IMG/VR virus record: IMGVR_UViG_3300010352_001202
Strand: one strand, 5' to 3'
Length of the DNA: 64,000 nucleotides
Source: a virus
Lineage: Duplodnaviria > Caudoviricetes
Shown: piece by piece, positions 1 to 64,000 of the stretch
How the letters are laid out: each line of letters starts with the position of its first letter
How positions within the stretch are numbered: the stretch's first letter is position 1
Program-made: the position numbers and the translations under genes
The notes under the pieces: generated by a model
What the model was told of the DNA's origin: nothing
What the model saw: the letters and a program-made list of their open reading frames with translations, nothing else
Databases searched by the model: none

Positions 1-41
1 GGTGGATTGCAACTTGTTGTATCGACAACGGAGATTGTATA

Positions 42-722
42 ATGCTTAACTTAAAAGGCGTAGGTAATGGGACACTATCATATGTAGTGACCCAACAGCC
101 GGGTAGTTCTATTTCTCTTGTATCACTTGATAACATAGGATTAGTCGGCGGAAATTCTTTATCGAATAATCTGTTGGCAGGTAATGCAACGATTACTGCT
201 GGCTCCGCTGTGAATACAGGTGCAACTGCTGGAAGTGTAACTCTTACAGCAGGTGCAGCAACTGGCACGAGTTCCACAGCCGGTGCTATTGTATTATCCG
301 CAGGAGCAGGATCGGGGTCAAATAATGCAGGTAAGATTGAATTTCGCCCAGGAGTAGCAGCTTCAGCAGTTCACGGCTCGTCGGACTTTTACAAGTCTTA
401 TACTGAAGAAATGGTAACAATATCTTCAGCAGCCGCAACTACAGTGAATTGCCGCCTCGGTAATAATTTTGCATTTACACTTACTGCAAACACTGGATTA
501 TCTGTTCAGAATGTTCCGGTAACCGGAAGACTGTATAATATGACATTGTTCATTACACAGGGAGCAACTCCGTTTTCGATTACATGGCCTGTAGCGGTAA
601 AATGGCCCGGAGCTATTGCTCCAACCTTATCTTCTACTTCTGGTAAAATTGACATTATTACATTAGTAACATATGATGGCGGAGTAAATTGGTTTGGATT
701 CATTGGTGGACAAAACTATTAA
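42..722 (+). CDS. Virion structural / tail-fibre-like protein
   Basis: Gly/Ala/Thr-rich; C-terminal WPxxVKWPGxxAPTLS...DG motif typical of phage fibre proteins. Confidence 0.55.
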   Translation: MLNLKGVGNGTLSYVVTQQPGSSISLVSLDNIGLVGGNSLSNNLLAGNATITAGSAVNTGATAGSVTLTAGAATGTSSTAGAIVLSAGAGSGSNNAGKIEFRPGVAASAVHGSSDFYKSYTEEMVTISSAAATTVNCRLGNNFAFTLTANTGLSVQNVPVTGRLYNMTLFITQGATPFSITWPVAVKWPGAIAPTLSSTSGKIDIITLVTYDGGVNWFGFIGGQNY

Positions 723-731
723 GGATATCTT

Positions 732-1412
732 ATGTTTGGCGTAAGAGCAATGAATTATTTCAAATCTGCCTCACCGGGTGAGCAGGTATACACCACAGAA
801 GGGACTTTTAGTTGGATTGCACCAGCAGGTGTTACATCTGTGTGTGTTGTAGCTGTAGGTCGCGGTGGATCAAACAACGGTGGTGGCCTGGGGTGGAAAA
901 ATAGCATATCAGTGGTGCCTGGCGGATCCTACACAGTTGTTGTTGGTGCCAGCACATACTTTATAAGTAGTGCCTTGGTAGCGGGATTTAATACTGGTGG
1001 ATTTGCAGGCGACGGCGGTGGCTCCGGCGGCAGCAACGGCGGCGGCCCTGAAGGTGGTTACGGTGGCGCCGGTGGATATACGGGCAACGGCGGCGCCGGC
1101 GGTAATAACACAGGTAATTCGGGCAGCAATGGCACAGGCGGCGGCGGAGGCGGCGGCGGCTCGGGCGATACTGGACAATCCGGTGGCGGCGGCGGTGGCG
1201 TGGGATTATTGGGTCAAGGCGCAAACGGCTCGGCGGGCAGCGGTGGAAATATAGGCAGCGACGGCAGTCCGGGTGGTGGCGGTTCTGGTGGATCCAACGG
1301 AAGTTTTTCAGGCGGTGGCAATTATGGCGGTGGTGGCCAATTCACAAACGGATCTGGAGCTCTTCGTATAATATGGGGAACTGGCCGTTCTTTTCCAAAT
1401 AATGCAGCTTAA
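732..1412 (+). CDS. Glycine-rich virion protein
   Basis: GTFSWIAPAGVTSVCVVAVG start, poly-Gly core, GALRIIWG end. Confidence 0.6.
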   Translation: MFGVRAMNYFKSASPGEQVYTTEGTFSWIAPAGVTSVCVVAVGRGGSNNGGGLGWKNSISVVPGGSYTVVVGASTYFISSALVAGFNTGGFAGDGGGSGGSNGGGPEGGYGGAGGYTGNGGAGGNNTGNSGSNGTGGGGGGGGSGDTGQSGGGGGGVGLLGQGANGSAGSGGNIGSDGSPGGGGSGGSNGSFSGGGNYGGGGQFTNGSGALRIIWGTGRSFPNNAA

Positions 1413-1421
1413 AAGGTAAAC

Positions 1422-2231
1422 ATGAAATACATTGATACAAATACACTAGCAGTTTTGACTGTTTATGATATTCAGTTACTATATCCTACAACTTCTTTTC
1501 CAGAAGGTACACCGGATTTAAACTATCTTGGATATCCTTACTATGCAGAAGTTGTTCAACCTACATATGATTCGATAACGCAAGGTGTACAAGAAATTAC
1601 TCCTGTTCTCGCCGAAGACGGAATTTGGTATCAAACATGGGAAGTTTATGCATTAACCCAAGAAGAAATTGATGCAAACACAGCAGCAGCAAATGCAGCA
1701 CTTCGGAAATCTATTACAGATGATGTAATGAAGAGTTTAGATGATTTTGCAGCAACAAGAAATTACTCAAGTATCTTTGCCACATGTACATATGCAACAT
1801 CTATTATTCCTAAGTTTCAGCAAGAAGCTGTATGCTGTGTAACGCTCCGCGATAATACTTGGGTAGCATGTTATCAAATCCTTGCAGAAGTGCAGGCAGG
1901 TACAAGACCTGTTCCATCTGGGTATGCAGATATTGCAGCAGACTTACCAGTTCTAGAATGGCCTCCTGTGGCTGACTTTAGTGCTTCTGTTACATCTGGA
2001 GTTGCGCCACTTGAAGTTACATTCACAAGCCTATCTACTGATGCACGAACATATGCATGGGACTTCAATAACGATACAACTGTTGACGATACTATTGCTA
2101 ATCCGGTATATACGTTTGATACAGCAGGAACGTACACTGTTCGTCTAGCAGTTTCTAACTCAATGGGTACATCGGAAGAAATCAAGACTGCATATATTGT
2201 AGTTTCGGAACCTCCTCCGCCAGGACCATAA
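1422..2231 (+). CDS. Tail-fibre-associated protein with C-terminal PKD domain
   Basis: ADFSASVTSG.APL.VTF...YAWDF...NPVYTF...GTYTVRLAVSN is the PKD signature. Confidence 0.7.
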   Translation: MKYIDTNTLAVLTVYDIQLLYPTTSFPEGTPDLNYLGYPYYAEVVQPTYDSITQGVQEITPVLAEDGIWYQTWEVYALTQEEIDANTAAANAALRKSITDDVMKSLDDFAATRNYSSIFATCTYATSIIPKFQQEAVCCVTLRDNTWVACYQILAEVQAGTRPVPSGYADIAADLPVLEWPPVADFSASVTSGVAPLEVTFTSLSTDARTYAWDFNNDTTVDDTIANPVYTFDTAGTYTVRLAVSNSMGTSEEIKTAYIVVSEPPPPGP

Positions 2232-2649
2232 TTGGATAGTCGACAATAGGTCGGCATACATATATAGTAAGGCCAATGACGCAGCGTATGGCTTATGTAG
2301 AATGAAGGGTATGCCGTAGGCACCCGCCCTCTACGCATTTTTTAACATAGTCTTATATGGGTCGCAACTGGTGAATAGGTCACACAGAGTAGGCTCCAGT
2401 CTATAAGATTCCCTGGACATCTCATGGATAGCAAGGTGTAACAGTTTATGTTACCATCCTCTGAGAACCGCCACCCGGTGCATGTGGTGATGGACCGCTC
2501 GTTTTATGGTGATAGGTAGTAGGACGCGAACCCTTTAGAAAGCTTCCCGTTATCCGAGGGTTGACACCTAACTAAAACGATGTTACATTAGTCAATGATG
2601 CACAAGCTTGCATAGTTGTATATAGGAGAGGCCAGTGCCACTGACCAAT
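2231..2649 (+). ncRNA. Candidate large structured RNA
   Basis: No convincing ORF; closing ATTGG/CCAAT, internal stems TCTTATA/TATAAGA and TCGTTTTA/TAAAACGA. Confidence 0.4.
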
Positions 2650-2673
2650 CACTACAATAAAGAATTTGGCGAT

Positions 2674-2702
2674 TTGACACCGATCTAAAAAGGTGCTAGA
2701 AT
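2674..2702 (+). promoter_or_regulatory. sigma70-type promoter
   Basis: TTGACA-N17-TAGAAT. Confidence 0.7.
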
Positions 2703-2860
2703 CGCAGATGATAAATAACTTTGTCGCAAGCAATATATTTGTCTATTAGAAGATAACTTGAATGACTTGACAGATTAACTATAACTTGTTAAACTTGCGG
2801 CAAGGTAGTAAAAAGAACTGTTTATGCAGTGTTTTTTACGCAGATGATAAATAACTTTGT
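2703..2860 (+). repeat. Direct repeat CGCAGATGATAAATAACTTTGT (2 copies) containing the late-promoter-like ATAAATA
   Basis: Identical 22-mers at ~2703 and ~2839. Confidence 0.75.
2767..2795 (+). promoter_or_regulatory. sigma70-type promoter
   Basis: TTGACA-N17-TAAACT. Confidence 0.7.
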
Positions 2861-2914
2861 GAAGACGGGTGTCTTCGCACAAATGAACTTAACTTTGGAT
2901 TTTTGGATATAAAA

Positions 2915-3064
2915 ATGTTTGCTAACTTGAAACAACTGAACGCGATGCATATGGTGGCTTTAGCCTCCAAGCGCCTCTGCGCCGGTTATTGGGTCGGGTT
3001 TAGTACAAATAATGAACAAGATCCTATTAAGATGGCTTCCTTCTATAAGGAGTCTAGAACCTAA
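2915..3064 (+). CDS. Putative attenuator leader peptide (49 aa, all 20 amino acids)
   Basis: MFANLKQLNAMHMVALASKRLCAGYWVGFSTNNEQDPIKMASFYKESRT*; overlaps the antiterminator arm. Confidence 0.65.
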   Translation: MFANLKQLNAMHMVALASKRLCAGYWVGFSTNNEQDPIKMASFYKESRT

Positions 3065-3088
3065 CAAGTCTAGAAACTTTACAAAAGG

Positions 3089-3117
3089 AAGCCGCTAGGA
3101 AACTAAGCGGCTTTTTT
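3089..3117 (+). terminator. Intrinsic terminator of putative attenuator
   Basis: AAGCCGCT...AGCGGCTT then U-tract; 5' arm alternatively pairs with GGCTTCCTT at 3034-3042. Confidence 0.8.
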
Positions 3118-3438
3118 GTTGGCCCCAACAGAGTTGGGAACCAATGTTAGTGGTAGGATAGTGTGAAGATACAGGAAACGAGTTCCTGGGCCTGCACTGT
3201 AAAAAACATGGGTCGAAAGGGCGTGTTCGGGGTATAAAATCCGTGGCGGTAACGCGGAGAGTCAGAACCGGATCGTAAAGTGCATATCCACTTCAGGCGC
3301 TAACTACCGCTGAATGATCTGTTGTGTACTTTACGATAAGCATTGATCTGAGATGGGCTGAAACGCCGCAGACAGTGCTTACAAGAATATATGCATTGTT
3401 GTTACAGTCTGTATAAATATTTACAGAGGACAACAGCA

Positions 3439-3858
3439 ATGATAAAATGTGAAACATGTAGTAATGAAACTTCTAATCAGCGATTCTGTTCTTTGCGTTG
3501 TACTGTTGTATGGAATAATAAACATTCTATGACAGAAGAAACACAACGAAGTAGAGGAAAGAAAAATAGTCAAGGTACAAAAATACCGAACAATCTTTTA
3601 GATATGTCGAGTAGGACAGTTACTAAATTGATTAGAAGAATGAATATAGGTTGTAGTGTATGTGGCTGGAAAGATGCCTTATGTGATATTCATCACATAG
3701 TTCCCAAAAGAAAAGGCGGAACCAACGATAATAGCAACCTAACAATACTTTGCCCAAACCATCATAGACTCATACACGAAGGTGCAGAGTTACCAATAAA
3801 GTCAGTTACTGATCATATTGGAGAGGAATGGAGAAAGCATTACTACGCACATGAATAA
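3439..3858 (+). CDS. HNH endonuclease
   Basis: CSVC...DIHHIVP..GG.N...NL..LCPNHH. Confidence 0.9.
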   Translation: MIKCETCSNETSNQRFCSLRCTVVWNNKHSMTEETQRSRGKKNSQGTKIPNNLLDMSSRTVTKLIRRMNIGCSVCGWKDALCDIHHIVPKRKGGTNDNSNLTILCPNHHRLIHEGAELPIKSVTDHIGEEWRKHYYAHE

Positions 3859-3859
3859 T

Positions 3860-3945
3860 GGGTGTGCCGGGGAGTTGGAGATCCTCACCTGTCTGTAAAA
3901 CAGGCGCCACAGGCTGAATAGGTTCGAATCCTATAACACCCACCA
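3860..3945 (+). tRNA. tRNA-Tyr(GTA)
   Basis: CCTGT-CTGTAAA-ACAGG, long V arm, GTTCGAATC, CCA. Confidence 0.9.
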
Positions 3946-3952
3946 AGTTTAT

Positions 3953-4040
3953 GGGCTTTTAGGGAAGCGGACAAACTCACCTGCGATGTGAATGCAGGCA
4001 CCTAATGGTTTCGGTAGTTCAAATCTATCAGGGCCCACCA
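3953..4040 (+). tRNA. Atypical long-V-arm tRNA, anticodon GTG
   Basis: GGGCTTT/AGGGCCC-ACCA; CCTGCG-ATGTGAA-TGCAGG; Tyr-like body. Confidence 0.6.
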
Positions 4041-4082
4041 AGTTTCGGGATAGACGGAGGGCTAAAAGAGATAAATAAGTGT

Positions 4083-4727
4083 ATGAGCACCTACTATCTC
4101 TATGTAAAAATTCATAATGTCACTGGACTAAGATATCTCGGTCAGACTAAACAAGATCCGCTGAAATATGTAGGATCGGGCATAGATTGGCTAGAACATA
4201 TCAAATGTTATGGATCGGACTTAAAGACAGAAATTATTCTTGAATCTAAATCAAAGAGCGATATTGATAATGCCGGGAGATACTATAGTAACTTCTGGAA
4301 AATTACAACATCTGCAGACGATTTTGGTAATAGAATTTGGGCAAATAGGATAAATGAAACAGGTGGTGGAGGCATTGGTGGTCGGGGAAGATTACCGGGC
4401 TTTTCACATTCCGAAGAAACCAAAGAAAAACTTAGACAAGCAAATAAATCATTTGTAATGTCCGAGGATCGTAGAAGACATTTATCTGAGATCAATACTG
4501 GAAAAACTCATACGGTAGAGACCAAGCAAAAAATTTCTAATGCCAGAAAAGGCAAACCAAGAAGTGCCGAGACTAAAGCAAAAATTTCAGAGTCATTGAA
4601 AAATAGAGTCCCAAGTAGCGCCGCCGCCCCTCAAAAGGCAGGCATTGGTTTTAACGCGAAGTATGGTTTGTTAAAACTCGCCCTTTCGAGACGCAACTAT
4701 CGTACGGTAGTCCTGAATTTAATGTAA
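4083..4727 (+). CDS. GIY-YIG-like homing endonuclease with NUMOD3 repeats
   Basis: YLYVK..NVTGLRYLGQT..Y.GSG; HSEETKEKL / HTVETKQKIS. Confidence 0.85.
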   Translation: MSTYYLYVKIHNVTGLRYLGQTKQDPLKYVGSGIDWLEHIKCYGSDLKTEIILESKSKSDIDNAGRYYSNFWKITTSADDFGNRIWANRINETGGGGIGGRGRLPGFSHSEETKEKLRQANKSFVMSEDRRRHLSEINTGKTHTVETKQKISNARKGKPRSAETKAKISESLKNRVPSSAAAPQKAGIGFNAKYGLLKLALSRRNYRTVVLNLM

Positions 4728-4783
4728 GTATATGCCCCCGCGGAAGCAGGTGGGCGGAGATGAAAGTTCTCCAATCCTATAAT

Positions 4784-4858
4784 GGGGGCAGCAGAGGGCT
4801 GCGGAGTTGCCTTGCAAGCATCTTGTCTAGAGGGGTTCGATACCCCCGGCCTCCACCA
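4784..4858 (+). tRNA. tRNA-Ala(TGC), reduced D arm
   Basis: G3.U70, loop CTTGCAA, GTTCGATAC, ACCA. Confidence 0.75.
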
Positions 4859-4866
4859 TTTTCTAA

Positions 4867-4924
4867 AGTGTTCATTCAGCAATCCACAAAAATCAACTTT
4901 TAATTGAAAATAAAACGAACACTG
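4867..4924 (+). ncRNA. CAGCAA-family RNA with Lys(UUU)-like anticodon loop
   Basis: AGTGTTC/GAACACT-G stem, ATTCAGCAA, TCAA-CTTTTAA-TTGA. Confidence 0.75.
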
Positions 4925-4934
4925 ATTTATTCAT

Positions 4935-5010
4935 GGCGCAGTAGCATAGCGAATTATGCACCTCCCTGTCTAGGAGGCCGACGAGGGTTTGAGTCCCTTC
5001 TGCGTCGCCA
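4935..5010 (+). tRNA. tRNA-Asp(GTC)
   Basis: CCTCC-CTGTCTA-GGAGG, CCA. Confidence 0.85.
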
Positions 5011-5115
5011 GTTATGTGAAGAGTATCGAGCTTACCCTCATAAATACTTTTCACAGTTTAGGTAAGGTATAACGTTGCTTATAACAACTCTACGATACCC
5101 AAACACCTTCTTTAA

Positions 5116-5170
5116 AGAGAACCTACAGCAACTAAAAATTTACTGTAAATGAAACCAAATGTGTTCTCTG
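5116..5170 (+). ncRNA. CAGCAA-family RNA with Tyr(GUA)-like anticodon loop
   Basis: AGAGAAC/GTTCTCT-G, CTACAGCAA, TTTA-CTGTAAA-TGAA. Confidence 0.75.
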
Positions 5171-5205
5171 TTTTGAATTTGTAAATATTTGTGTTACAAT
5201 GTGCT

Positions 5206-5619
5206 ATGGCACTCATCAAATGTACTCATTGCGGAAATGATAAAAGAACTTATGGCACAAGTGCTAATTTGTTTTGTTCACGGCAATGCGCTAACGATTT
5301 CCAATATGAACAGCGTGTAGCTGAATGGAAATTATCGGGAGAAAGTACAAGAATTAGCGGCACGCCAGGCTGGTTACGCAGATATTTTTTTGAGAAGCAA
5401 AATGGTAAATGCGCCGGATGTTTGAATGATACCTGGCGAGAACAACCCATAACTCTTGAATTAGAACATAAAGATGGTAACAGTGACCATAATAAGGAAG
5501 AGAATTTAGAACTTCTTTGTCCAAATTGTCACAGTCAGTCATCGACTTATAAAGCAAAGAATAAGGGTAATGGAAGACATTATCGAAGACAGCTTTATAA
5601 GGAAGGTAAAAGTTTTTAG
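5206..5619 (+). CDS. HNH endonuclease
   Basis: LELEHKDGN...N..ENLELLCPNCH. Confidence 0.9.
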   Translation: MALIKCTHCGNDKRTYGTSANLFCSRQCANDFQYEQRVAEWKLSGESTRISGTPGWLRRYFFEKQNGKCAGCLNDTWREQPITLELEHKDGNSDHNKEENLELLCPNCHSQSSTYKAKNKGNGRHYRRQLYKEGKSF

Positions 5620-5692
5620 CTCTGTTAGTTTAGTGATAGAATGCTGGTTTTGTAGTCCAGATGCGGGAGTTTGATTCTCTCACGGAGCACCA
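5619..5692 (+). tRNA. tRNA-Thr(TGT)
   Basis: Cloverleaf, loop TTTGTAG, ACCA. Confidence 0.8.
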
Positions 5693-5753
5693 CAAAAAGC
5701 TTGATTGATGTATATAAGATCCTGATTCGACACTACGGATATCAAGCACATTT

Positions 5754-5827
5754 CAGGGTATAATGAAATGGTATCATCCCACCTTTGGAGCGTGGAAGCG
5801 GTAGTTCGATTCTACCTACCCTGACCA
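5754..5827 (+). tRNA. tRNA-Pro(TGG)
   Basis: Loop TTTGGAG, GTTCGATTC, ACCA. Confidence 0.85.
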
Positions 5828-5833
5828 GAATTA

Positions 5834-5907
5834 CAGAGTATAATGAAATGGTATCATCCCACCTTCGGAGCGTGGAAGCCCAAGTTCGATTCTTGGTACT
5901 CTGACCA
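5834..5907 (+). tRNA. tRNA-Pro(CGG)
   Basis: Tandem paralog of the previous gene, loop TTCGGAG. Confidence 0.85.
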
Positions 5908-6013
5908 ATATAACACATAACAGAAAGCACAATATGGAATTTTTAGCATTCAACTTAATCATGATTATGATAATGTTATCAGCAAGTCTTGCTGAACAAC
6001 TTATCTAAGACAT

Positions 6014-6087
6014 GGCTCTGTAGCTCAATGGTAGAGCACGCGACTGATAATCGCGCGACGAAGGTCCGATTCCTTACGGAGCCACCA
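6014..6087 (+). tRNA. tRNA-Ile(GAT)
   Basis: CGCGA-CTGATAA-TCGCG. Confidence 0.9.
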
Positions 6088-6093
6088 TACAAT

Positions 6094-6168
6094 GTCCTGT
6101 TCCACTTCGGGTGAGGTGACCTGCCCTTCAAGCAGAGAAGATGGGTTCGACTCCCATACAGGATGCCA
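6094..6168 (+). tRNA. tRNA-Glu(TTC), C at position 33
   Basis: CTGC-CCTTCAA-GCAG, GCCA. Confidence 0.75.
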
Positions 6169-6175
6169 AGTTTAC

Positions 6176-6251
6176 GGGTTTGTAACTCAAATGGCTAGAG
6201 TCCTGCCTCTTAAGCAGCGAGATCCCGGTTCGATGCCGGGCGAACCCACCA
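6176..6251 (+). tRNA. tRNA-Lys(CTT)
   Basis: Loop CTCTTAA, ACCA. Confidence 0.9.
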
Positions 6252-6257
6252 AACAAC

Positions 6258-6301
6258 GGTCCGGACAGAGATCCCTAGGATATATTTCCTCTAGACCACC
6301 A
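6258..6301 (+). ncRNA. Minihelix-like CCA-ended RNA
   Basis: GGTCCGG/CTAGACC-ACCA with a single small hairpin, 44 nt. Confidence 0.45.
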
Positions 6302-6410
6302 TCAAACCGCTTCCACTTGTTTTCTATTGACATATATAAGCCTAGCGGGCCAATTTTGACCTTTCCACATCACTAAATTATATAAGGATAAAAAAAGGTC
6401 TCTTCAAAAT

Positions 6411-6527
6411 GTCGCTGTAGTGTAAAGGTAGCACAACTAAAAAGGTGATCCTGGCAAGGATACATACAGCAATCTACATTCCATTACAAGGAGTAGGTCC
6501 GGTGTTCGATTCCCGCCGGCGGCACCA
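6411..6527 (+). ncRNA. tRNA-shaped, permuted member of the CAGCAA family
   Basis: Acceptor GTCGCTG/CGGCGGC-ACCA with D and T arms; anticodon arm replaced by GTGATCCTG-GCA-AGGATAC-ATACAGCAA plus TCC-ATTACAA-GGA. Confidence 0.75.
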
Positions 6528-6589
6528 TTGACAAGGTTGAGACTGCATGTAATACTTAGTGCTCAACTTACACACCCTGAAAGGTACAC

Positions 6590-7609
6590 ATGAAGAACTA
6601 CATTGGTATTAGTCGTGACCATAGCGGCTCCATGAGCATGATTGCTAATGCAGCAGCCCGCGATTACAACGACAACATCGCTTCCATTAAGGAAGAAGCC
6701 GGCTCGTTCAACATTGACACTATTGTAAGTGTCATTAAGTGTGGAACTGGTCGCCCTGCGCAAAACCGCTGGGATGTTCAGAATTCGAATGTTACGGCGC
6801 TGAAGCCGCTGACTTCGTACATTGCAGACGGTAACTGCACTCCGCTGTTCGACAGCGTGATGATGCTTATCGACCAAATGGAAAGCGTCCCTGACGCAGC
6901 TGATCCTGAAGTTTCGTTCATGGTTATGGTCGTTACTGACGGCCAGGACAATGCTTCAAACACCAAGGGTCCGCAACTGGCGCAACGCATCAAGTCGCTT
7001 CAGGCAACTGATCGTTGGACTTTCGTCTTCCGTGTTCCGAAGGGCGACAAGGCTCCTCTGGTTCGAATGGGTCTCCCGGCAGGTAACATCCTGGAATGGG
7101 AACAAACCGAACGCGGTGTTCAGCAAGCAACTGTTGCTACCAAGTCGGCTATGCGTGGTTTCTACGCTGCTCGCTCCACTGGTGCAACCAGCACTGACAA
7201 GTTCTACGCCGACATGAGCACTACCACCTTGAATGAAGTGAAGGCCGCCCTGGTTGATATTTCCAAGGAAGTGGATGTGTATGTGGTTGATACGAAGAAC
7301 GACGGTGTCTAAATCAAGGACTTTGTGCTTGCGCAAGGTGTTACCTTTACCAAGGGCTGCGCGTTCTATGAACTGAGCAAGACCGAAACTGTGCAAGAAT
7401 ACAAGCAGATCGCCATCCGTGACAAGATTACGGGCGCTGTCTACAGCGGTTTCGCAGCACGAGATTTGCTTGGTTTGCCGCACTACGGTGAAGTAAAACT
7501 TGCTCCGGGCCAGCACGGTCAGTACAACATCTTCGTCCAGTCGACCTCCATCAACCGCAAGTTGGTGAAGGGCACGAATGTGATGATTTGGACTGCTGTA
7601 ACGGTCTAA
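6590..7609 (+). pseudogene. vWA-domain protein interrupted by in-frame TAA (7310-7312)
   Basis: MIDAS DHSGS, TPLFD, VTDGQDN; the same frame continues IKDFV...FTKGCAFYELSK. Confidence 0.7.
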
Positions 7610-7769
7610 GAAACATTAGAGTATGAGATGTATTATAACCATATCCACTACTCTACAGAACATAAGATAGATAACCGGGCCTTGATCATGCAAATCTGTT
7701 GTAAAACAGTAGGTTATCCGTAAGTCGCGGAAGTCAGGACGCCGCGTTATAAATGCGTGGCACGAATAT

Positions 7770-7844
7770 GCGGGTGTGGTGTCAGTGGTAGCATCATAGT
7801 CTTCCAAACTAAAGGTGCGGGTTCGATTCCCGCCATCCGCTCCA
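7770..7844 (+). tRNA. tRNA-Gly(TCC)
   Basis: GCGGGTG, loop CTTCCAA, TCCA. Confidence 0.92.
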
Positions 7845-7860
7845 AATAGAAAGTATCAAA

Positions 7861-8187
7861 ATGTTTAACTGGTTCAAGTTTAAGCCCAAAGAAGATTGGC
7901 GTCTTGTTAAGACTATTGTCGATGATGTATCTCGCAATAGTGGTAAAGAAAAAGGTAAATTCTATTACCATCTGTTTGAATCTAGTCGTGGAAATAGGCG
8001 CGTAGAGTTTGCTTCTACATTTAGCGATCTGGATAAGGAAGCTTTAGAAAAAGCCGGAAAGCATTTTGACACATATCAAGATATGATTTATCGTTGGGAG
8101 CATGGTCGTGTAGATCCTAACATTCCGCGATATGATCAGATCCCCGAAGAAGAGACAGTAAATGTCCTAAAGGGCAAGATTTCGTAA
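7861..8187 (+). CDS. Hypothetical protein
   Basis: ORF between RNA genes. Confidence 0.6.
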   Translation: MFNWFKFKPKEDWRLVKTIVDDVSRNSGKEKGKFYYHLFESSRGNRRVEFASTFSDLDKEALEKAGKHFDTYQDMIYRWEHGRVDPNIPRYDQIPEEETVNVLKGKIS

Positions 8188-8209
8188 TTGTGTGAGGCCT
8201 CACACAAAT

Positions 8210-8297
8210 ATTCGCGTAGTTTAAACGAAAACACCTGCTATTAGGGCATTCAGTTGTTCCAGCAGTAGATATGGGGTTTGGACCCATAGCGACTCTA
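8210..8297 (+). ncRNA. Degenerate tRNA-like element with expanded anticodon arm
   Basis: D-arm GTTT/AAAC, CTGCT..AGCAG enclosing ~21 nt, T-like ATGGG/CCCAT. Confidence 0.4.
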
Positions 8298-8332
8298 TAA
8301 TCGAAGATCGCTTATTAAATGACAACGATAGA

Positions 8333-8551
8333 GTGACATTTAAGATGCATGATCCTCATAGTAACACTGTTAGAAGATCTTATAATTCAGATAACATAGA
8401 TTTAATTGCGTTATATATTCCCGAACTAAAAGAAATAGCTTTAATTCCTATAGACAAGTTTACCACAAATGATGCGGTTGTTAGAGTTAAGGAATTAGTA
8501 GTAAAAAGAAAAAATGCAGCAATATTGTTTTCGGACTTTATTGTATGGTAA
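8333..8551 (+). pseudogene. C-terminal fragment of a PD-(D/E)XK homing endonuclease
   Basis: Y..D.IDLIALY.P.....LIP resembles the C-terminus of 15569-15994. Confidence 0.5.
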
Positions 8552-8556
8552 GTTAT

Positions 8557-8631
8557 GCCCGGTTAGCTCAATGATAGAGCAATTGCTTGATAGGCGATAG
8601 GTTGTAGGTTTGACTCCTACACTGGGTACCA
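8557..8631 (+). tRNA. tRNA-Ile(GAT)
   Basis: ATTGC-TTGATAG-GCGAT. Confidence 0.85.
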
Positions 8632-8637
8632 AACAAT

Positions 8638-8781
8638 AGTGTATCTCCGTGCGGACTTCAATCCTTGTTGCGGAACGAAGACTAGGTTAGAAACCTATAT
8701 ACACTGCCAGAGTATTGATGTATCCAGTGGCTGTAGGCTTCGACTAGGAGCATAGACTAGGTTCGATTCCTATATACATCA
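8638..8781 (+). ncRNA. Two tandem D-arm-less tRNA-like RNAs (8638-8709, 8717-8781)
   Basis: AGTGTAT/ATACACT-GCCA and GATGTAT/ATACATC; shared AGACTAGGTT.GA..CCTATATACA T-arm. Confidence 0.55.
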
Positions 8782-8792
8782 GACAAAACAAT

Positions 8793-8871
8793 TCCGCAGA
8801 AACCGAGCAAGGTGCATGGTCTTGACTGTTAATCAATGGTTAGAGTGGTTCGATTCCACTGTGCGGAGCCA
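8793..8871 (+). tRNA. tRNA-Asn(GTT)
   Basis: Loop CTGTTAA, GCCA. Confidence 0.85.
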
Positions 8872-8880
8872 GATTTTTAT

Positions 8881-8953
8881 ATGTTTATGGTGCAGTGGCA
8901 GCACTCCCTCCTTCCCAGAGGGCGACCGGGGTTCGAATCCCTGTAAACTTCTA
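8881..8953 (+). tRNA. tRNA-Gly(TCC), degenerate acceptor stem
   Basis: CCCTC-CTTCCCA-GAGGG; weak acceptor, no CCA. Confidence 0.55.
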
Positions 8954-9052
8954 TAAAACAAATGTAGAGTATTGTGTGGCCACACAATACCTAAGCAGGA
9001 GTATAGCAAGTTCCAAGGGGGAATCGTTTGCATCCTACTCCGAATCTATTAT

Positions 9053-9126
9053 GAGTCATAAGTGTTACGGTAGCACATCAGTCTCCAAAACTGAGGGCCG
9101 GGGTTCGACTCCCTGACGACTCGCCA
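9053..9126 (+). tRNA. tRNA-Trp(CCA)
   Basis: TCAGT-CTCCAAA-ACTGA. Confidence 0.9.
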
Positions 9127-9176
9127 ACAATCCGACTTTAGCTGATGTGGTCATAGCGCCTGTCATAAATATAATT

Positions 9177-9833
9177 ATGAACTATCGGCAATTTAGTAAT
9201 AAATGGATATGTAATCTTTGTGAGCGATCGTTCTCTAGCAGACAGGCCACTACATCTCATATCTACAGGGCACATACCGAGCCCGGCGTCTCGCTTGGCG
9301 GCCATAAAAAAGGCAAACCCGCATGGAACAAAGGGCTTTCTAAGGAAACAGATGCAAGGGTGGCCGAAAATGCTATTGCGGTTTCCTTAGCAACTAAGGG
9401 TCGTCCGGGACATCCGCAAACAGAGGAATCCAAAAGAAAGATAAGTCTATCTAAGTCTATCAATAATAAGGGCGGCAGATGTAAATGGTTTGAGATTGCC
9501 GGCCAGAAAGTTCAGGGGACTTGGGAACGAGATATTACACTAAAGTTTGAAGAACTTAATATCAAATGGCAGAAGCTAAAAACAAATCAACATACATTTG
9601 ATTATGTAATGGATTCTAAAACAAGATGTTATACACCGGATTTTTATCTTCCGCAATACGGCATATACCTAGAAATAAAAGGTCGCTGGTGGGGTAGAGA
9701 TAGAGAAAAAATGGATATTGTTATGAAAACATATCCTGATAAAAAGATTGTTATTATAGAAAAACAAGATTATGAAAAGATTTTGCGAGGTGAGCTAGTG
9801 TGGTCATTCCAGCGGCTGCCTGAAGAGCAGTAG
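9177..9833 (+). CDS. Homing endonuclease (zinc finger, NUMOD3-like, PD-(D/E)XK)
   Basis: CxxC..H..H, PAWNKG, YTPDFYLP...LEIKG. Confidence 0.85.
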   Translation: MNYRQFSNKWICNLCERSFSSRQATTSHIYRAHTEPGVSLGGHKKGKPAWNKGLSKETDARVAENAIAVSLATKGRPGHPQTEESKRKISLSKSINNKGGRCKWFEIAGQKVQGTWERDITLKFEELNIKWQKLKTNQHTFDYVMDSKTRCYTPDFYLPQYGIYLEIKGRWWGRDREKMDIVMKTYPDKKIVIIEKQDYEKILRGELVWSFQRLPEEQ

Positions 9834-9863
9834 AACCAGGTTCGATTCCTGGACCTCGCACCA
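9785..9863 (+). tRNA. tRNA-Phe(GAA)
   Basis: GCTGC-CTGAAGA-GCAGT, ACCA. Confidence 0.85.
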
Positions 9864-9943
9864 ACATATTGTTCGATTCCTGGAGGTCGGGCCAGGTTTA
9901 CTCTTCCTCGAGATAAATAAAAGTATAATCTCGGAGAGAAAAC

Positions 9944-10864
9944 ATGAACATTATCAAAAGTGTTTCTATCATTTTAGTTTCAGTAGTTGCGTTAGCTGGT
10001 TGTGCTTCAACACATGATTACCAGATGTATGCGCAAGGACAGGCACAAATCGAAGCAGCAAAGTATGCTGCCGAAGCAGCTCGCTTCAAGGCAATGTCAG
10101 ATATTGCAGCAAGCGGCGATCCAACAGCAAAGGTGGCAGCAGTAGTTGCCCTAGCAATGACAGGCAATGGTTCTGGCGGTAATTCGGGTAATGCAGCTCA
10201 ACTAAGAGCCCCCGAAGCACCTGGACAAACAGCACTTGCGTGGGCAAGCATCTTTGTTCCTGCATTGACACAAGGCTATAGCATCTATTCCAACACAAGA
10301 CTTGGAATGGCACAGAGCAACAACAATGCTCGCGTAGCAGAAAGCACAAACGGTGCATTCCTTGGAATGGCTGGACAAATTCAATCAACAGCAACAAGTG
10401 GTAACGCCGCTCTTGCACAGTTAGGAACATCGAGCAATACTGCTATTACAGCGGTTGCTGGTGCAGGAACACAGGCGCTAACTTCGCTTGCAACTTCGAG
10501 CAACCAGTCGCTTGTATCGCTATCAAGCTTAATTCAAGCACCGCAACCTAATGTAAGTTATACATTGAGCGGTACTGGTGTTCTAGGTAACGGAACATAT
10601 ACAACCACAGCTAACTCGTTAGGTGGCAATGGTGTAATTGGTTCTGGTTCATATAGCACACAACAGAATCCAGTACTGAGCGGAACTGGTGTTATTGGTA
10701 GTGGAACACATAATCCATCTACAGTAACAACACCTGCTCCTGTAGTTATTACTCCTGTTGTAACAACACCACCTGTTGTTATTACACCAGTAAACAATGT
10801 TACTCCAGTAGTTATTACTCCTGTGGTTGTAACACCGCCAGCAGCGGCTGCATCAGCACCGTAA
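9944..10864 (+). CDS. Lipoprotein with Pro/Val/Thr-rich tail
   Basis: Lipobox LAGC; G.GVIGSG and PVVIT repeats. Confidence 0.75.
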   Translation: MNIIKSVSIILVSVVALAGCASTHDYQMYAQGQAQIEAAKYAAEAARFKAMSDIAASGDPTAKVAAVVALAMTGNGSGGNSGNAAQLRAPEAPGQTALAWASIFVPALTQGYSIYSNTRLGMAQSNNNARVAESTNGAFLGMAGQIQSTATSGNAALAQLGTSSNTAITAVAGAGTQALTSLATSSNQSLVSLSSLIQAPQPNVSYTLSGTGVLGNGTYTTTANSLGGNGVIGSGSYSTQQNPVLSGTGVIGSGTHNPSTVTTPAPVVITPVVTTPPVVITPVNNVTPVVITPVVVTPPAAAASAP

Positions 10865-10916
10865 GTTGGTTTAGTATTTTCACATAGTAGGTGCTCTTGC
10901 ACCTACTTTCATTTAT

Positions 10917-10993
10917 GCCCCCGTACGCTAATTGGTAGTGCGGATTGATTTAGAATCAGTTGGTTGGGAGTTCGAATCTGCCCGGGGGTACCA
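10917..10993 (+). tRNA. tRNA-Leu(TAG), short V arm
   Basis: ATTGA-TTTAGAA-TCAGT. Confidence 0.85.
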
Positions 10994-10999
10994 AGTTTA

Positions 11000-11102
11000 A
11001 GGGATGGTTGCAGCAAACAAAAATTACTCTTACCATAATCAAGAGGCCGGCCCGCTGGGGGTGTGTCGTGGGTTCGAGTCCCGGCTTAGACACCTCATCC
11101 CG
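11000..11102 (+). ncRNA. CAGCAA-family RNA with T-loop and CAU-containing hairpin
   Basis: GGGATG/CATCCC-G, TTGCAGCAA, CTCTT-ACCATAATC-AAGAG, GGGTTCGAGTCCC. Confidence 0.7.
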
Positions 11103-11118
11103 ATTTTATTTGACCGTT

Positions 11119-11235
11119 AGGTTCGTTTCAGCAAACAATATAATTCATCTTCAAAATGAAAGATCTGGGTTCGAATCCCAGCAGTAGGGTTGGTCACTAC
11201 TGTCGTCTAATGGATAGGATATAAATACGAACCTG
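11119..11235 (+). ncRNA. CAGCAA-family RNA with permuted tRNA domain and UCA anticodon loop
   Basis: AGGTTCG/CGAACCT-G; TTCAT-CTTCAAA-ATGAA; T arm; loop-closed acceptor CAGTAG/CTACTG; D arm. Confidence 0.8.
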
Positions 11236-11248
11236 TTTTTAATTCAAT

Positions 11249-11322
11249 GGTGTTAGTAGTGTAGTGGTAGCAAGCTTGTCTGTGAAACAAGAAGCGAGGG
11301 TTCGATTCCCCCTTTCACCCCA
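11249..11322 (+). tRNA. tRNA-His(GTG)
   Basis: G-1, CTTGT-CTGTGAA-ACAAG, CCCA. Confidence 0.88.
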
Positions 11323-11329
11323 ATAGTTT

Positions 11330-11526
11330 GGTTGTTTAGCTCAGACGAGAGCACGGAAGAAACCTCTTAACAATGTTGGTCTCCGGGGTCGCAGAAGTAA
11401 TGCCCTGCAACAGCCACCAAATCGATACCGTCGTCATTATCCGGAGCAAATCCTTCCGGGTTCTAAATGAACAAGGCGCCTAGATGCTGGCGTATATTAC
11501 AGGTTAGATTCCTGTCGGCGATGCCA
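11330..11526 (+). ncRNA. Two atypical CCA-ended tRNA-like RNAs (11330-11419, 11430-11526)
   Basis: GGTTGTT/AACAGCC-ACCA with elongated anticodon arm; the second has four hairpins, T-arm ACAGGTTAGATTCCTGT, GCCA. Confidence 0.55.
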
Positions 11527-11666
11527 GTTGCTTTCCTGTAGTGGCTGTCTTATAATAAATACAGATATATAACTATGCGAGCGTCCTTCCGCTTATCTAC
11601 AATGCTCTAAGGTGCCGCAGCGGAAATGCGGTGAAAATTTGTCGTTATTTCTATCTAAAGAACAAT

Positions 11667-11743
11667 GTGCGTGTGACCCGAATTGGCGAGGGAACAGATT
11701 GCAACCCTGTTATATGTAGGTTCAAGTCCTATCACGCACTCCA
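11667..11743 (+). tRNA. tRNA-Cys(GCA)
   Basis: Loop TTGCAAC, TCCA. Confidence 0.88.
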
Positions 11744-11753
11744 AAATTTGATA

Positions 11754-11920
11754 CATTCTACAACGGGTTGCAGAGAGTGCAACATTATCAAACCGCTGTG
11801 GAGGCGTTGGCAGCCCACTATACTCGGAGAGCCATATTCGAGTGTTTAGTCCTTTAATGGATGAGGCCCTCGGCACCCTGTCGGTCTGGTGGAGGCAGGA
11901 TAGAAGCTAACTGTAGAATG
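11754..11920 (+). ncRNA. Unassigned multi-hairpin RNA
   Basis: Closing CATTCTACA/TGTAGAATG; internal GTTGCA/TGCAAC, ACTCG/CGAGT. Confidence 0.45.
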
Positions 11921-11931
11921 AACTATTCAAT

Positions 11932-12008
11932 GCCCCCGTACGCTAATTGGTAGTGCGGTCTGATTCAAAATCATATGGTTGTAGGTTCGAATCCAACCGG
12001 GGGTACCA
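11932..12008 (+). tRNA. tRNA-Leu(CAA), short V arm
   Basis: Loop TTCAAAA; same body as 10917. Confidence 0.85.
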
Positions 12009-12030
12009 AAAATATTACGATAAATATAGG

Positions 12031-12723
12031 ATGATCCTAAATTTAGCAAACGGTAATCTAAGCACGGTATTAGACTTTTCTATACCTACCACACTTCCCG
12101 AAGTAGGAAGTATTAACAACATATCTGTATTTTCGTCCGGCGGACTTGATTCGGGTGCATTGTTATGTTTGATAATGTCGGAACTTAAGGCAACAGGTCA
12201 GCTCGACACATTACCGGTAACCTGCTACACAGGTATAAAATACGACGGTGCAACATATTATGCATCGCGTCTGGTATCAAAGATAGCAGAACATTTTTCG
12301 TGTAACATTATTCATAACAACAATGTCGAAAACGATGTTGTAGAGACAGGCCGATTCAGATTTATTGCATCAACTGAACCCAATACCGTTGTGTATGCAG
12401 GTATCAGTCGAATGGTGCCAGAATCGGTAAAAGAATTTAAGAATAAGCTAAAGGTAAAGTATCCAAACGAATTTGGAAAATACAAGTTTCCTTTTTTGAA
12501 TATGGCAAAGCCACAGATACTAGATATCTATTATAAGCTTGGTTGTGAAGACATTATACAATACACGCATTCGTGTGTAAATTTAGCTGTAAGTAAATGC
12601 AATAATTGCTATTCATGCGAAGAGCGAGCCTGGGCATTTACAGAGTTAATGAAATCTGATACAGGGACTGTGCCACCGGATGTAGTAGACATATCCTACA
12701 ACGGCACTTGGCAAGTTTCGTAA
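12031..12723 (+). CDS. QueC-like PP-loop ATPase
   Basis: SGGLDS, PFLNMAK, THSC...CNNCYSCEER. Confidence 0.75.
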   Translation: MILNLANGNLSTVLDFSIPTTLPEVGSINNISVFSSGGLDSGALLCLIMSELKATGQLDTLPVTCYTGIKYDGATYYASRLVSKIAEHFSCNIIHNNNVENDVVETGRFRFIASTEPNTVVYAGISRMVPESVKEFKNKLKVKYPNEFGKYKFPFLNMAKPQILDIYYKLGCEDIIQYTHSCVNLAVSKCNNCYSCEERAWAFTELMKSDTGTVPPDVVDISYNGTWQVS

Positions 12724-12726
12724 CAT

Positions 12727-12952
12727 GGGATCTGTGTCCTGCTCGGCCCTAGGCGCATATGCTGAGAAAGGCTTGGAGTAAGCCGTATAGGCCGGCGGGT
12801 TCGAACCCCGTAGGTTCCACCAAAGTCAATGGGCCCATAGAAGTCACTATTCTATACACCTTTAGGTCCACCAAATATCGGGCCGCAAAATGCTTGCAAA
12901 CTAAAACTTTTCGGCAGAATTACACCAGGGTCGCGCCCTGGGCGGTCCACCA
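12727..12952 (+). ncRNA. Three tRNA-like RNAs with G3.U70 Ala acceptor stems (12727-12822, 12831-12873, 12880-12952)
   Basis: All start GGG and end TCC-ACCA; D and/or anticodon arms non-canonical or missing. Confidence 0.6.
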
Positions 12953-12995
12953 ATAATAGTCTGCGTATGATAAGCAAAGAACAGACCTACTTTAC

Positions 12996-13071
12996 GCCGA
13001 TGTAGCTCAGTGGGTAGAGCGGCAGCCTGAAAAGTTGCGCGTCACTGGTTCGATTCCAGTCTTCGGCACCA
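12996..13071 (+). tRNA. tRNA-Phe(GAA)
   Basis: Canonical cloverleaf, loop CTGAAAA. Confidence 0.93.
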
Positions 13072-13097
13072 ATCACTAAGACATAGTCTTATAAAAC

Positions 13098-13168
13098 GCA
13101 ATAGTAGCTTCAAGGGTAGAGCGCAACCGCAAAGGCGAGGTTATAGGTTCGAGTCCTGTCTATTGTAG
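13098..13168 (+). ncRNA. tRNA-like RNA with collapsed anticodon arm
   Basis: GCAATAG/CTATTGT, intact D and T arms, only CC-GCAAA-GG between them. Confidence 0.55.
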
Positions 13169-13177
13169 AAAATTTAT

Positions 13178-13254
13178 GCCCGGAGAGCGCAGCTGGCGAA
13201 GCCATCCTCCTTACAAGTGGAAATTGTAGAGTTCGATTCTCTATCCGGGTACCA
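13178..13254 (+). tRNA. tRNA-Val(TAC)
   Basis: Loop CTTACAA, ACCA. Confidence 0.8.
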
Positions 13255-13258
13255 TATT

Positions 13259-13351
13259 GGGTGATGATGCAGAGCGGCCTCTGTCCCTGTCTTGAAAACA
13301 GATGTATCGATGATGAGTCGGTAGGCGATCGACACGACCCCTCACCCGCCA
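13259..13351 (+). tRNA. tRNA-Ser(TGA), atypical T arm
   Basis: CTGT-CTTGAAA-ACAG, long V arm, GCCA. Confidence 0.65.
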
Positions 13352-13361
13352 TAAATATAAT

Positions 13362-13703
13362 ATGTTCAGCGTATTTTTCAAACTTTATAACCGTCCTGGC
13401 ACAAATGTTCCTGTAGGATTTCGTACAGGCCATACCGATATACCGTATAAAGTTTTGTTCAGGACGAAGGGCATAACGGTTGATAGAATCTTTATACCTG
13501 CTAGTGCTATAATAGAGTACAGCGGCATGTATCAAGGAGATATTAAGCCGGGATCAGAAGAATGTAGATTTCAAATGGGCAATCCGGACTACCAATATAA
13601 GTTGTATTTGGTAGCAGATAACATGTCAGAAGCCCAAGCAGCACATTTTTCAAAAACATTATCGGAGAAGCTTAGTTCTTCTCAATTATTCATGCGTGCT
13701 TAG
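13362..13703 (+). CDS. Hypothetical protein
   Basis: ORF after ATAAATA motif. Confidence 0.55.
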   Translation: MFSVFFKLYNRPGTNVPVGFRTGHTDIPYKVLFRTKGITVDRIFIPASAIIEYSGMYQGDIKPGSEECRFQMGNPDYQYKLYLVADNMSEAQAAHFSKTLSEKLSSSQLFMRA

Positions 13704-13767
13704 TTAAATGGTATAATTATTGGTTGCCATCCAGTAGTCAGGAGTTCGATTCTCCTAGCCCGCACCA
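13694..13767 (+). tRNA. tRNA-Gly(GCC)
   Basis: ATTGG-TTGCCAT-CCAGT. Confidence 0.85.
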
Positions 13768-13776
13768 AGTTTCTAA

Positions 13777-13832
13777 AGGTTACATTCAGCAAACAAAACT
13801 AACTTTCAATTGGTGAAAAAAACTGTAACCTG
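13777..13832 (+). ncRNA. CAGCAA-family RNA
   Basis: AGGTTAC/GTAACCT-G, ATTCAGCAA, TTTCA-ATTGG-TGAAA. Confidence 0.75.
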
Positions 13833-13838
13833 AATTAT

Positions 13839-13914
13839 CGCGTAGTGGCAGAGCGGCTAGAGCGCCTCCCTCATAAGGATGAATACACTGGTTCGAATCC
13901 AGTCTACGCGACCA
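13839..13914 (+). tRNA. tRNA-Met(CAT)
   Basis: Loop CTCATAA, ACCA. Confidence 0.85.
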
Positions 13915-14004
13915 CAGAATTATTGACTCTCAGTGTTTATACTTAGTAAAATTGTGCGGTCGCAGCAATTTTGCTAAATACTTATACAACACACTGGGAA
14001 AATC

Positions 14005-14178
14005 ATGTTAAAGCAAATTATTGAATTCATTAGAGACATTTTCAGATCACAAAGTATGTACGATAGCCTCGATGCATACATTACTGCTCATAATCCGCAG
14101 AACGCCGGCGATGTGGATCGCCTAGAAAAAGAATTCTATCAGCGCCGTTCGATTTCGGCATTTGAAAAATACTATTAA
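14005..14178 (+). CDS. Small protein (57 aa)
   Basis: MLKQIIEFIRDIF...DAYITAHNPQNAGDVDRLEKEF; RBS GGGA. Confidence 0.6.
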   Translation: MLKQIIEFIRDIFRSQSMYDSLDAYITAHNPQNAGDVDRLEKEFYQRRSISAFEKYY

Positions 14179-14179
14179 T

Positions 14180-14250
14180 CTCACCGCTAATGGATTAGCG
14201 CCGTCGCTACGAACGATGGCTAGGGGGTTCGAATCCCTCCGGTGGGTCCA
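14180..14250 (+). tRNA. tRNA-Arg(ACG), short D arm
   Basis: CGTCG-CTACGAA-CGATG. Confidence 0.75.
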
Positions 14251-14255
14251 TTTAT

Positions 14256-14332
14256 ATCTCCATCGTCTAGTGGCTATAGGACGCTTGCCCCTCAAGCAGG
14301 AAAGTCGGGTTCGAATCCCGATGGGGATGCCA
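14256..14332 (+). tRNA. tRNA-Glu(CTC), C33
   Basis: CTTGC-CCCTCAA-GCAGG. Confidence 0.85.
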
Positions 14333-14339
14333 AATCAGT

Positions 14340-14420
14340 TGGGAGTAAAGTCCGAAGTGGCCCGAGGCGTCTGCCTTTGAAGCAGAAATTTAGCTGGTTC
14401 GAGTCCAGCACTCCCTGCCA
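14340..14420 (+). tRNA. tRNA-Gln(TTG)
   Basis: TCTGC-CTTTGAA-GCAGA. Confidence 0.85.
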
Positions 14421-14428
14421 ATTACAAT

Positions 14429-14505
14429 GTGCCTATCGTCTATCGGTTTAGGACGACACCCTTTCACGGTGTAAAGCGGGGTTCGATTCCTTCTTGGGAT
14501 TACAG
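14429..14505 (+). tRNA. tRNA-Glu(TTC), mismatched acceptor (possible pseudogene)
   Basis: ACACC-CTTTCAC-GGTGT; poor acceptor pairing. Confidence 0.55.
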
Positions 14506-14510
14506 AATAT

Positions 14511-14602
14511 GGATGGCGGGCAGTGCGGCAAATGCAACACCCTGCTAAGGTGTAGGCTTGTGATGAACAGGCCGCTGGGTTCGACTCCCAGGCCATCCTC
14601 CA
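14511..14602 (+). tRNA. tRNA-Ser(GCT)
   Basis: Loop CTGCTAA, long V arm. Confidence 0.88.
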
Positions 14603-14608
14603 GAGATT

Positions 14609-14929
14609 ATGATAGAATTTACAATAGACAAAGTATATCTAACGTCGTTGACAGTTAGGACTGAATATAAATCAAAGTTTGAGAACACCGAAGAAGGTCT
14701 TGTCGAAGCTTTGAAATATGCCGGTACCTGTTTTATGACAAGTTCAATTGATCATCCTGAGTTTACTAAACTTAGGGAACAGTTGGGCGCCGAGGGATAC
14801 ATTAGCATTCAGCGCGGTTGGTGGAACGGCGATGCTGTTCTTAAACCTTTTAAACTAAACGGTAAGAAGTTTAAGAAAGGTAATCAATTTCCGTCAGCTT
14901 GTGCTATTAAGTGGGTTCTGGAGCATTAA
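14609..14929 (+). CDS. Hypothetical protein
   Basis: ORF track. Confidence 0.6.
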   Translation: MIEFTIDKVYLTSLTVRTEYKSKFENTEEGLVEALKYAGTCFMTSSIDHPEFTKLREQLGAEGYISIQRGWWNGDAVLKPFKLNGKKFKKGNQFPSACAIKWVLEH

Positions 14930-15086
14930 ATGACAAGTAGAACTATCGATATTCATTGTGAAGCATGTAGAAAATATCTATTTTCGCTTCAGCCCAATGA
15001 TAGTAAAGGTCTAGCAAAGGATTATTACTGTAAGGCTAAGACTTGCCAGATGCAGGCAACTGTAGATAAGCTAAAGAAAGAACCAG

Positions 15087-15398
15087 ATGTCAAATGATAC
15101 AGCGGACAAGATAAAGAATTATGTCGATCACATTGATGATCACATAGCAATGGCGCTTAACCTAGCACAACAGATGCAGGCAGTGGTCCTAGAGACCGAA
15201 GGCGACAGTGATTTGAACCGTAAATTGGCGTTTTACCTAATCCCGAACCTAACACATTGGGTCGCGGGAGCCCAGGCGGGCAATATGAAGGATTTAAAGG
15301 AAACATTAGCAAGGCGACTTGCTACTCAGGAGAGCAATATGTTACAATCGCAGCAAGGCGAAGGACACGACGTCCTAACTAAACCTTCGAAAACCTGA
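15087..15398 (+). CDS. Hypothetical protein
   Basis: ORF track. Confidence 0.6.
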   Translation: MSNDTADKIKNYVDHIDDHIAMALNLAQQMQAVVLETEGDSDLNRKLAFYLIPNLTHWVAGAQAGNMKDLKETLARRLATQESNMLQSQQGEGHDVLTKPSKT

Positions 15399-15402
15399 CA
15401 AG

Positions 15403-15476
15403 GGGCTCGAAGCTTTAAGGTGAAGCATCGGACTTTTAATCCGATGAAGAGGGGTCAGTACCCTCCGGGCCTACCA
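15403..15476 (+). tRNA. tRNA-Lys(TTT)
   Basis: TCGGA-CTTTTAA-TCCGA. Confidence 0.85.
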
Positions 15477-15486
15477 ATTTTACATT

Positions 15487-15560
15487 GGGGGCATGACGTA
15501 GTGGTAGCGTCTCTGGCTTTTACCCAGATGGCCACAGTTCGATTCTGTGTGCCCCTACCA
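15487..15560 (+). tRNA. tRNA-Lys(TTT), variant loop
   Basis: TCTGG-CTTTTAC-CCAGA. Confidence 0.85.
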
Positions 15561-15568
15561 AAATTTAT

Positions 15569-15994
15569 ATGTATAAGAATAGTAAGAAACAAGGCGATGC
15601 CGGATTAGGACAAGCAATAGCATATTTCACTAAACTGGGATATGAAGTTGCAATTCCGCTAACCGACAGTGCCGATTGGGATCTTATTGTTGAGATTGAT
15701 AGTGCGTTGAAGAAGATACAGGTCAAGACAAGTTCTCAAATAAGAGAAGGCGTCGAGATTTTTCAGGCCGATGTTAAGGGTGGAAATAAAACTTCTTCAA
15801 CAAAGAAGAGTATACAGGAACAAGATTGGGATTTAATATTTCTTCATCATCTTGTTACTGGAAAGCAGGCTCTTATTCCCAAAACTGCATTGACCACAAA
15901 AGGTCAAATTAATCTTGGGAATAAGTATCAGCAGTATTTCATTGGGGATGTAGTCCTGTATGGAGCAGGGGGAGACTGTAAATCTCTTGCCTAA
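15569..15994 (+). CDS. PD-(D/E)XK homing endonuclease
   Basis: GYEVAIPLTD..DWDLIVE.....KIQVKT. Confidence 0.85.
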   Translation: MYKNSKKQGDAGLGQAIAYFTKLGYEVAIPLTDSADWDLIVEIDSALKKIQVKTSSQIREGVEIFQADVKGGNKTSSTKKSIQEQDWDLIFLHHLVTGKQALIPKTALTTKGQINLGNKYQQYFIGDVVLYGAGGDCKSLA

Positions 15995-16029
15995 CGGCCC
16001 AGTTGGTTCGATTCCAGCTATCCCCACCA
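15944..16029 (+). tRNA. tRNA-Tyr(GTA)
   Basis: GAGA-CTGTAAA-TCTC, long V arm. Confidence 0.88.
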
Positions 16030-16038
16030 AGTTTCTAA

Positions 16039-16101
16039 AGAGTGCTTCCAGCAAACACAAAAATTTCAAAACCATTATCTTTGAAAAGAAAAAGCATTCT
16101 G
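16039..16101 (+). ncRNA. CAGCAA-family RNA
   Basis: AGAGTGC/GCATTCT-G, TTCCAGCAA, TTTCAAA-ACCATTATC-TTTGAAA. Confidence 0.75.
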
Positions 16102-16285
16102 AATATATTATGGACGACGAACTAAAACAACTTGTCAAAGAATTCTTCCGTATCTTAGATATTGTAGAAGAAACAGACGAAGGTAGAGAGTTTCGTCCTA
16201 CCAACATTTATTCATCTAGGGCATTAGATGGAGCAAAGCTCAATACAGTGCTTTCTAAGATGAAAGAAATTGTAAAGGATTAATC

Positions 16286-16669
16286 ATGGCACACAAGATA
16301 GCAATCATAACATCGAGAGATTTCTATTCAGGCGATTACGACGAAACTCATTCAAGTATCATCGAGAGCATCACTGAATGGGAAGAAGTAACCGACGACG
16401 AATATAAGACACTGCAATTTGCAGCACCGCGTCTAGGATTTACTATGCTCGAACAGCCGACTGAGCCAAAGAAATTCATTGCTAAGACCATCGCCGACTA
16501 TAAGGCTATTGCTAAGGCAGAAGCAGAGCGTGCAGCAGCCGACAAGCTAGCACGAGAGGAAGCAGCTCTTCAGCGCAAGTTTAAGAAAGAATTAAAGGAC
16601 AAGGCATCTAAGGAAAAGATGCTAGCAAAGCTTTCAGCAGAGCTTGGTGTCCAAATAGTTAAAGTCTAA
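16286..16669 (+). CDS. Hypothetical protein
   Basis: RBS AAGGA, ORF track. Confidence 0.65.
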   Translation: MAHKIAIITSRDFYSGDYDETHSSIIESITEWEEVTDDEYKTLQFAAPRLGFTMLEQPTEPKKFIAKTIADYKAIAKAEAERAAADKLAREEAALQRKFKKELKDKASKEKMLAKLSAELGVQIVKV

Positions 16670-17145
16670 GAAGCCAATCCGAGGGTTGGTGGTATGTCCG
16701 CGACTGTGAATCAAAGGGCCTGCTACATTATTAGACTATTTTGATTTTGATGTATAGGGTCATATGCAGCCTCGGGGCACCGAACTAGCTATTCGGAAAG
16801 CAATCGTTGCAAATTATGGAAAACCTTAGCCCGGCTAATCAACTACTGTGTTATTTGGGGGCATCTTGAATAACGCACGAGTTTCCAGGTGGAGTACACA
16901 TAATGCCAGCTGTCGGAGTGTACGAAAGTTGATTATACATCATTTTGAATCTTTGATATAGAGTGGGGCAGAGTGTAATAGCTGCTGCATAAGATACCCA
17001 TTACAGGAAGTCTACACGACATGAGAGTACGGAGGTAGCATCTTTCGTAACATGAGTCCAGGGTAGATAAGACCACTGCTATGGTCCTACCAAGGTAGAT
17101 TCTATATCATACCCGCATAAAATCCGGCCGGCACTTATGCGGTTT
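16670..17145 (+). ncRNA. Candidate large structured RNA (~470 nt)
   Basis: No ORF; long-range TGATGTATA/TATACATCA, TGATATAGA/TCTATATCA, CCGCATAA/TTATGCGG. Confidence 0.5.
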
Positions 17146-17152
17146 TAACATT

Positions 17153-17229
17153 GCCCCTGTACGCTAATTGGTAGTGCGGACAGACTTAAAATCTGTTGGT
17201 TCCCGGTTCGAATCCGGGGAGGGGTACCA
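17153..17229 (+). tRNA. tRNA-Leu(TAA), short V arm
   Basis: ACAGA-CTTAAAA-TCTGT. Confidence 0.88.
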
Positions 17230-17239
17230 AATTTTCTAA

Positions 17240-17323
17240 AGAATTCTTCCAGCAACATCCTATGGATAAAATTGGTTCAACTCCAATACGCGCCTGTAAC
17301 AGGGCGGGTTTAAAAGAATTCTG
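17240..17323 (+). ncRNA. CAGCAA-family RNA with T-arm
   Basis: AGAATTC/GAATTCT-G, TTCCAGCAA, ATTGG-TTCAACT-CCAAT. Confidence 0.75.
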
Positions 17324-17333
17324 TTTTTACAAT

Positions 17334-17409
17334 TGGGGATTCGCCAAGTGGTTAAGGCACCGGTCTTTGAAATCGGTATACGCAGGTTCGATCCCTGCAT
17401 CCCCTGCCA
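17334..17409 (+). tRNA. tRNA-Gln(TTG)
   Basis: Canonical, loop CTTTGAA. Confidence 0.92.
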
Positions 17410-17423
17410 GATAAATATGTTTT

Positions 17424-18008
17424 ATGAACATATTAGATAATCATAGTCCGTATTATCTTACCTTTCAACATCAACAGTTTGACGAAATAGTTAGGCTTGC
17501 ATCTTCTACTGAAGTTAATAACTGGGACAGGGTTACACCCTTTACTCACGAGTTGTTACCTGCAGATATTGCCGACAAAATAATTTCAATGGTTCCAAAA
17601 TCAGAAGAACTGAAATTAATAAAGGGTCGCGCATCACTTTTTATTTCTAAGCCCGGGCTTTATTACAGAGCCCACAAGGATGGTTTGAGACTGAGATTTG
17701 GTATAAACTATCCTATTGTGATTAAAGATGCGTGCTGCGTAACCCGGTGGTATGACGATAGTGTGTCGCAACATTATGATACTAATTTATTGAAGAATGC
17801 ATCGAGGGAGTTGGAAGGATTTGACCCAGCAAAACATACTCCTGTTCATGAAATAAGTATGAAAGACAATGCAGTGGTATTGTTTAATACAGAAATATAT
17901 CACGACTGGTCGAACCAGAACTCAAATAATATTAGGGTAATTATGGCGCTAAGATCCTCTGACCCTAATATTACATATGATATGGCAAAAGAAATTCTAT
18001 TCGGCTAA
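17424..18008 (+). CDS. Putative 2OG-Fe(II) oxygenase-like protein
   Basis: HKD...H...N...R facial-triad pattern. Confidence 0.55.
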   Translation: MNILDNHSPYYLTFQHQQFDEIVRLASSTEVNNWDRVTPFTHELLPADIADKIISMVPKSEELKLIKGRASLFISKPGLYYRAHKDGLRLRFGINYPIVIKDACCVTRWYDDSVSQHYDTNLLKNASRELEGFDPAKHTPVHEISMKDNAVVLFNTEIYHDWSNQNSNNIRVIMALRSSDPNITYDMAKEILFG

Positions 18009-18024
18009 CATAAAAATTCCATGC

Positions 18025-18056
18025 AGCTCATTGCTTTCGGGCAATGGGCTTTTTTT
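18025..18056 (+). terminator. Intrinsic terminator
   Basis: AGCTCATTGC-TTTCGG-GCAATGGGCT then U-tract. Confidence 0.8.
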
Positions 18057-18082
18057 GTGACTTGAAAAAATCCGAGATAAAT

Positions 18083-18547
18083 ATGCATATTATGACAAAT
18101 AAGATTTCGTTTATAGATTTTGAAACTATATTGCCTATTTGGAGAAATAAACTTTGGCCAGACAGAACATCCGTCATCGAAAGTCATAGTGCAATGATGA
18201 TCACTCCCGGAATATACGATGCAGGTAATTTTAATTTACCTATATGGTATTATGGCTTTTACTTAGATGATATGTTGGTCGGTGTGAACAGCGTGCATGA
18301 ATGCACCGATGGGCTAATAAGGAGTCGTGGATTCTGGGTCGACGACAATTATCGTGGCAGGGGAATAGGTACACAATTGCTTGCAAGCATCGTAAATGAC
18401 ATAAAAATGCACAAATTTAAAGGCATATGGTCATATCCCCGTAAGCAGGCGTGGTCAGTGTATGAGCGTGTAGGTTTTAGATCTATTTCCGACTGGGAAG
18501 AAAGTGAGACAGGCACGAATATGTATTGTTACATGGATTTACAATGA
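18083..18547 (+). CDS. GNAT acetyltransferase
   Basis: VDDNYRGRGIGTQLL; YERVGF. Confidence 0.85.
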   Translation: MHIMTNKISFIDFETILPIWRNKLWPDRTSVIESHSAMMITPGIYDAGNFNLPIWYYGFYLDDMLVGVNSVHECTDGLIRSRGFWVDDNYRGRGIGTQLLASIVNDIKMHKFKGIWSYPRKQAWSVYERVGFRSISDWEESETGTNMYCYMDLQ

Positions 18548-20085
18548 CAGTTGATGTTTTAATTTTCACAGATTGTGCTTCGCGGGCATTTTTAAGAACA
18601 GCAGGTGCATATACGATCGCGACTGTGTTGAGAAAGAATGGCTACACCGTACAGGTTGTAGATTATTTCTTATTATCCGGTTTAGAAAGAGCTCTGGCAA
18701 CGATTGATAAATTTGTAGGCGAGAACACTCTATTTGTTGGATTTGCAACCACATTTATGAATTTAAGTGGGGTGCATTTATCCGAGTCTGCAAAAAATGA
18801 TAAAATGTTTTCATATCATGGATATGAGCGAACTGCATTCGTATTAGGTACAGCAGCATTATCGACTCGTGTACCTGTTTCTGATAATGAGATGGACCAG
18901 ATAAGAGACAGAATCAAACTAAGAAATCCTAAAACAAAGCTGGTAATGGGCGGCACGAAAGCAGACAACAGAAGTCAGCCACAAATAGATACATTTATAC
19001 TCGGGTATGCCGATAACTCAGTTATTGAGTATACGAAATTCCTTGAGGGGAAAAATCCTTTCTTTAGATACACATTAAATGAACATCATCAAATGATTGT
19101 TGACCACGACCTCGATGCATCTGGTTATGATTTTGTTCACTCAACTATCGAATATGACGAGAGCGATCTAATTAAACATAATGAGGTATTGTCATTAGAA
19201 ATTGCACGCGGTTGCATTTTCAAATGCAAGTTTTGCAATTTTAGATTAACGGGAAAAAAGAAAAACGATTACATTAAAGATAAAGAGGTAATTTATTCTG
19301 AATTAATGAATAATTATGAAAGATTTGGCACAACAAAATATTCCTTTGCTGATGATACATATAATGAATCAGTACAGAAGTTAGAACACTTTGCTGAGGT
19401 ATTTCAGAAGTTGCCCTTTAAACTAGAATTTGTTGCCTACCTAAGGCACGACCTTATTTGGCGTTATCCGGAGATGGCTGATATTCTTAGACAGAGCGGA
19501 CTAAAGGTGGCGATGTTTGGAATCGAAACACTAAATCACGAAGCCGGTAAGATTATTGGTAAAGGATTGCCACCAGAGAAAACAACCGAGTTGTTGCATT
19601 GGTTGCGCAAAGAAAAGGGTTGGGCCGGTAATATCTTAATGAATTCGGGATTTATTGTTGGACTACCTACCGAGACGGAAGATACAGTAAATAAATGGAC
19701 AGAAGAGCTTATGGATTTTAATTATCCGTTAGATTCTTTTCTAATAAATCCTCTAGGCATAACTCCGCGTTCTCCTAAATTATCAAAATCCGAATTTGAT
19801 ATAAATTACAAAGATTACGGATATTATTTTGATCCGAAGGTATCTGTGGGATGGATAAACGAACATTGGAGAATCGAGGATGTAAGAAGATTGTGTACAG
19901 TCATTGACAAATATGCTACAGAAATAGGTCGAATTAAATTATACGGATTTAGCACAATGACACTTCATAACTATGGCTATACATGGGATGATATACACAA
20001 TTCTGTATCAGCCAATTATACAAACTCCATTTTCTACGAAACTGTAAAGCAGGCAGATTCATACTATAAAGAATTATTAAAATGA
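18544..20085 (+). CDS. Radical SAM enzyme with B12-binding-like N-terminus
   Basis: RGCIFKCKFC, DDTYN, FGIETLN, GFIVGLP. Confidence 0.9.
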   Translation: MTVDVLIFTDCASRAFLRTAGAYTIATVLRKNGYTVQVVDYFLLSGLERALATIDKFVGENTLFVGFATTFMNLSGVHLSESAKNDKMFSYHGYERTAFVLGTAALSTRVPVSDNEMDQIRDRIKLRNPKTKLVMGGTKADNRSQPQIDTFILGYADNSVIEYTKFLEGKNPFFRYTLNEHHQMIVDHDLDASGYDFVHSTIEYDESDLIKHNEVLSLEIARGCIFKCKFCNFRLTGKKKNDYIKDKEVIYSELMNNYERFGTTKYSFADDTYNESVQKLEHFAEVFQKLPFKLEFVAYLRHDLIWRYPEMADILRQSGLKVAMFGIETLNHEAGKIIGKGLPPEKTTELLHWLRKEKGWAGNILMNSGFIVGLPTETEDTVNKWTEELMDFNYPLDSFLINPLGITPRSPKLSKSEFDINYKDYGYYFDPKVSVGWINEHWRIEDVRRLCTVIDKYATEIGRIKLYGFSTMTLHNYGYTWDDIHNSVSANYTNSIFYETVKQADSYYKELLK

Positions 20086-20603
20086 AAGAAGACTCAATTC
20101 TTACTCACCTTGGCAGGGTGCTAACGCAGCAAGAAGTAACTGATGCTATGACTTATATCAAGTCTAACCGATTACTTTTTGTCAATCGTCCTTACATGTG
20201 TGATGAACAGGTAGGTGGATATCCTCTTGCATATGTATGCCAAAAATCACAAGAACTTGATAGTATTATCAAGGCATTAGAACAGGCATTGTTATCAACA
20301 AGTCATTTAGACAATACACGAATTATCGAGCGTGGCATCGGTATTTCGCCTGAGGATTTATCTTTTGATAATGTTGTTGATAGTAAAGAGATAGCACTGC
20401 TATCTAAACAGGTAAGAATCCCGCTATCGGGGATTTCAAAAATTAATGATGAACTGTTGGGACTAGGGCTTGCTTATATTGTTGATACTGTAAGCGGGTA
20501 TAGTTTCTCAGCGAGTAAAGATTCAACTCATTTGGTATTTAACTTCCTCAGTAACGATGAAGTAAGAAAACCGTGGGAACTATGGAAGAATAGAGAATTA
20601 TGA
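20082..20603 (+). CDS. Hypothetical protein
   Basis: Translationally coupled ORF. Confidence 0.65.
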   Translation: MKEDSILTHLGRVLTQQEVTDAMTYIKSNRLLFVNRPYMCDEQVGGYPLAYVCQKSQELDSIIKALEQALLSTSHLDNTRIIERGIGISPEDLSFDNVVDSKEIALLSKQVRIPLSGISKINDELLGLGLAYIVDTVSGYSFSASKDSTHLVFNFLSNDEVRKPWELWKNREL

Positions 20604-22138
20604 CTGTAGATGTAATTATATTTTCTGATTGCTCTTCTGAAGCATCTATTAGATATGCAGGCGCATATACAATAGCATCTTCATTGCGCGAGGCCGGCTT
20701 CACTGTTCAGGTAGTTGATTATTTTCTGCTTACGGGATTAGAAAAAGCATATAAGATTATTGATAAATTTCTGGGTGAGAATACATTGTTTGTCGGGTTT
20801 TCTACAACATTTATGAATGTCTCGTGGGAGCATAAAAAGGCACACCAGACAGATCCGTCGATGTTTAGATTTGACAATTTTACACAGATGCAATTGGGTG
20901 CATCAACCCATAACGGTTATTCATACGGTGTGCCGATATCCGAAGATGAAATGCTTCAGATTCAGCAGTATATCAAGAATAAGAATTCTAAGACAAAACT
21001 TGTTCTCGGCGGAACAAAAGCAGATTTTACTTATCAGAAATATATTGATACATTTATCCTGGGATACGCAGATAAATCGGCAGTCGAATATGCAAAATTT
21101 CTACAAGGAAAAAATCCGTTCTTTAGGTATAGAATAAATGATAAATTGCAAATGGTCGTTGATTATGACATTGATGCCAAGTCTCACGATTTTGTCAATT
21201 CTCGTATTGAGTATGACTCTAGCGACCTTGCACGCCCAGACGAACCTTTGCCGATTGAAATTTCAAGAGGATGTATTTTTAAATGTAAATTCTGTAATTT
21301 TAGAATGATTGGCAAGAAGAAAAACGATTACATTAAAGACAAGGAAGTAATATATTCTGCGCTAATGAGTAACTATGAAAAGTTCGGTACAACAAAGTAT
21401 TCTATCACTGACGATACATGGAATGAATCTGTCGGTAAGCTCGAGATGTTTGCGGAAGTATGCCAACGATTGCCTTTTAAGATAGAATATGTTTCTTATC
21501 TAAGGCTTGACTTAATATGGCGTTATCCGGAGATGGCCGACCTCCTGAGAGAGACAGGGCTTAAAGCAACAGCATTTGGAATCGAAACACTAAATCACGA
21601 AGCTGGTAAAATTATCGGCAAGGGATTGCATCCAGAGAAAGTCAGGGAAACACTTCATACTCTTAGAGATAGCAAAGGTTGGAGAAATAATATTCTAATG
21701 TTCTCTGGATTCATCGTTGGCCTGCCTACAGAAACAAGAGACACTGTAAATAAGTGGGTAGAAGAATTAATGGACTTTAATTATCCGTTAGATGCATTTC
21801 AGTTAAATGCTTTATTTTTAGGAAACAATAAACATAAATCCGAATTTGATTTGAATTATAAGGATTATGGTTATTGGTATGATAAGAAAGTTTCTACTGG
21901 CTGGATCAATGAGCATTGGCGTGTGGAAGATGCGGGCGAGTTATCTTCAAATATGCACAATTATGGACTTAGCATTGGCCGACTAAAAGCAAATGGATTC
22001 TATTCTATGATTATGCAAAATTACGGATTTACATGGGAAGATGTACACAACACATCAATGGTCGGATATGGATCTTTATTTCAGAAGACTCTTACACATG
22101 CCAACACATACCATGAGAGATTGTTGAACGAAGTATGA
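20600..22138 (+). CDS. Radical SAM enzyme (paralog of 18544)
   Basis: RGCIFKCKFC; long identical blocks with 18544-20085. Confidence 0.9.
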   Translation: MTVDVIIFSDCSSEASIRYAGAYTIASSLREAGFTVQVVDYFLLTGLEKAYKIIDKFLGENTLFVGFSTTFMNVSWEHKKAHQTDPSMFRFDNFTQMQLGASTHNGYSYGVPISEDEMLQIQQYIKNKNSKTKLVLGGTKADFTYQKYIDTFILGYADKSAVEYAKFLQGKNPFFRYRINDKLQMVVDYDIDAKSHDFVNSRIEYDSSDLARPDEPLPIEISRGCIFKCKFCNFRMIGKKKNDYIKDKEVIYSALMSNYEKFGTTKYSITDDTWNESVGKLEMFAEVCQRLPFKIEYVSYLRLDLIWRYPEMADLLRETGLKATAFGIETLNHEAGKIIGKGLHPEKVRETLHTLRDSKGWRNNILMFSGFIVGLPTETRDTVNKWVEELMDFNYPLDAFQLNALFLGNNKHKSEFDLNYKDYGYWYDKKVSTGWINEHWRVEDAGELSSNMHNYGLSIGRLKANGFYSMIMQNYGFTWEDVHNTSMVGYGSLFQKTLTHANTYHERLLNEV

Positions 22139-22968
22139 ATTACACCTTTAGTCCGTTCTCGGTTGATTACGGAAATATCGCAGAACCTGTGCTAGATTTT
22201 AAATCGGAATGCGTGAGGGCTGTACAATTAGCTCAGTCTAAAAATAAGTATAATTTTCCGTTAGTTGTTATGATGAGCGGTGGTATAGATAGTGAATTGA
22301 TAGCACAATCATTGTTAATAGCCGGTGTTGAATTTAAGTGTGTTATTGGTAAACTAATGACACGGTTATCGGATAACGATATAGTATTCAATGAGCACGA
22401 TTATCAATATGCTGTTAGATGGTGTAATGCAAATAACATAGAAGTGATCTATTGCGAAATAGATATATTCAAAGAAAATAGACTGCTGTGCGATTATGCA
22501 CTATACTCAAAGGGGTTTTCGCCACAGTATGCTTGCCACATGTTTATTATGAAGTGGTGTTCGGATAATGGTTATTTTTTCTTAGCTGGTAACGGTGAGA
22601 TGGACTTAGTTCTAAAAGATAATGAATATTACATGCTTGACGAACAGAGAGAATTCACATTGGCTAATTTCTGCAAACTATACAACCTGAGCGGTGTGTG
22701 GCAGTTCTGGAAGCAGGATGGCAGAGTAATTTCGTCATTTTTGAAATTACCTACCGTGGCCGCTCTTATGGAGAAGAAAGTAGAATCTATCTTATCTTAT
22801 AAGCATGAATGCTTTAGTGATGCATTTGTATTTGAAGGTAGAAAAAAGGCCACAGGGTTTGAAAGAATACAAGAATGGGATTATATTCATAGGACCGAAC
22901 TGAAACAAGTAAACGGCCACTTAGACGAAAAGTATTATACACCCGTTTCGCAATTTATAAAGGTATGA
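22135..22968 (+). CDS. PP-loop (N-type ATP pyrophosphatase) protein
   Basis: MSGGIDSE. Confidence 0.7.
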   Translation: MNYTFSPFSVDYGNIAEPVLDFKSECVRAVQLAQSKNKYNFPLVVMMSGGIDSELIAQSLLIAGVEFKCVIGKLMTRLSDNDIVFNEHDYQYAVRWCNANNIEVIYCEIDIFKENRLLCDYALYSKGFSPQYACHMFIMKWCSDNGYFFLAGNGEMDLVLKDNEYYMLDEQREFTLANFCKLYNLSGVWQFWKQDGRVISSFLKLPTVAALMEKKVESILSYKHECFSDAFVFEGRKKATGFERIQEWDYIHRTELKQVNGHLDEKYYTPVSQFIKV

Positions 22969-22969
22969 T

Positions 22970-23551
22970 ATGTTAGCTAATCTTTTTGCATTCGGAAACA
23001 GAAAATATATAAACAATGCGGTAGTTACTGCGGATATCCTATCTTATATTACATCTACATACGGCGATGTAAAGAATTTCAGGTTGCATTTTAGAAAACC
23101 TTTTTTCACACAAGGAAATCTTGTTGTGGCTCCGTATAAGCTCGATGGGCATTTTGTAGGACAATTTGAAATTGATTATGTTCCTATGTACTTTGCATAT
23201 TCGCCCACCGACATTCCTTTAGAGACAAAAGAAGTATCTGTAGATGATGTGCAGGCAGATATAAATATTTTCAGCATGTGTTATTTTGTTGCTGAAAACT
23301 GCCACCAGGCTGTATTGCGTGCATTTGAAAAAAACTATGGTCCGCGAACGGCAGATGATAAATCTATATTCGTAATATACGAAATTCCGAACACATCAGT
23401 GTTCACAAAATTAATACAGGAAAAAAGAATACCAAACCTTACAATTTCTGAACCAGAAATAACTGCTGAACGAAAGTTTAAATTATCTGTATCAGTAGAT
23501 GGAGAATTGTTAGGTTATAGATATAATACAGTAAAGAAGTTTATCTTATGA
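22970..23551 (+). CDS. Hypothetical protein (paralog of 25903)
   Basis: MLAN.F..G.R.Y.NNAV...FRKPF shared. Confidence 0.7.
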   Translation: MLANLFAFGNRKYINNAVVTADILSYITSTYGDVKNFRLHFRKPFFTQGNLVVAPYKLDGHFVGQFEIDYVPMYFAYSPTDIPLETKEVSVDDVQADINIFSMCYFVAENCHQAVLRAFEKNYGPRTADDKSIFVIYEIPNTSVFTKLIQEKRIPNLTISEPEITAERKFKLSVSVDGELLGYRYNTVKKFIL

Positions 23552-24408
23552 AATATTGGGGCGAAAAAGCAGATACACACATTCGCCTGTGTGACACAAA
23601 TGTTTATCAGGGTTATCCCTGTGTCTCGGGAAAAGTTAACGAACACGGATATGTAGACGCACCGTTAGGTAAGAGTGATGTGCTTTATATGGGAACATGC
23701 GATATAATGTCTTCTGTTCCCGTTCCCGAACAGAGATGGGTGGCATTATTGCATAACAAGAAATATTCTAGTTTGCCGTTTATGACTATCGGTTCATCGG
23801 CTGCAGGATTGCCATCTATGGTTCGTAGGCTGCATTCATATGTGTCTAATTATGGTGCTCCTAAGAAACTATTCTTAACTGTTGCTAGATTTGAAGGTTA
23901 CGAATATGTAAACAAATCCGGCAAATGCTACAATGTGAATAGCAGAGTTGGCACCCCTCAATTTCTGAAGAGAAGAGAAATGCTTTCGGATGAGGAATTC
24001 AGCACTTGGCTTCTGCAGGTAAGCAATTACAAAAGGTTGTACAATATTCAGAATAATCAATACATTCTGGAAGAACGGTTTGCATTTATCGAAACCCTAT
24101 GTAAAGCCTATGGCATAGAAATGCAGTGGACCTTTAATTTATCTGATGCGTGTATTGTTGCTATGCATAGAAATATATCTATATTTGAAAATATTTCTTC
24201 CTTTATGAAAGATGCATTTGTTGGATTAGTAAACATAGAAGACGACATGCCCGACAGATCCATGGGATTAAAAACTCATAATAATATCTTCAATATGTTT
24301 ATGAATCCATGCAGCTGGAATTTCAAGCAGCTTGCAGAACAGGCCGAAAATAACTTTAAATGGCTAGAAGAAAAATACCCTGGCAACTTAATAAAGAATG
24401 AGGACTAA
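23548..24408 (+). CDS. SGNH-hydrolase-like protein (paralog of 26481)
   Basis: N..GY....LYMGTCD block; C-terminal D...G..TH. Confidence 0.5.
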   Translation: MKYWGEKADTHIRLCDTNVYQGYPCVSGKVNEHGYVDAPLGKSDVLYMGTCDIMSSVPVPEQRWVALLHNKKYSSLPFMTIGSSAAGLPSMVRRLHSYVSNYGAPKKLFLTVARFEGYEYVNKSGKCYNVNSRVGTPQFLKRREMLSDEEFSTWLLQVSNYKRLYNIQNNQYILEERFAFIETLCKAYGIEMQWTFNLSDACIVAMHRNISIFENISSFMKDAFVGLVNIEDDMPDRSMGLKTHNNIFNMFMNPCSWNFKQLAEQAENNFKWLEEKYPGNLIKNED

Positions 24409-24410
24409 TA

Positions 24411-25376
24411 ATGATCCACAGAAATTATTATACCTGTGGTTTCAACGCAAATTCGAGTCAATGTATTCGAACTGATATATCGGATAAGTGGAGTATAAAT
24501 TTTGATACTAAGGTTATAGAGAAAAGACCTCTAAAAACATTTCGAGAAGAGGTATTACATTCTTGCGAATTAATATATGAAGAGTTCGGCAAATACACAC
24601 CGAAACTAAATTTGTACTTTAGCGGCGGCATGGATTCCGAATGCATGCTTCGTAGTTTTGTAGAATTAGGTATACCTGTAAATCCTATAGTTATTACTCA
24701 TTATTACAGTCCGTTTGCTGACGAAACATTAAATGCTATGCGAGTATGCAACGAACTTTCGGTTAAACCGTTAATCTTTGATTTGAATCTTAGGGAATTA
24801 TACAGTAATAAGAAATTGTATGAGTTAGGTATAAAGTATCAATCGCCAAGACTAGGCATGTTAGAATTATTACATGTTATGGAACAAATTTCTGAACCTA
24901 GTGTATTAGCCGACGATATACAGATGCTTCACATTTCGTCAGATAAGAATTTACTGAATATAAATGAAACTGATTTTTTAGAGTGGATGTATGAAATACG
25001 GGAGGACGAGGACGGTGTTTTCTACAGGTATGAATGTATTACCGGAATACCGACAATTTCTGACTTCTTTAGGTATACACCGCAATCTTGGGCTTCGATG
25101 ATTCTCACCGAAGATATAAAGGACATTATCTTCAATTATAGAGGAAAGGCTTCTGCAACATCGACAAAAAATACAATGATGGCCCGAGAATTTAATGTAC
25201 TGTGGAGGCAAAAGACGGGTGTATTTTTCTCCCCTCAGCATTGGGAAATCAGAAACAGAATTAAGCATGATTTAGAAAATGAGTTATATCCATTTTCAAC
25301 AGCATTAATTACATACGAAAAGTTATTACAATTATTAGGATATCATTATGCTCTGCAGAATACTAACACAAAGTGA
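24411..25376 (+). CDS. PP-loop protein
   Basis: FSGGMDSE. Confidence 0.7.
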   Translation: MIHRNYYTCGFNANSSQCIRTDISDKWSINFDTKVIEKRPLKTFREEVLHSCELIYEEFGKYTPKLNLYFSGGMDSECMLRSFVELGIPVNPIVITHYYSPFADETLNAMRVCNELSVKPLIFDLNLRELYSNKKLYELGIKYQSPRLGMLELLHVMEQISEPSVLADDIQMLHISSDKNLLNINETDFLEWMYEIREDEDGVFYRYECITGIPTISDFFRYTPQSWASMILTEDIKDIIFNYRGKASATSTKNTMMAREFNVLWRQKTGVFFSPQHWEIRNRIKHDLENELYPFSTALITYEKLLQLLGYHYALQNTNTK

Positions 25377-25893
25377 TTACATGGTGTGCAGGGAATTGTA
25401 TGATAAATTCACTGATGCAGATCCACTGCGTCCACCGATTCCCACATTGAATCGGTATTACTTTGGCGACGACGAACCCCTATCTATGGTAATCGGTGCA
25501 TTCGATGAGTACGGAGTATTATCTGTTTGTGTTTTTGTTATATTTTCTAAACACGATCGTTCTATATCTATTCGTTATGTAATGAAGCATCCGTTTGCCG
25601 ATAAGAGCATGGTAGTTGGCGTCCTTGAATTTGTTGCCAATATGTCAAGAAATAGTAATTACTGTAAGATGTATATAAGTTACTTCAACAACCGCGCAGC
25701 AGCATGGGAGAGACTATTAAGAAATTCGGAAATTTTTAATAGATATACCGCCGTGGTCGAGGAAGTAATACCTGCTTCACGCAAGTCTTCTTTTACTAGG
25801 TACTGGACAGAAATGCAGGGTTGTAAAATTTCTCTAGAGCCAATGACAATTAAGATGTATTCATTAAAACAAGAGTTTAGACCTATTCTATAA
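25348..25893 (+). CDS. Possible GNAT-fold protein
   Basis: RILTQSD...VIGAFDE.G.L pattern. Confidence 0.4.
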   Translation: MLCRILTQSDYMVCRELYDKFTDADPLRPPIPTLNRYYFGDDEPLSMVIGAFDEYGVLSVCVFVIFSKHDRSISIRYVMKHPFADKSMVVGVLEFVANMSRNSNYCKMYISYFNNRAAAWERLLRNSEIFNRYTAVVEEVIPASRKSSFTRYWTEMQGCKISLEPMTIKMYSLKQEFRPIL

Positions 25894-25902
25894 AGGATTA
25901 TT

Positions 25903-26484
25903 ATGTTAGCAAATTTCTTCTCAATCGGAGATAGAAACTATCTCAACAATGCAGTTGTTATCTCCGATGCATTAACTATTATTAGCAAGACATTCGGGAA
26001 TGTAGCTGATTTTAAGATACAATTTAGAAAGCCATTTCTTTCGCAGGGCGAGTTTAAGCTTAGTACAGAAAAACTCGATGGCCATATTACAGGACAGTTT
26101 AAGAAGAACGATATGGTGTTTTTCTTTGCATATACACCTACAGATATTTCCTTAGAAGTTAAGGATGCAAACGGTGACGCAGTAAAGAATGATGTTACGC
26201 CGTTTAATGTATGCTATCATGTAACTGATGTATGCCGTGGCGCAATTGAAGAAGGATTTGAAAAGGTTTACGGGCCAATGACAACAAAGGATAAAGTTAT
26301 CTTTGTTATGTTTGAAATTCCATGTACAGCAGTGTTCAACAACATTATTATTGACGGTGCAATGCCTCCTATGACTATTACTCCTGCAGAGCAGACAGGA
26401 GATAGGAGATTCAAGGTGTCTGTTTATGTTGGCGGAAAATTATTGGGACATAGGCACAGCACAGTAAAGGAATTTATTGTATGA
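25903..26484 (+). CDS. Hypothetical protein (paralog of 22970)
   Basis: Visible alignment. Confidence 0.7.
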   Translation: MLANFFSIGDRNYLNNAVVISDALTIISKTFGNVADFKIQFRKPFLSQGEFKLSTEKLDGHITGQFKKNDMVFFFAYTPTDISLEVKDANGDAVKNDVTPFNVCYHVTDVCRGAIEEGFEKVYGPMTTKDKVIFVMFEIPCTAVFNNIIIDGAMPPMTITPAEQTGDRRFKVSVYVGGKLLGHRHSTVKEFIV

Positions 26485-27341
26485 AAAAATACTGGGGAGA
26501 AACGGAAGATAGCCACTTAAGATTATGGACCTCTGATGTCTATCTCCAATATGCGCCTGTAAAACATACCATAACAGAAGAAGGGTATCGTGGAGATAAG
26601 TTACAATCAACAGATGCATTGTTTTTAGGAACATGTGATGTAATGTCAAGCCTTCCCGATAGTAATCTTAGATGGTCTGCATTAGTTCATAAGGAGAAAT
26701 TCTCAGATCAACCATTTATACCGCTGGGTACTGTTGGTTCTGGATTGCACGCAATGGTACGGCGTTTGTATTCATTTATACAAAATCACGGCGCCCCGAA
26801 ATATGTATACATGACTGTTCCGAGATTTGATGGATATGAATATGTAAACAAATCAGGCAAGACATACAGCGTTAGTTCAAGAAAAGGAACAGCAAAGTTC
26901 CTAAAATATGCTAACCTAATAAACGAAGAAGATCTTAGTATATGGTTATCTCAGATTGAAGCAAACAAGAATTTAGAGAATATACATAACAACCAGTATG
27001 TACTTGAAGAAAGATTTTCATTTATAGAACTGTTGTGCAAGGCGCACAACATAGAACTAAAATGGAGCTTCAATCCCAGCGATGCTGGCATCGTATTGCT
27101 GCATAGAAATCTAGCTATATTTGAGCATCTTTCTCCGTTTATGAAAGATTCGTTTGCCGGCTTGGTCGAAATCAAGGATCAGGAAAAAGATAGATCAATT
27201 GGTATAGAAACCCACCGTGCTATCTATCAGCAATTTATTAATCCGGAATCGTGGAATTATGCTACACTTCGAACCAGGGCAGAATATAATCTCGAATGGT
27301 TAAAAACTCGTTACGGTGATAACCTTATCAATAGGGAATAA
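26481..27341 (+). CDS. SGNH-hydrolase-like protein (paralog of 23548)
   Basis: RF.GYEYVNKSGK and NNQY.LEERF shared. Confidence 0.5.
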   Translation: MKKYWGETEDSHLRLWTSDVYLQYAPVKHTITEEGYRGDKLQSTDALFLGTCDVMSSLPDSNLRWSALVHKEKFSDQPFIPLGTVGSGLHAMVRRLYSFIQNHGAPKYVYMTVPRFDGYEYVNKSGKTYSVSSRKGTAKFLKYANLINEEDLSIWLSQIEANKNLENIHNNQYVLEERFSFIELLCKAHNIELKWSFNPSDAGIVLLHRNLAIFEHLSPFMKDSFAGLVEIKDQEKDRSIGIETHRAIYQQFINPESWNYATLRTRAEYNLEWLKTRYGDNLINRE

Positions 27342-27376
27342 TAACGATAAATACCCATACATAGGAGATATTGAGT

Positions 27377-27784
27377 ATGGGATTTATAACATTATTGATG
27401 GGTAATAAAAACCTGATATTAGTCGGGTTGTTACTAGCGGCTTTTGCTGGAACAGGCATTTATGTAAAAGTCCTGAAACATAATATCGAAAGTTGCCAAC
27501 AAGAAAAGGCACTGATCTCGGCAAAACTAGAAGTTTCGCAAGAGGCTGTAAAAAACCTGCAGGCAGCCATTACTGAACAGAATACCGCGATTGATAAGTT
27601 TAAGTCCGCAGCGGACGAAAGAGTAAAAGCAAATCAAGTAGAGCTAAACAAAGCTCAGAATACAGCAAATGCATTCAAGCAGCAGGCAACTGATATAATG
27701 AAGTTTGTTCCACAGCCCGGTGTTCCTAAATGTGATTCTGCAAACTCCCTAATCAATATGGAGATCAAAAATGCTAAAAAGTAA
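27377..27784 (+). CDS. Putative i-spanin (Rz-like)
   Basis: N-terminal TM, coiled coil, overlaps a lipoprotein gene. Confidence 0.7.
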   Translation: MGFITLLMGNKNLILVGLLLAAFAGTGIYVKVLKHNIESCQQEKALISAKLEVSQEAVKNLQAAITEQNTAIDKFKSAADERVKANQVELNKAQNTANAFKQQATDIMKFVPQPGVPKCDSANSLINMEIKNAKK

Positions 27785-28049
27785 TCTATTGGCATTATCC
27801 TTGGCTGTGCTATTATCTGCATGCGCATCGGGACCTGCACCTGTAATGGCTCCACTTATTCAAAAAGTTGAAGTTCCTATTGCTGTTCCTTGTAAAGTAG
27901 CCGTTCCTAAGTTACCGTCTTTCAATTTTGATGAACTAAATATTGATCAGGATATTTACGAAAAGGTACGCGCATTGCTTGTAGATAGGAAGTTACATCT
28001 CGGATATGAGGTTGAACTTTTGGCAGCATTAAATTCCTGTATAAAATAA
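27771..28049 (+). CDS. Putative o-spanin lipoprotein
   Basis: Lipobox LSAC, Pro-rich, VPIAVPC. Confidence 0.7.
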   Translation: MLKSNLLALSLAVLLSACASGPAPVMAPLIQKVEVPIAVPCKVAVPKLPSFNFDELNIDQDIYEKVRALLVDRKLHLGYEVELLAALNSCIK

Positions 28050-28057
28050 AATCTATT

Positions 28058-28629
28058 ATGCTTGTAAAGATAATAACTGTTGTAGATAATGATAAGCTTT
28101 TAGCAGCATTAGAAGAAATTTCGATTATTAGCTGGGAAACTATTGTTGATGAAAGAGCCAGAGATATATTTACTACCAGTAGAAGTATTTCTCTTAGAAC
28201 ACATAAAATTACCGGTGCACCACCTAAAACAATCGATGAATCATCTAGGATTTTAGATTGCACCGATATTGTAGTTAATAAGCAGAAATATGTACAATGC
28301 TATAATTAGCCGAATGGGCATATAAACAGGTAGGCGGGATATCACTAGGACGGGTAATGATTGTAAATCTGCTACCCAACGGATATGTTTCTTCGCATAT
28401 CGATCCCGGCAGTTATTTTGCAAAATATTCAAGATTTCATATACCGTTAATAACAAATGAGCAAGTTGTATTTTCTCGATACGAAGATACAGAAAAAGAA
28501 CATATGCCGTATGGGCATCTTTGCCAACTTAATAACTTGGATATGCATATGGTAAGAAACAACAGTGATCAGCCAAGGATTCATATTATTGCTGACATTG
28601 AAGTACCGGGCGGTAACTCTATATTCTGA
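28058..28629 (+). pseudogene. Asp/Asn beta-hydroxylase-like 2OG oxygenase split by a -1 frameshift near 28306
   Basis: -1 frame reads LAEWAYKQVGGISLGRVMIVNL..HID...RFHIPL...H.V.N....RIHII. Confidence 0.7.
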
Positions 28630-28800
28630 ATCCTTGCGATGTGTAGCCATTTGTAGTAAAGTAGCGATCTGAGGTGTTATCAGACCAATTTACGGTGGTA
28701 GCGCACTAGGTAGTAAGGGCTGCATCCCTGCTGCAAACAAACGCAGGTAAAGCGGTAGGTCGGCTTGCCGGTAACATCTCAACTAAATTTACGATTTTGA

Positions 28801-29030
28801 TTACTTGGACAATCGCTGCTGTAATGGTAGAGGAAGTTCGGGTCTGCAAAGAGCAGGGTTTGTCGCTCTGTGGGAGAATATCTAATTATCGGCTGCCATA
28901 AAGAAAAGGATGATATGGCCCCAGGTGTTGACCGGCGAAAGCCCATGTCTCACCCTGCCCGATAGCCGCAACTATTCGTTTGTACCACAACGACTCCGCA
29001 GTAACACAAACAGTTCTCGCTGACGCTGCT
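28801..29030 (+). ncRNA. Second RNase P RNA-like segment (5' conserved region only)
   Basis: GGACAATCGCTGCT-GTAA-TGGTAGAGGAAGTTCGGGTCT; matching 3' P4 strand not clear. Confidence 0.4.
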
Positions 29031-29049
29031 CGCCGAGGGAATGGTTATT

Positions 29050-29245
29050 TTGGTGTCCGATCTAACGCTGGCAACAGAGGAAGTTCAGGACTTGCGCCGA
29101 GTGCGAGTGGGAGACCTTGGTCGTTATTACCACCGTGATATAGCAAGCAACACAAACAGAACCTGGGAACATTCGGCCTATAGGTTCGGGTTGTGGCAAA
29201 GATGAATGTTAGAGTTGAAACAGAATCCTGGCTATGAGACACCAA
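29050..29245 (+). ncRNA. rnpB: Minimal RNase P RNA
   Basis: P1 TTGGTGTC/GACACCAA; GAGGAAGTTCAGGAC and AACAGAATCCTGGCTAT form P4; ~195 nt. Confidence 0.75.
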
Positions 29246-29288
29246 ATTTTTTATACGGGTTGTAGCACTATATTAGATAAATAGTATT

Positions 29289-29897
29289 ATGTTCAAACCC
29301 ACATACCTATACATAAAAACTCATAATGTTACCGGATTGAAATATTTTGGTAAAACTGTAGGTGATCCCTTTAGATATAAAGGATCGGGTGTAAGATGGC
29401 TGAATCATCTATCTGTACACGGCAATAAGGTGACCACTGAAATAATCGGGCATTATGAAGTATTAGAAGAATGTAATAAGGCAGCATTAGAGTTTAGTGA
29501 AAAATACAATATAGTAAAGAGTGACGAATGGGCCAACCTTATTGTCGAAGACGGTCTGATGGGAGGATTCACTGAAGATCACGGTAAGAAGATAAAAGAA
29601 ATATGGAAAAATCTTACCGAAGAAGAAAAAGACATAAGAAGGCAAAAAGCCAACCCCTGGAATAATAAAACAGAAGAAGAGATAAGTCGATATAAAAAGA
29701 ATCTTCAAGATTCTATGATTGATATGTATCAATCGATTGCCGGTAAAGAATTATTAGAACATAAGAAAAAAGTAGGAAAATCTTTATTAAAGAATGGAAA
29801 AAGAATGCTATCCGATGAAGCACGACAAAGAATGAAAGAATCGGCGTATAGGACAAACGAATTAAGACGAATAAAGAAGGAGAAAGATAATGCGTAG
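29289..29897 (+). CDS. GIY-YIG-like homing endonuclease
   Basis: YLYIKTHNVTGLKYFGKT..Y.GSG. Confidence 0.85.
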   Translation: MFKPTYLYIKTHNVTGLKYFGKTVGDPFRYKGSGVRWLNHLSVHGNKVTTEIIGHYEVLEECNKAALEFSEKYNIVKSDEWANLIVEDGLMGGFTEDHGKKIKEIWKNLTEEEKDIRRQKANPWNNKTEEEISRYKKNLQDSMIDMYQSIAGKELLEHKKKVGKSLLKNGKRMLSDEARQRMKESAYRTNELRRIKKEKDNA

Positions 29898-30558
29898 AAT
29901 TTTAGAAATCCGCGCAGCAGAAGGCGGAGAAGATAGCAAGCTATTTACGGTAGATCTTGCACAAGCATACCAACGCCATTTTGATCGAGTCGGCTGACTT
30001 AATCGAATAGTAAAGAATGTCCCTGGCGAACTTTATATAGAAGTTGAAGGGCAAAGTTTACACCATCTAGAAAACGAGGCCGGCGGCCATCGCATACAAA
30101 GAGTCCCTCCAACAGAGCGTAAGGGCAGAGTTCATACTAGCACCGTAACGGTTGCAGTCATTGATCCCGAATTACAGGTCAAAGAATACAAAGATTCAGA
30201 CTTTAGGATAGAATGGTATAGTGGTACAGGTGCAGGCGGGCAACACAGAAACAAACATCAAAATTCGTGTCGAATCACTTATACGCCCACAGGCCAAACT
30301 GCTACTGCCCAGTGTCGTTCTCGACAAAATAGCCTAGAACAGGCTAAAGCAGCATTAATAGAACAGTTAAAAAGCGAGGATCACAGACAGAAGAAATTTA
30401 GTCTCGATTCTGAAAGAAAACAGCAAGTTGGTTCTGGAATGCGCGGCGACAAGATTAGGACATATCGTTTTCAAGATGATGTAGTAAAAGATCACCTTAC
30501 AGGAAAAAGTGGTAGCGTAAAGCAGGTTTTACGCGGATACTTTGACTTAATGTGGTAG
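29890..30558 (+). CDS. Class I release factor (RF1-type PxT, GGQ), lacking N-terminal domain, in-frame TGA at 29995-29997
   Basis: LEIRAAEGG...RVG*LNR...GGHRIQRVPPTERKGRVHTS...GAGGQHRNK...KIRTYRF; missed by the ORF track. Confidence 0.9.
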
Positions 30559-30568
30559 GAGAAAAATA

Positions 30569-30997
30569 TTGCCAAAAAGTAAAGGAATAAGAGAATCATA
30601 TCGATTTGCTCGGGAGGCCGCTCGTATCGCGGGAAATAAATTCTATATCGGTCAAATCTGTAAGAAACATCCGGAATTGTTAGGCCAACGGCAGGTTAAT
30701 AATTGTATCTGTATTGAGTGTAGAAAAGAATATTCAAGACTGCAAAGTACTGGATTTTCGGTAGAATTATTTAATTTGGTATTAAAGCAACAAGAAAATA
30801 GTTGTGCTATATGCAGAGATAAATTTGATAATACTGATGCACACGCAGACCATAATCATGTAACTAAGCAACCACGCGGAATACTGTGCCGAAAATGTAA
30901 TTTAATGATAGGGTTTGCACGAGATAATCCGGAAATTTTACAAAATGCTATAGAATATCTTGCTAAACCAGACCTAATTTTTGGTTGTGATAAATAA
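30569..30997 (+). CDS. Endonuclease VII-type homing endonuclease
   Basis: CAIC...DHNH....RGILCRKCN..IG. Confidence 0.85.
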   Translation: MPKSKGIRESYRFAREAARIAGNKFYIGQICKKHPELLGQRQVNNCICIECRKEYSRLQSTGFSVELFNLVLKQQENSCAICRDKFDNTDAHADHNHVTKQPRGILCRKCNLMIGFARDNPEILQNAIEYLAKPDLIFGCDK

Positions 30998-31029
30998 AAA
31001 TATATATTATAGTTTTAGTTATTGTTGTA

Positions 31030-31327
31030 ATACGGACTGATTCAAAGGATTCAAGACGCGGGTTCGATTCCCGCCGGCTCCACCATTAAGCACATTTGCC
31101 GAATGTTCTTAATAATGGGGCCGACCAGGTTTCGATTGGGTCGCGGAGAGGATGATACGCAACACGCCAGGCGATCGGCGTTAATGAAGCAAAACTCTGT
31201 AAATGCAAACGCAAATACATTCGAGACAGTAGCCCTTGACCTTTCAGCTCTTGCTGACAGCGATATGGCTCTTGCTGCTTAATACCCAGCATACTCCGGG
31301 GCTGGTTAGCCTTGTAACCCAATAACC
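31030..31327 (+). ncRNA. ssrA: Permuted two-piece tmRNA
   Basis: GACGCGGGTTCGATTCCCGCCGGCTCCACCA (ends 31085) precedes GGGGCCGACCAGGTTTCGA (31117); tag ANANTFETVALDLSALADSDMALAA* at 31205-31282. Confidence 0.92.
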
Positions 31328-31328
31328 T

Positions 31329-31350
31329 TATAGGGACTTCGGTCCCTATA
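31329..31350 (+). terminator. Hairpin terminator after tmRNA
   Basis: TATAGGGAC-TTCG-GTCCCTATA. Confidence 0.7.
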
Positions 31351-31460
31351 ATTATGACTTTTATTTCAAGGTTGACATTTCAAGAATAATGTCATATACT
31401 AGATAAACTTTATAAATAAAAGTTCCGCTCAAGATGGGCGGATTACAAGAGGAAAATAAT

Positions 31461-31901
31461 ATGAAGAAATTAGCAATTATTGCGATCTTAGCAGCCGTGA
31501 CAGGTGTTGCTTCCGCTGCCGATGTTGGCTTGCATATTGGTCGTGGCGCTGGTGCAAACGGTGCCGGTGTTGTTGTTGGCCAAAACTTTGGTAAGCTTGG
31601 CGTAGAAGCCGCATTTGACCGTACTGTTGACGGAACAGTGAATGTTAACCGTTATAGCGTAGTCGGTTCGTATCCTGTGGCCACATTTGCAAATGTTACA
31701 TTTGCAGCTAAGGCTGGCGCAGCATTTACAGACCCGGCAGTCGGTGTAAACGGATATTCAGCAGTGGTAGGAGTAGGTGTATCCTATCCTGTAACCAAGA
31801 CTGTTAGCCTGGTTGCCGATTATGCTTATCAGCGCGGACAAGATCGCGTTAGTTTTGCAGACGGTAATTATGTTAGCGCAGGACTGAAATATTCATTCTA
31901 A
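31461..31901 (+). CDS. Small outer-membrane beta-barrel protein
   Basis: Signal peptide, amphipathic strands, terminal GLKYSF. Confidence 0.8.
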   Translation: MKKLAIIAILAAVTGVASAADVGLHIGRGAGANGAGVVVGQNFGKLGVEAAFDRTVDGTVNVNRYSVVGSYPVATFANVTFAAKAGAAFTDPAVGVNGYSAVVGVGVSYPVTKTVSLVADYAYQRGQDRVSFADGNYVSAGLKYSF

Positions 31902-31995
31902 TTTTTGAATGAATTACAAAGGGCCGCAAGGCCCTTTTCTGCTGAGTACAGTCTCACAACGAGATAAATACTTTTGTCACACAATGTGACGCCTA

Positions 31996-32031
31996 ACTGA
32001 CTTTAACCAATATGCTCTTAGTCAGTGAGCA
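31996..32031 (+). promoter_or_regulatory. H-type pseudoknot immediately 5' of an RBS
   Basis: S1 ACTGACT/AGTCAGT, S2 TGCTC/GAGCA. Confidence 0.55.
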
Positions 32032-32046
32032 GTAAAAAGGAAAATC

Positions 32047-32946
32047 ATGATGTATAAAAACCAGCTGGCCGTAGCTATCAAACACAACGGCAAAATCCTC
32101 CGTGAAACAGCAGACCTTGTTCATCTACCATTCGGTAGTGAATTCAGTGTTCTTGTAAAGAACCTAAATAGCCGTCGCGTAAAGTTTACACTTCATATTG
32201 ATGGTACAGATGTTCTAGACGGGACAGAGATTATTGTCAATGCCAATTCCGAAGTAGAAATGAAGAGATTCATCCGCAACGGAAATATGGATGAAGGCAA
32301 TGCATTCAAGTTTATCGAGCGCACAGCAGCAATCGAAGATGGTCCGCGTGGTATCAAGGTTGATGATGGTATTGTTCGTGTTGAATTTTGGTTCGAACAA
32401 GAAGTCCCTGTAGTAACTACAACCATTCATCATCATAAGGATGTTTGGTGGAATGATTATTACCGTAGAACATACACCACTGATTACTATGGCGGTCCAT
32501 ATTATGGAATGACATCCGGCTCATTAGGCGATGTAAAACTTGGAAATAGTGAAGCCGGTGGCGGCTCATATTCATCCGCAGCATCTGCATCTGTTGCTAA
32601 GGGTGCAGTTCGCAGCATGGTAAACAGTGTAGGTGGTGCAACTGCAACATCTTTCAATGCCATTCCGCAAAACGCATCAGTTCCTGTGTCGGATGTTGCT
32701 AAAAGCGAAGCAGGTATTACTGTACCGGGTTCGAAAGTAGAGCAGAAGTTTACAACAGTATACGGATTCAACGCAGAGACCCAATCCCATGTAATCATCT
32801 TGAGAATGGCTGGTCGTTCTGGAGAGGTAGAAGTTGCTGCTCCAGTAACTGTAAAATCCAAGCAAAAGTGCAGCACCTGTGGCAAGGTAAACAAAGCTAC
32901 AGCGAAATTTTGCTCGGACTGCGGAACGGCACTCGAATTACTTTGA
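32047..32946 (+). CDS. Protein with C-terminal zinc ribbon
   Basis: CSTCG...KFCSDCG. Confidence 0.75.
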   Translation: MMYKNQLAVAIKHNGKILRETADLVHLPFGSEFSVLVKNLNSRRVKFTLHIDGTDVLDGTEIIVNANSEVEMKRFIRNGNMDEGNAFKFIERTAAIEDGPRGIKVDDGIVRVEFWFEQEVPVVTTTIHHHKDVWWNDYYRRTYTTDYYGGPYYGMTSGSLGDVKLGNSEAGGGSYSSAASASVAKGAVRSMVNSVGGATATSFNAIPQNASVPVSDVAKSEAGITVPGSKVEQKFTTVYGFNAETQSHVIILRMAGRSGEVEVAAPVTVKSKQKCSTCGKVNKATAKFCSDCGTALELL

Positions 32947-33597
32947 TTTACACTTATCGCCGTGATATCTTACCATATTGGTAGGAGAAAATAAACAGCC
33001 ACAATAAGGGCATTCTGATTTAGGTTTCAGAATGCCCTTTCTTTGTTCCGATAACTTTTTCTTAGTATCTTCGGACATTATTCGACCTTTTCCTGCCTCA
33101 GAGATTTTACGCCTATGCTCCTCTGAGTGCTTCATACCGGTATTTCCCGGACTATTAATTCCATTCTTATTACCGATCTTTTTAGCACTCATTTGTGCCT
33201 TAGTTTCGTCTGTATGTTTTCGTCCGGTGCTTGAAATTCTTATTTGTTCTATACGCTCCGGGGATAATTTTTTACCTTTATTATTGGGTGGTTTACCCTT
33301 AAGTGATTTACTTTTCTCCTCGCTATATTTTCTTCTAAGCCATCCGTACACTTTATTACCTTTTCTTGTGGCACCCATCATATGCGCTGCGAATACAAGG
33401 CCCGGTACACCGGGATACATTTTAATAAGGAGTTGATGAGCAACATAATGTTCTTCTGGAGTAAGATTCACTAAATTGGCAGGATCGTCTGTACCGTTTA
33501 GGCATCGCGGAACTATATGATGCTTTTCTGCATAGCATTCAAGAACTCGAAGCCTTGCTCTATTGATTAAGTTATTGTAATGTAGATGATAGTTCAT
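32938..33597 (-). CDS. HNH homing endonuclease with NUMOD3
   Basis: EKHHIVPRC..G.D...NLV.LTPEEH; HSEEHRRKIS. Confidence 0.9.
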   Translation of the reverse strand: MNYHLHYNNLINRARLRVLECYAEKHHIVPRCLNGTDDPANLVNLTPEEHYVAHQLLIKMYPGVPGLVFAAHMMGATRKGNKVYGWLRRKYSEEKSKSLKGKPPNNKGKKLSPERIEQIRISSTGRKHTDETKAQMSAKKIGNKNGINSPGNTGMKHSEEHRRKISEAGKGRIMSEDTKKKLSEQRKGILKPKSECPYCGCLFSPTNMVRYHGDKCKSK

Positions 33598-33847
33598 GTT
33601 GTATTTACCAATTGTGGTACTTAGTTAGAGGAAATTTATGTGCCTAATTATCAAATCTAATTCTCTCGACCATCTTTATTCAGCCAAAGGCGCCGGCCGA
33701 TTATCTTCCGCGTGATGAACGCATTGTTAATGAAACCGAACTTTTGTTTGGTGCTCCGTTACACGATGAAGAAGATAAACGCAGCGGTACATGGTATACC
33801 ATTCGTTATGCGCGTCGTCGCCACAAAGAATATAAACTTCTAAAGAG

Positions 33848-34081
33848 ATGACTAAATATCGCATTATTGTCAATTCCTCTACAGTCTATCCTTTTAGGGT
33901 ACAGAAGAAGGATCCTGGTTGGTTTTCTTTTTGGACAGAAATTGCCATGGAAGACACACAGGAACAGGCCGAGTTTAGATTGAAAGAATACATAAGGGCT
34001 AAAATTCCTCCCGTCGGGACAATTGTGAAAACATATGATGAACAGGATCTTTTAGCCGACATTTTAAAGGGTAACATGTGA
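33848..34081 (+). CDS. Hypothetical protein
   Basis: ORF track. Confidence 0.55.
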   Translation: MTKYRIIVNSSTVYPFRVQKKDPGWFSFWTEIAMEDTQEQAEFRLKEYIRAKIPPVGTIVKTYDEQDLLADILKGNM

Positions 34082-34269
34082 ACGAATCCTGGGAAGTAAT
34101 TATCGAGGAAGATGAGCACGGTGAGCTTATTCTTCCTTTTCCGCCTGAACTAATTAAGAAATATAATTGGTTAGAAGGCGATGATATTGAATTTGAAATC
34201 AAAGAAGGCTTTGTTGTTATTACGAATACAACTGCCAAAATGCGGGAACAGGAAAGCGGCTTAGGCTAA
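34078..34269 (+). CDS. AbrB/MazE-like DNA-binding protein
   Basis: LILPFPPELIK..NW.EGD.IEFEI. Confidence 0.7.
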   Translation: MNESWEVIIEEDEHGELILPFPPELIKKYNWLEGDDIEFEIKEGFVVITNTTAKMREQESGLG

Positions 34270-34276
34270 ATAATGG

Positions 34277-35659
34277 ATGGCCAATCTAATCCTGTGGAAT
34301 TGTCTTAACGACAAGCGTTTTCCTGTAAGAACATTATCCTGTTACCAATTAGCATCCTGGTTGCGTCAGCACGGCTATACAGTTAAGGTCATTGACTTCT
34401 GTCATTTAATGTCAACTGATGACCTTGTTGCTATCACAGAAAAACATATAGGTACTGATACACTTGCAATAGGAGTGAGCTCTACATTTTGGAGCGATGT
34501 CTTCAAGTGGAACACCGGCGAGCCCGAATGGATATTATCTGCCCGTGCAAGATTAGAGAATAAGAATCTATATTGGCTTGTCGGTGGCTCGCAAGCACAG
34601 TCCGAAAACTTTAAGAATGTGTGGGTTAGATTTTCTGGAAATGCAGAAGACGAACTTCTTAAATGGATGGACAATAATAGTTCTAAACTAAGATTTAGAA
34701 ATCTGTTTGATATAAAATCAGCAACTACGATATTTTCGGCAGACGATTATATTAGACCATCGGAAGTGCTACCTATAGAAATGGGTCGTGGTTGCCAGTT
34801 CAAATGTAGGTTTTGTAGTTATCCCTTAGTAGGTAAAAAGAAGGGAACATACATGAAGGACTTTAGTCTAATAAGAGAAGAGTTTATTAGAAACTATAAT
34901 GAATTCGGAACTACAAAATATTATGTGCTTGATGACACAGCCAATGAAAGTGAAGAAAAAGTAAATGCGTTGGCAGATATTGTCCAGTCTCTTCCCTTTG
35001 AATTATCGTGGACAGGATACAATAGATTAGATCTAATTTGGAGTCGACCCAACACAATACAAACTCTAAAGGATAGCGGGCTGAAGTCCTCATTCTTTGG
35101 TATTGAAAGTTTTCATCCCGAAGCAAGTATGGCCATTGGCAAGGGTTGGAACGGAAAGCATGGTAAAGAGTTCTTGTTAGAACTAAAAGATAAGTGGAAA
35201 ACAGATGTTACTTGGGGTCTATCTTTCATAGTGGGATTACCTGGCGAACTTGCCGAGCACATCGAAGAAACAGATGATTGGTGTGCAAAGAACGGTATGT
35301 ATCATTGGAATTTTTATCCACTGTCCATAAACAAGTTTTCTGGTAAGGTCTGGAAAAGCGAATTTGAATTAGAGCACGAAAAATACGGTTATACCTTCCC
35401 CGGGGAGCAAAATGTCAGTTGGGTAAGCGATAACTGGACATTCGGAAAAGCCGTATTGTACACGCAGGAATTGAATAAACGGCACTACGATAAAGCACAT
35501 TTAGTTTCGTGGCCTCTATTTGAATTATCTTCACTTGGCTACAGCATAAATGAGTTAATGGATAAGAAACTTGTGCAACACCCGTGGAAGCGTTATACAG
35601 CAGAGACAAGTAATTTTATCAACGAGTACACACAACATCAGCTGGCGCAGGTTGTGTAA
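34277..35659 (+). CDS. Third radical SAM enzyme of the same family
   Basis: RGCQFKCRFC, LDDTAN, FGIESF, FIVGLP. Confidence 0.9.
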   Translation: MANLILWNCLNDKRFPVRTLSCYQLASWLRQHGYTVKVIDFCHLMSTDDLVAITEKHIGTDTLAIGVSSTFWSDVFKWNTGEPEWILSARARLENKNLYWLVGGSQAQSENFKNVWVRFSGNAEDELLKWMDNNSSKLRFRNLFDIKSATTIFSADDYIRPSEVLPIEMGRGCQFKCRFCSYPLVGKKKGTYMKDFSLIREEFIRNYNEFGTTKYYVLDDTANESEEKVNALADIVQSLPFELSWTGYNRLDLIWSRPNTIQTLKDSGLKSSFFGIESFHPEASMAIGKGWNGKHGKEFLLELKDKWKTDVTWGLSFIVGLPGELAEHIEETDDWCAKNGMYHWNFYPLSINKFSGKVWKSEFELEHEKYGYTFPGEQNVSWVSDNWTFGKAVLYTQELNKRHYDKAHLVSWPLFELSSLGYSINELMDKKLVQHPWKRYTAETSNFINEYTQHQLAQVV

Positions 35660-35875
35660 CATAAAATAATAAGTTATAATGCGAACATGAGAAATAACAA
35701 GACAACAGCGACCGCTCCGCTTCGTACGAGCGAAACAGTGGATGTGCTTACCCAACAGATTTTGGGTCTAATCAAACGCGAAGGTTCTGGACAGTTCGAA
35801 TCTATTGATCAAACAAAGGTTGTTCCAGAAAAGAAAGTAAGAAAGTCGAAAAAGACTAAATAAGACATTGCCCAA

Positions 35876-36352
35876 GTGATATTGATTGAAGATTATTTAT
35901 TGTTATCGAAAGATGAGAGACAAAAGCATCTTCGATTAGATGATCCATGCATTGAGCGCGGCGGTCCGAGTAAGGGTGGTTTATCTTCTTACTGTAAAGG
36001 ATTAATGGCACATCAGCTTGACACCACGATACCGGTTGGGCATAAAATACATGTTTGCCATGCATGCAATAATGAAAAATGCAGTAATCCAAATCATTTG
36101 TATTGGGGAACTGCAAAAGAGAATAGATTAGACCAGATAGCAAATGGAACAGATAAGTCTATATGGCAACGCACAGTTGATAAATATGGCTTAGAGACAG
36201 CAAGAAGATTAAATTCACACAGAAGTATCGGTAATAATAATGCCGGTAAAAATAAGATTGCCCCTTTGGCGGAATTGGTAGACGCACTGGATTTAGGTTC
36301 CAGCACCGAAAGGCGTGGGAGTTCGAGTCTCCCAGGGGGCACCATAGTTTAG
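35876..36352 (+). CDS. HNH endonuclease
   Basis: VCHACNN..CSNPNHLYWGT.KEN. Confidence 0.85.
   Translation: MILIEDYLLLSKDERQKHLRLDDPCIERGGPSKGGLSSYCKGLMAHQLDTTIPVGHKIHVCHACNNEKCSNPNHLYWGTAKENRLDQIANGTDKSIWQRTVDKYGLETARRLNSHRSIGNNNAGKNKIAPLAELVDALDLGSSTERRGSSSLPGGTIV
36260..36344 (+). tRNA. tRNA-Leu(TAG), long V arm
   Basis: Canonical class II. Confidence 0.93.
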
Positions 36353-36548
36353 TTAGCCCACCTTGGGCACCAAATAAAATGAAAGATTTTTTCCTCTCTA
36401 TTCCAATGTACATTTTAGGTGCCATATCTGATTGGTATGGCAAGAATTATATTGGTGAACAATTTGAGGAAGACGATTTTGATATATTGAAGCCATTTGA
36501 CATTGATGAATGGCATGCACAGCATACGACAGAAGAGGATAAAAAGGT

Positions 36549-36807
36549 TTAGAGTGACCGGTACGGCCCGGCCGATACCAAGAACGTTTCGTAGTGTCGT
36601 TGACCCAAAACAATTTCAGGTATCGCCTGAGGTCGACATTACGAAGTGCCCAGATATGATACCTGTTCCCTGTACTAAAAAGGTATTAGTTTGGATTGGG
36701 GGAATAATTGGCCCTCGCGTTGTGAGTTATCTTCTGCGTACATCAGGAGACTCTAAGTTACTTACAGCATTGTCAATTTGGTGAAAAAGCGGTTTTAGTT
36801 ACTCTAA
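36549..36807 (+). ncRNA. Unassigned structured RNA
   Basis: Closing TTAGAGTGAC/GTTACTCTAA; TTCGTAGTGTCG/CGACATTACGAA. Confidence 0.5.
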
Positions 36808-36843
36808 TTTAATAATTTTTGACCTCGCAGTTACGAGTCTTAA

Positions 36844-36897
36844 AGAATGCGTTCAGCAATTAAAAATCAAACTTGTAATTTGAAAATAAGCATTCTG
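36844..36897 (+). ncRNA. CAGCAA-family RNA with Thr(UGU)-like loop
   Basis: AGAATGC/GCATTCT-G, GTTCAGCAA, TCAAA-CTTGTAA-TTTGA. Confidence 0.75.
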
Positions 36898-36909
36898 ATA
36901 TAAATATTT

Positions 36910-37032
36910 TGTTGTAGTTTTATCTGGCAGTAGCAATGGTCACTACTGGTAACGGTATATCGGGATAGGTGAAAGTCCTATAAGCGTAATCGATGCGCCC
37001 ACACAGCCCGGGGATATCGATAAACTGCAACA
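36910..37032 (+). ncRNA. Unassigned structured RNA
   Basis: TGTTGTAGTTT/AAACTGCAACA; CAGTAG-..TGGTCA-CTACTG hairpin also present in the 11119 RNA. Confidence 0.5.
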
Positions 37033-37049
37033 CTTTTTGAAAGCAAATT

Positions 37050-37325
37050 ATGTCCTGGCCATACGAACACGAACCTAAGGTTAGATGCATTGGTTTTCCC
37101 GAAACTTATCTACAGGCAATAATGAATGCAGTAGATAATCAGATGGTAGTTTGGGGTAAAAACGATTTATTCATGAGTATGGGAACTGCACAATTTGATT
37201 GGGCAGGTTGTACCTGGGAAATGACAGAGATGCAGGAATGTGTTACTGCAATTCAATTGGTAAAAGGTAAACCGATTGCAGAAGATTTGACAGCAGCAAT
37301 GCTAAAAGGTAAAATAGAGGCATAG
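37050..37325 (+). CDS. Hypothetical protein
   Basis: ORF track. Confidence 0.55.
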   Translation: MSWPYEHEPKVRCIGFPETYLQAIMNAVDNQMVVWGKNDLFMSMGTAQFDWAGCTWEMTEMQECVTAIQLVKGKPIAEDLTAAMLKGKIEA

Positions 37326-37335
37326 TAAGTATTTA

Positions 37336-37410
37336 GGGCGTTTAGCTCAGGGGTAGAGCGTTGCGTTTACACCGCAAATGTCCGGGGTTCGAAACCCTGA
37401 ACGCCCACCA
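37336..37410 (+). tRNA. tRNA-Val(TAC)
   Basis: TTGCG-TTTACAC-CGCAA. Confidence 0.92.
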
Positions 37411-37414
37411 GAAA

Positions 37415-37897
37415 ACTTGGCGCGTTTCACAAGACCCGTTTGGGCTGTGTGACGGATAACAGTAAGGGAGTGCAAACCCTGAGCCAGTCCAGTTCGCATC
37501 AAGTCCGCAGATGTAAAATCCGGTCCGAGGATTGTTGTTCAACTCGTAATAAGAAACAACAAGGCGGGAGTCTTTGACATCACAGCGGTTTTACTATTCC
37601 GGAGTTAAAATTTAGTACGCGAGTTGAAGCGTTAGTGAGGTACGTCGAAAACACCAAGCGAAACACAAATTCCACACACTGGCATATTGTGTAAGATATG
37701 CCCCCGAGCTGCGTAGGGTTACGACGCAGTGGGTTCTTGTTGTGTTATCCCTAAAATACGGCGGCAGTATTCGGTTCTCTGCCTAACCCACCCGATCTGT
37801 TTGGAATACATTTACAGCCTAAATGTCAGTGAGTAGGAACACTTTCTATCCATGGATAGTAAAACATACCGGGGGCCGAACCGTTAGGGAGGGATAA
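37415..37897 (+). ncRNA. Candidate large structured RNA(s)
   Basis: No ORF; CTTGG/CCAAG, TTATCCCT/AGGGATAA, GGCATAT/ATATGCC, CTGCGT/ACGCAG. Confidence 0.5.
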
Positions 37898-38195
37898 TTG
37901 GAAAATTCCCGAACAAGCTATAATTTAGGAACAGAAATGAAATTTATCGGTAATGTGCTAGACAAGATAGCGAATGCTGTATGTGACTTCTTTGGAGTTG
38001 CAGACAAGGATTCGGGTGTTGTATTAGGGACATTTGTTATTTTTGTTGTTTTCATCTCTGTAGTTAGTGGTGTAGGATTGCTGTCGGCCTGGTTGTTGGG
38101 TATTCCGTGGTGGAGTACATGGGCAATAGCATTCTTGTATTACATGATTCTAGTCGTGAAAGCGAACAACGATATAAATAGTAGATAGAAGATTT

Positions 38196-38271
38196 CAGGG
38201 TTTAGTGTAGCCTGGTAACACGATTGCTTTGGGAGCAATTATCGAGAGTTCGAATCCCTCATCCCTGACCA
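38196..38271 (+). tRNA. tRNA-Pro(TGG)
   Basis: ATTGC-TTTGGGA-GCAAT. Confidence 0.9.
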
Positions 38272-38377
38272 TAACATGATAAAATATAAATGCCAATGCG
38301 GCAAAGAAAACTGGGCAGATCAGAAGGTTTGCCCTATCTGTGGAAGAATTGTAAAGCCTCCACATAAACAGTCTTGA

Positions 38378-38859
38378 GGATGGTACACTAAACGTGCCTC
38401 AATACTCTGCCTGAGGATAATAGGCGGTGCACACCGGCCTTAGCGCGCGTGAACTGTTACATGTCATGAAATACATGTCAAGTCTCGCATTAGACTTGTA
38501 GGTTATGATAAAGATCCCATTTCGGCGCGCACGGTTTGGGTCATGCTTTGGGGGCATGTAAAAGTGACATAACTAAACTGGGTTTACCACCTATAGCACA
38601 TTTTCTAGGTAACGGGCAGCGAAGAAAGTGATATGCCGGTGGTATATGTAGTCCCTCAGTGATAAGGAGGCAAACTGCTGATATTCCTGTCTTACTATAT
38701 CACCTCCCGGATGTTGGGAAAATGCGCAAAGAACTATGGCATAGGAGAAAACCCATAGGGCGTGCGGCAAGGTTTGGCTAAGTATCTTGATATTGATTTA
38801 TCTTGTTGAAAACCGTTTGAGCCGTGCAGGTAACTTTATGACCGGTTAGCAAAACATCC
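38378..38859 (+). ncRNA. Candidate large structured RNA (~480 nt)
   Basis: Closing GGATG/CATCC; GCACGGTTT/GAGCCGTGC; many short hairpins. Confidence 0.5.
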
Positions 38860-38870
38860 ACCTAATTTTT

Positions 38871-39578
38871 ATGAAAATCCACACTAAGAAATTTGTAGGC
38901 ACACCGTTTATTGTTACGGCCGAAAATATCCCAAATGAGCCAGGTGCGTGGGATTCGGCTAAAATCGCCATTTGGCGGGATGAAGTTTTGATCGGTGAAT
39001 ATATTCGTAACTATGCCAGTTACGCCATAATGACATTTTATCCGTTTCAAGTCGGTAATGAATGGTATGCACTCTACAGTGCTGATTATACCACTACTCG
39101 TGTAATGAAACTTCACGAAGATAGGATCGAAGATTGGTGTGGCGAACATCCTGCAATGGGAGGGTTTTGCCCTGTTGAATATTATATTCCGCGCTATAAT
39201 AAATCCATTGACTCGTATAGCGTAAATGAAGAAAAACATGAGTTTGATGTATATCAGATGGACAACGATTATACGAGCATGGAAGCGTTTGTTGCCGATT
39301 GGGATAAGCCTAAATTTGTAGAAACACAGTTCTGTAATTTTGCTTTTGTATGCGGCTGTATCTGGGGCGATGACTCAACCTGGAAATTACGGTATATCGA
39401 GCTTGCAGGCATTCCTGAAAAAGAATTACTTATTACAGAAAAATTTGGTTACTGGGAATTACCCACTCAAATGACACTAAGACAGTGCATTAATATGTCT
39501 AATTGGGAACCCGACCATAATTGGGTTGAACTTACTAGAATGGAGCATTTTAATCTCAAAACCGGCGAACGGTGCTGA
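38871..39578 (+). CDS. Hypothetical protein
   Basis: 235 aa ORF. Confidence 0.7.
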   Translation: MKIHTKKFVGTPFIVTAENIPNEPGAWDSAKIAIWRDEVLIGEYIRNYASYAIMTFYPFQVGNEWYALYSADYTTTRVMKLHEDRIEDWCGEHPAMGGFCPVEYYIPRYNKSIDSYSVNEEKHEFDVYQMDNDYTSMEAFVADWDKPKFVETQFCNFAFVCGCIWGDDSTWKLRYIELAGIPEKELLITEKFGYWELPTQMTLRQCINMSNWEPDHNWVELTRMEHFNLKTGERC

Positions 39579-39588
39579 TAAATAAAGT

Positions 39589-40527
39589 ATGGACTTATCG
39601 ACAATAGCAAAAGATACAAAAATAATACTTACAAGCGGTTGTTCGTATTCTGTTATGTTTGCGCATTTGAATGCACACTTTAAGAATGTTCAGCTTATTA
39701 ACCTTGGTGAAGGCGGCAGATCTAATAAATGGATAGCACAAAGCCTTATTTACGCCCTGGAGCAACTCAAAGATCATCCAAGAGAAAATTTATTTGTAAT
39801 GCCTATGTTTACTAGTGTTGATAGGCAAGATTTGTTTGTAGACAAGCATTCTAATAAATTTCATAAAAAATTAGATTTTTTGGATTTTGCTGATCCTGTA
39901 TTTTTTACAGAAGGATTTAGTTACAGACAATATAAATGGTATAATCATATTATCGAGGGTGACAGCAGGTACGACCCCGACAGAATGACTGGATTATTGA
40001 GCATGACAAATCTCGATAAAAACTCAGAATCTGAATATGTGTTTGAAGAATTTGCCGGAAAATACTATACATATTTTCATAATAATTTTGCAGCATTTGA
40101 TTATACATTACAGAATATAATTGCACTTCAGAATTATTGTAAGTTATCGAACACAAATTACTTGATGTTGTCCTGGCAAGATATTTTTCATGACACTTCG
40201 TTTGATAAGTTTTTCATAGTAGGGCAGACATACGACGGTAATCAGTTTAACCACTGCGATTATTCTACTCTAATGAAGCGAATCGATTGTTATCCTGAGT
40301 TAAGGTATTTGTATAACCAGATTGACTTTTCAAATTGGTGGTTTAATGATACAGAGAGATGCAGCACTGGTGGCCTGGCAGACTGGTGTATAGAAAACGG
40401 GCCGGGATTATTCGGGTCAGAAAAAGATAACTGTCATCCGACCAAACCGGGTTATAAAGAATTTGCAAGGAAAGTTCTTGCACCACTTGTGACACAAAAA
40501 ACTGGTTGGTCGACTATACAGAGATAA
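39589..40527 (+). CDS. SGNH/GDSL-like protein
   Basis: GCSYS, NLG.GG.SN, HPT..GY. Confidence 0.7.
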   Translation: MDLSTIAKDTKIILTSGCSYSVMFAHLNAHFKNVQLINLGEGGRSNKWIAQSLIYALEQLKDHPRENLFVMPMFTSVDRQDLFVDKHSNKFHKKLDFLDFADPVFFTEGFSYRQYKWYNHIIEGDSRYDPDRMTGLLSMTNLDKNSESEYVFEEFAGKYYTYFHNNFAAFDYTLQNIIALQNYCKLSNTNYLMLSWQDIFHDTSFDKFFIVGQTYDGNQFNHCDYSTLMKRIDCYPELRYLYNQIDFSNWWFNDTERCSTGGLADWCIENGPGLFGSEKDNCHPTKPGYKEFARKVLAPLVTQKTGWSTIQR

Positions 40528-40596
40528 ATAAGTACACTGTTATAAACAACGGGGGTGTAGCTCAATAAGAGCACAGAGTAATTGCATAAATATGTG

Positions 40597-41046
40597 ATGA
40601 ATAATGGCAAGTATAACACCGAGAATTATAAAAGAAAACAATCTGAAAAGTTAGATAGATTGTATGGTCCGGTTTTGCAACATAAGAAGATTTGTAAATG
40701 TTGTGGATCAGAATTTATCTTTGAAGGAAGACTAGATACAAAAGCCTACGAAAAGGCACAATTTTGTAAAAGAAGTTGTGCTAATAATAGGCAGGAATGG
40801 TGGGATGATAATGCAACACATTATCGAACTATTGCTTTTAGGCATTGGGACGAAAAATGTGCATTGTGCGGATTTGATAAGGTAGTAGCGGTACATCACA
40901 TTGATGAGAGTAAAGAAAATAATTCTTATCGAAACCTAATACCTTTATGCCCAAACCATCATGAAATGTTACATAGTAAGTGGAGACATGAAGTACAACC
41001 GCTTATAGATAGAGCGATAATTGAAAAATTTGGGCCTGTAGTATAA
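40597..41046 (+). CDS. HNH endonuclease
   Basis: CALCG...VHHID...NN...NLIPLCPNHH. Confidence 0.9.
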   Translation: MNNGKYNTENYKRKQSEKLDRLYGPVLQHKKICKCCGSEFIFEGRLDTKAYEKAQFCKRSCANNRQEWWDDNATHYRTIAFRHWDEKCALCGFDKVVAVHHIDESKENNSYRNLIPLCPNHHEMLHSKWRHEVQPLIDRAIIEKFGPVV

Positions 41047-41105
41047 TGGGATTACGGTAGCTTTGCAAGCTATTTATAGGAGTTCGATTCTCCTCAGGTC
41101 CACCA
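41032..41105 (+). tRNA. tRNA-Ala(TGC)
   Basis: G3.U70, GTAGC-TTTGCAA-GCTAT. Confidence 0.9.
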
Positions 41106-41316
41106 AAACACATAACATGATTAGAAAACTAAATGAACTTAGTGGCGACCAATGGTCCTTTATTTGGTCCGTTACTGGTGGAAATGAAGGATGTGATCAT
41201 GCGTATGAAGAATTTAACGCAGTAGAAGAAGACGATTATACCGCAGTCTATAATTGTGTACATTGTAACGCCAAGTTGGATTATGATGTAAGTGATATAA
41301 GTGATTAAGGACACGC

Positions 41317-41697
41317 ATGTCTATTAGACTTAGTAGAGATTATTCAGATTATCTGCCTTTACCGACAGCAGAAAACTTAGATATACTCCGGAAACAATGC
41401 AAATTGTTAACCTGCGAACAACTGAATAGCTTGGTATTTTTCCTGTCAGACGAACATAAACGATACACAACAACTATAATTCCAGAAGAAGAAATGCCAT
41501 TACAACAAGCCGAATGGTATGCGATACTCGAATATCAAAAGGTTGTTCAGCAAGAAGTTAAATATAGGAATTTTGTTACCAATTGTGGTAAGGATATAAG
41601 TGAAAAAATGTACGATAATATCATTGGTACCCCAAACAGGGTATTAGATGCTATCTTACAGCAGACAAGGCAATCTTCGCAGAAGATTGGTTTTTGA
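41317..41697 (+). CDS. Hypothetical protein
   Basis: RBS AAGGA. Confidence 0.6.
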   Translation: MSIRLSRDYSDYLPLPTAENLDILRKQCKLLTCEQLNSLVFFLSDEHKRYTTTIIPEEEMPLQQAEWYAILEYQKVVQQEVKYRNFVTNCGKDISEKMYDNIIGTPNRVLDAILQQTRQSSQKIGF

Positions 41698-41705
41698 TAG
41701 ATTAT

Positions 41706-41784
41706 TCCGCACGGGCCGGCGTGGTGTAAGGCAAATGACTGTTAATCATTCTCAAGCTAGGTTCAACTCCTAGGTGCGGAGCCA
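41706..41784 (+). tRNA. tRNA-Asn(GTT)
   Basis: AATGA-CTGTTAA-TCATT. Confidence 0.88.
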
Positions 41785-41786
41785 TA

Positions 41787-42329
41787 ATGTCAAAAAGTAG
41801 TGAAGCTGTAAAAAGATGGAGAGCTAATACCAAAGACAGAATGGTAAAGGCAATGGGTAGTAAATGTCAGTGTTGTGGTTATAATACATGTAATAATTCT
41901 TTGGCATTTCATCATATTGATCCAAAAAGAAAAGATTTAACATTTGCAGATACAAGGGCAAATCCTCAAAAATGGAATCTAATTGTTGAGGAGTTAAGAA
42001 AGTGTATTCTGGTATGCCATAATTGCCATGCTGAAATACATGCAGGTATTAGGACTATACCGGAAATTTATTTTATATTTGATGAATCTTTCGCAGATTA
42101 TAAGATAGAAACAGAATATAATTTTTGTATCTGTGGTAAAGAAAAACCACAGACGTTTAAATTTTGTAGTCATAAATGTGCTGCCACAAATCGTCGTAAG
42201 GTCGATTGGAATAATATTGATTTAATTGAATTATTAAAAAATCATAGCATTACCGAATTAGAGGATAAACTAGGAATCTCGAATGCTGCTATATACAAAA
42301 GACGAGATAAGATACTAAATAAGAAATGA
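41787..42329 (+). CDS. HNH endonuclease
   Basis: CQCCGY...LAFHH.DP...EL.KCILVCHNCH. Confidence 0.88.
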   Translation: MSKSSEAVKRWRANTKDRMVKAMGSKCQCCGYNTCNNSLAFHHIDPKRKDLTFADTRANPQKWNLIVEELRKCILVCHNCHAEIHAGIRTIPEIYFIFDESFADYKIETEYNFCICGKEKPQTFKFCSHKCAATNRRKVDWNNIDLIELLKNHSITELEDKLGISNAAIYKRRDKILNKK

Positions 42330-42670
42330 AACTAAAATACATTTTTGACGAAGAACAGGTATTCGAAAGCGAAACCGATAATGCACCGCGTGTTGGCGAG
42401 ATGGTCTTTTTTGAAGAAATCTTCTTTGTTGAAAATGTAGTTTGGTATCCAAAGGATGGAGAGGTTCGCATTTTTCTTTCGGACAGAGCAATGGCAAAAC
42501 CGAAGGTTGCGGAATCTAAGGCAAAGGTAGTAAACTTACATTTAGTTGGACAAGCACAGCAGACAGCCGACAAGGCGCTTAAAGAAGCATCCGAACTAAA
42601 AAGACAAGTATTCTCAATTAGACAATATCTAAAAAATCAGCCAAAGGCACCGACAAAAAATGACACCTGA
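42326..42670 (+). CDS. Hypothetical protein
   Basis: Coupled ORF. Confidence 0.55.
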   Translation: MKLKYIFDEEQVFESETDNAPRVGEMVFFEEIFFVENVVWYPKDGEVRIFLSDRAMAKPKVAESKAKVVNLHLVGQAQQTADKALKEASELKRQVFSIRQYLKNQPKAPTKNDT

Positions 42671-43076
42671 TAAAAACTATCGTATGGCCCCGCAGATCAA
42701 GACAATGATCACAATGATGAAGGGCACTTCGGAACAAAAGAGTGCATGGAAACGTGCAATGATCGATGCGCAACTGTGCGAAGAGTCTGCTCGTCGTGCT
42801 GCATTGAAGTCAAAGGACAATGGAGATAATAAGGGCAAGGGCCGCGGAGCCGTTGCACCTGAGTAAGTTCAGCCTGGTATGTTCGGTACAATCATAGGAT
42901 TTGGGTCATTTACTATATACCCACCGAGCCTCGGATAATATTAAATTAATTTCATTATCCTTACCAGCATTTTTACTAAGGAATATGTCGCGGATAGATA
43001 TATCTTAAAATAGAATATATAACCCGGACCCTATTATAATATTATATAAATAATGTTATATGTCTATTCCGATTTT

Positions 43077-43150
43077 GCCCTTGTAAGCTAATGGTAAACT
43101 GGCTTCTTGGTATGGAGCATTCGTAGGTTCGATTCCTACCAGGGGCACCA
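43077..43150 (+). tRNA. tRNA-Thr(GGT)
   Basis: GCTTC-TTGGTAT-GGAGC. Confidence 0.88.
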
Positions 43151-43170
43151 AAGATAAATAAATGATCAGA

Positions 43171-43248
43171 CGCGGCGTGGGGAAGCTCGGTAACCCGCTA
43201 GGCTCATAACCTAGAGATCGTTGGTTCAAATCCAACCGTTCGCAACCA
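43171..43248 (+). tRNA. Initiator-like tRNA-Met(CAT)
   Basis: C1:A72 mismatch, loop CTCATAA. Confidence 0.88.
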
Positions 43249-43499
43249 AATTTTATGAAAGTGTTAACAGCACTGTTGGTATACAATCTACCAATATATT
43301 AGGGCTTTTGCTCCGCTGATATGCGTTATCTATTATTACTATGTTTTTTTGGGGTTCACTATGTAGTGTTTTCGGAGAAACGAACTGAAGCTGTGAATAA
43401 GCGGTTGATATACCAGAATCTATCATTGTCAAGAACAATTCACGGGGTCGACCACCGGTAAACGGGTCAGGGTGATATCCGAAACTATCAATAAACAAT

Positions 43500-43578
43500 A
43501 GCAGGCGGGCGGCTGGTAGTCTCGTCAGGTCTCATAAGCCAGAAAAGAGCGTGGTTCGATTCCACGGCACTGCAACCA
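43500..43578 (+). tRNA. tRNA-Met(CAT), atypical
   Basis: Loop CTCATAA, ACCA. Confidence 0.7.
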
Positions 43579-43630
43579 ATTAAAATGCCCTAAAGGGCGC
43601 GGCCCGAACATGCGTGTAACTGTTCTTATT

Positions 43631-43715
43631 GCGGATATGGTGGAATTGGTAGTCACGCCAGCTTGAGGTGCTGGTGCCGAAAGGCGTGGAGGTTCGAGTC
43701 CTCTTATCCGCACCA
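43631..43715 (+). tRNA. tRNA-Leu(GAG)
   Basis: Canonical class II. Confidence 0.93.
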
Positions 43716-43813
43716 ACTTACTACTATTGTAGGATAAATCCCTACTAAGTATTTCCAATTTACCCGATAAATATATGCTATGTGTGGCAGCACACATTGA
43801 TCAATGGAGGCAT

Positions 43814-44464
43814 ATGTCGGGGCTTGTAAGCAAACTAAACACTCTTAAAGCATTCATGGCATCGCTGACATGGATGAAGATAGCTCAACTAGTAGTGTTA
43901 TTTCTAGTTATGGCATTGGCATGGATTACATACGAGACAAGGGAAGATCTTGTAAGGTATATATTTTCGCAGCAAGAACATAACATTCCGTTAAAGAAAC
44001 TATCAGCTAAAACAACAGAAGAATTAAAGGCAGCCATAGGTAAGAATGACCTAGTGGTTGCTGTCGCCGTTAATGTCATAAATTTTAAGACAAACAGCAG
44101 ATATGTGATCTTTTCATATTCGCCAGACAAAGATCTAACCAATGTGTATAATAGATACAATATGGAAAATCTCGAACAACCATTGTTCACAAATAATCCA
44201 GAACATAATAAAAGAATTATAGAACTTATCAATGGCGAATTTGTTTGTCATAAATATATTAACACTATAGGGAGTGTGGATTTACCTGACACCAGAAATT
44301 ACATAGACACAGTCTGTGCTAATGGTGTCCCTCCATATTATGGAAAAATAATCGGTGTTGTTAGTATCTTCACAAAAAGAGAACCAATTCCGGAAGAAGT
44401 AGATCAGATTAGAGTTCTAACAAGAAATCTTGCTATTTTAATTTACGATAAAGAATTAAAATGA
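43814..44464 (+). CDS. T4 gpT-like holin candidate
   Basis: Single N-terminal TM plus periplasmic domain with F.C...C...PP.YG...G pattern. Confidence 0.5.
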   Translation: MSGLVSKLNTLKAFMASLTWMKIAQLVVLFLVMALAWITYETREDLVRYIFSQQEHNIPLKKLSAKTTEELKAAIGKNDLVVAVAVNVINFKTNSRYVIFSYSPDKDLTNVYNRYNMENLEQPLFTNNPEHNKRIIELINGEFVCHKYINTIGSVDLPDTRNYIDTVCANGVPPYYGKIIGVVSIFTKREPIPEEVDQIRVLTRNLAILIYDKELK

Positions 44465-44709
44465 TTACAAATAGTCTCGAATGGAATACCTTACAAGACA
44501 CACTTAGACACCGAGCAAAAGGACTTGGCTATAGTAAGGATGTATTAAGAATGATTAATAATATTCATTCTGAAATAACACAATTATCTATAGCTGAAAT
44601 AGAATCGCGCAGAGGAAGAAGTCACCGTGCAGAAGAACTTCTTATTAAGATAAACCAAGACATAGAACTTGTTGAGGAATATCTTCTTGTCGCCGCACTA
44701 TTAGGATAA
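44461..44709 (+). CDS. Hypothetical protein
   Basis: Coupled ORF. Confidence 0.6.
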   Translation: MITNSLEWNTLQDTLRHRAKGLGYSKDVLRMINNIHSEITQLSIAEIESRRGRSHRAEELLIKINQDIELVEEYLLVAALLG

Positions 44710-44715
44710 GGTGGC

Positions 44716-45306
44716 ATGGCTGATAATAGATCACACTACATTATATATTCGATTGTAATTTTATTCTTATTATTCTGGTCGGTCGTATCGGTGTCCTACT
44801 ACGGATTTAAGCATAGCGAAATTGTACTAGACAAAGAAACAACAGATGATATCATAACAGATGTTGCCCGCATTCCAAATTTTGTGGGAATAATGATTAT
44901 TAGGGCAGATATCCAAACTAATGAACGGCATATAATCTATTCTTATATAGCTGATCCCGAAACTAGAAAATTGTTTACGGATTTCTTTCAGAATAAGACG
45001 GTGACACCTGCACAGCCTTTGTTTGTAAAGGGTGATGATAAGATCAACAATCGGATTGTTCGCTTGATAAATCATCAATACGATTGTTCACCCTGGACTG
45101 ATTTGATTGGTTCTAAGTTTGTCCCTGCTTCCATGTCGACTATCACATCAGCATGTGGAGTTGCAATTCCGCCATCATATGGTGCATTCGATGGCATGGT
45201 AACTATTTTCCTTAGCAAGGAGCCGACAGATGCCGATAGGATTCTTCTCGGAACAGTGCTAAAAGATATTTCAAATGATGTTTCCCGAGCCATGGCAAAA
45301 CATTGA
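44716..45306 (+). CDS. Second gpT-like holin candidate (paralog of 43814)
   Basis: Shared QPLF...N.RI..LIN...C...C...PP.YG. Confidence 0.5.
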   Translation: MADNRSHYIIYSIVILFLLFWSVVSVSYYGFKHSEIVLDKETTDDIITDVARIPNFVGIMIIRADIQTNERHIIYSYIADPETRKLFTDFFQNKTVTPAQPLFVKGDDKINNRIVRLINHQYDCSPWTDLIGSKFVPASMSTITSACGVAIPPSYGAFDGMVTIFLSKEPTDADRILLGTVLKDISNDVSRAMAKH

Positions 45307-45341
45307 CATTTAAGTAATATTCCTATATACTTGACAAACAC

Positions 45342-45435
45342 GGACGCGGTAATCAGACAGGCGTGCTGAGCTATCCTGGAAAGATAGTCGTGTGAGTGAT
45401 CCTCGCATGGGTTTCGAATACCCACCCGTCCTCCA
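45342..45435 (+). tRNA. tRNA-Ser(GGA)
   Basis: CTATC-CTGGAAA-GATAG, long V arm. Confidence 0.8.
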
Positions 45436-45452
45436 TTTAACCAAGTAAAATC

Positions 45453-45839
45453 ATGCAAAATATCCATAGGAATGTTATGAACGCAATCAAAATGAATCGC
45501 GAGCAACTTCTCGCCATTGTCCGTGAAAACAAGATCAAGCACATGGCCGAAGCCGAGGAAGCCGTTCTTGATTACAAGGCACTTGTATTACAGATCGCCC
45601 AAGCCAATGCAAAGTTGGCCAAGACTGGTGACTTGAATGAATTCAAGAAGATGAAGGCCATGCCACAGGCTCCTCAGTCATATGAGTCAAGCTATGCACG
45701 CGCCATTCGCATGCTTGAACTTTCGGTCGAAGAAATCATTGAAGTCGAAGAAGATGTATTCAACCAACTCGTTCTTGACGAGTGGGACTGGAAGCGCGGC
45801 TTCGTAGCAACCTCTGCTATGTATAAGAGCGCATTTTAA
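45453..45839 (+). CDS. Conserved-looking phage hypothetical protein
   Basis: Y.RAIRMLELSV...F.QLVLDEW.W. Confidence 0.7.
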   Translation: MQNIHRNVMNAIKMNREQLLAIVRENKIKHMAEAEEAVLDYKALVLQIAQANAKLAKTGDLNEFKKMKAMPQAPQSYESSYARAIRMLELSVEEIIEVEEDVFNQLVLDEWDWKRGFVATSAMYKSAF

Positions 45840-45935
45840 ACCAGTTGCATAAGATAGGCAACTACACTACATTATGACTTGCAAGACGCCCATAGTGGGC
45901 AAGTAAGTAAACACACATTGAAGGACTAAACTATC

Positions 45936-46517
45936 ATGGCTGAACCAGTCACCGCTGGACTTGCAGCATCCGCGGCAACCGTCGGTGCCGTAGCAACCAC
46001 TACATCGGGAGCCGCATCAACAGGCTTTTTCGCAAGTGCAGCAGGCTTTGCACTTGGCGTCATTGGCGCCTGGGGTCTTCTGATCCTTATCGGCCTGTTT
46101 GTGCTTGGTATCTTGTTTGAACACAACGGTGCCCGTGGCTGGTCTGTGTTCTCTGCAATTGTTACCGCTGCTGTCGCTTATTTCTTCTTCAGCGTCTCGC
46201 TTCTGACTATCGCAATTGGTGCAGCCGCATACATTGTGATCGGCCTGGTGTGGAGCTTCTGGCGATACAAGCGTCATGCGGCAAATGTGGTTGAGGAATA
46301 CCGGCAAGCATCGCAATCGGAAAAGGAACGCGCCCTGCGCCGCCTGCACCCGAAGGAAATGCTCGGTACCATTACTGCGTGGATCCTGATCTGGCCCTTC
46401 AGCTTCGTGGAAAACATGATCGGTGATTTCATCACTGCCATCCAGACGCTGATTACCAAGGTCTTCCGTGGCATCTACCACAGGATCTACGACTCGGCTG
46501 TCGCTGCTCTGAGCTAA
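45936..46517 (+). CDS. Membrane protein
   Basis: 3-4 TM segments, I.AWI..WPFS. Confidence 0.75.
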   Translation: MAEPVTAGLAASAATVGAVATTTSGAASTGFFASAAGFALGVIGAWGLLILIGLFVLGILFEHNGARGWSVFSAIVTAAVAYFFFSVSLLTIAIGAAAYIVIGLVWSFWRYKRHAANVVEEYRQASQSEKERALRRLHPKEMLGTITAWILIWPFSFVENMIGDFITAIQTLITKVFRGIYHRIYDSAVAALS

Positions 46518-46527
46518 GGCAAGGAGC

Positions 46528-46782
46528 ATGGTGAAGATTGACTTCACCAGTTTCGGAGATTTCTCCACATGCCCAGCATGGTGGAGAAATCTTGTGACTG
46601 AAGCAACAAAAGATTTGCCGCAGCAGGACCCGGAGTGGAGTAATGCCATTATCGCTGCATTGCAAAAATACGGTGCTGTAATGGATGACATTGATTCGTG
46701 GCAATTCAACTATGTTATGTTTAGGGATGATGCGGATTTTTTGGCATGTATATTAAGATGGGATTATGAAGATGGCCGCTAA
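46528..46782 (+). CDS. Hypothetical protein
   Basis: RBS AAGGAG. Confidence 0.6.
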   Translation: MVKIDFTSFGDFSTCPAWWRNLVTEATKDLPQQDPEWSNAIIAALQKYGAVMDDIDSWQFNYVMFRDDADFLACILRWDYEDGR

Positions 46783-47164
46783 ACAAGTTATTGTAATGAA
46801 GAAGTTCCCCAAGGATCGCAATATGCGTACCGGGAAATATGTCGCTCAAGGAGCACATGCTTCTGTAGGGGCTATTTTTAGTCTCGGGACTGTGGTGAAT
46901 GATAATCTGGTTATTCCACTTAATGATCCGTTTGTGAAAGAATGGATTACAGGTAGGTTTGCCAAGATAGCACTATATGTCGAAACCGACCAGGAATTGG
47001 TTGATCTCTACAAACAAGCACTTGGCGCGGGCTTGCCTGCCGCACTGATTAAGGATGCAGGGCTGACTGAATTCAATGGCGTGCCTACGCTAACTGCGGT
47101 TGGCATTGGTCCCGGTAATGCAGAAGTTATTGATAAGGTAACCGGTCACTTACCTCTATTTTGA
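46766..47164 (+). CDS. pth2: Peptidyl-tRNA hydrolase, PTH2 family
   Basis: KQVIV...GK..AQ.AHA...W.....KI.L...DAGLTEF...T.TAVGIGP. Confidence 0.92.
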   Translation: MKMAAKQVIVMKKFPKDRNMRTGKYVAQGAHASVGAIFSLGTVVNDNLVIPLNDPFVKEWITGRFAKIALYVETDQELVDLYKQALGAGLPAALIKDAGLTEFNGVPTLTAVGIGPGNAEVIDKVTGHLPLF

Positions 47165-47447
47165 AAGAACAATATGGATTTTATTACCTGGTTTGTCAAA
47201 ACAAACAGAACAGACATTATCGAGAATTGGTTTCCGGTCGCGGGAATGTATTTCTTTTTTGCTGTTATATTTTCCCTCCTTGCTAACAGCTGGATATTAT
47301 TTGGAATAGCGTACACAATTGGCTTCGCAATCTGCGCACCTATTGCATATGTTCTTCTGAAAGAACAATGGGATAAGGTATATAATCGTTACGAGAAGAC
47401 TCGTAAGGAGTAGGTTGCGAGAGGTCGCACAATAAGTTATAGTTTAG

Positions 47448-48281
47448 ATGTCTAACACAGAAAGGGACACACAAGTGGACAACGCACTTATCACGGAAAT
47501 TGAACAAAAGAAAGAAAAGTTTGGTGGATGGATCAAGCTCGGCGCCCTGGCGGTAGTCGGCCTGCTTGTTGCCCCGTTTATCATGCTGTCAATCGGCGGC
47601 CTCATCGGCCTTGGTGTTGCAGCAGCCGTCGGATTTACGCTGGTGCAACTTGCTCCTGTATTTGCACTCAAGGTTGCAAACTGGAAATATCGGCTGATTG
47701 ATGCAGAGAAGGTGGCGCATGTAAAGGCAGTTACCAATGCTGCTGCAGAAAATCCGATTGAGACGCTTACCAACTTGCTGATTGCTAAGAAGGGCGCGTT
47801 TAACGAGTTCAAGATGGCAGTGGAACAAGCAGTTACTGCACGCTCCAACTTCAAAACGAAGGTTGAAAAGTTCAAGCAACGCTATCCCGCCCGAGCCGCC
47901 GAATTCGAGGCACAACTTGCACGAATGACCGATTTGGTCGAACGCAAGAAGAAAGCTCTTGGTGATGCAAGGCAATCACTAGAGGATGGTGACATGAAGC
48001 TTGAGGAAATGAAGGCTTACTACGAGATGTCTAAGGATGCAATTGAAGCCAACCGTGCTGCTGGTATGGATACTGGTGACGCATTCGAGAAGTTGAAGGC
48101 CGATACAGCATGTGACGCAGTGTTTGAATCCATGAATATGGCATTCGCTCAACTTGAAGTTGCTGCTGCAATCGATGTGGAAGCGGATGACAAGCCTGCC
48201 CAAGGTGTTGCACAATTAGGTCATAGCGAACCTGTTGTACTCGAAGTACCGGTTACCCAAACACAGAAAGTGAGTCGATAA
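47448..48281 (+). CDS. Membrane-anchored coiled-coil protein
   Basis: Two TMs then a long helical domain. Confidence 0.7.
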   Translation: MSNTERDTQVDNALITEIEQKKEKFGGWIKLGALAVVGLLVAPFIMLSIGGLIGLGVAAAVGFTLVQLAPVFALKVANWKYRLIDAEKVAHVKAVTNAAAENPIETLTNLLIAKKGAFNEFKMAVEQAVTARSNFKTKVEKFKQRYPARAAEFEAQLARMTDLVERKKKALGDARQSLEDGDMKLEEMKAYYEMSKDAIEANRAAGMDTGDAFEKLKADTACDAVFESMNMAFAQLEVAAAIDVEADDKPAQGVAQLGHSEPVVLEVPVTQTQKVSR

Positions 48282-48455
48282 ATGAAGTTCCGTATCTTTG
48301 GCACAATCGTTGTGCTGGCGATCCTTGGTGCGTTGGCAGTGGTTACTGGCGCACTTGACGAGAAGGGTGCAGGCCGGCATAATGCTCCTACTGCACCTGC
48401 AGACACTGGTGGCTTGCAACCCCTGAAAATCAACTAACTTTACAGAAAGAAACAT

Positions 48456-49394
48456 ATGAAACTCAAACTTATTTCCGCAGTGGCGCTCTCCCTGTTTGCA
48501 TTGACTGCTGCTCAAGCTCAACAAGTGAAGGTGGCAACCGGCGGTCCCAAGGGAACCTACCATGCGCTGTTTGCCAACATTGCCGAAAAGTGTGGCGACC
48601 AAATGGCAATGATTGAAGTGCCGTCAAGCGGTTCACTGGAAAACTTGGACAAGCTGGCCGGCAAGGAAGTCGGTGCTGCATTCATGCAAACTGATGCACT
48701 GTTTGCTTCTGCACAAGGACGCGATCTGGGCAATATCAAGACACTGGTTGCCTTCAACAAGGAATCGGTCCACGTGGTTGCTCCTGTTGCATCCGGACTA
48801 AAGACGTCGGGCAACATGATTGGCATGGGTAAGCAAGACATTGTGTTTACCAATGTCGAAGACTTGGCAGGCTACAAGGTTGCTGCTGCTGGCGGCTCGG
48901 TGATTACTGCCCAAGTTCTGCAAGGTCAGGGCCAGGTGAAGTGGACAATTGTTCCTGTTGACTCAAACGATGCTGCGATTGCTGCTATCAAGTCCGGTGC
49001 TGTTCAGGCGGCTGTGATGGTTGGTGGACAACCGCTAGGAAATGTCAAGGCGCTTGGTCCCGACATGAAGCTACTTAGTTTTAGGTCCGGTACCGTGGAT
49101 CTGTTGAAGACAGTTTACGTCGCTGATAAGTTGTCGTATCCGAAGCTCAGCACTTCTGCTGTGAGCACCATTGCTACCGAAGCATTGCTGGTTACCAGAA
49201 CTGTGAATACGCCGGATCGCGTTACCGCGCTGGCCAACTTCCGAAACTGTGTCATCAAGCATGTTCCCGAATGGCAAGATGCTGACGGTGCTCACCCGGC
49301 TTGGTCGCAAGTGGATGTTGCTAACAAGGGCAAGTGGCCATTCTACGAGTTGCCGATGCCCGCAACCGTGACAGTCACCGGCAAGAAGAAGTAA
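48456..49394 (+). CDS. TAXI-family periplasmic solute-binding protein
   Basis: Signal peptide; VATGGPKGTY, GSLENL, MQTD, E.VHVVA. Confidence 0.8.
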   Translation: MKLKLISAVALSLFALTAAQAQQVKVATGGPKGTYHALFANIAEKCGDQMAMIEVPSSGSLENLDKLAGKEVGAAFMQTDALFASAQGRDLGNIKTLVAFNKESVHVVAPVASGLKTSGNMIGMGKQDIVFTNVEDLAGYKVAAAGGSVITAQVLQGQGQVKWTIVPVDSNDAAIAAIKSGAVQAAVMVGGQPLGNVKALGPDMKLLSFRSGTVDLLKTVYVADKLSYPKLSTSAVSTIATEALLVTRTVNTPDRVTALANFRNCVIKHVPEWQDADGAHPAWSQVDVANKGKWPFYELPMPATVTVTGKKK

Positions 49395-49411
49395 GAGATA
49401 AATAAGAATCT

Positions 49412-49588
49412 AGGATAGGTACAGCAAACAAAATAATAAAGCAACTGGCAGCTTATAAACTGCCTATTATTGGAAGAAACCAAGTTTGTGTCGGACAAGA
49501 TTCCGAATCGAGCGTAAGCGATTTACGATAGGGAGGTGGGTTTGATAGGCCCTCCAGAATAATAATCAAACCGTTACCAACTATCCTG
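49412..49588 (+). ncRNA. Long CAGCAA-family RNA
   Basis: AGGATAG/CTATCCT-G, GTACAGCAA, several internal hairpins. Confidence 0.75.
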
Positions 49589-49590
49589 TA

Positions 49591-50076
49591 ATGACACCGC
49601 TTATAATAAGCGGTGTCGCCTTTTATAATACAGGCATGGGCCGACTAGTCGAACTAAAAGACATTGATCTTACACCGCATTGGTATTTTTCCGACACATG
49701 GTATAGTACCGACGGTCGCAGATATGTGTATAAGTGGCCAAGCCCGGATTTCCCGCACCAAGTGTCAATTCATGCAGATGATATTGATCGTGACCATGCA
49801 CTAAAAATCAAAATTAGGCGGTGGATTGAAAGAAATCTTTCCGAGACTGTTATATTTTCCGAAGTACAAAAGAACTATCGAATATATTACGGTGAAGAAA
49901 GAGATTGGGATCACAGCTACGAAAGAAGAAATGAGTGGTATGTGTTCCACTTTGAGGATGAACATAGTGCCACAATATTCCGATTAGCATTTTCGGATTT
50001 AGTGAAAGAGATAACAGAGTTACACCCAGACAAGGAAGACGAATATGAGAAAACTAGCTACCATAAGAACTATTAG
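49591..50076 (+). CDS. Hypothetical protein
   Basis: ORF track. Confidence 0.6.
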   Translation: MTPLIISGVAFYNTGMGRLVELKDIDLTPHWYFSDTWYSTDGRRYVYKWPSPDFPHQVSIHADDIDRDHALKIKIRRWIERNLSETVIFSEVQKNYRIYYGEERDWDHSYERRNEWYVFHFEDEHSATIFRLAFSDLVKEITELHPDKEDEYEKTSYHKNY

Positions 50077-50117
50077 CGATAATTGATGGTTGGCAGATAT
50101 ATTTGGTAAATAAGCAT

Positions 50118-50684
50118 ATGAAATACTATACCATTTATAAGACAACCTGCCAACCAACCGGTAAAATATATATTGGTCAACATACAACTTCTAAGATTGA
50201 TGACAGATATATAGGATCTGGTAAAATTATAAAAAATGCTATAAAGAAATATGGAAGACATAACTTTACAAAAGATATTTTAGAAGTCTGTGATACATTA
50301 GAAATACAAAATATTAGAGAAGAATATTGGATACAACTGTTTGATTCGCGTAATCCAGAAATAGGATATAATATAGATACCGGCGGCTATTTAGGTCCGC
50401 GAAGTGATCTGGCAAGAAAAAATATTTCTAATGCAAATAAGTCCGCTGACAAAAGAAATAAAATATCAGTTACACTAATGAATCATGTTGTAAAAGATAT
50501 CACTAGAGATAAAATAAGAGAATCTATTTTACCTACCATGACTCCGGAAAGAAAACAATTCCAGCGGAATAATATGTTAGGTAGGAAAAAAATGAGATGC
50601 ATTGAGACTGGAAAATGTTCTCATATACGAGCAGATGATATACAACACTACATAAACAACGGATGGATATTATGCGTAAATTAG
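50118..50684 (+). CDS. GIY-YIG (Seg-like) endonuclease
   Basis: IYKTT...GKIYIGQH...YIGSG...GYN. Confidence 0.88.
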   Translation: MKYYTIYKTTCQPTGKIYIGQHTTSKIDDRYIGSGKIIKNAIKKYGRHNFTKDILEVCDTLEIQNIREEYWIQLFDSRNPEIGYNIDTGGYLGPRSDLARKNISNANKSADKRNKISVTLMNHVVKDITRDKIRESILPTMTPERKQFQRNNMLGRKKMRCIETGKCSHIRADDIQHYINNGWILCVN

Positions 50685-51760
50685 CCACTATTAGACAAAT
50701 CTTAGATTTGAGACCCATACCCGGCGCCGACCAGATAGAGTTGGCAGTTGTAGATGGGTGGACTGTGGTAGTTAGAGTCGGAGAATTCAAACGCGGCGAT
50801 CCCTGCGTGTATTTTGAGATCGATAGCTTCCTGCCATTGCGTCCAGAGTTTGAACACATTCGTGCCCGTTGCTTCAAGAGAATGGGTGAACAGGAAGGGC
50901 TGCGTATCAAAACCATCCGTTTGCGTGGCCAGCTTAGCCAAGGCATGGCCTTACCGCTGACATCTTTTCCGGAAATTATTACCGAGTGGGACAGGCTGTG
51001 CAATGAAGGGCTGAAAGCAGCAAACACAACTATCCATGACGTTGACTTTTCCGAACTATTGGGTGTACAGAAGTACGAACCTCCTGTTCCTACACAGTTG
51101 GCTGGTAATGTCTCTGGAAATTTCCCCGGATTTATTCCAAAGACAGATCAAGAGCGTTGCCAAAACTATGGAAGAGAAATCTTTGTCGACAACGAAGGTG
51201 CTCGTTATGAGATTACTGTCAAGTTGGATGGTACATCTTTTACTGGGTATCGCAAAGACGAGGAAGACGGTGTCTGTGGCCGTAACTGGAAGCTGAAAGT
51301 TGATGACGACAATGCTACAAACTCCTTGGTTCGCATGTATGTAGACAGCGGATTACAAGCAGCATTAGCCAAATTAGGCATGAACTACGCTGTACAAGGT
51401 GAGCTCATGGGCCCTGGCATACAGAAGAATCGTGAGGGCTTTAAGATCACGAAACTGTTTGTGTTCGATATTTACGATATCGATAATGGATGCTATCTTG
51501 CTCCACATGCAAGGCACGAGGTGTTGTATCAACTGTGGGATTTGGGATTGGACCGTGATATGGTTGACCATGTTCCGGTGATCGCAATGGAAATGCCATT
51601 GGAAGAACTTGGCATCGAAAGTGTAGATCAACTCCTGGCTTATGCAGAAGGTCCGAGTATCGCTCACGCCATACGTGAAGGACTTGTGTTCAAACGAGTG
51701 GACGGTGGATTTAGCTTCAAGGCCATTAGCAACAAGTTCTTGCTGAAGGAAGAGGACTAA
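50672..51760 (+). CDS. ATP-dependent RNA ligase (Rnl2/DRB0094-like)
   Basis: RKLATI N-terminal module; KLDGTS, QGELMG, FVFDI, REGLVFK, FKAISN.FLL. Confidence 0.9.
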   Translation: MRKLATIRQILDLRPIPGADQIELAVVDGWTVVVRVGEFKRGDPCVYFEIDSFLPLRPEFEHIRARCFKRMGEQEGLRIKTIRLRGQLSQGMALPLTSFPEIITEWDRLCNEGLKAANTTIHDVDFSELLGVQKYEPPVPTQLAGNVSGNFPGFIPKTDQERCQNYGREIFVDNEGARYEITVKLDGTSFTGYRKDEEDGVCGRNWKLKVDDDNATNSLVRMYVDSGLQAALAKLGMNYAVQGELMGPGIQKNREGFKITKLFVFDIYDIDNGCYLAPHARHEVLYQLWDLGLDRDMVDHVPVIAMEMPLEELGIESVDQLLAYAEGPSIAHAIREGLVFKRVDGGFSFKAISNKFLLKEED

Positions 51761-51791
51761 TTTGTGATAAATAGCGTATCAAGGATACGCT

Positions 51792-52565
51792 ATGAGATTG
51801 CAAGAACTTTTCCTCGTTGAAACCACAGAAGAAGACAGGGCTATTATATCCCTGTCTACCGTCGTTTATGCATACCTAAAGAAGTATGCAGGTAAGAAGC
51901 TAAAAGATGGCGAAGTAATAAATGTAGGAACAGTGGGTCAACTGTTTGATACACCAATCAATATTTTAGATCCAGTTGAGATTCAACTATGGAATCATAA
52001 CGACATTCTAAAAGCATTCCCACAGCAGGCATCTGATGCAGATCAAGAAGATCCGGAAGAGGATGATCGCAATATTCTAGGTTTCTGGGATCCACAATCG
52101 GAAATTGTAGCACTGAATATTGATTACCTTGAATCAAATAGTCTAAAGGGTGCAGTAACACACGAATTGCGCCATGCGTTGGATGATTATAAGTCCGAGT
52201 TCAGGGCAGGTTCAAGCACAAGATACGACACACCGAAGAAAAAGGAACACAGAAAGGATCTATCAAATGATCCGTATGCGTCTGAGCTTGAGAAGAAGAA
52301 GCCTTACCACGCCAAGCCGGCCGAGATCAATGCCCGATTTGCAGAGGTACTGCATGGTGTGACTTTCCAGATAAAGCATTCTATGAAGTATCCACCAGAC
52401 CAAATCCGACCGAGAGTGATGAAGTTATTCATGAAGCTTCTAGACATGAAGCACATAGCTCACTTATTTCCAGAGAAAACACAATCTAAAGATTACAAGC
52501 GTTTGGTAAAACGCGGTATGGATTTTATAGATAAAGAGCTAGCACACCTCCAATCTCAAAAATGA
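51792..52565 (+). CDS. HExxH metalloprotease-like protein
   Basis: HELRHALD...Y...P.EI.AR. Confidence 0.6.
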   Translation: MRLQELFLVETTEEDRAIISLSTVVYAYLKKYAGKKLKDGEVINVGTVGQLFDTPINILDPVEIQLWNHNDILKAFPQQASDADQEDPEEDDRNILGFWDPQSEIVALNIDYLESNSLKGAVTHELRHALDDYKSEFRAGSSTRYDTPKKKEHRKDLSNDPYASELEKKKPYHAKPAEINARFAEVLHGVTFQIKHSMKYPPDQIRPRVMKLFMKLLDMKHIAHLFPEKTQSKDYKRLVKRGMDFIDKELAHLQSQK

Positions 52566-52599
52566 TGTCTTTTTAACCTATTTCTGCAATGGTTATAGG

Positions 52600-52628
52600 T
52601 TGACAATATAAATAAAGCACACTATAAT
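52600..52628 (+). promoter_or_regulatory. Consensus sigma70 promoter with nested TATAAATA, upstream of a CAGCAA RNA
   Basis: TTGACA-N17-TATAAT. Confidence 0.8.
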
Positions 52629-52643
52629 AGTGGCTACTTACAA

Positions 52644-52850
52644 AGAGTGGATACAGCAAACAAACCGACGCTGAAAGGCGACTATGGTGTTGATGTCGAT
52701 CTTACATGTGGAGGGTTTACCCGATGAAGCATAGTAAGGCCATCGCTCAACAAACTTCCTAGGACGAAGCAAAAGGTTCGAACTCGGGGTAAGGCCCGAA
52801 AGCAAACTAGTAATCCTTGTGGTGAAACATTTGTCCCTTACACCACTCTG
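52644..52850 (+). ncRNA. Long CAGCAA-family RNA
   Basis: AGAGTGG/CCACTCT-G, ATACAGCAA. Confidence 0.75.
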
Positions 52851-52876
52851 TTTTCAATATCTAAATACAGACATAC

Positions 52877-53260
52877 ATGACAGTAAGTATTTCCTATTCC
52901 CTCGGAGCATTACACGAAGCTGCCAGATTTATTTGGGAGAATAATGAAAGTGTTCTAAACTGGCCTTGTTCCCCAACTTCGGCGTTTGATGTAATGACGC
53001 AAATTAGGGATATGATGGTCAAGGGAGCATTGGAAAATGCTGAGTTCTTAAAGAAAGAAAAGAACAAAACTTTATCAGCCGATGACGATTGGATGACATT
53101 CAATGGTACCGGCGGATATTATGTCCTGTATGAGCTCTTAAGTGAAGAAGATGATGAAGAAGTGCGCATCGGTATCGACATTTTGGTTGATCCCTCGGTT
53201 AGTCATCCTAACCCCCGGTACGTAACAGAAGTCGTTGACAACACAGAAGAGACTGTATAA
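52877..53260 (+). CDS. Hypothetical protein
   Basis: ORF track. Confidence 0.65.
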   Translation: MTVSISYSLGALHEAARFIWENNESVLNWPCSPTSAFDVMTQIRDMMVKGALENAEFLKKEKNKTLSADDDWMTFNGTGGYYVLYELLSEEDDEEVRIGIDILVDPSVSHPNPRYVTEVVDNTEETV

Positions 53261-53280
53261 ACTAGAGACTTACTTGCTAA

Positions 53281-53390
53281 AGATTAGGTACAGCAAAAAA
53301 TAAAATTAGCATATTAGGGCACACTCGAAAGGGTGTATAACTAAGAACCTTTCTGAAGGGGAAAGCAAAAACTCGTCAAAACCTAATCTG
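53281..53390 (+). ncRNA. CAGCAA-family RNA
   Basis: AGATTAGG/CCTAATCT-G, TACAGCAA, GNRA hairpin. Confidence 0.75.
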
Positions 53391-53400
53391 ATCTAATTTT

Positions 53401-54024
53401 ATGTATGGACATTGGATTACAAAGATAGAATTTAATCCGGATGATTATATCGGGTTTGTTTATCTTGTGATTAATGTTCTTACAGATCAAAAATATATCG
53501 GCAAGAAAAATTTCAGAGTTAATACACGAACCACAGAAAGGTGGGAAGAGTATACTTCGAGTTCGAAGTATCTAACTAAAGATATTTTAAAATTAGGAAA
53601 AGAAAATTTTCGATTTGAGATTTTATTTCTGTGTAAAACAAAAGAAGAATTAGATAATTTAGAAATAGAAGAACAAAAAAGAAGAAATATACTTAGATCC
53701 TTATTGCCTAACGGCACACGAGAATATTATAATAGGTATATACATAAGGTCGGTCTTAGCACAAATGGGGCTAAATTTAGCGAAGATGTAAAAGAAAAAA
53801 TGCGTAAAACACATACTGGTGTTCCGCATAATTCTAAAGATAAGAAAGTATATCAGTTTAAAGATACAAACACTGGTATTGTCCAAAATTGGACAAGAAA
53901 AGAATTCCAAAATATAGTGGGTGCTGATCCCTGTAAATTAGTTATAGGTAAGGCAAAATCTGTAAGAAAATGGATTTGTTTAGATCCGATTGATGGGATA
54001 AGGAATTATCCTAAGAGAAAGTAA
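53401..54024 (+). CDS. GIY-YIG-like endonuclease
   Basis: GFVYLVIN...KYIGKK...W..Y.SSS. Confidence 0.8.
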   Translation: MYGHWITKIEFNPDDYIGFVYLVINVLTDQKYIGKKNFRVNTRTTERWEEYTSSSKYLTKDILKLGKENFRFEILFLCKTKEELDNLEIEEQKRRNILRSLLPNGTREYYNRYIHKVGLSTNGAKFSEDVKEKMRKTHTGVPHNSKDKKVYQFKDTNTGIVQNWTRKEFQNIVGADPCKLVIGKAKSVRKWICLDPIDGIRNYPKRK

Positions 54025-54030
54025 TTTTAA

Positions 54031-54150
54031 AGATTCCGTTCCGCAACTAAAATTAATAAACCGAGGTATGTGGGTTCGAGCCCCACTCTCATTGGCAACA
54101 GTGAGATAGTCGAATTGGTATAGACATTGGTCAAATAAAAAGCGAATCTG
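54031..54150 (+). ncRNA. YrlA-like RNA: CAGCAA-family stem plus permuted tRNA domain
   Basis: AGATTC/GAATCT-G, TTCCGCAA; ACCGA/TTGGT; T arm GTGGGTTCGAGCCCCAC; closed acceptor TCTCATT/AGTGAGA; D arm GTCGAATTGGTATAGAC. Confidence 0.85.
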
Positions 54151-54152
54151 AT

Positions 54153-54497
54153 ATGAAAAATACATACACATTTTTAGTCCTAATTTCTGCAATGTGTTCA
54201 TCATTTGCCGGTCCACCTAAAAATAATGTCGAGCTTGAAGATAAATGTTATGCATTGCTAAAACCTCATATTGAAGGTGCGACAATAAAAGGTGTTAGAT
54301 GGAATAGATACGGCGATGAAGTATCGTTTTCTCTTTCTAAGAATGTAGGATATAATCTGACAAGTTTTGCAGAATGTTACATCGATAACGGGGATGTAAA
54401 ACGGCGCTTTGAATCAAAGGCCGAAGGAAAGATCCGTTACGCCGAGGAACAACGAAAGCGTGCCGAAGAAGAAAAGAAATTAAGAAGATTTAAATAA
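54153..54497 (+). CDS. Secreted/lipoprotein-like hypothetical protein
   Basis: Hydrophobic N-terminus. Confidence 0.55.
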   Translation: MKNTYTFLVLISAMCSSFAGPPKNNVELEDKCYALLKPHIEGATIKGVRWNRYGDEVSFSLSKNVGYNLTSFAECYIDNGDVKRRFESKAEGKIRYAEEQRKRAEEEKKLRRFK

Positions 54498-54499
54498 TT

Positions 54500-54691
54500 A
54501 TGGGATTTAGATTTCGTAAAAGTATAAAGGTTGGTGGAATTAAGTTAAATCTTGGTAAGACCGGATTAACCAGTGTTTCGGTAAAACCGACTAAAAATAC
54601 AAATATCTCAGCAGGTAAGACCGGAGTCACCGGATCTGTATCTTGGTTAGGCACCGGACTTAGTTATATTTTCAAGATATTCAAATGGTAA
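54500..54691 (+). CDS. DUF4236-like small protein
   Basis: MGFRFRKSIKV.G.KLNL.K.G...GTGLSY. Confidence 0.75.
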   Translation: MGFRFRKSIKVGGIKLNLGKTGLTSVSVKPTKNTNISAGKTGVTGSVSWLGTGLSYIFKIFKW

Positions 54692-54693
54692 AA

Positions 54694-54876
54694 ATGAAAG
54701 CATTAGTTCTTTTGGCAGCTATATTCTTGGCAACCTCAGCAAGTGCTACAGGTGGTAGATTAAATAGCAAGGGATGTCATAATAGTAAGAAGGTCGGATA
54801 TCATTGCCATAGAAGTCAAGATAAACCTGCACCTGTTAAGAAAGAAAAAGTTATTCCAAAGAAGAATAAACAATAA
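54694..54876 (+). CDS. YHYH-type small secreted protein
   Basis: GGRLNSKGCH...GYHCH. Confidence 0.75.
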   Translation: MKALVLLAAIFLATSASATGGRLNSKGCHNSKKVGYHCHRSQDKPAPVKKEKVIPKKNKQ

Positions 54877-54909
54877 AGAATTTTGACAGCAACTTAAAAT
54901 AAAATTCTG
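54877..54909 (+). promoter_or_regulatory. Minimal CAGCAA element in the leader of the DUF2828 gene
   Basis: AGAATTTT-GACAGCAA-CTTAAAAT-AAAATTCT-G immediately before RBS GGAG. Confidence 0.75.
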
Positions 54910-54924
54910 AACGGAGAAACAAAA

Positions 54925-56313
54925 ATGACAACACTATTTGAAGCAGTAAACGCAAACGCAACAACAGCAAACGGGGCCGTGACAAACGCATCGTCTCTAA
55001 ATAAAAATGTGGACCTTTTCTTCCTTGCTGGTGCAAGCCGCGGTAAGGATATCACTTCTACCTTCGCCGGAGCCTTCGTTGAAGACTCCGAAGTTGCAAC
55101 TCGTATCCTTCAGTGGGCACGTGATGCACGCGGTGGAGCAGGTGAGCGTGAAACTTTCCGTAAGTTGTTCGGCTATCTGTTGAAGAACGAAATCGCAATC
55201 GCTTCTCGCGTGCTTGTAAAGGCACCTGAGCTTGGCCGTTGGGACGACGTTTTGATCGCCTTCGGTACACCTATCGAGCGTGAAGCTCTGCGTATGATCG
55301 CCTTTGCTTTGAACGAAGTAAAGGATGGTCTGTGCGCAAAGTGGATGCCGCGTCAGGGTGCGGAAGCGAACAAGATTCGCTCGTACATGAAGTTGACTCC
55401 GAAGCAATATCGTAAGCTCTTGGTTGGCTTGTCCAACACTGTTGAGCAGAAGATGTGTGCCCAGGATTGGACTGGAATCGTGTATCCGCATGTTCCGTCG
55501 GTTGCTGCTGGTCGTTACCAGAAGGCTTTCTTGAAGCACGATCCTTCGGGATATGCGAAGTACAAGGAAAAGCTGGTTTCGGGCGAAGCGAAGATCAACG
55601 CATCGGTTGCTTACCCGTACGACGTGATTCGTTCACTTCGTAACGGCGATAAGGTTGTTGCTAACGCACAATGGGATGCATTGCCAAACTATCTTGAAGG
55701 TTCGGACGAAAACATCCTCCCGGTTGTTGACGTTTCGGGTTCTATGGATTTCCAAGTGTCTGGTAGCGTAACTGCTATGGACGTTGCGATCTCCTTGGGA
55801 TTGTACACTTCGGAACGTATGGGTGGTGTGTTCAAGGACCAGTTCGTGACATTCTCGAGCCAGCCGGAAATGCTGCACTTGAAGGGCAACCTTCAACAGC
55901 GTTATGACGCAATGGCTCGTTCCAACTGGGCAATGAGCACAGATATCCAGGCTGTGTTCAAGTTGATCTTGACTTCGGCAACGAAGCATAAGGTTGCTCA
56001 GAAGGAAATGCCGACAAAGATCCTGATCTTGTCGGACATGGAATTCAACACTTGCGTTACTGGCGGAACAAGCGTTAGCGCAATGAACATGATTGAGAAG
56101 GAATATGCTGCCGCAGGGTACAAGGTTCCGCAGGTTGTGTTCTGGAACCTGAAGGGTCGTGCTGGAAACAGCCCGGTTACCTACAACCAGTCCGGAACTG
56201 CACTTGTGTCGGGCTTCTCTCCGAGCATCGTTAAGTCGGTACTTGGTGGTGAAGAAATGACACCGATCAGCATCATGCTGAAGACTGTAATGGTCCAGAG
56301 ATACGACTTCTAA
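54925..56313 (+). CDS. DUF2828-family protein (Ro60/TROVE-like helical domain + vWA)
   Basis: T.NGA, RD.RGG.GER, GRWDD, AKWMPR, VDVSGSM, LSDMEF, VFWNL, SGFSP. Confidence 0.85.
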   Translation: MTTLFEAVNANATTANGAVTNASSLNKNVDLFFLAGASRGKDITSTFAGAFVEDSEVATRILQWARDARGGAGERETFRKLFGYLLKNEIAIASRVLVKAPELGRWDDVLIAFGTPIEREALRMIAFALNEVKDGLCAKWMPRQGAEANKIRSYMKLTPKQYRKLLVGLSNTVEQKMCAQDWTGIVYPHVPSVAAGRYQKAFLKHDPSGYAKYKEKLVSGEAKINASVAYPYDVIRSLRNGDKVVANAQWDALPNYLEGSDENILPVVDVSGSMDFQVSGSVTAMDVAISLGLYTSERMGGVFKDQFVTFSSQPEMLHLKGNLQQRYDAMARSNWAMSTDIQAVFKLILTSATKHKVAQKEMPTKILILSDMEFNTCVTGGTSVSAMNMIEKEYAAAGYKVPQVVFWNLKGRAGNSPVTYNQSGTALVSGFSPSIVKSVLGGEEMTPISIMLKTVMVQRYDF

Positions 56314-56330
56314 GAGGTTGTTCTCCTAAA

Positions 56331-56354
56331 AAAGGGGCAGAAACTGCCCCTTTT
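56331..56354 (+). terminator. Intrinsic terminator
   Basis: AAAGGGGCAG-AAA-CTGCCCCTTT. Confidence 0.8.
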
Positions 56355-56394
56355 CCTTTGGTTAAACCGTTATTAAAAGATAAATAGACATATA

Positions 56395-56619
56395 ATGCTA
56401 AATACAGCATATAAACATCAGGAGGTTCTTATGAACAAGTTTATCTTATCGTTGGCAGTTGTTATGGGTGCAGTTGCTCTTACAGCTTGCGGTGGTGGTT
56501 TCAGTGATTCGCCAGAACAAAAAGCATTCAAGGCTTTTGTTGAAAAGTGCAAAAAGGATCCTAGCACAGCAGATTGCAAGGCATGGAAGGAAAATAATAC
56601 TTCCCCGGGCGGCAACTAA
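56395..56619 (+). CDS. Small lipoprotein
   Basis: Lipobox LTAC. Confidence 0.7.
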   Translation: MLNTAYKHQEVLMNKFILSLAVVMGAVALTACGGGFSDSPEQKAFKAFVEKCKKDPSTADCKAWKENNTSPGGN

Positions 56620-56664
56620 AAAGTTGTAAAGAAAAGGGGCTGCAAGACAGCCCTTTTTTACGAG

Positions 56665-57057
56665 ATGAAATCTAAGTGTTTAAATTGTCTCCAAGAATTT
56701 GAATATAATCCGCATCAAAATGCAGGTTTATATTGTTCAAATTCTTGCAGAGGAATACATAAATCCAGGCTTCATAAAGAAGCCTGGTATGCAGGTACAT
56801 TAACAAAGAAGATCGATCGTCCTACTATTAGAAAATATCTAACAGAGGATCGAGGATATAATTGTGAAATATGTAAATTATCAGAATGGCAAAATCAGCC
56901 CATAACACTTGAGGTTGATCACACCGATGGAAATTCTGCAGACGATAACCCGAGTAATGTAAGATTGATATGCCCCAATTGTCACAGTCAATCACCACAT
57001 CGCGGCGCTGCCAATAAGGGTAGAGGTCGTAAATCTTTAGGACTTTCGTTATACTAG
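56665..57057 (+). CDS. HNH endonuclease
   Basis: LEVDH.DGN...N..LICPNCH. Confidence 0.9.
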   Translation: MKSKCLNCLQEFEYNPHQNAGLYCSNSCRGIHKSRLHKEAWYAGTLTKKIDRPTIRKYLTEDRGYNCEICKLSEWQNQPITLEVDHTDGNSADDNPSNVRLICPNCHSQSPHRGAANKGRGRKSLGLSLY

Positions 57058-57071
57058 ATAAATAAACATAT

Positions 57072-57146
57072 GCGGGTGTGGTGCTAGTGGTAACACATAT
57101 CCTTGCCAAGGACAAGTTACGGGTTCGATTCCCGTCTCCCGCTCCA
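57072..57146 (+). tRNA. tRNA-Gly(GCC)
   Basis: Loop TTGCCAA, TCCA. Confidence 0.9.
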
Positions 57147-57200
57147 AAATTAAAGCCCTAGTGATAAATACTTCACTAGGGCTTTTCCTTGGAGTTTATT

Positions 57201-57620
57201 ATGAAGAAATTATTAGTTGCAGCATTTTTATCAATTGTATCAATGGCATCTTTCGCTACAGATATGACATTGCCAATCCGTGACATTGTAGACGGTGACA
57301 CAATCAGAACAGCAGTAAAGCTACCGTGTCCGCTATGTACTGTATCCGTTAGAATTCGCGGTATTGACACGCCCGAATCAACCTATCTAGCCAAGTGTCC
57401 TGCAGAGAAGGCAAAGGCATTGCAAGCAAAGGCATATATGATTACATTGGTTGGTAAACACACGACAATGGTTGCTAAGGATGTAAAATGGGATAAGTAT
57501 GGCGGCAGAATCGATGCAGTTGTTGAGGTCAACGGTGTTGATGTTGGTAAGGATATGATTGAAAAGGGTTTTGCTAAACCCTATAGCGGAGTAGGCAAAA
57601 AGCCGGATTGGTGTAATTGA
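57201..57620 (+). CDS. Secreted thermonuclease (SNase-like)
   Basis: VDGDTI, VRIRGIDTPE, DKYGGR. Confidence 0.88.
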   Translation: MKKLLVAAFLSIVSMASFATDMTLPIRDIVDGDTIRTAVKLPCPLCTVSVRIRGIDTPESTYLAKCPAEKAKALQAKAYMITLVGKHTTMVAKDVKWDKYGGRIDAVVEVNGVDVGKDMIEKGFAKPYSGVGKKPDWCN

Positions 57621-57665
57621 CCAGAGTTTAGTTTGTTGTTATAATAAAGACATAAATAAGTATAA

Positions 57666-57741
57666 GCCCTTTTAGCTCATTTGGCAGAGCAACGCACTTG
57701 TAATGCGTAGGTGGTCAGTTCGAATCCGACAAAGGGCACCA
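57666..57741 (+). tRNA. tRNA-Thr(TGT)
   Basis: ACGCA-CTTGTAA-TGCGT. Confidence 0.92.
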
Positions 57742-57759
57742 GATAATAATGAGAATAAC

Positions 57760-58011
57760 ATGGCCACACTTAAGATTAATGTTGATAGCACTTTTGATGT
57801 TGATGTAACGGTTCGTGAGAGCGATAAGTATTCTCAGCTTGCATTTGTTAAGTTTGAAAAGAATTTTCGTCCAGAACATATTCATGCATGCAATGAATTG
57901 TTTCTTACCCCGACACAACTCGAATTGTTAGGCCGATTCTTTATTAGGCAGGCAGATGCAATGCAAACAGCCCAGTCAATTCGTAAGAAGACTGAGATCT
58001 GTCAAGGCTAA
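57760..58011 (+). CDS. Hypothetical protein
   Basis: ORF downstream of tRNA. Confidence 0.55.
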   Translation: MATLKINVDSTFDVDVTVRESDKYSQLAFVKFEKNFRPEHIHACNELFLTPTQLELLGRFFIRQADAMQTAQSIRKKTEICQG

Positions 58012-58430
58012 TGATTTTTAGCTGCCTGCATTGCGGAAAGAAAAAGAAAGGATTTCCGTCTAGCCTCAATAAATATTGTACAAAGAATTGCCAGAGAGAA
58101 TTTGAGTATAATAAATATATTCAGGATTGGAAAAGTGGATTAGTCGACGGTTCTAAGGGTGTAAAGAATTTACAAACTTCGAATTATATTCAGCGTTATA
58201 TAAGAGAAAAATTTAAAGATACATGCGTTGAATGTGGTCAAAATAATATGCACAACGGAAAATTGCTATCGATGCAGTTAGAACATATTGATAGTGATAG
58301 TTCTAACAATTTAGAAAATAATCTATCATTACTTTGCCCGAATTGTCATACTCAGACCGAGTTTTATGGTTCTAAGAATAAAGGTAATGGAAGAGGATCG
58401 ATAAGAAAACAACGCGGGTATGGTATATAG
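58011..58430 (+). CDS. HNH endonuclease
   Basis: QLEHID...NN...NL.LLCPNCH. Confidence 0.9.
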   Translation: MIFSCLHCGKKKKGFPSSLNKYCTKNCQREFEYNKYIQDWKSGLVDGSKGVKNLQTSNYIQRYIREKFKDTCVECGQNNMHNGKLLSMQLEHIDSDSSNNLENNLSLLCPNCHTQTEFYGSKNKGNGRGSIRKQRGYGI

Positions 58431-58487
58431 GTTGTGCCCTAGCCTTCCAAGCTATAGAATCCGGTTCGAGTCCGGATACCCGCTCCA
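58414..58487 (+). tRNA. tRNA-Gly(TCC)
   Basis: TAGC-CTTCCAA-GCTA. Confidence 0.88.
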
Positions 58488-58743
58488 AATATGATTGTAT
58501 TTAAAATCTTCTGTGTCTTAGCAATTGCCTATATTCTGAGACATATATTCTTCCAGAAAGATTACACCGAAGTAGATGTTATTATGGAAGAATATAAAGA
58601 AATGCGAAATAAAAAAGATAAATAAAGTATGTTAAACTTATTGATCGGTATTGCACTTGGTGCAGCTTTTTCTCCCTTCTGGATTATGCTCTGGAATAAG
58701 GGTAAAGAGCTCATATCAAGCTCCACAAAAAAATAAAGAATTT

Positions 58744-58837
58744 GGGAGTATAGCTCAACGGTAGAGCGACAGGCTTATACCCTGTGTAAGCACTAGATAG
58801 GTGCACGATCTAGGTTCGAATCCTGGTACTCCTACCA
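58744..58837 (+). tRNA. tRNA with TAT anticodon (Ile) and long V arm
   Basis: ACAGG-CTTATAC-CCTGT; V arm GCAC/GTGC. Confidence 0.85.
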
Positions 58838-58852
58838 GAAGGAATAAAAGAT

Positions 58853-59155
58853 ATGTCATATAGAATAAAAATTACCACTACAAAGCCAAACGGAACACCT
58901 TGGTTTTATGAGAGTGGAACACCTAATGCTGCAACAATTCTGGCAGATATTATTACCTGGAATAAGGCGCAGCCTGGCTATGTTAGCGGCTTCGGCGTCC
59001 ATGTTGGCAATAATATTTACGAACACACCATTATCTTTGATTCAGCGTTAAACGGCGATGCATGGTTGCTTGCAAAGCAAACCGAGCCAAATAACATGAT
59101 TCGTGATGCCTATCTTGCCGGTTTACCAGTTCGACAAGATATCGTTATTACCTAA
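58853..59155 (+). CDS. Hypothetical protein
   Basis: ORF track. Confidence 0.6.
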   Translation: MSYRIKITTTKPNGTPWFYESGTPNAATILADIITWNKAQPGYVSGFGVHVGNNIYEHTIIFDSALNGDAWLLAKQTEPNNMIRDAYLAGLPVRQDIVIT

Positions 59156-59160
59156 TATTC

Positions 59161-59248
59161 GGAAGATTGGCAGAGCGGCCGATTGCGTTAGTCTTGAAAA
59201 CTAAAGGTCCGAAAGGGCCCGTGAGTTCGAATCTCACATCTTCCTCCA
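59161..59248 (+). tRNA. tRNA-Ser(TGA)
   Basis: Canonical class II. Confidence 0.93.
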
Positions 59249-59315
59249 TAATAAATAGCACCATTTGATCCTCTAACACATAAGTAGTATACTTTTGATA
59301 GTTAAGGAGTAACGA

Positions 59316-59603
59316 ATGACCGAATTCTCGTTTGATGAATGGGCTAAACTGTACGAAGCCAATCCTGCCGAATTTGAACGCAGAAGAGCAGAAGTGCTAG
59401 AACAGGAAATTCAAAAAGCGCCTGTGGCACATCGGAACAATCTTAGATTGCTCCAAATGCAGTGCAATGCAATGCATGAAACTATGTCTCCCATGGAAGC
59501 AACCGTTGAGATGTCAAAGATGATGACTGCAAAGCTCAACGAAATGAAGACTCCGTTAACCCAACTAAGAGCAATCTGCGAAGATATTGTTAATCCCGAA
59601 TGA
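59316..59603 (+). CDS. DUF3135-like protein
   Basis: SFDE...L....P.EFE..R...I..AP....L..LQ. Confidence 0.6.
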   Translation: MTEFSFDEWAKLYEANPAEFERRRAEVLEQEIQKAPVAHRNNLRLLQMQCNAMHETMSPMEATVEMSKMMTAKLNEMKTPLTQLRAICEDIVNPE

Positions 59604-60070
59604 TAACTCTTATTGCAGCCATCGGTCGCAATAATGAATTGGGACTAAATAATAAGATGTTGTGGAATATTCCAGAGGACATGAAACACTTCAAATCCTA
59701 TACCATGGGTAAAGTTATTATCATGGGAAGGAAAACATTTGCAAGTATTGGTTGCAAGGGTTTACCCGGTAGAAAGTGTATAGTTGTTTCCACGCAGGAT
59801 TTGCATGGTTCTGCTATTAGAGCTAGTACGATAGATGCAGCACTATCTATTGATTACTGTTACCCGGAAATTGTGGTAATAGGTGGCGAATCAGTCTATA
59901 GGCAAACAATCATTCATGCTGACAAACTTGTGATAACGCACATAGACGCAGAATTTGAAGCAGACACATTTTTCCCATATATTGATCCGGCGCAATGGGT
60001 GATAAATAGTACAATAAATGGGAGCAATGAAACTTATAACTATAAGTTTGTTGAATATGTGCGTAAATGA
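59600..60070 (+). CDS. folA: Dihydrofolate reductase
   Basis: LIAA, W.IPEDM.HFK, IMGRKTF, LPGR, VIGG, DTFFP. Confidence 0.93.
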   Translation: MITLIAAIGRNNELGLNNKMLWNIPEDMKHFKSYTMGKVIIMGRKTFASIGCKGLPGRKCIVVSTQDLHGSAIRASTIDAALSIDYCYPEIVVIGGESVYRQTIIHADKLVITHIDAEFEADTFFPYIDPAQWVINSTINGSNETYNYKFVEYVRK

Positions 60071-60297
60071 GGGCAGCAGAATTTCTAATAGAAAAACCAG
60101 TTGAATCAAGTTGGATTGTTGATCTAAGATTTAGCCGTCCGAGCAAGACATTGACAATGCGTTTGTCGAATGGTAGAGAATTTAGAATTCCTGGCATGAC
60201 AAGGACGACCTTTGAGAGATGGACAAATGCCCCTTCAAAGGGAAGATTCTTTCATACAAACATCAAAGACAGATATCAGGTAAATAGAATAAAGTGA
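60067..60297 (+). CDS. KTSC-domain protein
   Basis: VESSWI...NG..F...APSKGRFFH.NIK. Confidence 0.85.
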   Translation: MRAAEFLIEKPVESSWIVDLRFSRPSKTLTMRLSNGREFRIPGMTRTTFERWTNAPSKGRFFHTNIKDRYQVNRIK

Positions 60298-60465
60298 ACA
60301 TACGCCAGACTATAAAAGATACAAAGAAGGGTGTAAGGGAACTAAAGAAAACAAATCCACACCTTTTTCCAGAATATGTAGCAGTATTGCATGCAGAAGC
60401 AGATCTCAGATGTGCAAAGCAGAATTTACTTGATGCTAAAGCAAGATGGAAAAAGGTAGGTAATT

Positions 60466-60540
60466 AGGACATTATATCAGCGGTAGATTGCGATCGTGAC
60501 AAGATCGAGGTGAGAGGTTCAACTCCTCTATGTCCTACCA
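60466..60540 (+). tRNA. tRNA-Val(GAC)
   Basis: CGATC-GTGACAA-GATCG. Confidence 0.85.
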
Positions 60541-60581
60541 GTATTTCATGGAAAGCATCTGGGTCTTTGTATAAATACATT

Positions 60582-61223
60582 ATGTGGACCTGTAAACATT
60601 GTAATCTATTATTTTATTTGTCTAAGACAACCGAAAAAGCAAATCACTCACGATGGTGTACATCAAACCCCAAGAATATATTTTATAGAGAGCAGGTTGC
60701 CAACCATGCAAAAATAATGTCCGTATCTAATATAGGAAGAATTCGGACAGAAGAAACAAAAGATCGAATAAGCAAATCCCGCAGAGGAAAATATGTAGGT
60801 GATAAAAATCCATTTTATGGAAAAACTCATACCGAGGATAGTAGAAATAAAATAAGCAATGCAGGACTGAGTAGTAAACATCGTAGGTTGGTAAGATCTA
60901 TTAGAAAATATGTAAGAAAAGACGGGACTGAAATATTATTAGATTCGTCGTGGGAAGAGATACTTGCGCAAAGATTAGATGAACTGGACATAAAATGGAT
61001 AAGACCCGTTGATCCTATAGATTGGGTAGATAAGACAAACAAGAAAAGGCATTATTTTCCGGATTTTTATTTAGAAGAATATAATATCTATCTCGATCCA
61101 AAAAATACAGCAGCTATGTCAGCACAACGGGAAAAGGTGGAGTGGTTATTGCTGAATAGGAAAGATGTTTATTTTTTGAAAACTCTCAAAGAATGTAAAG
61201 ATTACACACCGGCGTTCGTATAA
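60582..61223 (+). CDS. Homing endonuclease (NUMOD3 + PD-(D/E)XK)
   Basis: NPFYGKTHTE; DSSWE...YFPDFYL...YLDPK. Confidence 0.85.
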   Translation: MWTCKHCNLLFYLSKTTEKANHSRWCTSNPKNIFYREQVANHAKIMSVSNIGRIRTEETKDRISKSRRGKYVGDKNPFYGKTHTEDSRNKISNAGLSSKHRRLVRSIRKYVRKDGTEILLDSSWEEILAQRLDELDIKWIRPVDPIDWVDKTNKKRHYFPDFYLEEYNIYLDPKNTAAMSAQREKVEWLLLNRKDVYFLKTLKECKDYTPAFV

Positions 61224-61283
61224 TGGAGAATACAGCTCTCTTCTAAAGAGCGAATAGGGGTTCGATTCCTCTACGCCGGACCA
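61209..61283 (+). tRNA. tRNA-Arg(TCT)
   Basis: GCTCT-CTTCTAA-AGAGC. Confidence 0.9.
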
Positions 61284-61534
61284 GAGGTACCATATAACAG
61301 AAAGACACATATGACAGATGAGGATCGTACTGTAGGACGGTTAAAGGGTCACAACATCCTTATAAAATTCAAGGATGGCGAAGAACTAACATTGCATGTC
61401 GATGACATAGATGATGAGGGACTCAATAGTGAATGGTTTCAAGATGTCGAACAATATCTAAATCGCAAGATAGAGTATTTCCCTACTGCTGGATTCTCTG
61501 TGGCACCCGATGTTATCAAATATGTTAGAAGAAT

Positions 61535-62017
61535 ATGACAACAATAACACTATTTTATAGTAATTCCCATCCATTTTCCAATTGGTACATGGCTTCGTTT
61601 ATTCATAACGGACATGAATTCAATTGCTCCGAACAATACATGATGTACAAGAAGGCTATGCTCTTCAAGGATTATGATGTTGCTGAAATGATTATGCAAC
61701 AAGGTCATCCGCGTAAGCAGAAGTTTCTCGGAAGACAAGTTCGTGGATTTGATCCGGAAAAGTGGAATGCAGAATGTAAAGACATTATGGTTCCCGGACT
61801 TGTATCTAAGTTTACACAAGATTCCTATTCTTTAACAACATTACTCGATACAGGTGATTCAATTATTGCCGAAGCAAGCCCAACTGATAAGATTTGGGGG
61901 ATTGGATTATCTGAGAATGATCCTAAAGCATTGGATCCTAAAAATTGGCAAGGCACAAACTGGCTTGGTGAAGTCCTAATGAGGACAAGAGATGAAATCC
62001 GTACCGGAAAATATTGA
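61535..62017 (+). CDS. NADAR (YbiA-like) protein
   Basis: FSNWY, SEQYMM..KA.LF, LGRQV, KFTQ, EASP.D.IWGIG, G.N.LG..LM. Confidence 0.92.
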   Translation: MTTITLFYSNSHPFSNWYMASFIHNGHEFNCSEQYMMYKKAMLFKDYDVAEMIMQQGHPRKQKFLGRQVRGFDPEKWNAECKDIMVPGLVSKFTQDSYSLTTLLDTGDSIIAEASPTDKIWGIGLSENDPKALDPKNWQGTNWLGEVLMRTRDEIRTGKY

Positions 62018-62139
62018 GCATAGAATACAGCTCAAGGAAGACGAAATAAGAAGATATAGGCTTGTCCTGGTTAACTATCCACTTGATAGGTTGAATAGAT
62101 CGGGCATACCATATCTGACACATTTACAAGATCAGCTAA

Positions 62140-62622
62140 ATGAACTCTACGAAGAACGAGCAAAACGAAAAGTTTAGAGAAAAGCTCGAGATGGGAATTA
62201 AGGCAGAAAATGTTGCCTATTCCTACATGATTAAGCACTATGGGTTTGTTGAAGATTTACGCCAACAGAAGCATGGTGAGTTTGCTGGTCCGCGATTAGT
62301 AGGTACAGAAGGCAGAGTTATATTGCCAGATTTCCTTGTATATACAAAGGAAAAAGGCGCATTTGCAGTCGATGTTAAAGCAAAGACATATCTGTATCCA
62401 TTTGAGGGTAAACAGTGTTTTACAGTTGATAATAAATTTGAAGAATATAAAAGAGCAGTTCAAATCAAGAGGTTGGATTACCTTGCATTAATTTTTTCTT
62501 ATAAGGATAGAATGTACTTCTATAAGGATACTGATTGCATTGGATCTCAATATCTCGATAATGAATACGGTTCTGGAATGGTATATTACTTTGAATTTGA
62601 TAAAAGACGATTGACATACTAA
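62140..62622 (+). CDS. PD-(D/E)XK nuclease-like protein
   Basis: LPDFLV...VDVKAK. Confidence 0.65.
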   Translation: MNSTKNEQNEKFREKLEMGIKAENVAYSYMIKHYGFVEDLRQQKHGEFAGPRLVGTEGRVILPDFLVYTKEKGAFAVDVKAKTYLYPFEGKQCFTVDNKFEEYKRAVQIKRLDYLALIFSYKDRMYFYKDTDCIGSQYLDNEYGSGMVYYFEFDKRRLTY

Positions 62623-62623
62623 C

Positions 62624-62932
62624 ATGAGCCACTGGAATTATAGAGTTTGTAAATCAACATACAAGGGTGACGGTTACGAAGAAGTCACCTACGAAATTCG
62701 CGAAGCATATTACAATGCTGACGGTAGCATCTGGGCTGTAACAGAAACAGCAAAAGGTGTATTTGGAGACAACATCCAAGAAATCAAGCAATGCCTTGAA
62801 TGGATGCAACTTGCGGTAAATAAAGAAGTAATCGATCTTGATACTCTTGTATTTGCCCCAATGGACAAAACAGACACAGGCATCGAAGAAGAATGGCTGG
62901 ATTCAGATAGTGATATTCTGCCGCCCTCGTAA
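62624..62932 (+). CDS. Hypothetical protein
   Basis: WNYRV...I.E.YY..DG phage motif. Confidence 0.7.
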   Translation: MSHWNYRVCKSTYKGDGYEEVTYEIREAYYNADGSIWAVTETAKGVFGDNIQEIKQCLEWMQLAVNKEVIDLDTLVFAPMDKTDTGIEEEWLDSDSDILPPS

Positions 62933-62969
62933 CGCGGTCACGAGAGTTTGATTCTCTCATCCAGCACCA
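62896..62969 (+). tRNA. tRNA-Thr(CGT), overlapping a CDS end
   Basis: GCTGGAT/ATCCAGC-ACCA, loop CTCGTAA. Confidence 0.75.
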
Positions 62970-62970
62970 A

Positions 62971-63045
62971 GTCCCTATAGTTCAATGGATAGAATAAGTA
63001 TTTCCGAAGTATTAGATTCAGGTTCGATTCCTGATAGGGGCTCCA
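62971..63045 (+). tRNA. tRNA-Arg(CCG)
   Basis: AGTAT-TTCCGAA-GTATT. Confidence 0.85.
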
Positions 63046-63066
63046 CCAATAATAAGAATAATAAGA

Positions 63067-63279
63067 ATGGCATCATATTTTAGGGAAGGAAGCAATTTTA
63101 GCTTCAATGGGATAAAAGGCACGATTGTAAAAATAACAGAAACATATAGAAAGAATGTGTTAGTTATTAAAGTTTCAGAGCTGCCGAAAAATAATCAATT
63201 TAAGGGTCGTAAAGTCGAAACCATTGGTATCTTTGAATATCCGGACGGGACACTCGAGTTTATGGCAGTGATTGATTGA
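63067..63279 (+). CDS. Hypothetical protein
   Basis: ORF track. Confidence 0.55.
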   Translation: MASYFREGSNFSFNGIKGTIVKITETYRKNVLVIKVSELPKNNQFKGRKVETIGIFEYPDGTLEFMAVID

Positions 63280-63354
63280 CATAAGATCACAATATCTGTA
63301 TATTTTAACCACTGTGATGATCAAGATAAGTAAATATCTCAAGGAGACATTACA

Positions 63355-63585
63355 ATGATTGAAATTTACGGTACAGAACAATGCACCTATTGCAAGCAGG
63401 CAGTCTTGCTATGCGAATCAAAAGCAATTCAGTACGAATACACTGATGTTCGTGCTGGGTCAAATTTACAGTTATTAGAAGAAAGAGTTGGAACAAAGGT
63501 AAAGACTGTGCCACAAATTTTCAAAGATGGACAGTATATACCCGAGGGATTTTTTGGTTTACAGAAGGAATTAGCAAAAAGCTAA
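63355..63585 (+). CDS. Glutaredoxin
   Basis: CTYC, TVPQIF. Confidence 0.9.
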   Translation: MIEIYGTEQCTYCKQAVLLCESKAIQYEYTDVRAGSNLQLLEERVGTKVKTVPQIFKDGQYIPEGFFGLQKELAKS

Positions 63586-63774
63586 TAAATGATATGATTA
63601 AGAGATCATCGTACGAAGACGGATATGACTACGAAGATGACGATTATGAGGAACACCGCGGACCTCGTAAGTTTAAGAAAGATGAACCTCCTCCGGAGAA
63701 AAGAAAGAAGTGGGATCGAGAAAGCCAGTACGATCGAGACCATGACTACGATGATCGACGATAAATAGTACACT

Positions 63775-63864
63775 GGAAGATAGCATGTCTGGGACATAAC
63801 GAGCCTCGAAAACTCGGCCCTTTGTGATGAGCAGGGGATGGTTCGATTCCATTATCTTCCTCCA
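63775..63864 (+). tRNA. tRNA-Ser(CGA)
   Basis: Loop CTCGAAA, long V arm, TCCA. Confidence 0.85.
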
Positions 63865-64000
63865 GGAAAATATGAAGTTAAGTGAAATTGATCTAATTGG
63901 TAAGCCTACTCCGAGTTTTAAGCAAATTCAACTTAAACATGGTGTTAGATTTAGAGACCTAATGGTTCAACTTTCAAAAGGTATCAAGATAGAAATGGAA

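What the first reader, a model, noticed from the sequence alone, without database searches (positions are those of the whole stretch)
4867..36897. CAGCAA RNAs display isolated anticodon stem-loops: candidate decoys or sensors for anticodon nucleases
Seen: the cargo of the short members is one hairpin with a tRNA anticodon-type loop. CUUUUAA (Lys UUU, 4867) is identical to the loop of tRNA-Lys 15403, CUGUAAA (Tyr, 5116) to the tRNA-Tyr loops, and CUUGUAA (Thr UGU, 36844) to tRNA-Thr 57666. Others are CUUCAAA (UCA, 11119), AUUACAA (Val UAC, 6411), CAU-containing loops (11000, 16039) and UGG (13777). Known: PrrC and PARIS AriB cut tRNA-Lys(UUU), retron Ec78 PtuAB depletes tRNA-Tyr, and enteric VapC cuts tRNA-fMet. 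Inference: these non-chargeable RNAs could titrate host anticodon nucleases, act as cleavable tripwires that release the Ro-like protein or ligase, or recruit modification enzymes.
Basis: partly seen in the sequence, partly recalled or inferred. Interest (0 to 1): 0.9.

Follow-up and report, generated by a model that had tools for sequence, protein, structure and literature searches.

The report
Phage RNAs displaying bare anticodon loops
A giant phage makes small RNAs that carry just the anticodon hairpin of a tRNA (lysine, tyrosine, threonine) on a shared handle that probably docks on its Ro60-like protein; the hairpins are clearly under selection in many phages and most likely serve as baits for bacterial tRNA-cutting defence enzymes, which nobody has yet tested.

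Summary
The core observation holds; three of the eight loop readings do not. Elements 4867, 5116 and 36844 are 54-58-nt RNAs: a 7-bp handle plus CAGCAA, carrying one hairpin whose loop is identical to the phage's own tRNA-Lys(UUU), Tyr(GUA) or Thr(UGU) loop. In viral homologs such loops are far above chance (60/220 vs 1.6 shuffled). Stems covary around a fixed loop, close homologs switch anticodon but keep the loop frame, and Lys-UUU makes up 38-42% of loops vs 3.5% of neighbouring tRNAs. The 'CAU' loops (11000, 16039) open with ACCA and resemble acceptor ends; 13777 is a D-loop-like AUUGG hairpin; the UCA loop of 11119 is not conserved. So the fMet/VapC link fails, and AriB/OLD cleavage motifs are mostly absent. 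The neighbouring DUF2828 protein folds like Ro60. Best reading: a Y-RNA-like family whose short members are non-chargeable baits for loop-reading tRNA nucleases (decoy about 0.4, tripwire about 0.17). Binding, expression and protection are untested. This scan noted the family, and once the anticodon baits, on other DNA; I found no paper describing them.

The parts
4867..4924 (+). Short handle RNA with isolated tRNA-Lys(UUU) anticodon stem-loop (loop 4897-4903); follows a tRNA-Ala-like gene
   Evidence: homologs with covarying stems; Dicty Class I hit 31.6 bits
5116..5170 (+). Short handle RNA with isolated tRNA-Tyr(GUA) anticodon stem-loop (loop 5143-5149)
   Evidence: closest homologs carry Tyr, His-GUG or Phe-GAA loops
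36844..36897 (+). Short handle RNA with isolated tRNA-Thr(UGU) anticodon stem-loop (loop 36872-36878)
   Evidence: closest homologs carry Thr, Lys, Ile-GAU-like or Ser-UGA-like loops
13777..13832 (+). Short handle RNA with AUUGG hairpin (loop 13809-13813); D-loop-like class, not a Pro anticodon loop
   Evidence: similar hairpin in KVP40, KP13-26, A511 and an Erwinia jumbo phage
16039..16101 (+). Short handle RNA with 7-bp hairpin whose loop starts ACCA (16071-16079); acceptor-end-like, not fMet
   Evidence: hairpin identical in four relatives while the handle covaries
11001..11102 (+). Handle RNA with ACCA-opening hairpin plus T-arm-like hairpin
   Evidence: homologs L309 and L279 keep ACCA and lose CAU
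11119..11235 (+). Handle RNA carrying a circularly permuted tRNA (anticodon arm, V, T, sealed acceptor, D); YrlA topology plus an anticodon arm; anticodon varies among orthologs
   Evidence: YrlA layout from PMC4201824
6411..6527 (+). tRNA-like gene with encoded CCA in which a permuted handle is inserted between D arm and anticodon arm (loop AUUACAA 6483-6489)
   Evidence: sequence; weak tRNA score 22.4 bits
17240..17323 (+). Handle RNA carrying T arm plus sealed acceptor-like stem, no anticodon loop
49412..49588 (+). Long handle RNA, non-tRNA cargo
52644..52850 (+). Long handle RNA, non-tRNA cargo
53281..53390 (+). Handle RNA with conserved non-tRNA cargo upstream of DUF2828
54031..54150 (+). 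Variant handle (CCGCAA) with T-acceptor-D cargo lacking an anticodon loop; closest to YrlA
   Evidence: sequence
54877..54909 (+). Minimal handle (9-nt cargo) in the leader of the DUF2828 gene; candidate autoregulatory site
   Evidence: conserved before the gene in L120, L127, L133, L138
54925..56313 (+). DUF2828+DUF7788 protein, Ro60/TROVE-vWA fold with invariant DxSxS MIDAS motif; presumed partner of the handle
   Evidence: Pfam; alignment; AlphaFold pLDDT 82.7; Foldseek top 13 hits all Ro60/TROVE
50663..51760 (+). RNA ligase (PF09414 + PHA02142), possible resealing partner
15403..15560 (+). Two tRNA-Lys(UUU) genes, one with the canonical loop and one with altered CUUUUAC

Best explanation
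These are Y-RNA-like small RNAs. A conserved handle (AAG, 7-bp stem, CAGCAA, closing CUG) docks on the phage's Ro60-like DUF2828 ring and presents interchangeable tRNA parts. The short members present only an anticodon stem-loop, so they cannot be charged or translate. They are cut out of the tRNA-array transcript and act as baits that occupy host nucleases that read the anticodon loop (PrrC/RloC type, Cas13/HEPN type, colicin-E5-like), above all those aimed at tRNA-Lys(UUU). This spares host and phage tRNAs. The handle would hold a cut bait together, so the phage ligase might reseal it. Shown: handle, loop selection, Lys skew, Ro fold, co-occurrence. Inferred: expression, protein binding, cleavage, protection, resealing.
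For: Handle is real: 554 hits vs 3 in reversed DNA. Loop frame selected: 60/220 vs 1.6; loop-blind 81/241 vs 18.6. Stems covary around CUUUUAA, chosen without regard to pairing: 121/135 Watson-Crick cells vs 75.8 +/- 4.2 in column shuffles (related sequences inflate this). Close homologs switch anticodon but keep the frame. Lys-UUU is 26/62 (15/39 non-redundant) vs 53/1513 tRNAs in the same loci. It occurs in 7 of 12 DUF2828 lineages under 60% identity, one of them found by a Lys-targeted search. fMet/Met is the commonest tRNA there but only 1 ASL. Stems are weak (1.0 vs 2.6 G-C pairs) and A31-U39 in 53/62, fitting PrrC's preference for destabilised stems and an ASL minimal substrate (PMC2275089). 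RloC and Cas13b6 cut isolated ASLs; Cas13a prefers U-rich anticodons. The phage's second Lys and Thr tRNAs have altered loops, a pattern linked to nuclease pressure (PMC10264068). DUF2828 has the Ro60 fold. The handle is found in 9 of 10 sampled DUF2828 phages plus Aeh1, and not in T4, T5 or PAK_P1, which lack the protein.
Against: No expression or binding data. Hairpins are marginally stable. PrrC and RloC work best on modified ASLs, and whether these RNAs are modified is unknown. A cleavable bait must compete with abundant host tRNA; extra host tRNA-Thr gave little protection against OLD (PMC12445682). AriB and OLD motifs are mostly missing (5/32, 1/62). Of ten cultured DUF2828 phages sampled, only DLP6 had a strict short ASL (Lys-CUU), and none had the Lys-UUU bait. 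Many siblings carry cargo with no anticodon, so bait cannot be the whole family's role.
Confidence: 0.4

Rival explanations
1. Adaptor: the ASL is a docking site that tethers a host anticodon-reading protein (LysRS/ThrRS/TyrRS anticodon domain, a modification enzyme, or a ribosome stalled at a hungry codon) to the Ro ring, as Y RNA tethers PNPase.
For: Tethering is the shown role of bacterial and phage Y RNAs (PMC4201824, PMC12135203). Siblings display other tRNA surfaces (D-loop-like, ACCA, T arm), which suits a recruitment library. Loops keep the canonical sequence.
Against: Does not explain the roughly tenfold Lys-UUU skew or anticodon switching as simply as an arms race does. Weak stems are poor ligands for synthetases or the ribosome (inference).
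Confidence: 0.22
2. Tripwire: the RNAs gate the Ro-like protein; a cut in the loop destabilises the RNA and frees or remodels the protein, switching on RNA repair or protection. Several loops on one handle act as an OR-gate.
For: Y RNA gating of Ro is known. A sensor needs few copies, which avoids the stoichiometry problem. A minimal handle in the DUF2828 leader offers a feedback site. An RNA ligase gene lies 3 kb upstream of DUF2828.
Against: The protein-binding handle is untouched by a loop cut, so release is not automatic. Many non-ASL siblings would keep the protein bound. No effector output was identified.
Confidence: 0.17
3. Repair donor: the ASL is a spare part or splint for tRNAs whose anticodon arm was cut or amputated.
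For: OLD amputates the anticodon arm of tRNA-Thr(UGU) and ligases cannot fix it. A ligase and a Ro-like protein are encoded nearby.
Against: ASL stems are A/U-rich and unlike the stems of the matching phage tRNAs, so they could not pair in register. No precedent.
Confidence: 0.06
4. Neutral remnants of permuted tRNAs shortened by deletion.
For: A series from whole permuted tRNA to bare handle exists.
Against: Compensatory stem changes around a fixed loop, frame-preserving anticodon switches, and a spectrum unlike neighbouring tRNAs.
Confidence: 0.05

Closest known systems
YrlA/YrlB Y RNAs with Rsr/Ro60 (Rfam RF02553; Chen et al. 2014, PMC4201824)
   Same: Terminal stem with a protein-binding motif near the 5' end; permuted tRNA domain in T-acceptor-D order (11119, 54031); a Ro-fold protein in the same genome. 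Hughes et al. 2020 (PMC7790460) speculated that YrlA could competitively inhibit an anticodon nuclease.
   Different: Motif CAGCAA, not GNCGAAG; partner is DUF2828, not Pfam TROVE. YrlA has no anticodon loop and is not a nuclease substrate, whereas these carry true anticodon loops, some in isolation. There are 14 copies spread over 50 kb.
Thermus phage phiLo Ro60 with Yrl1/Yrl2 (PMC12135203; PDB 9KOP, 9L5Y)
   Same: Best structural match to DUF2828 (TM about 0.56); a phage Ro-RNA complex proposed as counter-defence.
   Different: CGAA motif; acts on PNPase; 17% identity; no anticodon mimicry described.
Dictyostelid Class I RNAs (Rfam RF01414; Kjellin et al. 2021, PMC7919456)
   Same: Start AAG, end CUGU, short terminal stem with an adjacent conserved motif, variable interior, 42-65 nt; five window copies hit the model (22-36 bits).
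   Different: All below the gathering score of 41.5; eukaryotic; reported partner is Rnp1A; no tRNA cargo described.
Phage tRNA countermeasures (T5 resistant tRNA-Lys/Thr/Asn vs PARIS; T4 Pnk/Rnl1 vs PrrC)
   Same: Same targets (Lys-UUU, Thr-UGU, Tyr) and same genomic setting in tRNA arrays.
   Different: Those replace or repair tRNA and are selected to resist cutting. These cannot be charged and keep the canonical loop.

Membership tests
YrlA (RF02553) | GNCGAAN0-1G Rsr-binding motif | tested here: not met
   All copies carry CAGCAA (one CCGCAA)
YrlA (RF02553) | Rfam model match | tested here: not met
   No RF02553 hit listed at gathering score in the window or at E<=10 in 4700-17500
YrlA (RF02553) | tRNA-like domain in T, sealed acceptor, D order inside the terminal stem | tested here: inconclusive
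   Met by 11119 and 54031, not by the short ASL members
YrlA (RF02553) | Encoded within about 4 kb of a Ro60 ortholog | tested here: inconclusive
   Four handle RNAs lie within 2.3 kb of DUF2828; the ASL members lie 18-50 kb away
Y RNA (functional class) | Binds the Ro protein | not testable with these tools
   Only co-occurrence and a conserved leader copy
Ro60/TROVE-vWA proteins | HEAT-repeat ring plus vWA fold | tested here: met
   Foldseek top 13 hits are all Ro60/TROVE, E 3.6e-10 to 7e-6, TM 0.38-0.60
Ro60/TROVE-vWA proteins | MIDAS DxSxS motif | tested here: met
   D269, S271, S273 invariant in 48 sequences
Ro60/TROVE-vWA proteins | Pfam TROVE or sequence match to a solved Ro60 | tested here: not met
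   Pfam DUF2828 + DUF7788 only; no Ro hit by phmmer
Dictyostelid Class I RNA (RF01414) | AAG start, CUGU end, short terminal stem, adjacent conserved motif | tested here: met
   (G after the stem is fixed; the next base is often but not always U)
Dictyostelid Class I RNA (RF01414) | Gathering score 41.5 | tested here: not met
   Best 36.0 and 31.6 bits
tRNA | Acceptor stem with a free 3' CCA, D and T arms | tested here: not met
   Absent from 4867, 5116 and 36844; not called by ARAGORN or Rfam
tRNA anticodon arm | 7-nt loop with Y32, U33, R37 on a 4-5-bp stem | tested here: met
   4867, 5116, 36844, 11119; enriched in homologs. Not met by 11001, 13777, 16039; 6411 has A32.
AriB/OLD substrate | U36-A-A-U-C (AriB) or paired CNG (OLD) in the stem | tested here: not met
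   5/32 and 1/62 homolog ASLs; none of the three window ASLs has C40
PrrC/RloC/Cas13 substrate | Cleavage of the displayed loop | not testable with these tools
   Literature shows isolated ASLs can be substrates

The most novel reading that the evidence does not exclude
Phages keep an evolvable panel of non-chargeable tRNA-part baits (anticodon loops that switch identity, D-loop and CCA-end mimics) on one Ro-bound handle, and use it as a reusable RNA sponge or alarm against tRNA-cutting immunity: a third counter-strategy besides resistant tRNAs and tRNA repair.
Probability: 0.4. Interest if true: 0.88.

Novelty: new variant of a known kind. Interest (0 to 1): 0.68.

Why it matters
tRNA cleavage is a common end point of bacterial immunity, and the known phage answers are resistant tRNAs and repair enzymes. 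A 55-nt RNA bait would be a third answer and is cheap to test. The anticodon spectrum of the baits would also read out which tRNAs are attacked in uncultured hosts. The family offers a likely ligand for the uncharacterised DUF2828 proteins (matches in 711 phage records; also reported in plants) and a lead on the orphan Class I RNAs of social amoebae.

Tried and rejected
Genome-contig scan with a handle pattern: dominated by chance matches, none near DUF2828, so no phage-vs-host comparison was possible. Metagenome scan was Lys-targeted and mostly noise; it was left out of all enrichment and covariation counts and contributes only two loci (L707, L727) to the lineage count. Sequencing runs: no RNA holder listed; DNA contigs X1/X2 match the stretch but may be its source. 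No whole genome is held. Rejected: fMet/CAU mimicry (homologs keep ACCA, not CAU); Pro-UGG reading of 13777 (context AUUGG resembles D-loops: A at -3 in 0.64 vs 0.66 of D-loops and 0.02 of Pro loops); 11119 as a conserved opal suppressor (anticodon varies); general UGA recoding (TGA is the stop of 22/68 long ORFs). NCCA-opening loops are only borderline enriched overall (13 vs 5.7; 7 vs 3.7 non-redundant), so the acceptor-end reading of 11001/16039 rests on their own homologs. A/U bias as the cause of the Lys skew was rejected (UUU is 3.6% of shuffled hits). Ten literature searches found no description of these RNAs; the library is partial, and the original PrrC-ASL paper was not held. Complex prediction was not used because it cannot score RNA.
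Full report
Setting. The window is the tRNA region of a giant phage: 46 tRNA calls and a permuted tmRNA. Relatives are 360-385-kb viral contigs, and the DNA is held by activated-sludge runs that may be its source. At 54925-56313 lies a DUF2828+DUF7788 gene, and at 50663-51760 an RNA ligase.

The handle. The elements share a fixed geometry: AAG, a 7-bp stem, three bases, CAGCAA, a variable cargo, the complementary strand and a G. A detector for this found 554 hits (405 unique) in the viral loci fetched, against 3 in the same DNA reversed. The stem changes freely in sequence at positions 3-7 (pairing there is required by the detector). The window holds 12 strict copies, one CCGCAA variant (54031) and one permuted copy inside a tRNA-like gene (6411). 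Many start just behind a tRNA's CCA, so they are probably cut from the array transcript (inference).

Checking the loops. Three claims are exact. Element 4867 carries CUUUUAA as in tRNA-Lys 15403, 5116 carries CUGUAAA as in both tRNA-Tyr genes, and 36844 carries CUUGUAA as in tRNA-Thr 57666, each on a 4-5-bp stem with nothing else of a tRNA. Two more loops are real but sit in long members: 11119 is a permuted tRNA and 6411 a tRNA-like gene with a handle inserted. The UCA loop of 11119 is GUA, UGA or degenerate in orthologs. Three readings are wrong. In 11001 and 16039 the 9-nt loop begins ACCA right after the stem, as a sealed acceptor end would, and both close homologs of 11001 lose the CAU but keep ACCA. 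Element 13777 has a 5-nt AUUGG loop whose context resembles D-loops, not Pro loops. This UGG class is itself enriched (38 vs 12.9) and is the commonest short cargo in the cultured phages sampled.

More than chance. Among 220 homolog cargos of 28-50 nt, 60 have a CU-NNN-A[A/C] loop on at least 4 pairs, against 1.6 +/- 1.3 in dinucleotide shuffles; after removing elements over 80% alike, 37/142 against 1.0. Picking the best hairpin without looking at its loop gives 7-nt loops in 81/241 (18.6 in base shuffles), with C32, U33, A37 and A38 at 0.77-0.91 and variable positions 34-36. Around CUUUUAA, chosen without regard to pairing, 121 of 135 stem cells are Watson-Crick against 75.8 +/- 4.2 after column shuffling, with double-sided changes at every pair; relatedness inflates this figure. 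Near-identical elements switch anticodon but keep the frame: Tyr, His, Phe for the 5116 type, and Lys, Thr, Ile-like, Ser-like for the 4867/36844 type.

Which anticodons. Lys-UUU is 26/62 of strict loops (15/39 non-redundant), against 53/1513 tRNAs in the same loci and 3.6% of shuffled hits. It occurs in 7 of 12 DUF2828 lineages cut at 60% identity, one found by a Lys-targeted search. Tyr-GUA, Thr-UGU and Gly-UCC follow. CAU, the commonest tRNA anticodon there, gives one loop. Stems are weak (1.0 vs 2.6 G-C pairs) and closed by A31-U39 in 53/62.

The protein. The AlphaFold model (pLDDT 82.7) matches only Ro60/TROVE structures in its top 13 hits, led by the Thermus phage phiLo Ro60; the MIDAS motif is invariant. 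A minimal handle sits in the gene's leader here and in relatives. Handles were found in 9 of 10 sampled cultured DUF2828 phages and in Aeh1. T4, T5 and PAK_P1 have tRNAs but no DUF2828, and gave only two long, coding-like matches. Binding itself is inferred.

How it likely works. A non-chargeable RNA that keeps a canonical loop under selection must be read by something that reads anticodon loops. An ASL is the minimal PrrC substrate and PrrC prefers weak stems (PMC2275089). RloC and Cas13b6 cut isolated ASLs, and Cas13a prefers U-rich anticodons. The phage also keeps second Lys and Thr tRNAs with altered loops. I therefore favour baits that titrate loop-reading nucleases (0.4). AriB and OLD are poor candidates: their stem motifs appear in 5/32 and 1/62 loops, AriB also reads the D-loop, and extra substrate tRNA did not protect against OLD. 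Some long homologs carry D arm, anticodon arm and T arm with the handle in place of the acceptor stem (L191, L254, L300), which could serve such enzymes. Against the decoy model: modification dependence, competition with abundant host tRNA, marginal hairpin stability, and no Lys-UUU bait in the cultured phages sampled. The adaptor (0.22) and tripwire (0.17) readings fit the same sequences.

Comparison with what is known. The family works like Y RNA but is not YrlA by motif or Rfam score. It resembles Dictyostelid Class I RNAs below threshold. Competitive inhibition of an anticodon nuclease was floated for YrlA, which lacks the loop. I found no paper on these RNAs or on isolated anticodon baits in phages. 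Earlier notes of this scan describe the same family, and one describes the same bait idea in another phage; these are not independent support, and the numbers above are my own.

Verdict. A real and strongly selected feature, three of eight loop readings corrected, function untested. New variant of the Ro60/Y RNA system; interest 0.68.

Noticed in passing
window:29890-30558 +: Short RF1-type release factor (PxT, GGQ) with an in-frame TGA at 29995, at a position that looks like a conserved Trp; the stop is kept in 7 relatives and two distant homologs have two TGAs. Earlier scan notes cover it.
   Followed up: partly
window:13777-13832 and KVP40, KP13-26, A511, Erwinia pEa_SNUABM_12: The (A/U)UUGG hairpin class is the most widespread short cargo. 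It could be a D-loop mimic or pair with tRNA CCA ends, as T-box antiterminators do.
   Followed up: partly
L191, L254, L300, L182 (handle elements): Acceptor-less tRNAs (D arm, anticodon arm, T arm) closed by the handle: a second permutation that keeps a whole elbow and anticodon.
   Followed up: partly
window:36750-36805 +: Degenerate handle-like stretch (CAGCAU) followed by an AUUUGG hairpin just upstream of element 36844.
   Followed up: no
window:12720-12955 +: Several CCA-ending tRNA-like fragments without a canonical anticodon arm; tRNA-like 13098-13167 also lacks a normal anticodon loop.
   Followed up: no
window:30971-31373 +: Permuted (two-piece) tmRNA matching the betaproteobacterial model, hinting at the host group.
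   Followed up: no
window:4783-4857, 6093-6167, 8794-8869, 43172-43247, 62896-62969: tRNA genes missed by ARAGORN: Ala-like, Glu-like, Asn-like, fMet-like and a further one, read from sequence; three have Rfam hits of varying strength.
   Followed up: no
window:37336-38870: About 1.4 kb with little coding content and many hairpin-like stretches between tRNA genes; no Rfam hit other than tRNA; possible further large RNA.
   Followed up: no
L603 (Stenotrophomonas phage DLP6): Cultured phage with a CAGCCA-variant handle carrying a Lys-CUU loop; a tractable test system.
   Followed up: partly

What the first reader, a model, noticed from the sequence alone, without database searches (positions are those of the whole stretch)
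6411..6527. The same RNA module occurs in both circular permutations
Seen: at 54031 and 11119 the RNA ends lie in the CAGCAA stem and the tRNA acceptor stem is sealed by a loop (order T arm, acceptor, D arm). At 6411 the ends form an open acceptor stem with encoded ACCA, and the CAGCAA stem is sealed instead (GTGATCCTG-GCA-AGGATAC-ATACAGCAA). This independently supports the structural model. Inference: 6411 could be an RNase P-processed, possibly aminoacylated adaptor, and may be an intermediate between tRNA and YrlA-like RNA.
Basis: partly seen in the sequence, partly recalled or inferred. Interest (0 to 1): 0.8.

Follow-up and report, generated by a model that had tools for sequence, protein, structure and literature searches.

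The report
tRNA-shaped phage RNA, permuted handle
A giant phage encodes a conserved small RNA built like a complete tRNA with a free CCA end, plus the clamp-helix-and-CAGCAA "handle" found on the partner RNAs of its Ro60-like protein. It is the same module as the phage's sealed-acceptor tRNA mimics with the chain ends moved, a rare natural circular permutation of a non-coding RNA.

Summary

- **A real, conserved RNA gene.** 6411-6527 has acceptor stem, D arm, anticodon-like arm, T arm and an encoded ACCA. An inserted hairpin followed by unpaired ACAGCAA lies between the D and anticodon-like arms.
- **Widespread in phages.** I found 12 copies in related jumbo phages and 41 more distinct ones in other viral contigs, with strong covariation. 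None of 120 pattern matches in cellular genomes was one.
- **The hairpin is the terminal handle joined end to end.** The window's other CAGCAA RNAs start (A)AG and end CUG. Here these termini are joined as CUG-NN-AAG.
- **The two gene orders are homologous.** The sealed-acceptor RNA at 11119, cut in its acceptor loop and rotated, aligns along its whole length with open-acceptor copies. The score is 118, against 78 unrotated and 60 shuffled.
- **Not a working tRNA-Val.** The "anticodon" triplet is the most variable part of the molecule.
- **Linked to a Ro60-like protein.** The RNA travels with a DUF2828/DUF7788 protein whose model matches Ro60.
- **Best reading.** It is a Y-RNA-like tRNA mimic with an open CCA end, the gene-encoded counterpart of RNase P-cleaved Mycobacterium smegmatis YrlA.

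Binding, processing and charging are untested. The scan has met this handle family, and one similar permuted copy, before on other DNA.

The parts
6411..6417 (+). Acceptor stem, 5' strand (GUCGCUG)
   Evidence: Pairs with 6517-6523. Across 41 distinct relatives, 6 of the 7 pairs show changes on both sides.
6420..6434 (+). D arm (GUGU-AAAGGUA-GCAC)
   Evidence: Aligned by the Rfam tRNA model. The helix is 100% paired with 3 covarying pairs. GG is present in the D loop of 45 of 49 copies.
6445..6463 (+). Sealed handle helix: GUGAUCCU, GGCA tetraloop, AGGAUAC. It equals the 3' strand ...CUG and the 5' strand AAG... of the terminal handles, joined by 2 nt.
   Evidence: The helix covaries: L002 has CACUCU/AGAGUG and L008 has UUUUUCU/AGAAAA. 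CUG-NN-AAG is invariant in the 12 copies found by synteny.
6464..6472 (+). Unpaired AUACAGCAA motif (CAGCAA at 6467-6472)
   Evidence: CAGCA is present in all 12 syntenic copies (L008). The same motif follows the 5' strand of at least 13 terminal handles in the window. It matches the 11-nt motif of Dictyostelium Class I RNA, Rfam RF01414 consensus (PMC7919456).
6478..6494 (+). Anticodon-like arm AUUCC-AUUACAA-GGAGU
   Evidence: The stem covaries. Loop positions 33, 37 and 38 are conserved, while the triplet columns carry 1.5-1.8 bits of entropy.
6500..6516 (+). T arm: CGG(U)G, UUCGAUU, CCCGC
   Evidence: Aligned by the Rfam tRNA model. The loop UUCGAWU is kept in 39 of 49 copies. This copy has a C-C mismatch at the outermost pair.
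6517..6527 (+). Acceptor 3' strand CGGCGGC, discriminator A, encoded CCA
   Evidence: NCCA is kept in 45 of 49 distinct copies.
6528..6556 (+). Promoter-like site (TTGACA, 17 nt, AATACT with TG) for the downstream vWA gene. It starts right after the CCA, so the 3' end must be made by processing.
   Evidence: TTGACA after the CCA also occurs in the relatives.
11119..11235 (+). Sealed-acceptor permutation. Order: terminal handle AGGUUCGU/ACGAACCU+G, UUCAGCAA, anticodon-like arm, T arm, loop-closed acceptor, D arm.
54031..54150 (+). Second sealed-acceptor tRNA mimic, with UUCCGCAA and a 7-bp sealed acceptor
54925..56313 (+). Ro60-like protein (DUF2828 + DUF7788, phrog_850 'RNA-binding protein'), the candidate handle-binding partner
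   Evidence: Co-occurrence with the RNA.
29049..29250 (+). RNase P-like RNA, a possible processing enzyme (context only)
   Evidence: RF00010 at 42.7 bits, local E-value 7e-12, below the threshold of 100.

Best explanation
**What it is.** 6411-6527 is the gene of a roughly 117-nt non-coding RNA. It is a tRNA mimic of the Y-RNA kind, not a decoding tRNA.

**The fold.** The RNA forms a full cloverleaf with an open 7-bp acceptor stem and an encoded ACCA. Between the D stem and the anticodon-like stem it carries the handle: a 6-8-bp helix followed by unpaired ACAGCAA. In this phage, the same handle closes more than a dozen other small RNAs at their termini.

**Inferred binding.** The handle is the docking site for the phage's Ro60-like ring protein (DUF2828/DUF7788, 54925-56313). 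The tRNA-shaped body is the effector or stabilising module, as in YrlA.

**The permutation.** The gene is a circular permutation of the sealed-acceptor mimics at 11119 and 54031. In this copy the handle termini (...CUG and AAG...) are joined by two nucleotides into a GNNA loop, and the acceptor is open.

**Inferred maturation.** The 5' end is made by RNase P and the 3' end by trimming to the encoded CCA. The result would resemble RNase P-cleaved, CCA-tailed M. smegmatis YrlA, but in one piece.

**Inferred origin.** The two orders arose from each other through a tandem duplication followed by loss of the outer halves.
For: **Real gene and fold**
- 12 copies in related jumbo phages score at least 96 bits, and 56 more hits (41 distinct) were found in viral contigs.
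- 95% of cells are paired; 124 double-change cells against 31 in shuffles; the slid controls give 40-53% paired.

**Handle identity**
- Terminal handles in the window start (A)AG and end CU+G. The sealed copies all read CUG-NN-AAG, then CAGCA 2-4 nt after the helix.
- Among regex matches in loci not chosen by the handle, 17 of 46 have 3 or more further pairs, against about 2.4 expected by my own calculation.

**Homology of the two orders**
- Rotated 11119 against the open-acceptor copy in L118 scores 118, against 78 unrotated and 60 +/- 5 shuffled. The best cut points lie in or next to the acceptor hairpin.
- 54031 scores 83, against 55 unrotated and 61 +/- 4.5 shuffled.
- A 100%-complete 383-kb phage record holds that body only in the open-acceptor order.

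**Not a decoding tRNA**
- With the insert removed in silico, ARAGORN of 12 syntenic copies, with seven different anticodons. Three copies are never called.
- The triplet columns are the most variable unpaired positions, while U33, A37 and A38 are kept.
- The nearest window tRNA to the body is tRNA-Gly (72% identity), not tRNA-Val.

**Protein link**
- A DUF2828 homologue lies on the same strand in 17 of 55 loci found by the RNA alone.
- It lies elsewhere in 8 of 10 further records, including 4 of 4 that are at least 62% complete, and in 0 of 14 control genomes.
- The protein model (pLDDT 82) matches Ro60/TROVE structures over its full length. These include phage phiLo Ro60, Xenopus Ro60 with RNA and Deinococcus Rsr.

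**Precedent**
- M. smegmatis YrlA is cut by RNase P and gains CCA in vivo while still bound to Rsr (PMC4201824).
- The YrlA structure paper proposed a dimeric-tRNA origin (bioRxiv 10.1101/312249).
- L080 holds two open-acceptor genes 5 nt apart.
Against: - No binding, expression or end-mapping data exist. The protein link is co-occurrence only.
- In the window the protein gene lies 48 kb away.
- None of the 80 DUF2828 loci (6-kb flanks) held this RNA type.
- tRNA clusters and RNA-metabolism genes tend to travel together in such phages, which inflates co-occurrence.
- The handle columns in the 41-sequence set are invariant by ascertainment. Handle covariation therefore rests on fewer, syntenic or regex-found copies.
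- The window's own copy has a T-stem mismatch.
- GUC is the commonest triplet, about a third of copies. In one subgroup it goes with G73, so some selection on the loop cannot be excluded.
Confidence: 0.62

Rival explanations
1. It is a genuine decoding tRNA (tRNA-Val UAC here) whose handle is an intron-like insert at position 26/27. The insert would be removed by an unknown phage endonuclease plus the phage RNA ligase, or tolerated in the mature tRNA.
For: - With the insert removed in silico, ARAGORN calls a tRNA in 9 of 12 copies.
- U33, A37 and A38, the CCA end and the D/T-loop elbow nucleotides are conserved.
- An RNA ligase is encoded at 50663-51760.
- In one subgroup GUC goes with G73.
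Against: - Syntenic copies with near-identical acceptor and D arms carry UAC, CAC, UCC, UCU, GUC, CAU or GAU.
- 8-nt loops occur, and three copies have a non-canonical T loop and no GG in the D loop.
- The window already has two canonical tRNA-Val(UAC) genes.
- A 92-nt variant has the handle in place of the anticodon arm, leaving no tRNA once the insert is removed.
- By eye, no bulge-helix-bulge motif flanks the insert.
- The insert's single-stranded motif is conserved like that of a mature functional element.
Confidence: 0.08
2. The two gene orders converge on one mature form. The GNNA loop of the open-acceptor RNA would be cut to give AAG and CUG termini (a two-piece RNA). Alternatively, the sealed-acceptor RNAs would be ligated at the handle and opened by RNase P.
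For: - CUG and AAG, which are the termini of the other handle RNAs, are invariant, while the two loop nucleotides vary freely at 1.5 bits each.
- The phage encodes an RNA ligase and an RNase P-like RNA.
- The same window holds a permuted two-piece tmRNA gene.
- M. smegmatis YrlA exists as two pieces in vivo.
Against: - A GNNA loop on a U-A pair is an ordinary stable cap with variable middle bases.
- The sealed acceptor loops carry no CCA.
- No nuclease for the handle is known.
Confidence: 0.1
3. The handle-bearing RNA is real, but the handle binds something other than the DUF2828 protein. Candidates are a host factor or the neighbouring vWA/MIDAS protein (6590-7312).
For: - In the jumbo-phage clade the RNA lies directly upstream of the vWA gene in 9 of 12 copies. 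That protein has a DxSGS...T...TDG MIDAS motif.
- Dictyostelium Class I RNAs carry the same motif, and at least one RRM protein (Rnp1A/Cibp) directly binds one of them (PMC7919456).
Against: - The vWA synteny is limited to the close clade: 4 of 55 RNA-ascertained loci, at least three of them on records already in the protein-seeded set.
- The DUF2828 co-occurrence holds across distant phages.
Confidence: 0.15
4. It is a decaying tRNA pseudogene that was hit by a mobile hairpin.
For: - It scores below the tRNA threshold.
- The window's copy has a T-stem mismatch.
Against: - 49 distinct full-length copies have compensatory changes in all helices and a retained CCA.
- The position, the linker sequences and the motif are conserved.
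Confidence: 0.03

Closest known systems
YrlA (tRNA-like Y RNA of bacteria and mycobacteriophages bound by Rsr/Ro60; Chen et al. 2014, PMC4201824). [quoted passage not shown]
   Same: - A tRNA-like D arm, T arm and acceptor joined to a protein-binding stem.
- Encoded in genomes that carry a Ro60-type ring protein.
- The M. smegmatis form has an open acceptor stem with a CCA tail, like 6411.
   Different: - No Rfam match to any family other than tRNA at E up to 10, and no GNCGAAN0-1G motif. The conserved element is ACAGCAA instead.
- The partner protein is DUF2828/DUF7788, not Pfam TROVE.
- The gene order is that of a normal tRNA, with the stem sealed, so the RNA is one piece.
- A separate anticodon-like arm is kept.
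Dictyostelium Class I RNAs (Rfam RF01414; Kjellin et al. 2021, PMC7919456)
   Same: - A short covarying terminal stem.
- Conserved AAG start and CUGU end.
- The motif (CC)UUACAGCAA directly after the 5' strand.
- A variable remainder.
   Different: - Class I RNAs are 42-65 nt, eukaryotic and reported as unique to dictyostelids.
- 11120-11167 scores only 22.4 bits against a threshold of 41.5.
- In 6411 the termini are joined and the cargo is a whole tRNA shape.
One-piece versus two-piece (permuted) tmRNA, and the circularly permuted tRNA genes of Cyanidioschyzon
   Same: - Natural circular permutation of a tRNA-like RNA gene, with the break moved between the acceptor and another helix.
- A permuted tmRNA gene lies in this same window.
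   Different: - Those permutations yield working tRNA or tmRNA after processing.
- Here neither order looks like a decoder, and the sealed acceptor loops carry no CCA.
Thermus phage phiLo Ro60 with Yrl1/Yrl2 (PMC12135203; PDB 9KOP, 9L5Y)
   Same: - A phage-encoded Ro60-type ring with phage-encoded partner RNAs.
- It is the best structural match of the window's protein.
   Different: - The phiLo RNAs were picked by a CGAA motif and lie next to the gene.
- No CAGCAA handle or tRNA-ordered form is mentioned: the words CAGCAA and YrlA are absent from that text.

Membership tests
tRNA (Rfam RF00005) | Score at or above the gathering threshold (29 bits), or a call by a tRNA finder | tested here: not met
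   22.4 bits with a 53-nt insertion. ARAGORN makes no call, with or without its intron option.
tRNA (Rfam RF00005) | Cloverleaf arms, elbow nucleotides and a 3' CCA | tested here: met
tRNA (Rfam RF00005) | Anticodon conserved among orthologues (decoding function) | tested here: not met
   Seven different triplets in 9 callable syntenic copies. The triplet columns carry 1.5-1.8 bits of entropy.
YrlA (Rfam RF02553; Chen et al. 2014) | Match to the family's covariance model | tested here: not met
   At E up to 10, the only match for 6300-6650 is tRNA. There is no YrlA match at 11000-11260 or 53950-54250 either.
YrlA (Rfam RF02553; Chen et al. 2014) | GNCGAAN0-1G motif near the 5' end (the proposed Rsr site) | tested here: not met
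   Absent from 6411-6527, 11119-11235 and 54031-54150 on reading the sequence.
YrlA (Rfam RF02553; Chen et al. 2014) | tRNA-like T arm, acceptor and D arm, with the chain ends in the protein-binding stem and the acceptor closed | tested here: not met
   6411 has the arms but the opposite topology. 11119 and 54031 do meet this feature.
YrlA (Rfam RF02553; Chen et al. 2014) | Encoded with a Ro60 (TROVE) protein | tested here: inconclusive
   There is no Pfam TROVE hit. The DUF2828/DUF7788 protein is structurally Ro60-like and co-occurs with the RNA.
Dictyostelium Class I RNA (Rfam RF01414) | Gathering score of 41.5 bits | tested here: not met
   11120-11167 scores 22.4 bits. There is no hit at 6411, which the model cannot align because the element is permuted.
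Dictyostelium Class I RNA (Rfam RF01414) | AAG start, CUG(U) end, 6-bp stem, conserved motif ending CAGCAA after the 5' strand | tested here: met
   Terminal copies. In 6411 the same letters are joined as CUG-GC-AAG. Relatives read AGGAUCC-UUACAGCAA. Paper: PMC7919456.
CAGCAA-handle RNAs linked to DUF2828 (working name in this scan; I found no paper) | Covarying helix AG.../...CU+G, unpaired CAGCAA 1-4 nt after the 5' strand, and a genome that encodes DUF2828/DUF7788 | tested here: met
Permuted or intron-containing tRNA genes processed by a splicing endonuclease (Cyanidioschyzon, archaea) | Bulge-helix-bulge motif at the junctions and a functional tRNA product | tested here: inconclusive
   No bulge-helix-bulge motif is seen by eye around 6436-6477. 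The product cannot be tested with these tools.

The most novel reading that the evidence does not exclude
The open CCA end is functional, and the two gene orders are stages of one RNA-processing pathway.
- RNase P (possibly the phage's own mini RNase P RNA) and the phage RNA ligase would interconvert sealed-acceptor, circular and open-acceptor forms.
- At least some open-acceptor members would be aminoacylated. Five copies carry G3-U70 with A73, the alanine identity set that tmRNA uses. Another subgroup carries GUC with G73.
- A Ro60-like particle would thereby be tethered to aminoacyl-tRNA synthetases, EF-Tu or ribosomes during infection.
Probability: 0.12. Interest if true: 0.88.

Novelty: new variant of a known kind. 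Interest (0 to 1): 0.62.

Why it matters
- **A proof of structure by evolution.** Natural circular permutations of structured RNAs are rare. Here the same helices, linkers and motif are kept although the chain ends moved. The conserved termini AAG and CUG survive as a sealed loop, which suggests they are recognition elements rather than by-products of transcription or processing.
- **A test case for the origin of YrlA.** The YrlA literature proposed that tRNA-like Y RNAs arose from dimeric tRNAs and might be processed into tRNA-like forms. This family provides the un-permuted counterpart and a tandem arrangement.
- **A link across kingdoms.** It ties phage Ro60-like proteins to an RNA motif so far described only in social amoebae.
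- **A tractable experiment.** A small RNA with a defined handle and a partner protein can be tested for binding, processing and charging in E. coli.

Tried and rejected
- **T4 species 1 and 2 RNAs (rnaC, rnaD).** I fetched and read them. They have tRNA-like ends but no handle hairpin and no collinearity, so I dropped the lead.
- **Rfam.** At gathering and at E up to 10 there was nothing but tRNA for 6411.
- **Exact 29-mer of the insert in viral contigs.** No match.
- **BLAST of 5500-12500 against deposited phages.** Only scattered tRNA-sized hits, so there is no cultured close relative.
- **Model R1 on 80 DUF2828 loci.** No open-acceptor copy within 6 kb of those genes. The RNA is therefore not a fixed neighbour of the protein gene.
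- **Synteny with the downstream vWA gene.** Real, but limited to the close jumbo-phage clade, and biased by how I found those loci.
- **Handle pattern in 596 Gb of cellular genomes.** These are chance matches, so no host clue was gained.
- **My first handle scan.** It was too permissive, and it wrongly paired 4866 with 5043 around tRNA-Asp. Reading the sequence shows an ordinary 60-nt handle RNA at 4866-4926.
- **MFE folding of single sequences.** Not informative: z-scores were -1.2 to -2.1 and the cloverleaf was not recovered.

Full report
**Setting**

The window is part of an uncultured jumbo phage.
- It holds 46 tRNA genes and a permuted tmRNA gene, all on the + strand.
- It has no close relative among deposited phages.
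- No whole genome is held for it.

**Anatomy of 6411-6527**

| Part | Coordinates | Sequence |
|---|---|---|
| Acceptor 5' strand | 6411-6417 | GUCGCUG |
| D arm | 6420-6434 | GUGU-AAAGGUA-GCAC |
| A-rich linker | 6435-6444 | AACUAAAAAG |
| Hairpin | 6445-6463 | GUGAUCCU, GGCA, AGGAUAC |
| Unpaired motif | 6464-6472 | AUACAGCAA |
| Anticodon-like arm | 6478-6494 | AUUCC-AUUACAA-GGAGU |
| Spacer | 6495-6499 | AGGUC |
| T arm | 6500-6516 | CGG(U)G, UUCGAUU, CCCGC |
| Acceptor 3' strand | 6517-6523 | CGGCGGC |
| Discriminator and CCA | 6524-6527 | ACCA |

- The Rfam tRNA model aligns the element end to end, treating 53 nt as an insertion. It scores 22.4 bits, below the threshold of 29. ARAGORN ignores it.
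- A promoter-like site for the next gene starts at the base after the CCA.
They have a terminal stem, then UUCAGCAA or UUCCGCAA, then T arm, a loop-closed acceptor and a D arm.
- At 11119 the tRNA model also finds an anticodon-like arm before the T arm.

**Is it a real gene?**

Using the downstream protein as bait, I fetched 49 related jumbo-phage loci.
- Nine have the same RNA directly upstream of that gene.
- Three more have it close by: in L006 about 630 nt upstream of the gene, in L007 and L008 about 1.1 kb downstream of its start.
- A covariance model built from 11 of them scores all 12 at 96-125 bits. Ordinary tRNAs score below 50.

A pattern for the commonest hairpin sequence then recovered at least 117 viral stretches.
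- 56 of the first 100 loci are full-length copies, 41 of them distinct.
- On that set, 95% of cells pair.
- 13 of 21 pairs change on both sides.
- There are 124 double-change cells against 31 in shuffles.
- Sliding the partner columns drops pairing to 40-53%.

None was followed by a T loop. The RNA is therefore a widespread, phage-borne family.

**Is the hairpin the same thing as the terminal CAGCAA stems?**

- The window's terminal handles begin (A)AG and end CU followed by G. CAGCAA lies 1-4 nt after the 5' strand.
- Every syntenic copy of the 6411 RNA reads ...CUG-NN-AAG..., then the helix strand, then NUWCAGCA.
- So the conserved 3' end and the conserved 5' start of the terminal form are joined by two free nucleotides. 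This gives a GNNA loop on a U-A pair.
- The helix covaries: GAUCCU/AGGAUC, CACUCU/AGAGUG, UUUUCU/AGAAAA and AUUCU/AGAAU.
- In loci not chosen by this motif, 17 of 46 regex matches have 3 or more further pairs, and the distribution is bimodal. By my own calculation about 2.4 would be expected by chance.
- These letters are also the hallmarks of Dictyostelium Class I RNAs. Those have an AAG start, a CUGU end, a 6-bp stem and an 11-nt motif that reads CCUUACAGCAA in the Rfam consensus (PMC7919456). The Rfam model touches 11120-11167 at 22.4 bits.

**Are the two gene orders homologous?**

Yes.
- I cut the 11119 RNA inside its acceptor loop and joined its ends. It then aligns collinearly with open-acceptor copies. 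The best partner is L118, with a score of 118. Unrotated it scores 78, and shuffled 60 +/- 5. The best cut points fall in or next to the acceptor hairpin.
- The alignment runs through the D arm, the UAUAAA linker, the handle, UCAGCA, the anticodon-like arm and an identical 22-nt T-arm stretch.
- 54031 behaves the same way more weakly: 83 rotated, 55 unrotated, 61 +/- 4.5 shuffled.
- In the complete 383-kb record that holds L118, the only match to the 11119 RNA is that open-acceptor gene.
- L080 has two open-acceptor genes 5 nt apart. This is the arrangement from which loss of the outer halves would give a sealed-acceptor gene. It fits the dimeric-tRNA origin proposed for YrlA (bioRxiv 10.1101/312249). 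The direction of change is not established.

**Is it a tRNA-Val with an intron?**

Unlikely.
- With the insert removed in silico, ARAGORN of 12 syntenic copies. The anticodons are UAC, CAC, UCC, UCU, GUC, CAU and GAU, on near-identical acceptor and D arms. Three copies are never called.
- Across 41 sequences the triplet columns carry 1.5-1.8 bits of entropy. Positions 33, 37 and 38 are nearly fixed. Some loops have 8 nt.
- The body resembles the window's tRNA-Gly genes (71-72% identity), not its two tRNA-Val(UAC) genes.
- A 92-nt variant in relatives has the handle in place of the anticodon arm.
- The CCA end is kept as NCCA in 45 of 49 copies, so the open end is probably used. One subgroup of five has G3-U70 with A73. 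Charging remains open.

**Partner protein**

- The 462-aa protein at 54925-56313 is DUF2828 + DUF7788, phrog_850 'RNA-binding protein'.
- Its AlphaFold model (pLDDT 82) matches Ro60/TROVE structures over its full length. The matches include Thermus phage phiLo Ro60, Xenopus Ro60 with RNA and Deinococcus Rsr.
- In loci found through the RNA alone, 17 of 55 carry a homologue on the same strand within 10 kb.
- Of ten further RNA-bearing records, eight carry one elsewhere. That includes all four that are at least 62% complete. None of 14 control genomes does.
- Conversely, none of 80 protein-centred loci had the RNA within 6 kb. The link is therefore at genome level and is not proof of binding.

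**Context for processing**

- An RNase P-like RNA lies at 29049-29250: 42.7 bits, below threshold, local E-value 7e-12.
- An RNA ligase is encoded at 50663-51760.
- M. smegmatis YrlA is cut by RNase P and receives CCA in vivo while bound to Rsr (PMC4201824). This makes the 6411 RNA its gene-encoded, one-piece analogue.

**Verdict**

- The YrlA-like reading holds for the shape but fails the family tests.
- The adaptor reading is unproven.
- The scan has reported the CAGCAA-handle/DUF2828 family in many other genomes, and one similar permuted copy elsewhere. I used those notes as leads only.

Noticed in passing
window 7310-7312 (gene 6590-7609): The downstream vWA/MIDAS gene (phrog_26613) has an in-frame TAA exactly where 14 of 15 homologues checked have Gln (DGVQIKDF). 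It splits a 340-aa protein into ORFs of 240 and 94 aa. This could be a nonsense mutation, a sequencing error or a read-through site.
   Followed up: partly
window 58744-58837: A 94-nt tRNA with anticodon UAU and a long variable arm (GCACUAGAUAGGUGC), which is unusual for tRNA-Ile. Similar genes occur in L016, L043, L024, L014 and L013.
   Followed up: partly
L001 7944-8035, L008 12057-12146, L002 7115-7207: A 92-nt tRNA-shaped RNA with CCA (L002's copy ends UCU instead), in which the sealed handle (CAUUCUG-UU-AAGAAUG, then AUACMGCAA) takes the place of the whole anticodon arm.
   Followed up: partly
L080 8597-8818 (- strand): Two different open-acceptor handle RNAs in tandem, separated by only UUCAU. 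This is the arrangement needed for permutation by duplication.
   Followed up: partly
L104 9808-9931, L150 9199-9320, L074 648-770, L096 4937-5059, L082 627-749: A subgroup of the family has the acceptor GGGGCCU/GGGCUCC with G3-U70, G2-C71 and A73. This is the alanine identity set also used by tmRNA.
   Followed up: no
window 29049-29250: A 202-nt stretch aligns to the whole bacterial type-A RNase P model at 42.7 bits (local E-value 7e-12), below the family threshold. It is a candidate miniature phage RNase P RNA.
   Followed up: partly
window 30971-31354: A permuted (two-piece type) tmRNA gene in a phage, with tag peptide ANANTFETVALDLSALADSDMALAA.
   Followed up: no
window 4866-4926: A 60-nt terminal-handle RNA (AAGUGUUC...GAACACUG with AUUCAGCAA), the size of a Dictyostelium Class I RNA, lies immediately upstream of tRNA-Asp.
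   Followed up: partly
L006 about 9771-9960: An apparent HNH-type nuclease reading frame lies between the handle RNA and the vWA gene, which are adjacent in the other relatives.
   Followed up: no
window 18526-22138 and 34277-35659: Three radical-SAM proteins, two with weak (below-threshold) matches to the B12-binding domain, lie inside the tRNA region. A QueC-like protein lies at 11947-12723 and a tRNA-methyltransferase-like protein at 22135-22968.
   Followed up: no

Follow-up and report, generated by a model that had tools for sequence, protein, structure and literature searches.

An operon of eleven coupled genes in uncultured T4-like phages, with a possible role in acyl tailoring

The window analyzed here, a 64,000-nt stretch of a Caudoviricetes virus (IMG/VR record IMGVR_UViG_3300010352_001202), contains eleven tightly coupled plus-strand genes at positions 18044–27341. 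Their enzymes are uncharacterised and are co-inherited as a pathway. With a probability of roughly 0.4, this operon encodes acyl-thioester/N-acyl tailoring of an envelope lipid or lipid-linked molecule. The initial annotation had drawn the cluster at 17424–28629, of which only the above part is conserved. We propose that the conserved unit is a late-transcribed accessory operon found in one clade of giant, uncultured T4-like phages and built of four sub-modules: (i) GNAT1 with PP1; (ii) PP2 with GNAT2; (iii) a compact protein of double-hotdog fold, coupled to an SGNH-fold protein whose nucleophile position is occupied by Cys; and (iv) class-B-type radical SAM enzyme(s), accompanied in this window by a 173-aa partner. 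The genes in operon order, followed by a related gene outside the operon, are:

18044–18547, plus strand: GNAT1, acyl-CoA N-acyltransferase (Pfam Acetyltransf_7/1/10, E = 1e-9), the first conserved gene
18526–20085, plus strand: radical SAM copy 1, class-B-type with a B12-binding-like N-domain (Pfam Radical_SAM, 2.4e-15)
20082–20603, plus strand: 173-aa protein between the two radical SAM genes
20600–22138, plus strand: radical SAM copy 2, class-B-type (Pfam Radical_SAM, 2e-17)
22135–22968, plus strand: PP1, PP-loop ATP pyrophosphatase-like (SGGIDSE; C-terminal R-x-K-x-T-G-F-E motif)
22970–23551, plus strand: hotdog a, 193-aa compact double-hotdog protein with a TesB/PKS-DH-like fold (AF2 model, pLDDT 88.9)
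23548–24408, plus strand: SGNH a, 286-aa protein of SGNH fold, its nucleophile position occupied by Cys (AF2 model, pLDDT 93.8)
24411–25376, plus strand: PP2, PP-loop protein (SGGMDSE), an old paralog of PP1
25348–25893, plus strand: GNAT2, GNAT-fold protein (Atlas structure search and PDB profile match)
25903–26484, plus strand: hotdog b, 193-aa double-hotdog paralog, 48.7% identical to hotdog a
26481–27341, plus strand: SGNH b, Cys-variant SGNH-fold protein, 52.5% identical to SGNH a, with all invariant residues of the family alignment (A1)
34277–35659, plus strand: third class-B-type radical SAM paralog, outside the operon (Pfam Radical_SAM, 2.4e-11)

Judged from the coordinates, all ten junctions are overlaps or gaps of at most 9 nt, with an ATGA overlap at five, in agreement with the translational coupling noted initially. 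This gene order is shared by about 20 non-redundant phage contigs. Rosetta-stone fusions tie the enzyme classes together: SGNH with a C-terminal GNAT (434–438 aa), GNAT1-like with PP-loop (P0149), and AspH-like with PP-loop (P0098). Searches of Pfam, NCBIfam, PHROG, and PDB matched the operon genes to no characterised pathway. The shared order, the fusions, and this search result bear out the original idea of an uncharacterised modification pathway. Each enzyme class had also been described as paired; the pairs are indeed present in this window, but relatives usually keep single copies, and pairing is therefore not a design rule of the system. The paired genes also differ in history, comprising an old PP1/PP2 split, a lineage-specific radical SAM duplication, two distinct hotdog–SGNH lineages, and two GNAT-fold proteins without detectable mutual similarity.

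Both PP-loop proteins carry the SGGxDSE motif read from the sequence at the outset. They are homologous by hhalign (97%, E = 7e-11, 227 columns), although BLAST aligns them at only 27% over 55 aa. PP1, whose orthologs are 48–63% identical, weakly matches the MnmA HUP domain in Pfam (20.2 bits against a cut-off of 20.6). PP2 matches PDB profiles in the PP-loop region only, namely QueC (3bl5, E = 9e-4) and NAD synthetase (E = 2e-3). The family has at least 844 representatives at E ≤ 1e-3, which form their own group, and has no Pfam family of its own. It contains a single near-invariant Cys, making thiolation chemistry unlikely. Pfam confirms the QueC-like gene noted near 12031 (QueC, E = 1.9e-7); assignment of the PP-loop proteins themselves to QueC was rejected, as hhalign gave 11% between this gene and PP2. 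DNA hypermodification of the phage genome could invoke the QueC-like gene, the apparently late expression described below, and the fact that 7-deazaguanine pathways include PP-loop and radical SAM enzymes. Nevertheless, this is extremely improbable, given that the operon's PP-loop proteins are not QueC, that acyl-type folds do not fit, and that the operon and its immediate surroundings contain no DpdA/TGT, QueD, QueE, FolE, nucleotide kinase, glycosylase-fold transferase, or hydroxymethylase.

The two proteins initially called GNAT-like are supported at different levels: GNAT1 passes Pfam, whereas GNAT2 is a GNAT at the fold level only. GNAT1 has orthologs in 10 loci (46–53% identical), and its nearest PDB relatives are generic polyamine or N-terminal acetyltransferases; its true start probably lies near 18083–18092, in view of an ATAAATA box at 18077 and the N-termini of the orthologs. 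GNAT2 resembles GNAT clusters in the Atlas structure search (TM 0.65–0.72), matches the PDB profile 4lua (E = 0.019), and shows no profile similarity to GNAT1. It always lies directly 3′ of PP2, an adjacency found in 8 loci.

As the initial annotation stated, two radical SAM genes are close paralogs (63.5% identity over 515 aa) and a third lies at 34277. The operon copies form one clade with L036_5551 (support 100), while the third, 31–32% identical to them, branches apart and is from a distant lineage. All three contain CxxxCxxC and pass Pfam Radical_SAM, with the B12-binding domain below cut-off (24.9 bits against 32.1 in copy 1, whose probable start is ATG 18544). The best NCBIfam matches of copy 1 are PhpK, HpnJ, and a lipid B12-rSAM. 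Lipid enzymes account for three of the better radical SAM matches (HpnJ, TIGR04072, and HpnR), and RiPP C-methyltransferase models are also matched (TIGR03975, 6.7e-8; ApyD, 1.2e-7), every family assignment being far under the curated NCBIfam cut-offs. The operon's radical SAM family occurs in 33 IMG/VR loci, where its neighbors include 2OG-FeII_Oxy_5 and AspH genes. The 173-aa protein has no family match in Pfam, PHROG, or NCBIfam; an ortholog (36%) occupies the same position only in L036/L050.

The unknown paralogs at 22970 and 25903 proved, from AlphaFold models, to be compact double-hotdog proteins. The hotdog a model superimposes on TesB (4r9z) with a VIA Z of 11.1, and its top 50 structure matches are without exception double-hotdog thioesterases or dehydratases. 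The family lacks the DH-type His, and no catalytic residues were identified in it. In the tree, hotdog a groups with the L040/L041 orthologs (support 100/100) and hotdog b with an 86% identical L042 ortholog (support 99/98). The SGNH fold suspected for the genes at 23548 and 26481 was likewise confirmed, on the SGNH a model, which gives a VIA Z of 12.8 to CgnD (8a2n) and 10.9 (rmsd 2.8) to TesA; its Foldseek matches are SGNH proteins throughout. In contrast, the gene at 39589–40527, listed as a related SGNH gene, has no profile similarity to this family. Family invariants are G49, C51, and D52 (G-x-C-D motif), G82, and N197; C51 occupies the usual site of the nucleophilic Ser, and the block V catalytic His is replaced by Gln in 8 of 26 members. 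The hotdog gene lies immediately 5′ of the SGNH gene in 17 of the 20 non-redundant loci having upstream sequence; in the exceptions L034 and L056, a divergent SGNH gene is followed by a distant hotdog homolog. Desaturase genes lie directly 5′ of the hotdog gene in L038/L060, L057, L061, and L063. They encode Delta-9-type proteins with four hydrophobic segments and HRxxxH/HRxHH/HNxHH boxes (Pfam FA_desaturase, E = 1e-12 to 1e-17).

CgnD, which SGNH a matches best in structure (211 residues aligned), raises the question of RiPP-like or lipopeptide-like modification of a phage or host peptide or protein. Here, the B12 radical SAM enzyme would C-methylate, AspH hydroxylate, GNAT N-acylate, an AsnB-like PP-loop enzyme amidate or cyclise, and the CgnD-like SGNH protein trim. 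AspH and GNAT are common RiPP tailoring classes, the radical SAM proteins match the two RiPP models given above, and the subtilase domains fused to four PP-loop family members hint at peptides. Yet CgnD exceeds generic SGNH matches by just ~2 Z units, the gap-free operon contains no precursor-peptide-sized ORF, RiPP recognition element, YcaO, or LanB-type enzyme, and only a lipopeptide product would account for the adjacent desaturases. A peptide target is thus rather doubtful.

Other structural matches point to sugars. For SGNH a, Foldseek ranks carbohydrate esterases (CE2/CE3) and the peptidoglycan O-acetyltransferase PatB highest, and an AlgX/SGNH cluster is among the Atlas neighbors. The operon could accordingly act on a surface polysaccharide, LPS, or virion glycan, tailoring its amino sugars by N-/O-acylation or de-acylation, amidination, and C-methylation. 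GNAT would make an N-acetyl group, the PP-loop enzyme would convert it, and the SGNH protein would be a carbohydrate O-acetyl esterase or transferase. WbpG and PseA, PP-loop N-acetyl-sugar amidotransferases, provide a model for the PP-loop step. The PP-loop family also occurs in Bdellovibrionota (predatory Bdellovibrio-type bacteria), beside GNAT, GT2, desaturase, radical SAM, and AspH genes. Among 143 neighboring ORFs at 22 Bdellovibrionota/Alphaproteobacteria loci, there are 7 GNAT, 6 GT2, 5 FA_desaturase, 4 radical SAM, 3 AspH, and 2 GT1 genes. Downstream, L034 runs on into NAD-epimerase, PAPS-reductase-like, and PIG-L-like genes; these sugar genes and the bacterial GT2 neighbors suit a glycan target as well as a lipid one. 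In marine myophages, too, the host recognition cluster has radical SAM cassettes next to glycosyltransferases (PMC7029224). However, no glycosyltransferase or sugar-nucleotide gene lies in or beside the operon in this window or in L035–L047, tail-fibre genes are not adjacent, NCBIfam shows no similarity to WbuX/PseA-type amidotransferases, and it is not obvious what the double hotdog and Delta-9-type desaturases would do in sugar chemistry. Glycan tailoring is therefore possible but unlikely.

Several features flank or overlie the operon:

17411–17417, plus strand: ATAAATA box, T4-late-promoter-like (sequence match)
18077–18083, 23261–23267, and 27347–27353: further ATAAATA boxes
17424–18008, plus strand: 194-aa protein with a 2OG-oxygenase-like HxD...H...R motif (alignment A12 invariants H84, D86, H160, R171, and R177)
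27371–27784 and 27771–28049, plus strand: overlapping i-spanin and o-spanin (N-terminal TM segment; lipobox LSAC)
28058–28629, plus strand: AspH-like (Asp/Asn beta-hydroxylase family) cupin gene (Pfam Asp_Arg_Hydrox, 1.3e-8, on the 3′ ORF)

The motifs reported near 17410 and 18076 are thus ATAAATA boxes. The window contains 45 copies against 25.5 expected, 43 of them on the plus strand and many just 5′ of start codons; these boxes suggest that the operon is expressed late in infection. The two flanking genes first described as 2OG-Fe(II) oxygenase-like are not stable members of the cluster. The 3′ one is a single AspH-like gene with a frameshift near 28307, where it lacks 1 nt compared with its intact L040 ortholog, a single ORF; in L036 the gene is likewise a single ORF, of 203 aa. 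It is a recurrent but movable neighbor. The 5′ one shows only its invariant HxD...H...R, with no Pfam or PDB match and no homolog near the cluster in any relative locus. The spanin pair, with orthologs 3′ of the operon in 10 loci, is a conserved downstream neighbor outside the pathway.

The operon begins 15 nt 3′ of tRNA-Gln in a window with 47 tRNA genes and a tmRNA, and genes for a Ro60-like protein and an RNA ligase are also in the region. In L035, L040, L041, and L044–L047 the operon likewise follows tRNA-Gln/Arg(/Trp) and precedes the spanins and tmRNA, and tRNAs still lie within 5 kb in the divergent L060 and L061. Together with the weak HUP-domain matches to MnmA and QueC, this location would suit modification of phage or host tRNAs or other RNA, the PP-loop enzyme acting like TilS/MnmA/QueC, GNAT like TmcA, and radical SAM like MiaB. 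However, the placement is synteny common to one phage clade, spanins and homing endonucleases share the region, and the DNA retrieved for L034, L051, and L056 contains no tRNA. The bacterial PP-loop genes adjoin the neighbors listed above, not tRNA genes, the single near-invariant Cys speaks against thiolation, and Pfam found no RNA-binding domain. To our knowledge, hotdog, SGNH, and membrane desaturase proteins have no precedent in RNA modification. RNA is thus a quite improbable target.

Acyl tailoring of an envelope lipid or lipid-linked molecule remains the favored reading. The substrate is, as first stated, not readable from the sequence alone; the candidates then listed (tRNA, DNA, virion proteins, or a small molecule) omitted acyl-thioester/lipid-type chemistry, which the hotdog and SGNH folds, the adjacent Delta-9-type desaturases, and the GNATs favor. 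We infer the following steps. The hotdog/SGNH pair would take acyl groups from host acyl-CoA or acyl-ACP thioesters, a role proposed from their fold relatives TesB and TesA, and the SGNH protein would probably make a thioester acyl-enzyme on Cys51. The GNATs would put acyl groups on amines, and the PP-loop enzymes would adenylate a carbonyl (carboxylate or N-acyl amide), thereby making or converting amide-type bonds. The radical SAM enzymes may methylate or otherwise functionalise unactivated carbons, and AspH-like hydroxylases and, in relatives, Delta-9-type membrane desaturases may further edit the acyl chain. As acceptor, the infected cell would most likely supply an envelope lipid or a lipid-linked molecule, to be modified at a late stage of infection. 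Lipid hydroxylases are known within the AspH family, LpxO and OlsC being examples. The hotdog–SGNH adjacency, the gene fusions, the bacterial neighbors of the PP-loop family, and the lipid enzymes among the radical SAM matches also speak for this reading. Several observations count against this reading. By Pfam, the operon in this window contains no desaturase, acyl carrier protein, PlsC/LpxA-type acyltransferase, or membrane protein, and all eleven proteins look soluble. The Gln-for-His replacements, the missing DH-type His, and the sub-cut-off radical SAM assignments weigh in the same direction, as do the subtilase fusions, the bacterial GT2 neighbors, and the L034 sugar genes. Hotdog and SGNH folds also act on non-lipid substrates (sugar acetyl esters and, in CgnD, peptides), and we know of no role for PP-loop enzymes in lipid metabolism.

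Among known systems, E. coli TesB (double hotdog, 4r9z/1c8u relatives) and TesA (SGNH, 4jgg/1ivn), which both act on fatty-acyl thioesters, have the same two folds as the phage pair. However, similarity is undetectable at the sequence level, the phage hotdog protein has 193 residues against ~286 in TesB, and the phage SGNH protein differs from TesA by Cys for the nucleophilic Ser, an N-terminus longer by ~45 residues, and a block V residue that varies between His and Gln. In addition, the phage genes are translationally coupled, unlike tesB and tesA. The PP-loop family shares the SGGxDS PP-loop and HUP domain with the AsnB synthetase domain, NAD synthetase, QueC, MnmA, and TilS, and has the conserved C-terminal basic motif. 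It nonetheless reaches the curated cut-off of no known member family and lacks a glutaminase domain, an RNA-binding domain, and paired catalytic cysteines. CgnD, the SGNH-fold hydrolase that cleaves off the leader peptide during crocagin (RiPP) biosynthesis (PMC10070186), aligns over model residues 1–255 at 8% sequence identity, but its nucleophile is Ser79, and the operon lacks the partners CgnB, CgnC, and CgnE and a precursor gene. Marine T4-like pelagimyophages and cyanomyophages also carry an accessory block with radical SAM cassettes, their hypervariable host recognition cluster, and an aspartyl/asparaginyl beta-hydroxylase gene (PMC7029224). The present operon, however, is neither between VrlC and gp14 nor by tail fibres, and has no glycosyltransferases; it lies in a tRNA/tmRNA region by spanins, with a PP-loop, GNAT, hotdog, and SGNH core. 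Finally, lipid desaturases are known phage AMGs, the cyanophage vFAD being membrane acyl desaturases that act on host lipids and are described as stand-alone (bioRxiv 10.1101/109157). In contrast to vFAD, the desaturase is absent from this window and, directly 5′ of the hotdog gene in relatives, is an optional member of a multi-enzyme operon.

The operon (18044–27341) comprises eleven genes in ~9.3 kb and lies on the + strand, which carries all large ORFs of the window. A tRNA array is located on one side of it, and spanin genes and a tmRNA on the other. The window contains 47 tRNA genes, one tmRNA, homing-endonuclease genes, an RNA ligase, and a Ro60-like DUF2828 protein. In the database, proteins of the window are recorded on a contig of 388,165 bp. 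The operon genes discussed below and the adjacent spanin genes are as follows.

18044–18547, + strand: GNAT1
18526–20085, + strand: radical SAM protein, copy 1
20600–22138, + strand: radical SAM protein, copy 2
22135–22968, + strand: PP-loop protein PP1
22970–23551, + strand: 193-aa hotdog protein, a
23548–24408, + strand: 286-aa SGNH-fold protein, a
24411–25376, + strand: PP-loop protein PP2
25348–25893, + strand: GNAT2
25903–26484, + strand: 193-aa hotdog protein, b
26481–27341, + strand: 286-aa SGNH-fold protein, b
27371–28049, + strand: i-/o-spanin genes, which overlap; a TM segment and the lipobox LSAC are present

The translational coupling proposed in the initial annotation holds throughout the operon: each of the ten junctions is either an overlap (ATGA in five cases) or a gap of no more than 9 nt. 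The motifs reported before genes were likewise recovered, since ATAAATA is often found right upstream of start codons, as are the copies at 17411, 18077, and 27347. This motif occurs 45 times in the window, compared with 25.5 expected, and 43 of the 45 are on the + strand, a pattern that fits T4-type late promoters. The GNAT1 ORF start (18044) is probably too far upstream, as orthologs start near 18083–18092, directly after the ATAAATA box. The start of the QueC-like ORF (11947–12031 region) is probably also too far upstream; its first 60 nt overlap tRNA-Leu 11932–12008.

With the SGNH alignment as query, scans of contigs from viruses and metagenomes revealed 28 related loci (designated by L numbers), and a PP1 scan added one (L034); about 20 of them are non-redundant. 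As anticipated, the genes co-occur in other genomes, and a recurrent order is kept across these about 20 loci: GNAT1–[0–2 radical SAM]–PP1–[PP2–GNAT2]–hotdog–SGNH–(third PP-loop paralog)–...–spanins–(AspH-like)–tmRNA. The hotdog gene is directly 5' of the SGNH gene at 17 of the 20 loci with upstream sequence, and in L034 and L056 a divergent SGNH gene is followed by a distant hotdog homolog. A spanin pair is located 3' of the operon in 10 loci. The window shares the order of spanin pair and tmRNA (30993–31373) after the operon with L035, L036, L046, and L062. Downstream of the AspH-like gene of the window lies a GIY-YIG-type homing-endonuclease-like gene (29289–29897), with a 39% relative on the opposite strand in L037. 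Two relatives carry a suppressor-type tRNA beside the same operon, with anticodon CTA in L036 (15864–15939; tRNA-Pyl according to ARAGORN) and TTA in L046 (11054–11128; "tRNA-Stop"). Among 50,697 deposited phage genomes, no match was obtained for the whole cluster by megablast or for the first radical SAM protein (18526–20085) by tblastn. PP1 gave a single weak match in deposited phages, a hypothetical protein whose neighbourhood in Ralstonia phage RsoM2USA is unannotated.

The initial annotation regarded the cluster as one in which each enzyme class occurs as a pair. The individual paralogs are real, with identities of 48.7% for the 193-aa pair, 52.5% for the 286-aa pair, and 63.5% over 515 aa for radical SAM copies 1 and 2; the third radical SAM copy (34277–35659, outside the operon) is 31–32% identical. 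Pairing as a rule does not hold, as the relatives mostly have a single copy per class. In the trees, hotdog–SGNH pair a of the window clusters with the L040/L041 orthologs and hotdog b with L042; these pairs are therefore distinct lineages and did not arise recently by tandem duplication. Radical SAM copies 1 and 2 fall into one clade together with a single L036 gene, suggesting that their duplication was specific to this lineage. A single duplication of the whole cluster was rejected because the trees and the relatives show separate histories, and the presence of everything in pairs is thus a coincidence of several events.

In the database, the 286-aa family comprises about 70 clusters, none of which is named or has a Pfam family, and its closest ESM Atlas clusters are viral. 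Its structure was predicted from a 26-sequence alignment with a pLDDT of 93.8. A Foldseek comparison of this model agrees with the SGNH-like fold suggested earlier, with a probability of about 1.0 and every significant match being an SGNH/GDSL protein. VIA-align of the model gave Z values of 9–12.8 over residues about 42–255. The best match of the predicted structure is CgnD (Z 12.8), the crocagin leader peptidase (PMC10070186). TesA comes next (Z 10.9, rmsd 2.8), and numerous esterases score around Z 10. The oxyanion-hole residues Gly82 and Asn197 are kept in the family. The catalytic Ser of SGNH block I is absent from it, GDS being replaced by an invariant Cys51 in G-(T/S)-C-D. The presumed block V residue His244, mapped like the others by strand position and not by superposition, is Gln in 8 of the 26 members.

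The 193-aa family is rare (8 clusters). Its model (pLDDT 88.9) has two helix-plus-antiparallel-sheet halves, and the top 50 VIA matches of this predicted structure are all double-hotdog proteins (thioesterases or PKS dehydratases), with TesB (4r9z, Z 11.1) ranking first. No His is shared by all members of the family; the invariant D130 and E138 might act as the acid/base. A predicted complex of the hotdog and SGNH proteins scored 0.00 against a mark of 0.32, which speaks neither for nor against binding. This compact double hotdog of 193 aa and the SGNH variant with Cys in place of Ser are both of enzymological interest.

Both PP-loop proteins contain the SGGxDSE motif seen in the initial annotation, as SGGIDSE in PP1 and SGGMDSE in PP2. 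They are barely linked by BLAST; hhalign relates them with a probability of 97% (E 7e-11, 227 columns). Their family belongs to the PP-loop superfamily, S48, G49, G50, and D52 being invariant in 47 members. It has 844 representatives at E ≤ 1e-3 and a conserved C-terminal R-x-K-x-T-G-F-E motif, and lacks a Pfam family of its own. Its likeness to Asn synthase, QueC, NAD synthase, and MnmA in Pfam and profile comparisons is confined to the N-terminal HUP region, and none of the specific PP-loop families QueC, MnmA, TilS, AsnB, NadE, and LarE reaches its curated cut-off (in NCBIfam, MnmA is best, 22.8 vs 284 bits; QueC, 12.2 vs 150). A role as sulfurtransferases was rejected, since paired conserved Cys residues are missing. 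Regarding the two reported GNAT-like proteins, GNAT1 passes three Pfam GNAT models and has the CoA-binding motif RGRGIG, whereas GNAT2 is a GNAT by fold only (Atlas TM about 0.7 to GNAT clusters; PDB profile match 4lua, E 0.019), and no CoA-binding motif was identified in it. GNAT2 was rejected as a close paralog of GNAT1 because profile similarity is absent, and aminoacyl-tRNA-dependent GNATs were rejected given the CoA-type RGxGxG motif in GNAT1. Single-sequence and profile searches of PDB sequences with PP1, PP2, radical SAM, the SGNH family, the 194-aa family of gene 17424–18008, and GNAT2 returned nothing specific.

A tRNA substrate could be considered, given that the operon is directly 3' of the tRNA array in most relatives. 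However, this placement reflects clade synteny, the bacterial contexts have no tRNA array, and in Pfam and NCBIfam scans of the operon proteins neither an RNA-binding domain (THUMP, PUA, TRAM, etc.) nor a curated tRNA-enzyme match passes the cut-off. Action on tRNA is accordingly regarded as very unlikely. Modification of DNA is considered extremely improbable.

The radical SAM core is present in all three copies (GCIFKCKFC in the operon copies and GCQFKCRFC in the third), with Pfam E values of 2.4e-15, 2e-17, and 2.4e-11, all passing the cut-off. B12-binding Pfam scores of 24.9 and 24.4 bits are under the cut-off of 32.1. The best NCBIfam matches are all B12-rSAM families, far below cut-off (PhpK, 60 vs 600 bits), and include HpnJ, lipid B12-rSAM, and RiPP C-methyltransferases. 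The radical SAM slot varies among relatives, in which further types are added to the operon: a SPASM-domain enzyme in L037 (6458–7819) and a small 339-aa radical SAM protein in L034 (7421–8440). By itself, the radical SAM family is widespread in T4-like marine viral contigs, where 140 nearby ORFs include four 2OG-FeII_Oxy_5 and three AspH members.

Two flanking genes had been described as 2OG-Fe(II) oxygenase-like. On the 3' side, 28058–28309 and 28357–28629 are halves of one AspH-like gene. Compared with its intact counterpart in L040, this gene has lost 1 nt near 28307, and in L036 the ortholog is encoded by one ORF of 203 aa. The second half (28357–28629) retains an ATG of its own together with the HxD...H portion, and it matches PF05118 with 35.3 bits (cut-off 22.6). 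Possible explanations for the split are a pseudogene, an assembly error, and a programmed frameshift. The 5' gene (17424–18008) comes from a family whose 2OG-oxygenase-like motif HxD...H...R is invariant; it has no Pfam or PDB match and is never found beside the cluster in relatives. The ORF at 39589–40527 was rejected as an SGNH paralog (hhalign probability 0.16%).

Fusion proteins join SGNH to a C-terminal GNAT (434–438 aa), and a GNAT1-like domain (P0149), an AspH-like domain (P0098), or, in four cases, subtilase domains to PP-loop. The subtilase fusions, the CgnD structural match, and the RiPP-type radical SAM matches support a peptide or protein as the target; yet no precursor ORF was found within 18044–27341, where intergenic gaps are ≤9 nt, and this possibility is considered quite unlikely. 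In L038/L060, L057, L061, and L063, a membrane desaturase gene is directly 5' of the hotdog gene. The encoded proteins match Pfam FA_desaturase with E values of 1e-12 to 1e-17, have four hydrophobic segments, and contain HRxxxH / HRxHH / HNxHH boxes, as is typical for Delta-9 acyl desaturases.

Bacterial assemblies were searched with a 14-sequence alignment of the PP-loop family, which was found mainly in Bdellovibrionota and Alphaproteobacteria, including a 1.9-Mb Bdellovibrionales chromosome and a Bradyrhizobium isolate. Its neighbours include desaturase, AspH-like, radical SAM, and GNAT1-like genes, and the commonest Pfam families among 143 neighbour ORFs are GNAT (7), GT2 (6), FA_desaturase (5), radical SAM (4), and AspH (3). 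The GT2 neighbours, together with carbohydrate-esterase structural matches and sugar genes 3' of the L034 cluster, support a glycan as the target, which nevertheless appears unlikely. Among cellular loci, the fullest equivalent of the phage gene set is L079 (Bdellovibrio sp. MAG contig JANPPC010000018.1, 1700–14600), an island of two PP-loop paralogs, three AspH-like, two desaturase-like, one GNAT1-like, and one AsnB-like gene. L092 and L093, binned as a Nitrososphaerales archaeon, have the order desaturase–PP3–PP2–GNAT2, and these genes are 45–58% identical to those of the phage; both contigs probably derive from phages and were wrongly assigned to an archaeal MAG.

The preferred reading is that the operon tailors acyl groups on an envelope lipid or lipid-linked molecule, to which we assign a probability of about 0.4. 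It is proposed because TesB-like and TesA-like thioesterase-type folds are always together, because GNATs are fused or adjacent to both SGNH and PP-loop proteins, and because the optional partners may be acyl-chain editors, namely a Delta-9 desaturase, an AspH family member, and radical SAM C–H functionalising enzymes. LpxO and OlsC, which hydroxylate lipids, belong to the AspH family. PP-loop enzymes act by adenylating the carbonyl oxygen of a carboxylate, amide, or ureido group, as established for NadE, AsnB, QueC, and argininosuccinate synthetase. The PP-loop/GNAT pairing suggests that N-acyl or amide bonds would be made and then converted.

A further, rather improbable reading is that the operon belongs to an "invader toolkit" common to giant phages and predatory Bdellovibrionota, which would covalently re-acylate or otherwise remodel the envelope of the invaded Gram-negative cell. 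Its parts would be a Cys-nucleophile SGNH acyltransferase with a mini double hotdog, pairs of GNAT and PP-loop proteins, and editing enzymes of the radical SAM, AspH, and desaturase types. In phages, its timing would coincide with that of the neighbouring spanin genes, readying the membranes for final fusion and lysis. If true, enzymatic remodelling of the host envelope would gain a new class, one that uses two uncatalogued protein families.

Giant phages spend tens of kilobases on enzyme islands with unidentified products. The operon is compact, conserved, and experimentally tractable. It could be expressed as one unit, and homologs in cultivable Bdellovibrio-type predators and a Bradyrhizobium isolate make genetics possible. 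It is a useful entry point: folds of the core families have been assigned, the fusions show partner enzymes, and the Delta-9 desaturases hint at the chemistry. If the product is a late acylated envelope molecule, phage auxiliary metabolism would grow from single desaturases to multi-step lipid or glycolipid tailoring, and such a pathway could connect to lysis.

No characterised pathway matching the operon was found, a literature search on this enzyme combination returned nothing relevant, and the hotdog and SGNH core families have neither a Pfam nor a PHROG family. Phage tailoring islands are a known kind, and phage lipid desaturases have already been described (bioRxiv 10.1101/109157). In T4-like marine myophages, the host recognition cluster between VrlC and gp14 contains tail-fibre genes, glycosyltransferases, and radical SAM cassettes (PMC7029224), and the neighbourhoods of the marine radical SAM family recall these cassettes. 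The operon is unlike that cluster: Pfam scans of 29 of the 37 + strand ORFs of ≥150 aa in the window revealed no tail-fibre or glycosyltransferase family, and the operon has a tRNA array on one side and the spanins and tmRNA on the other.
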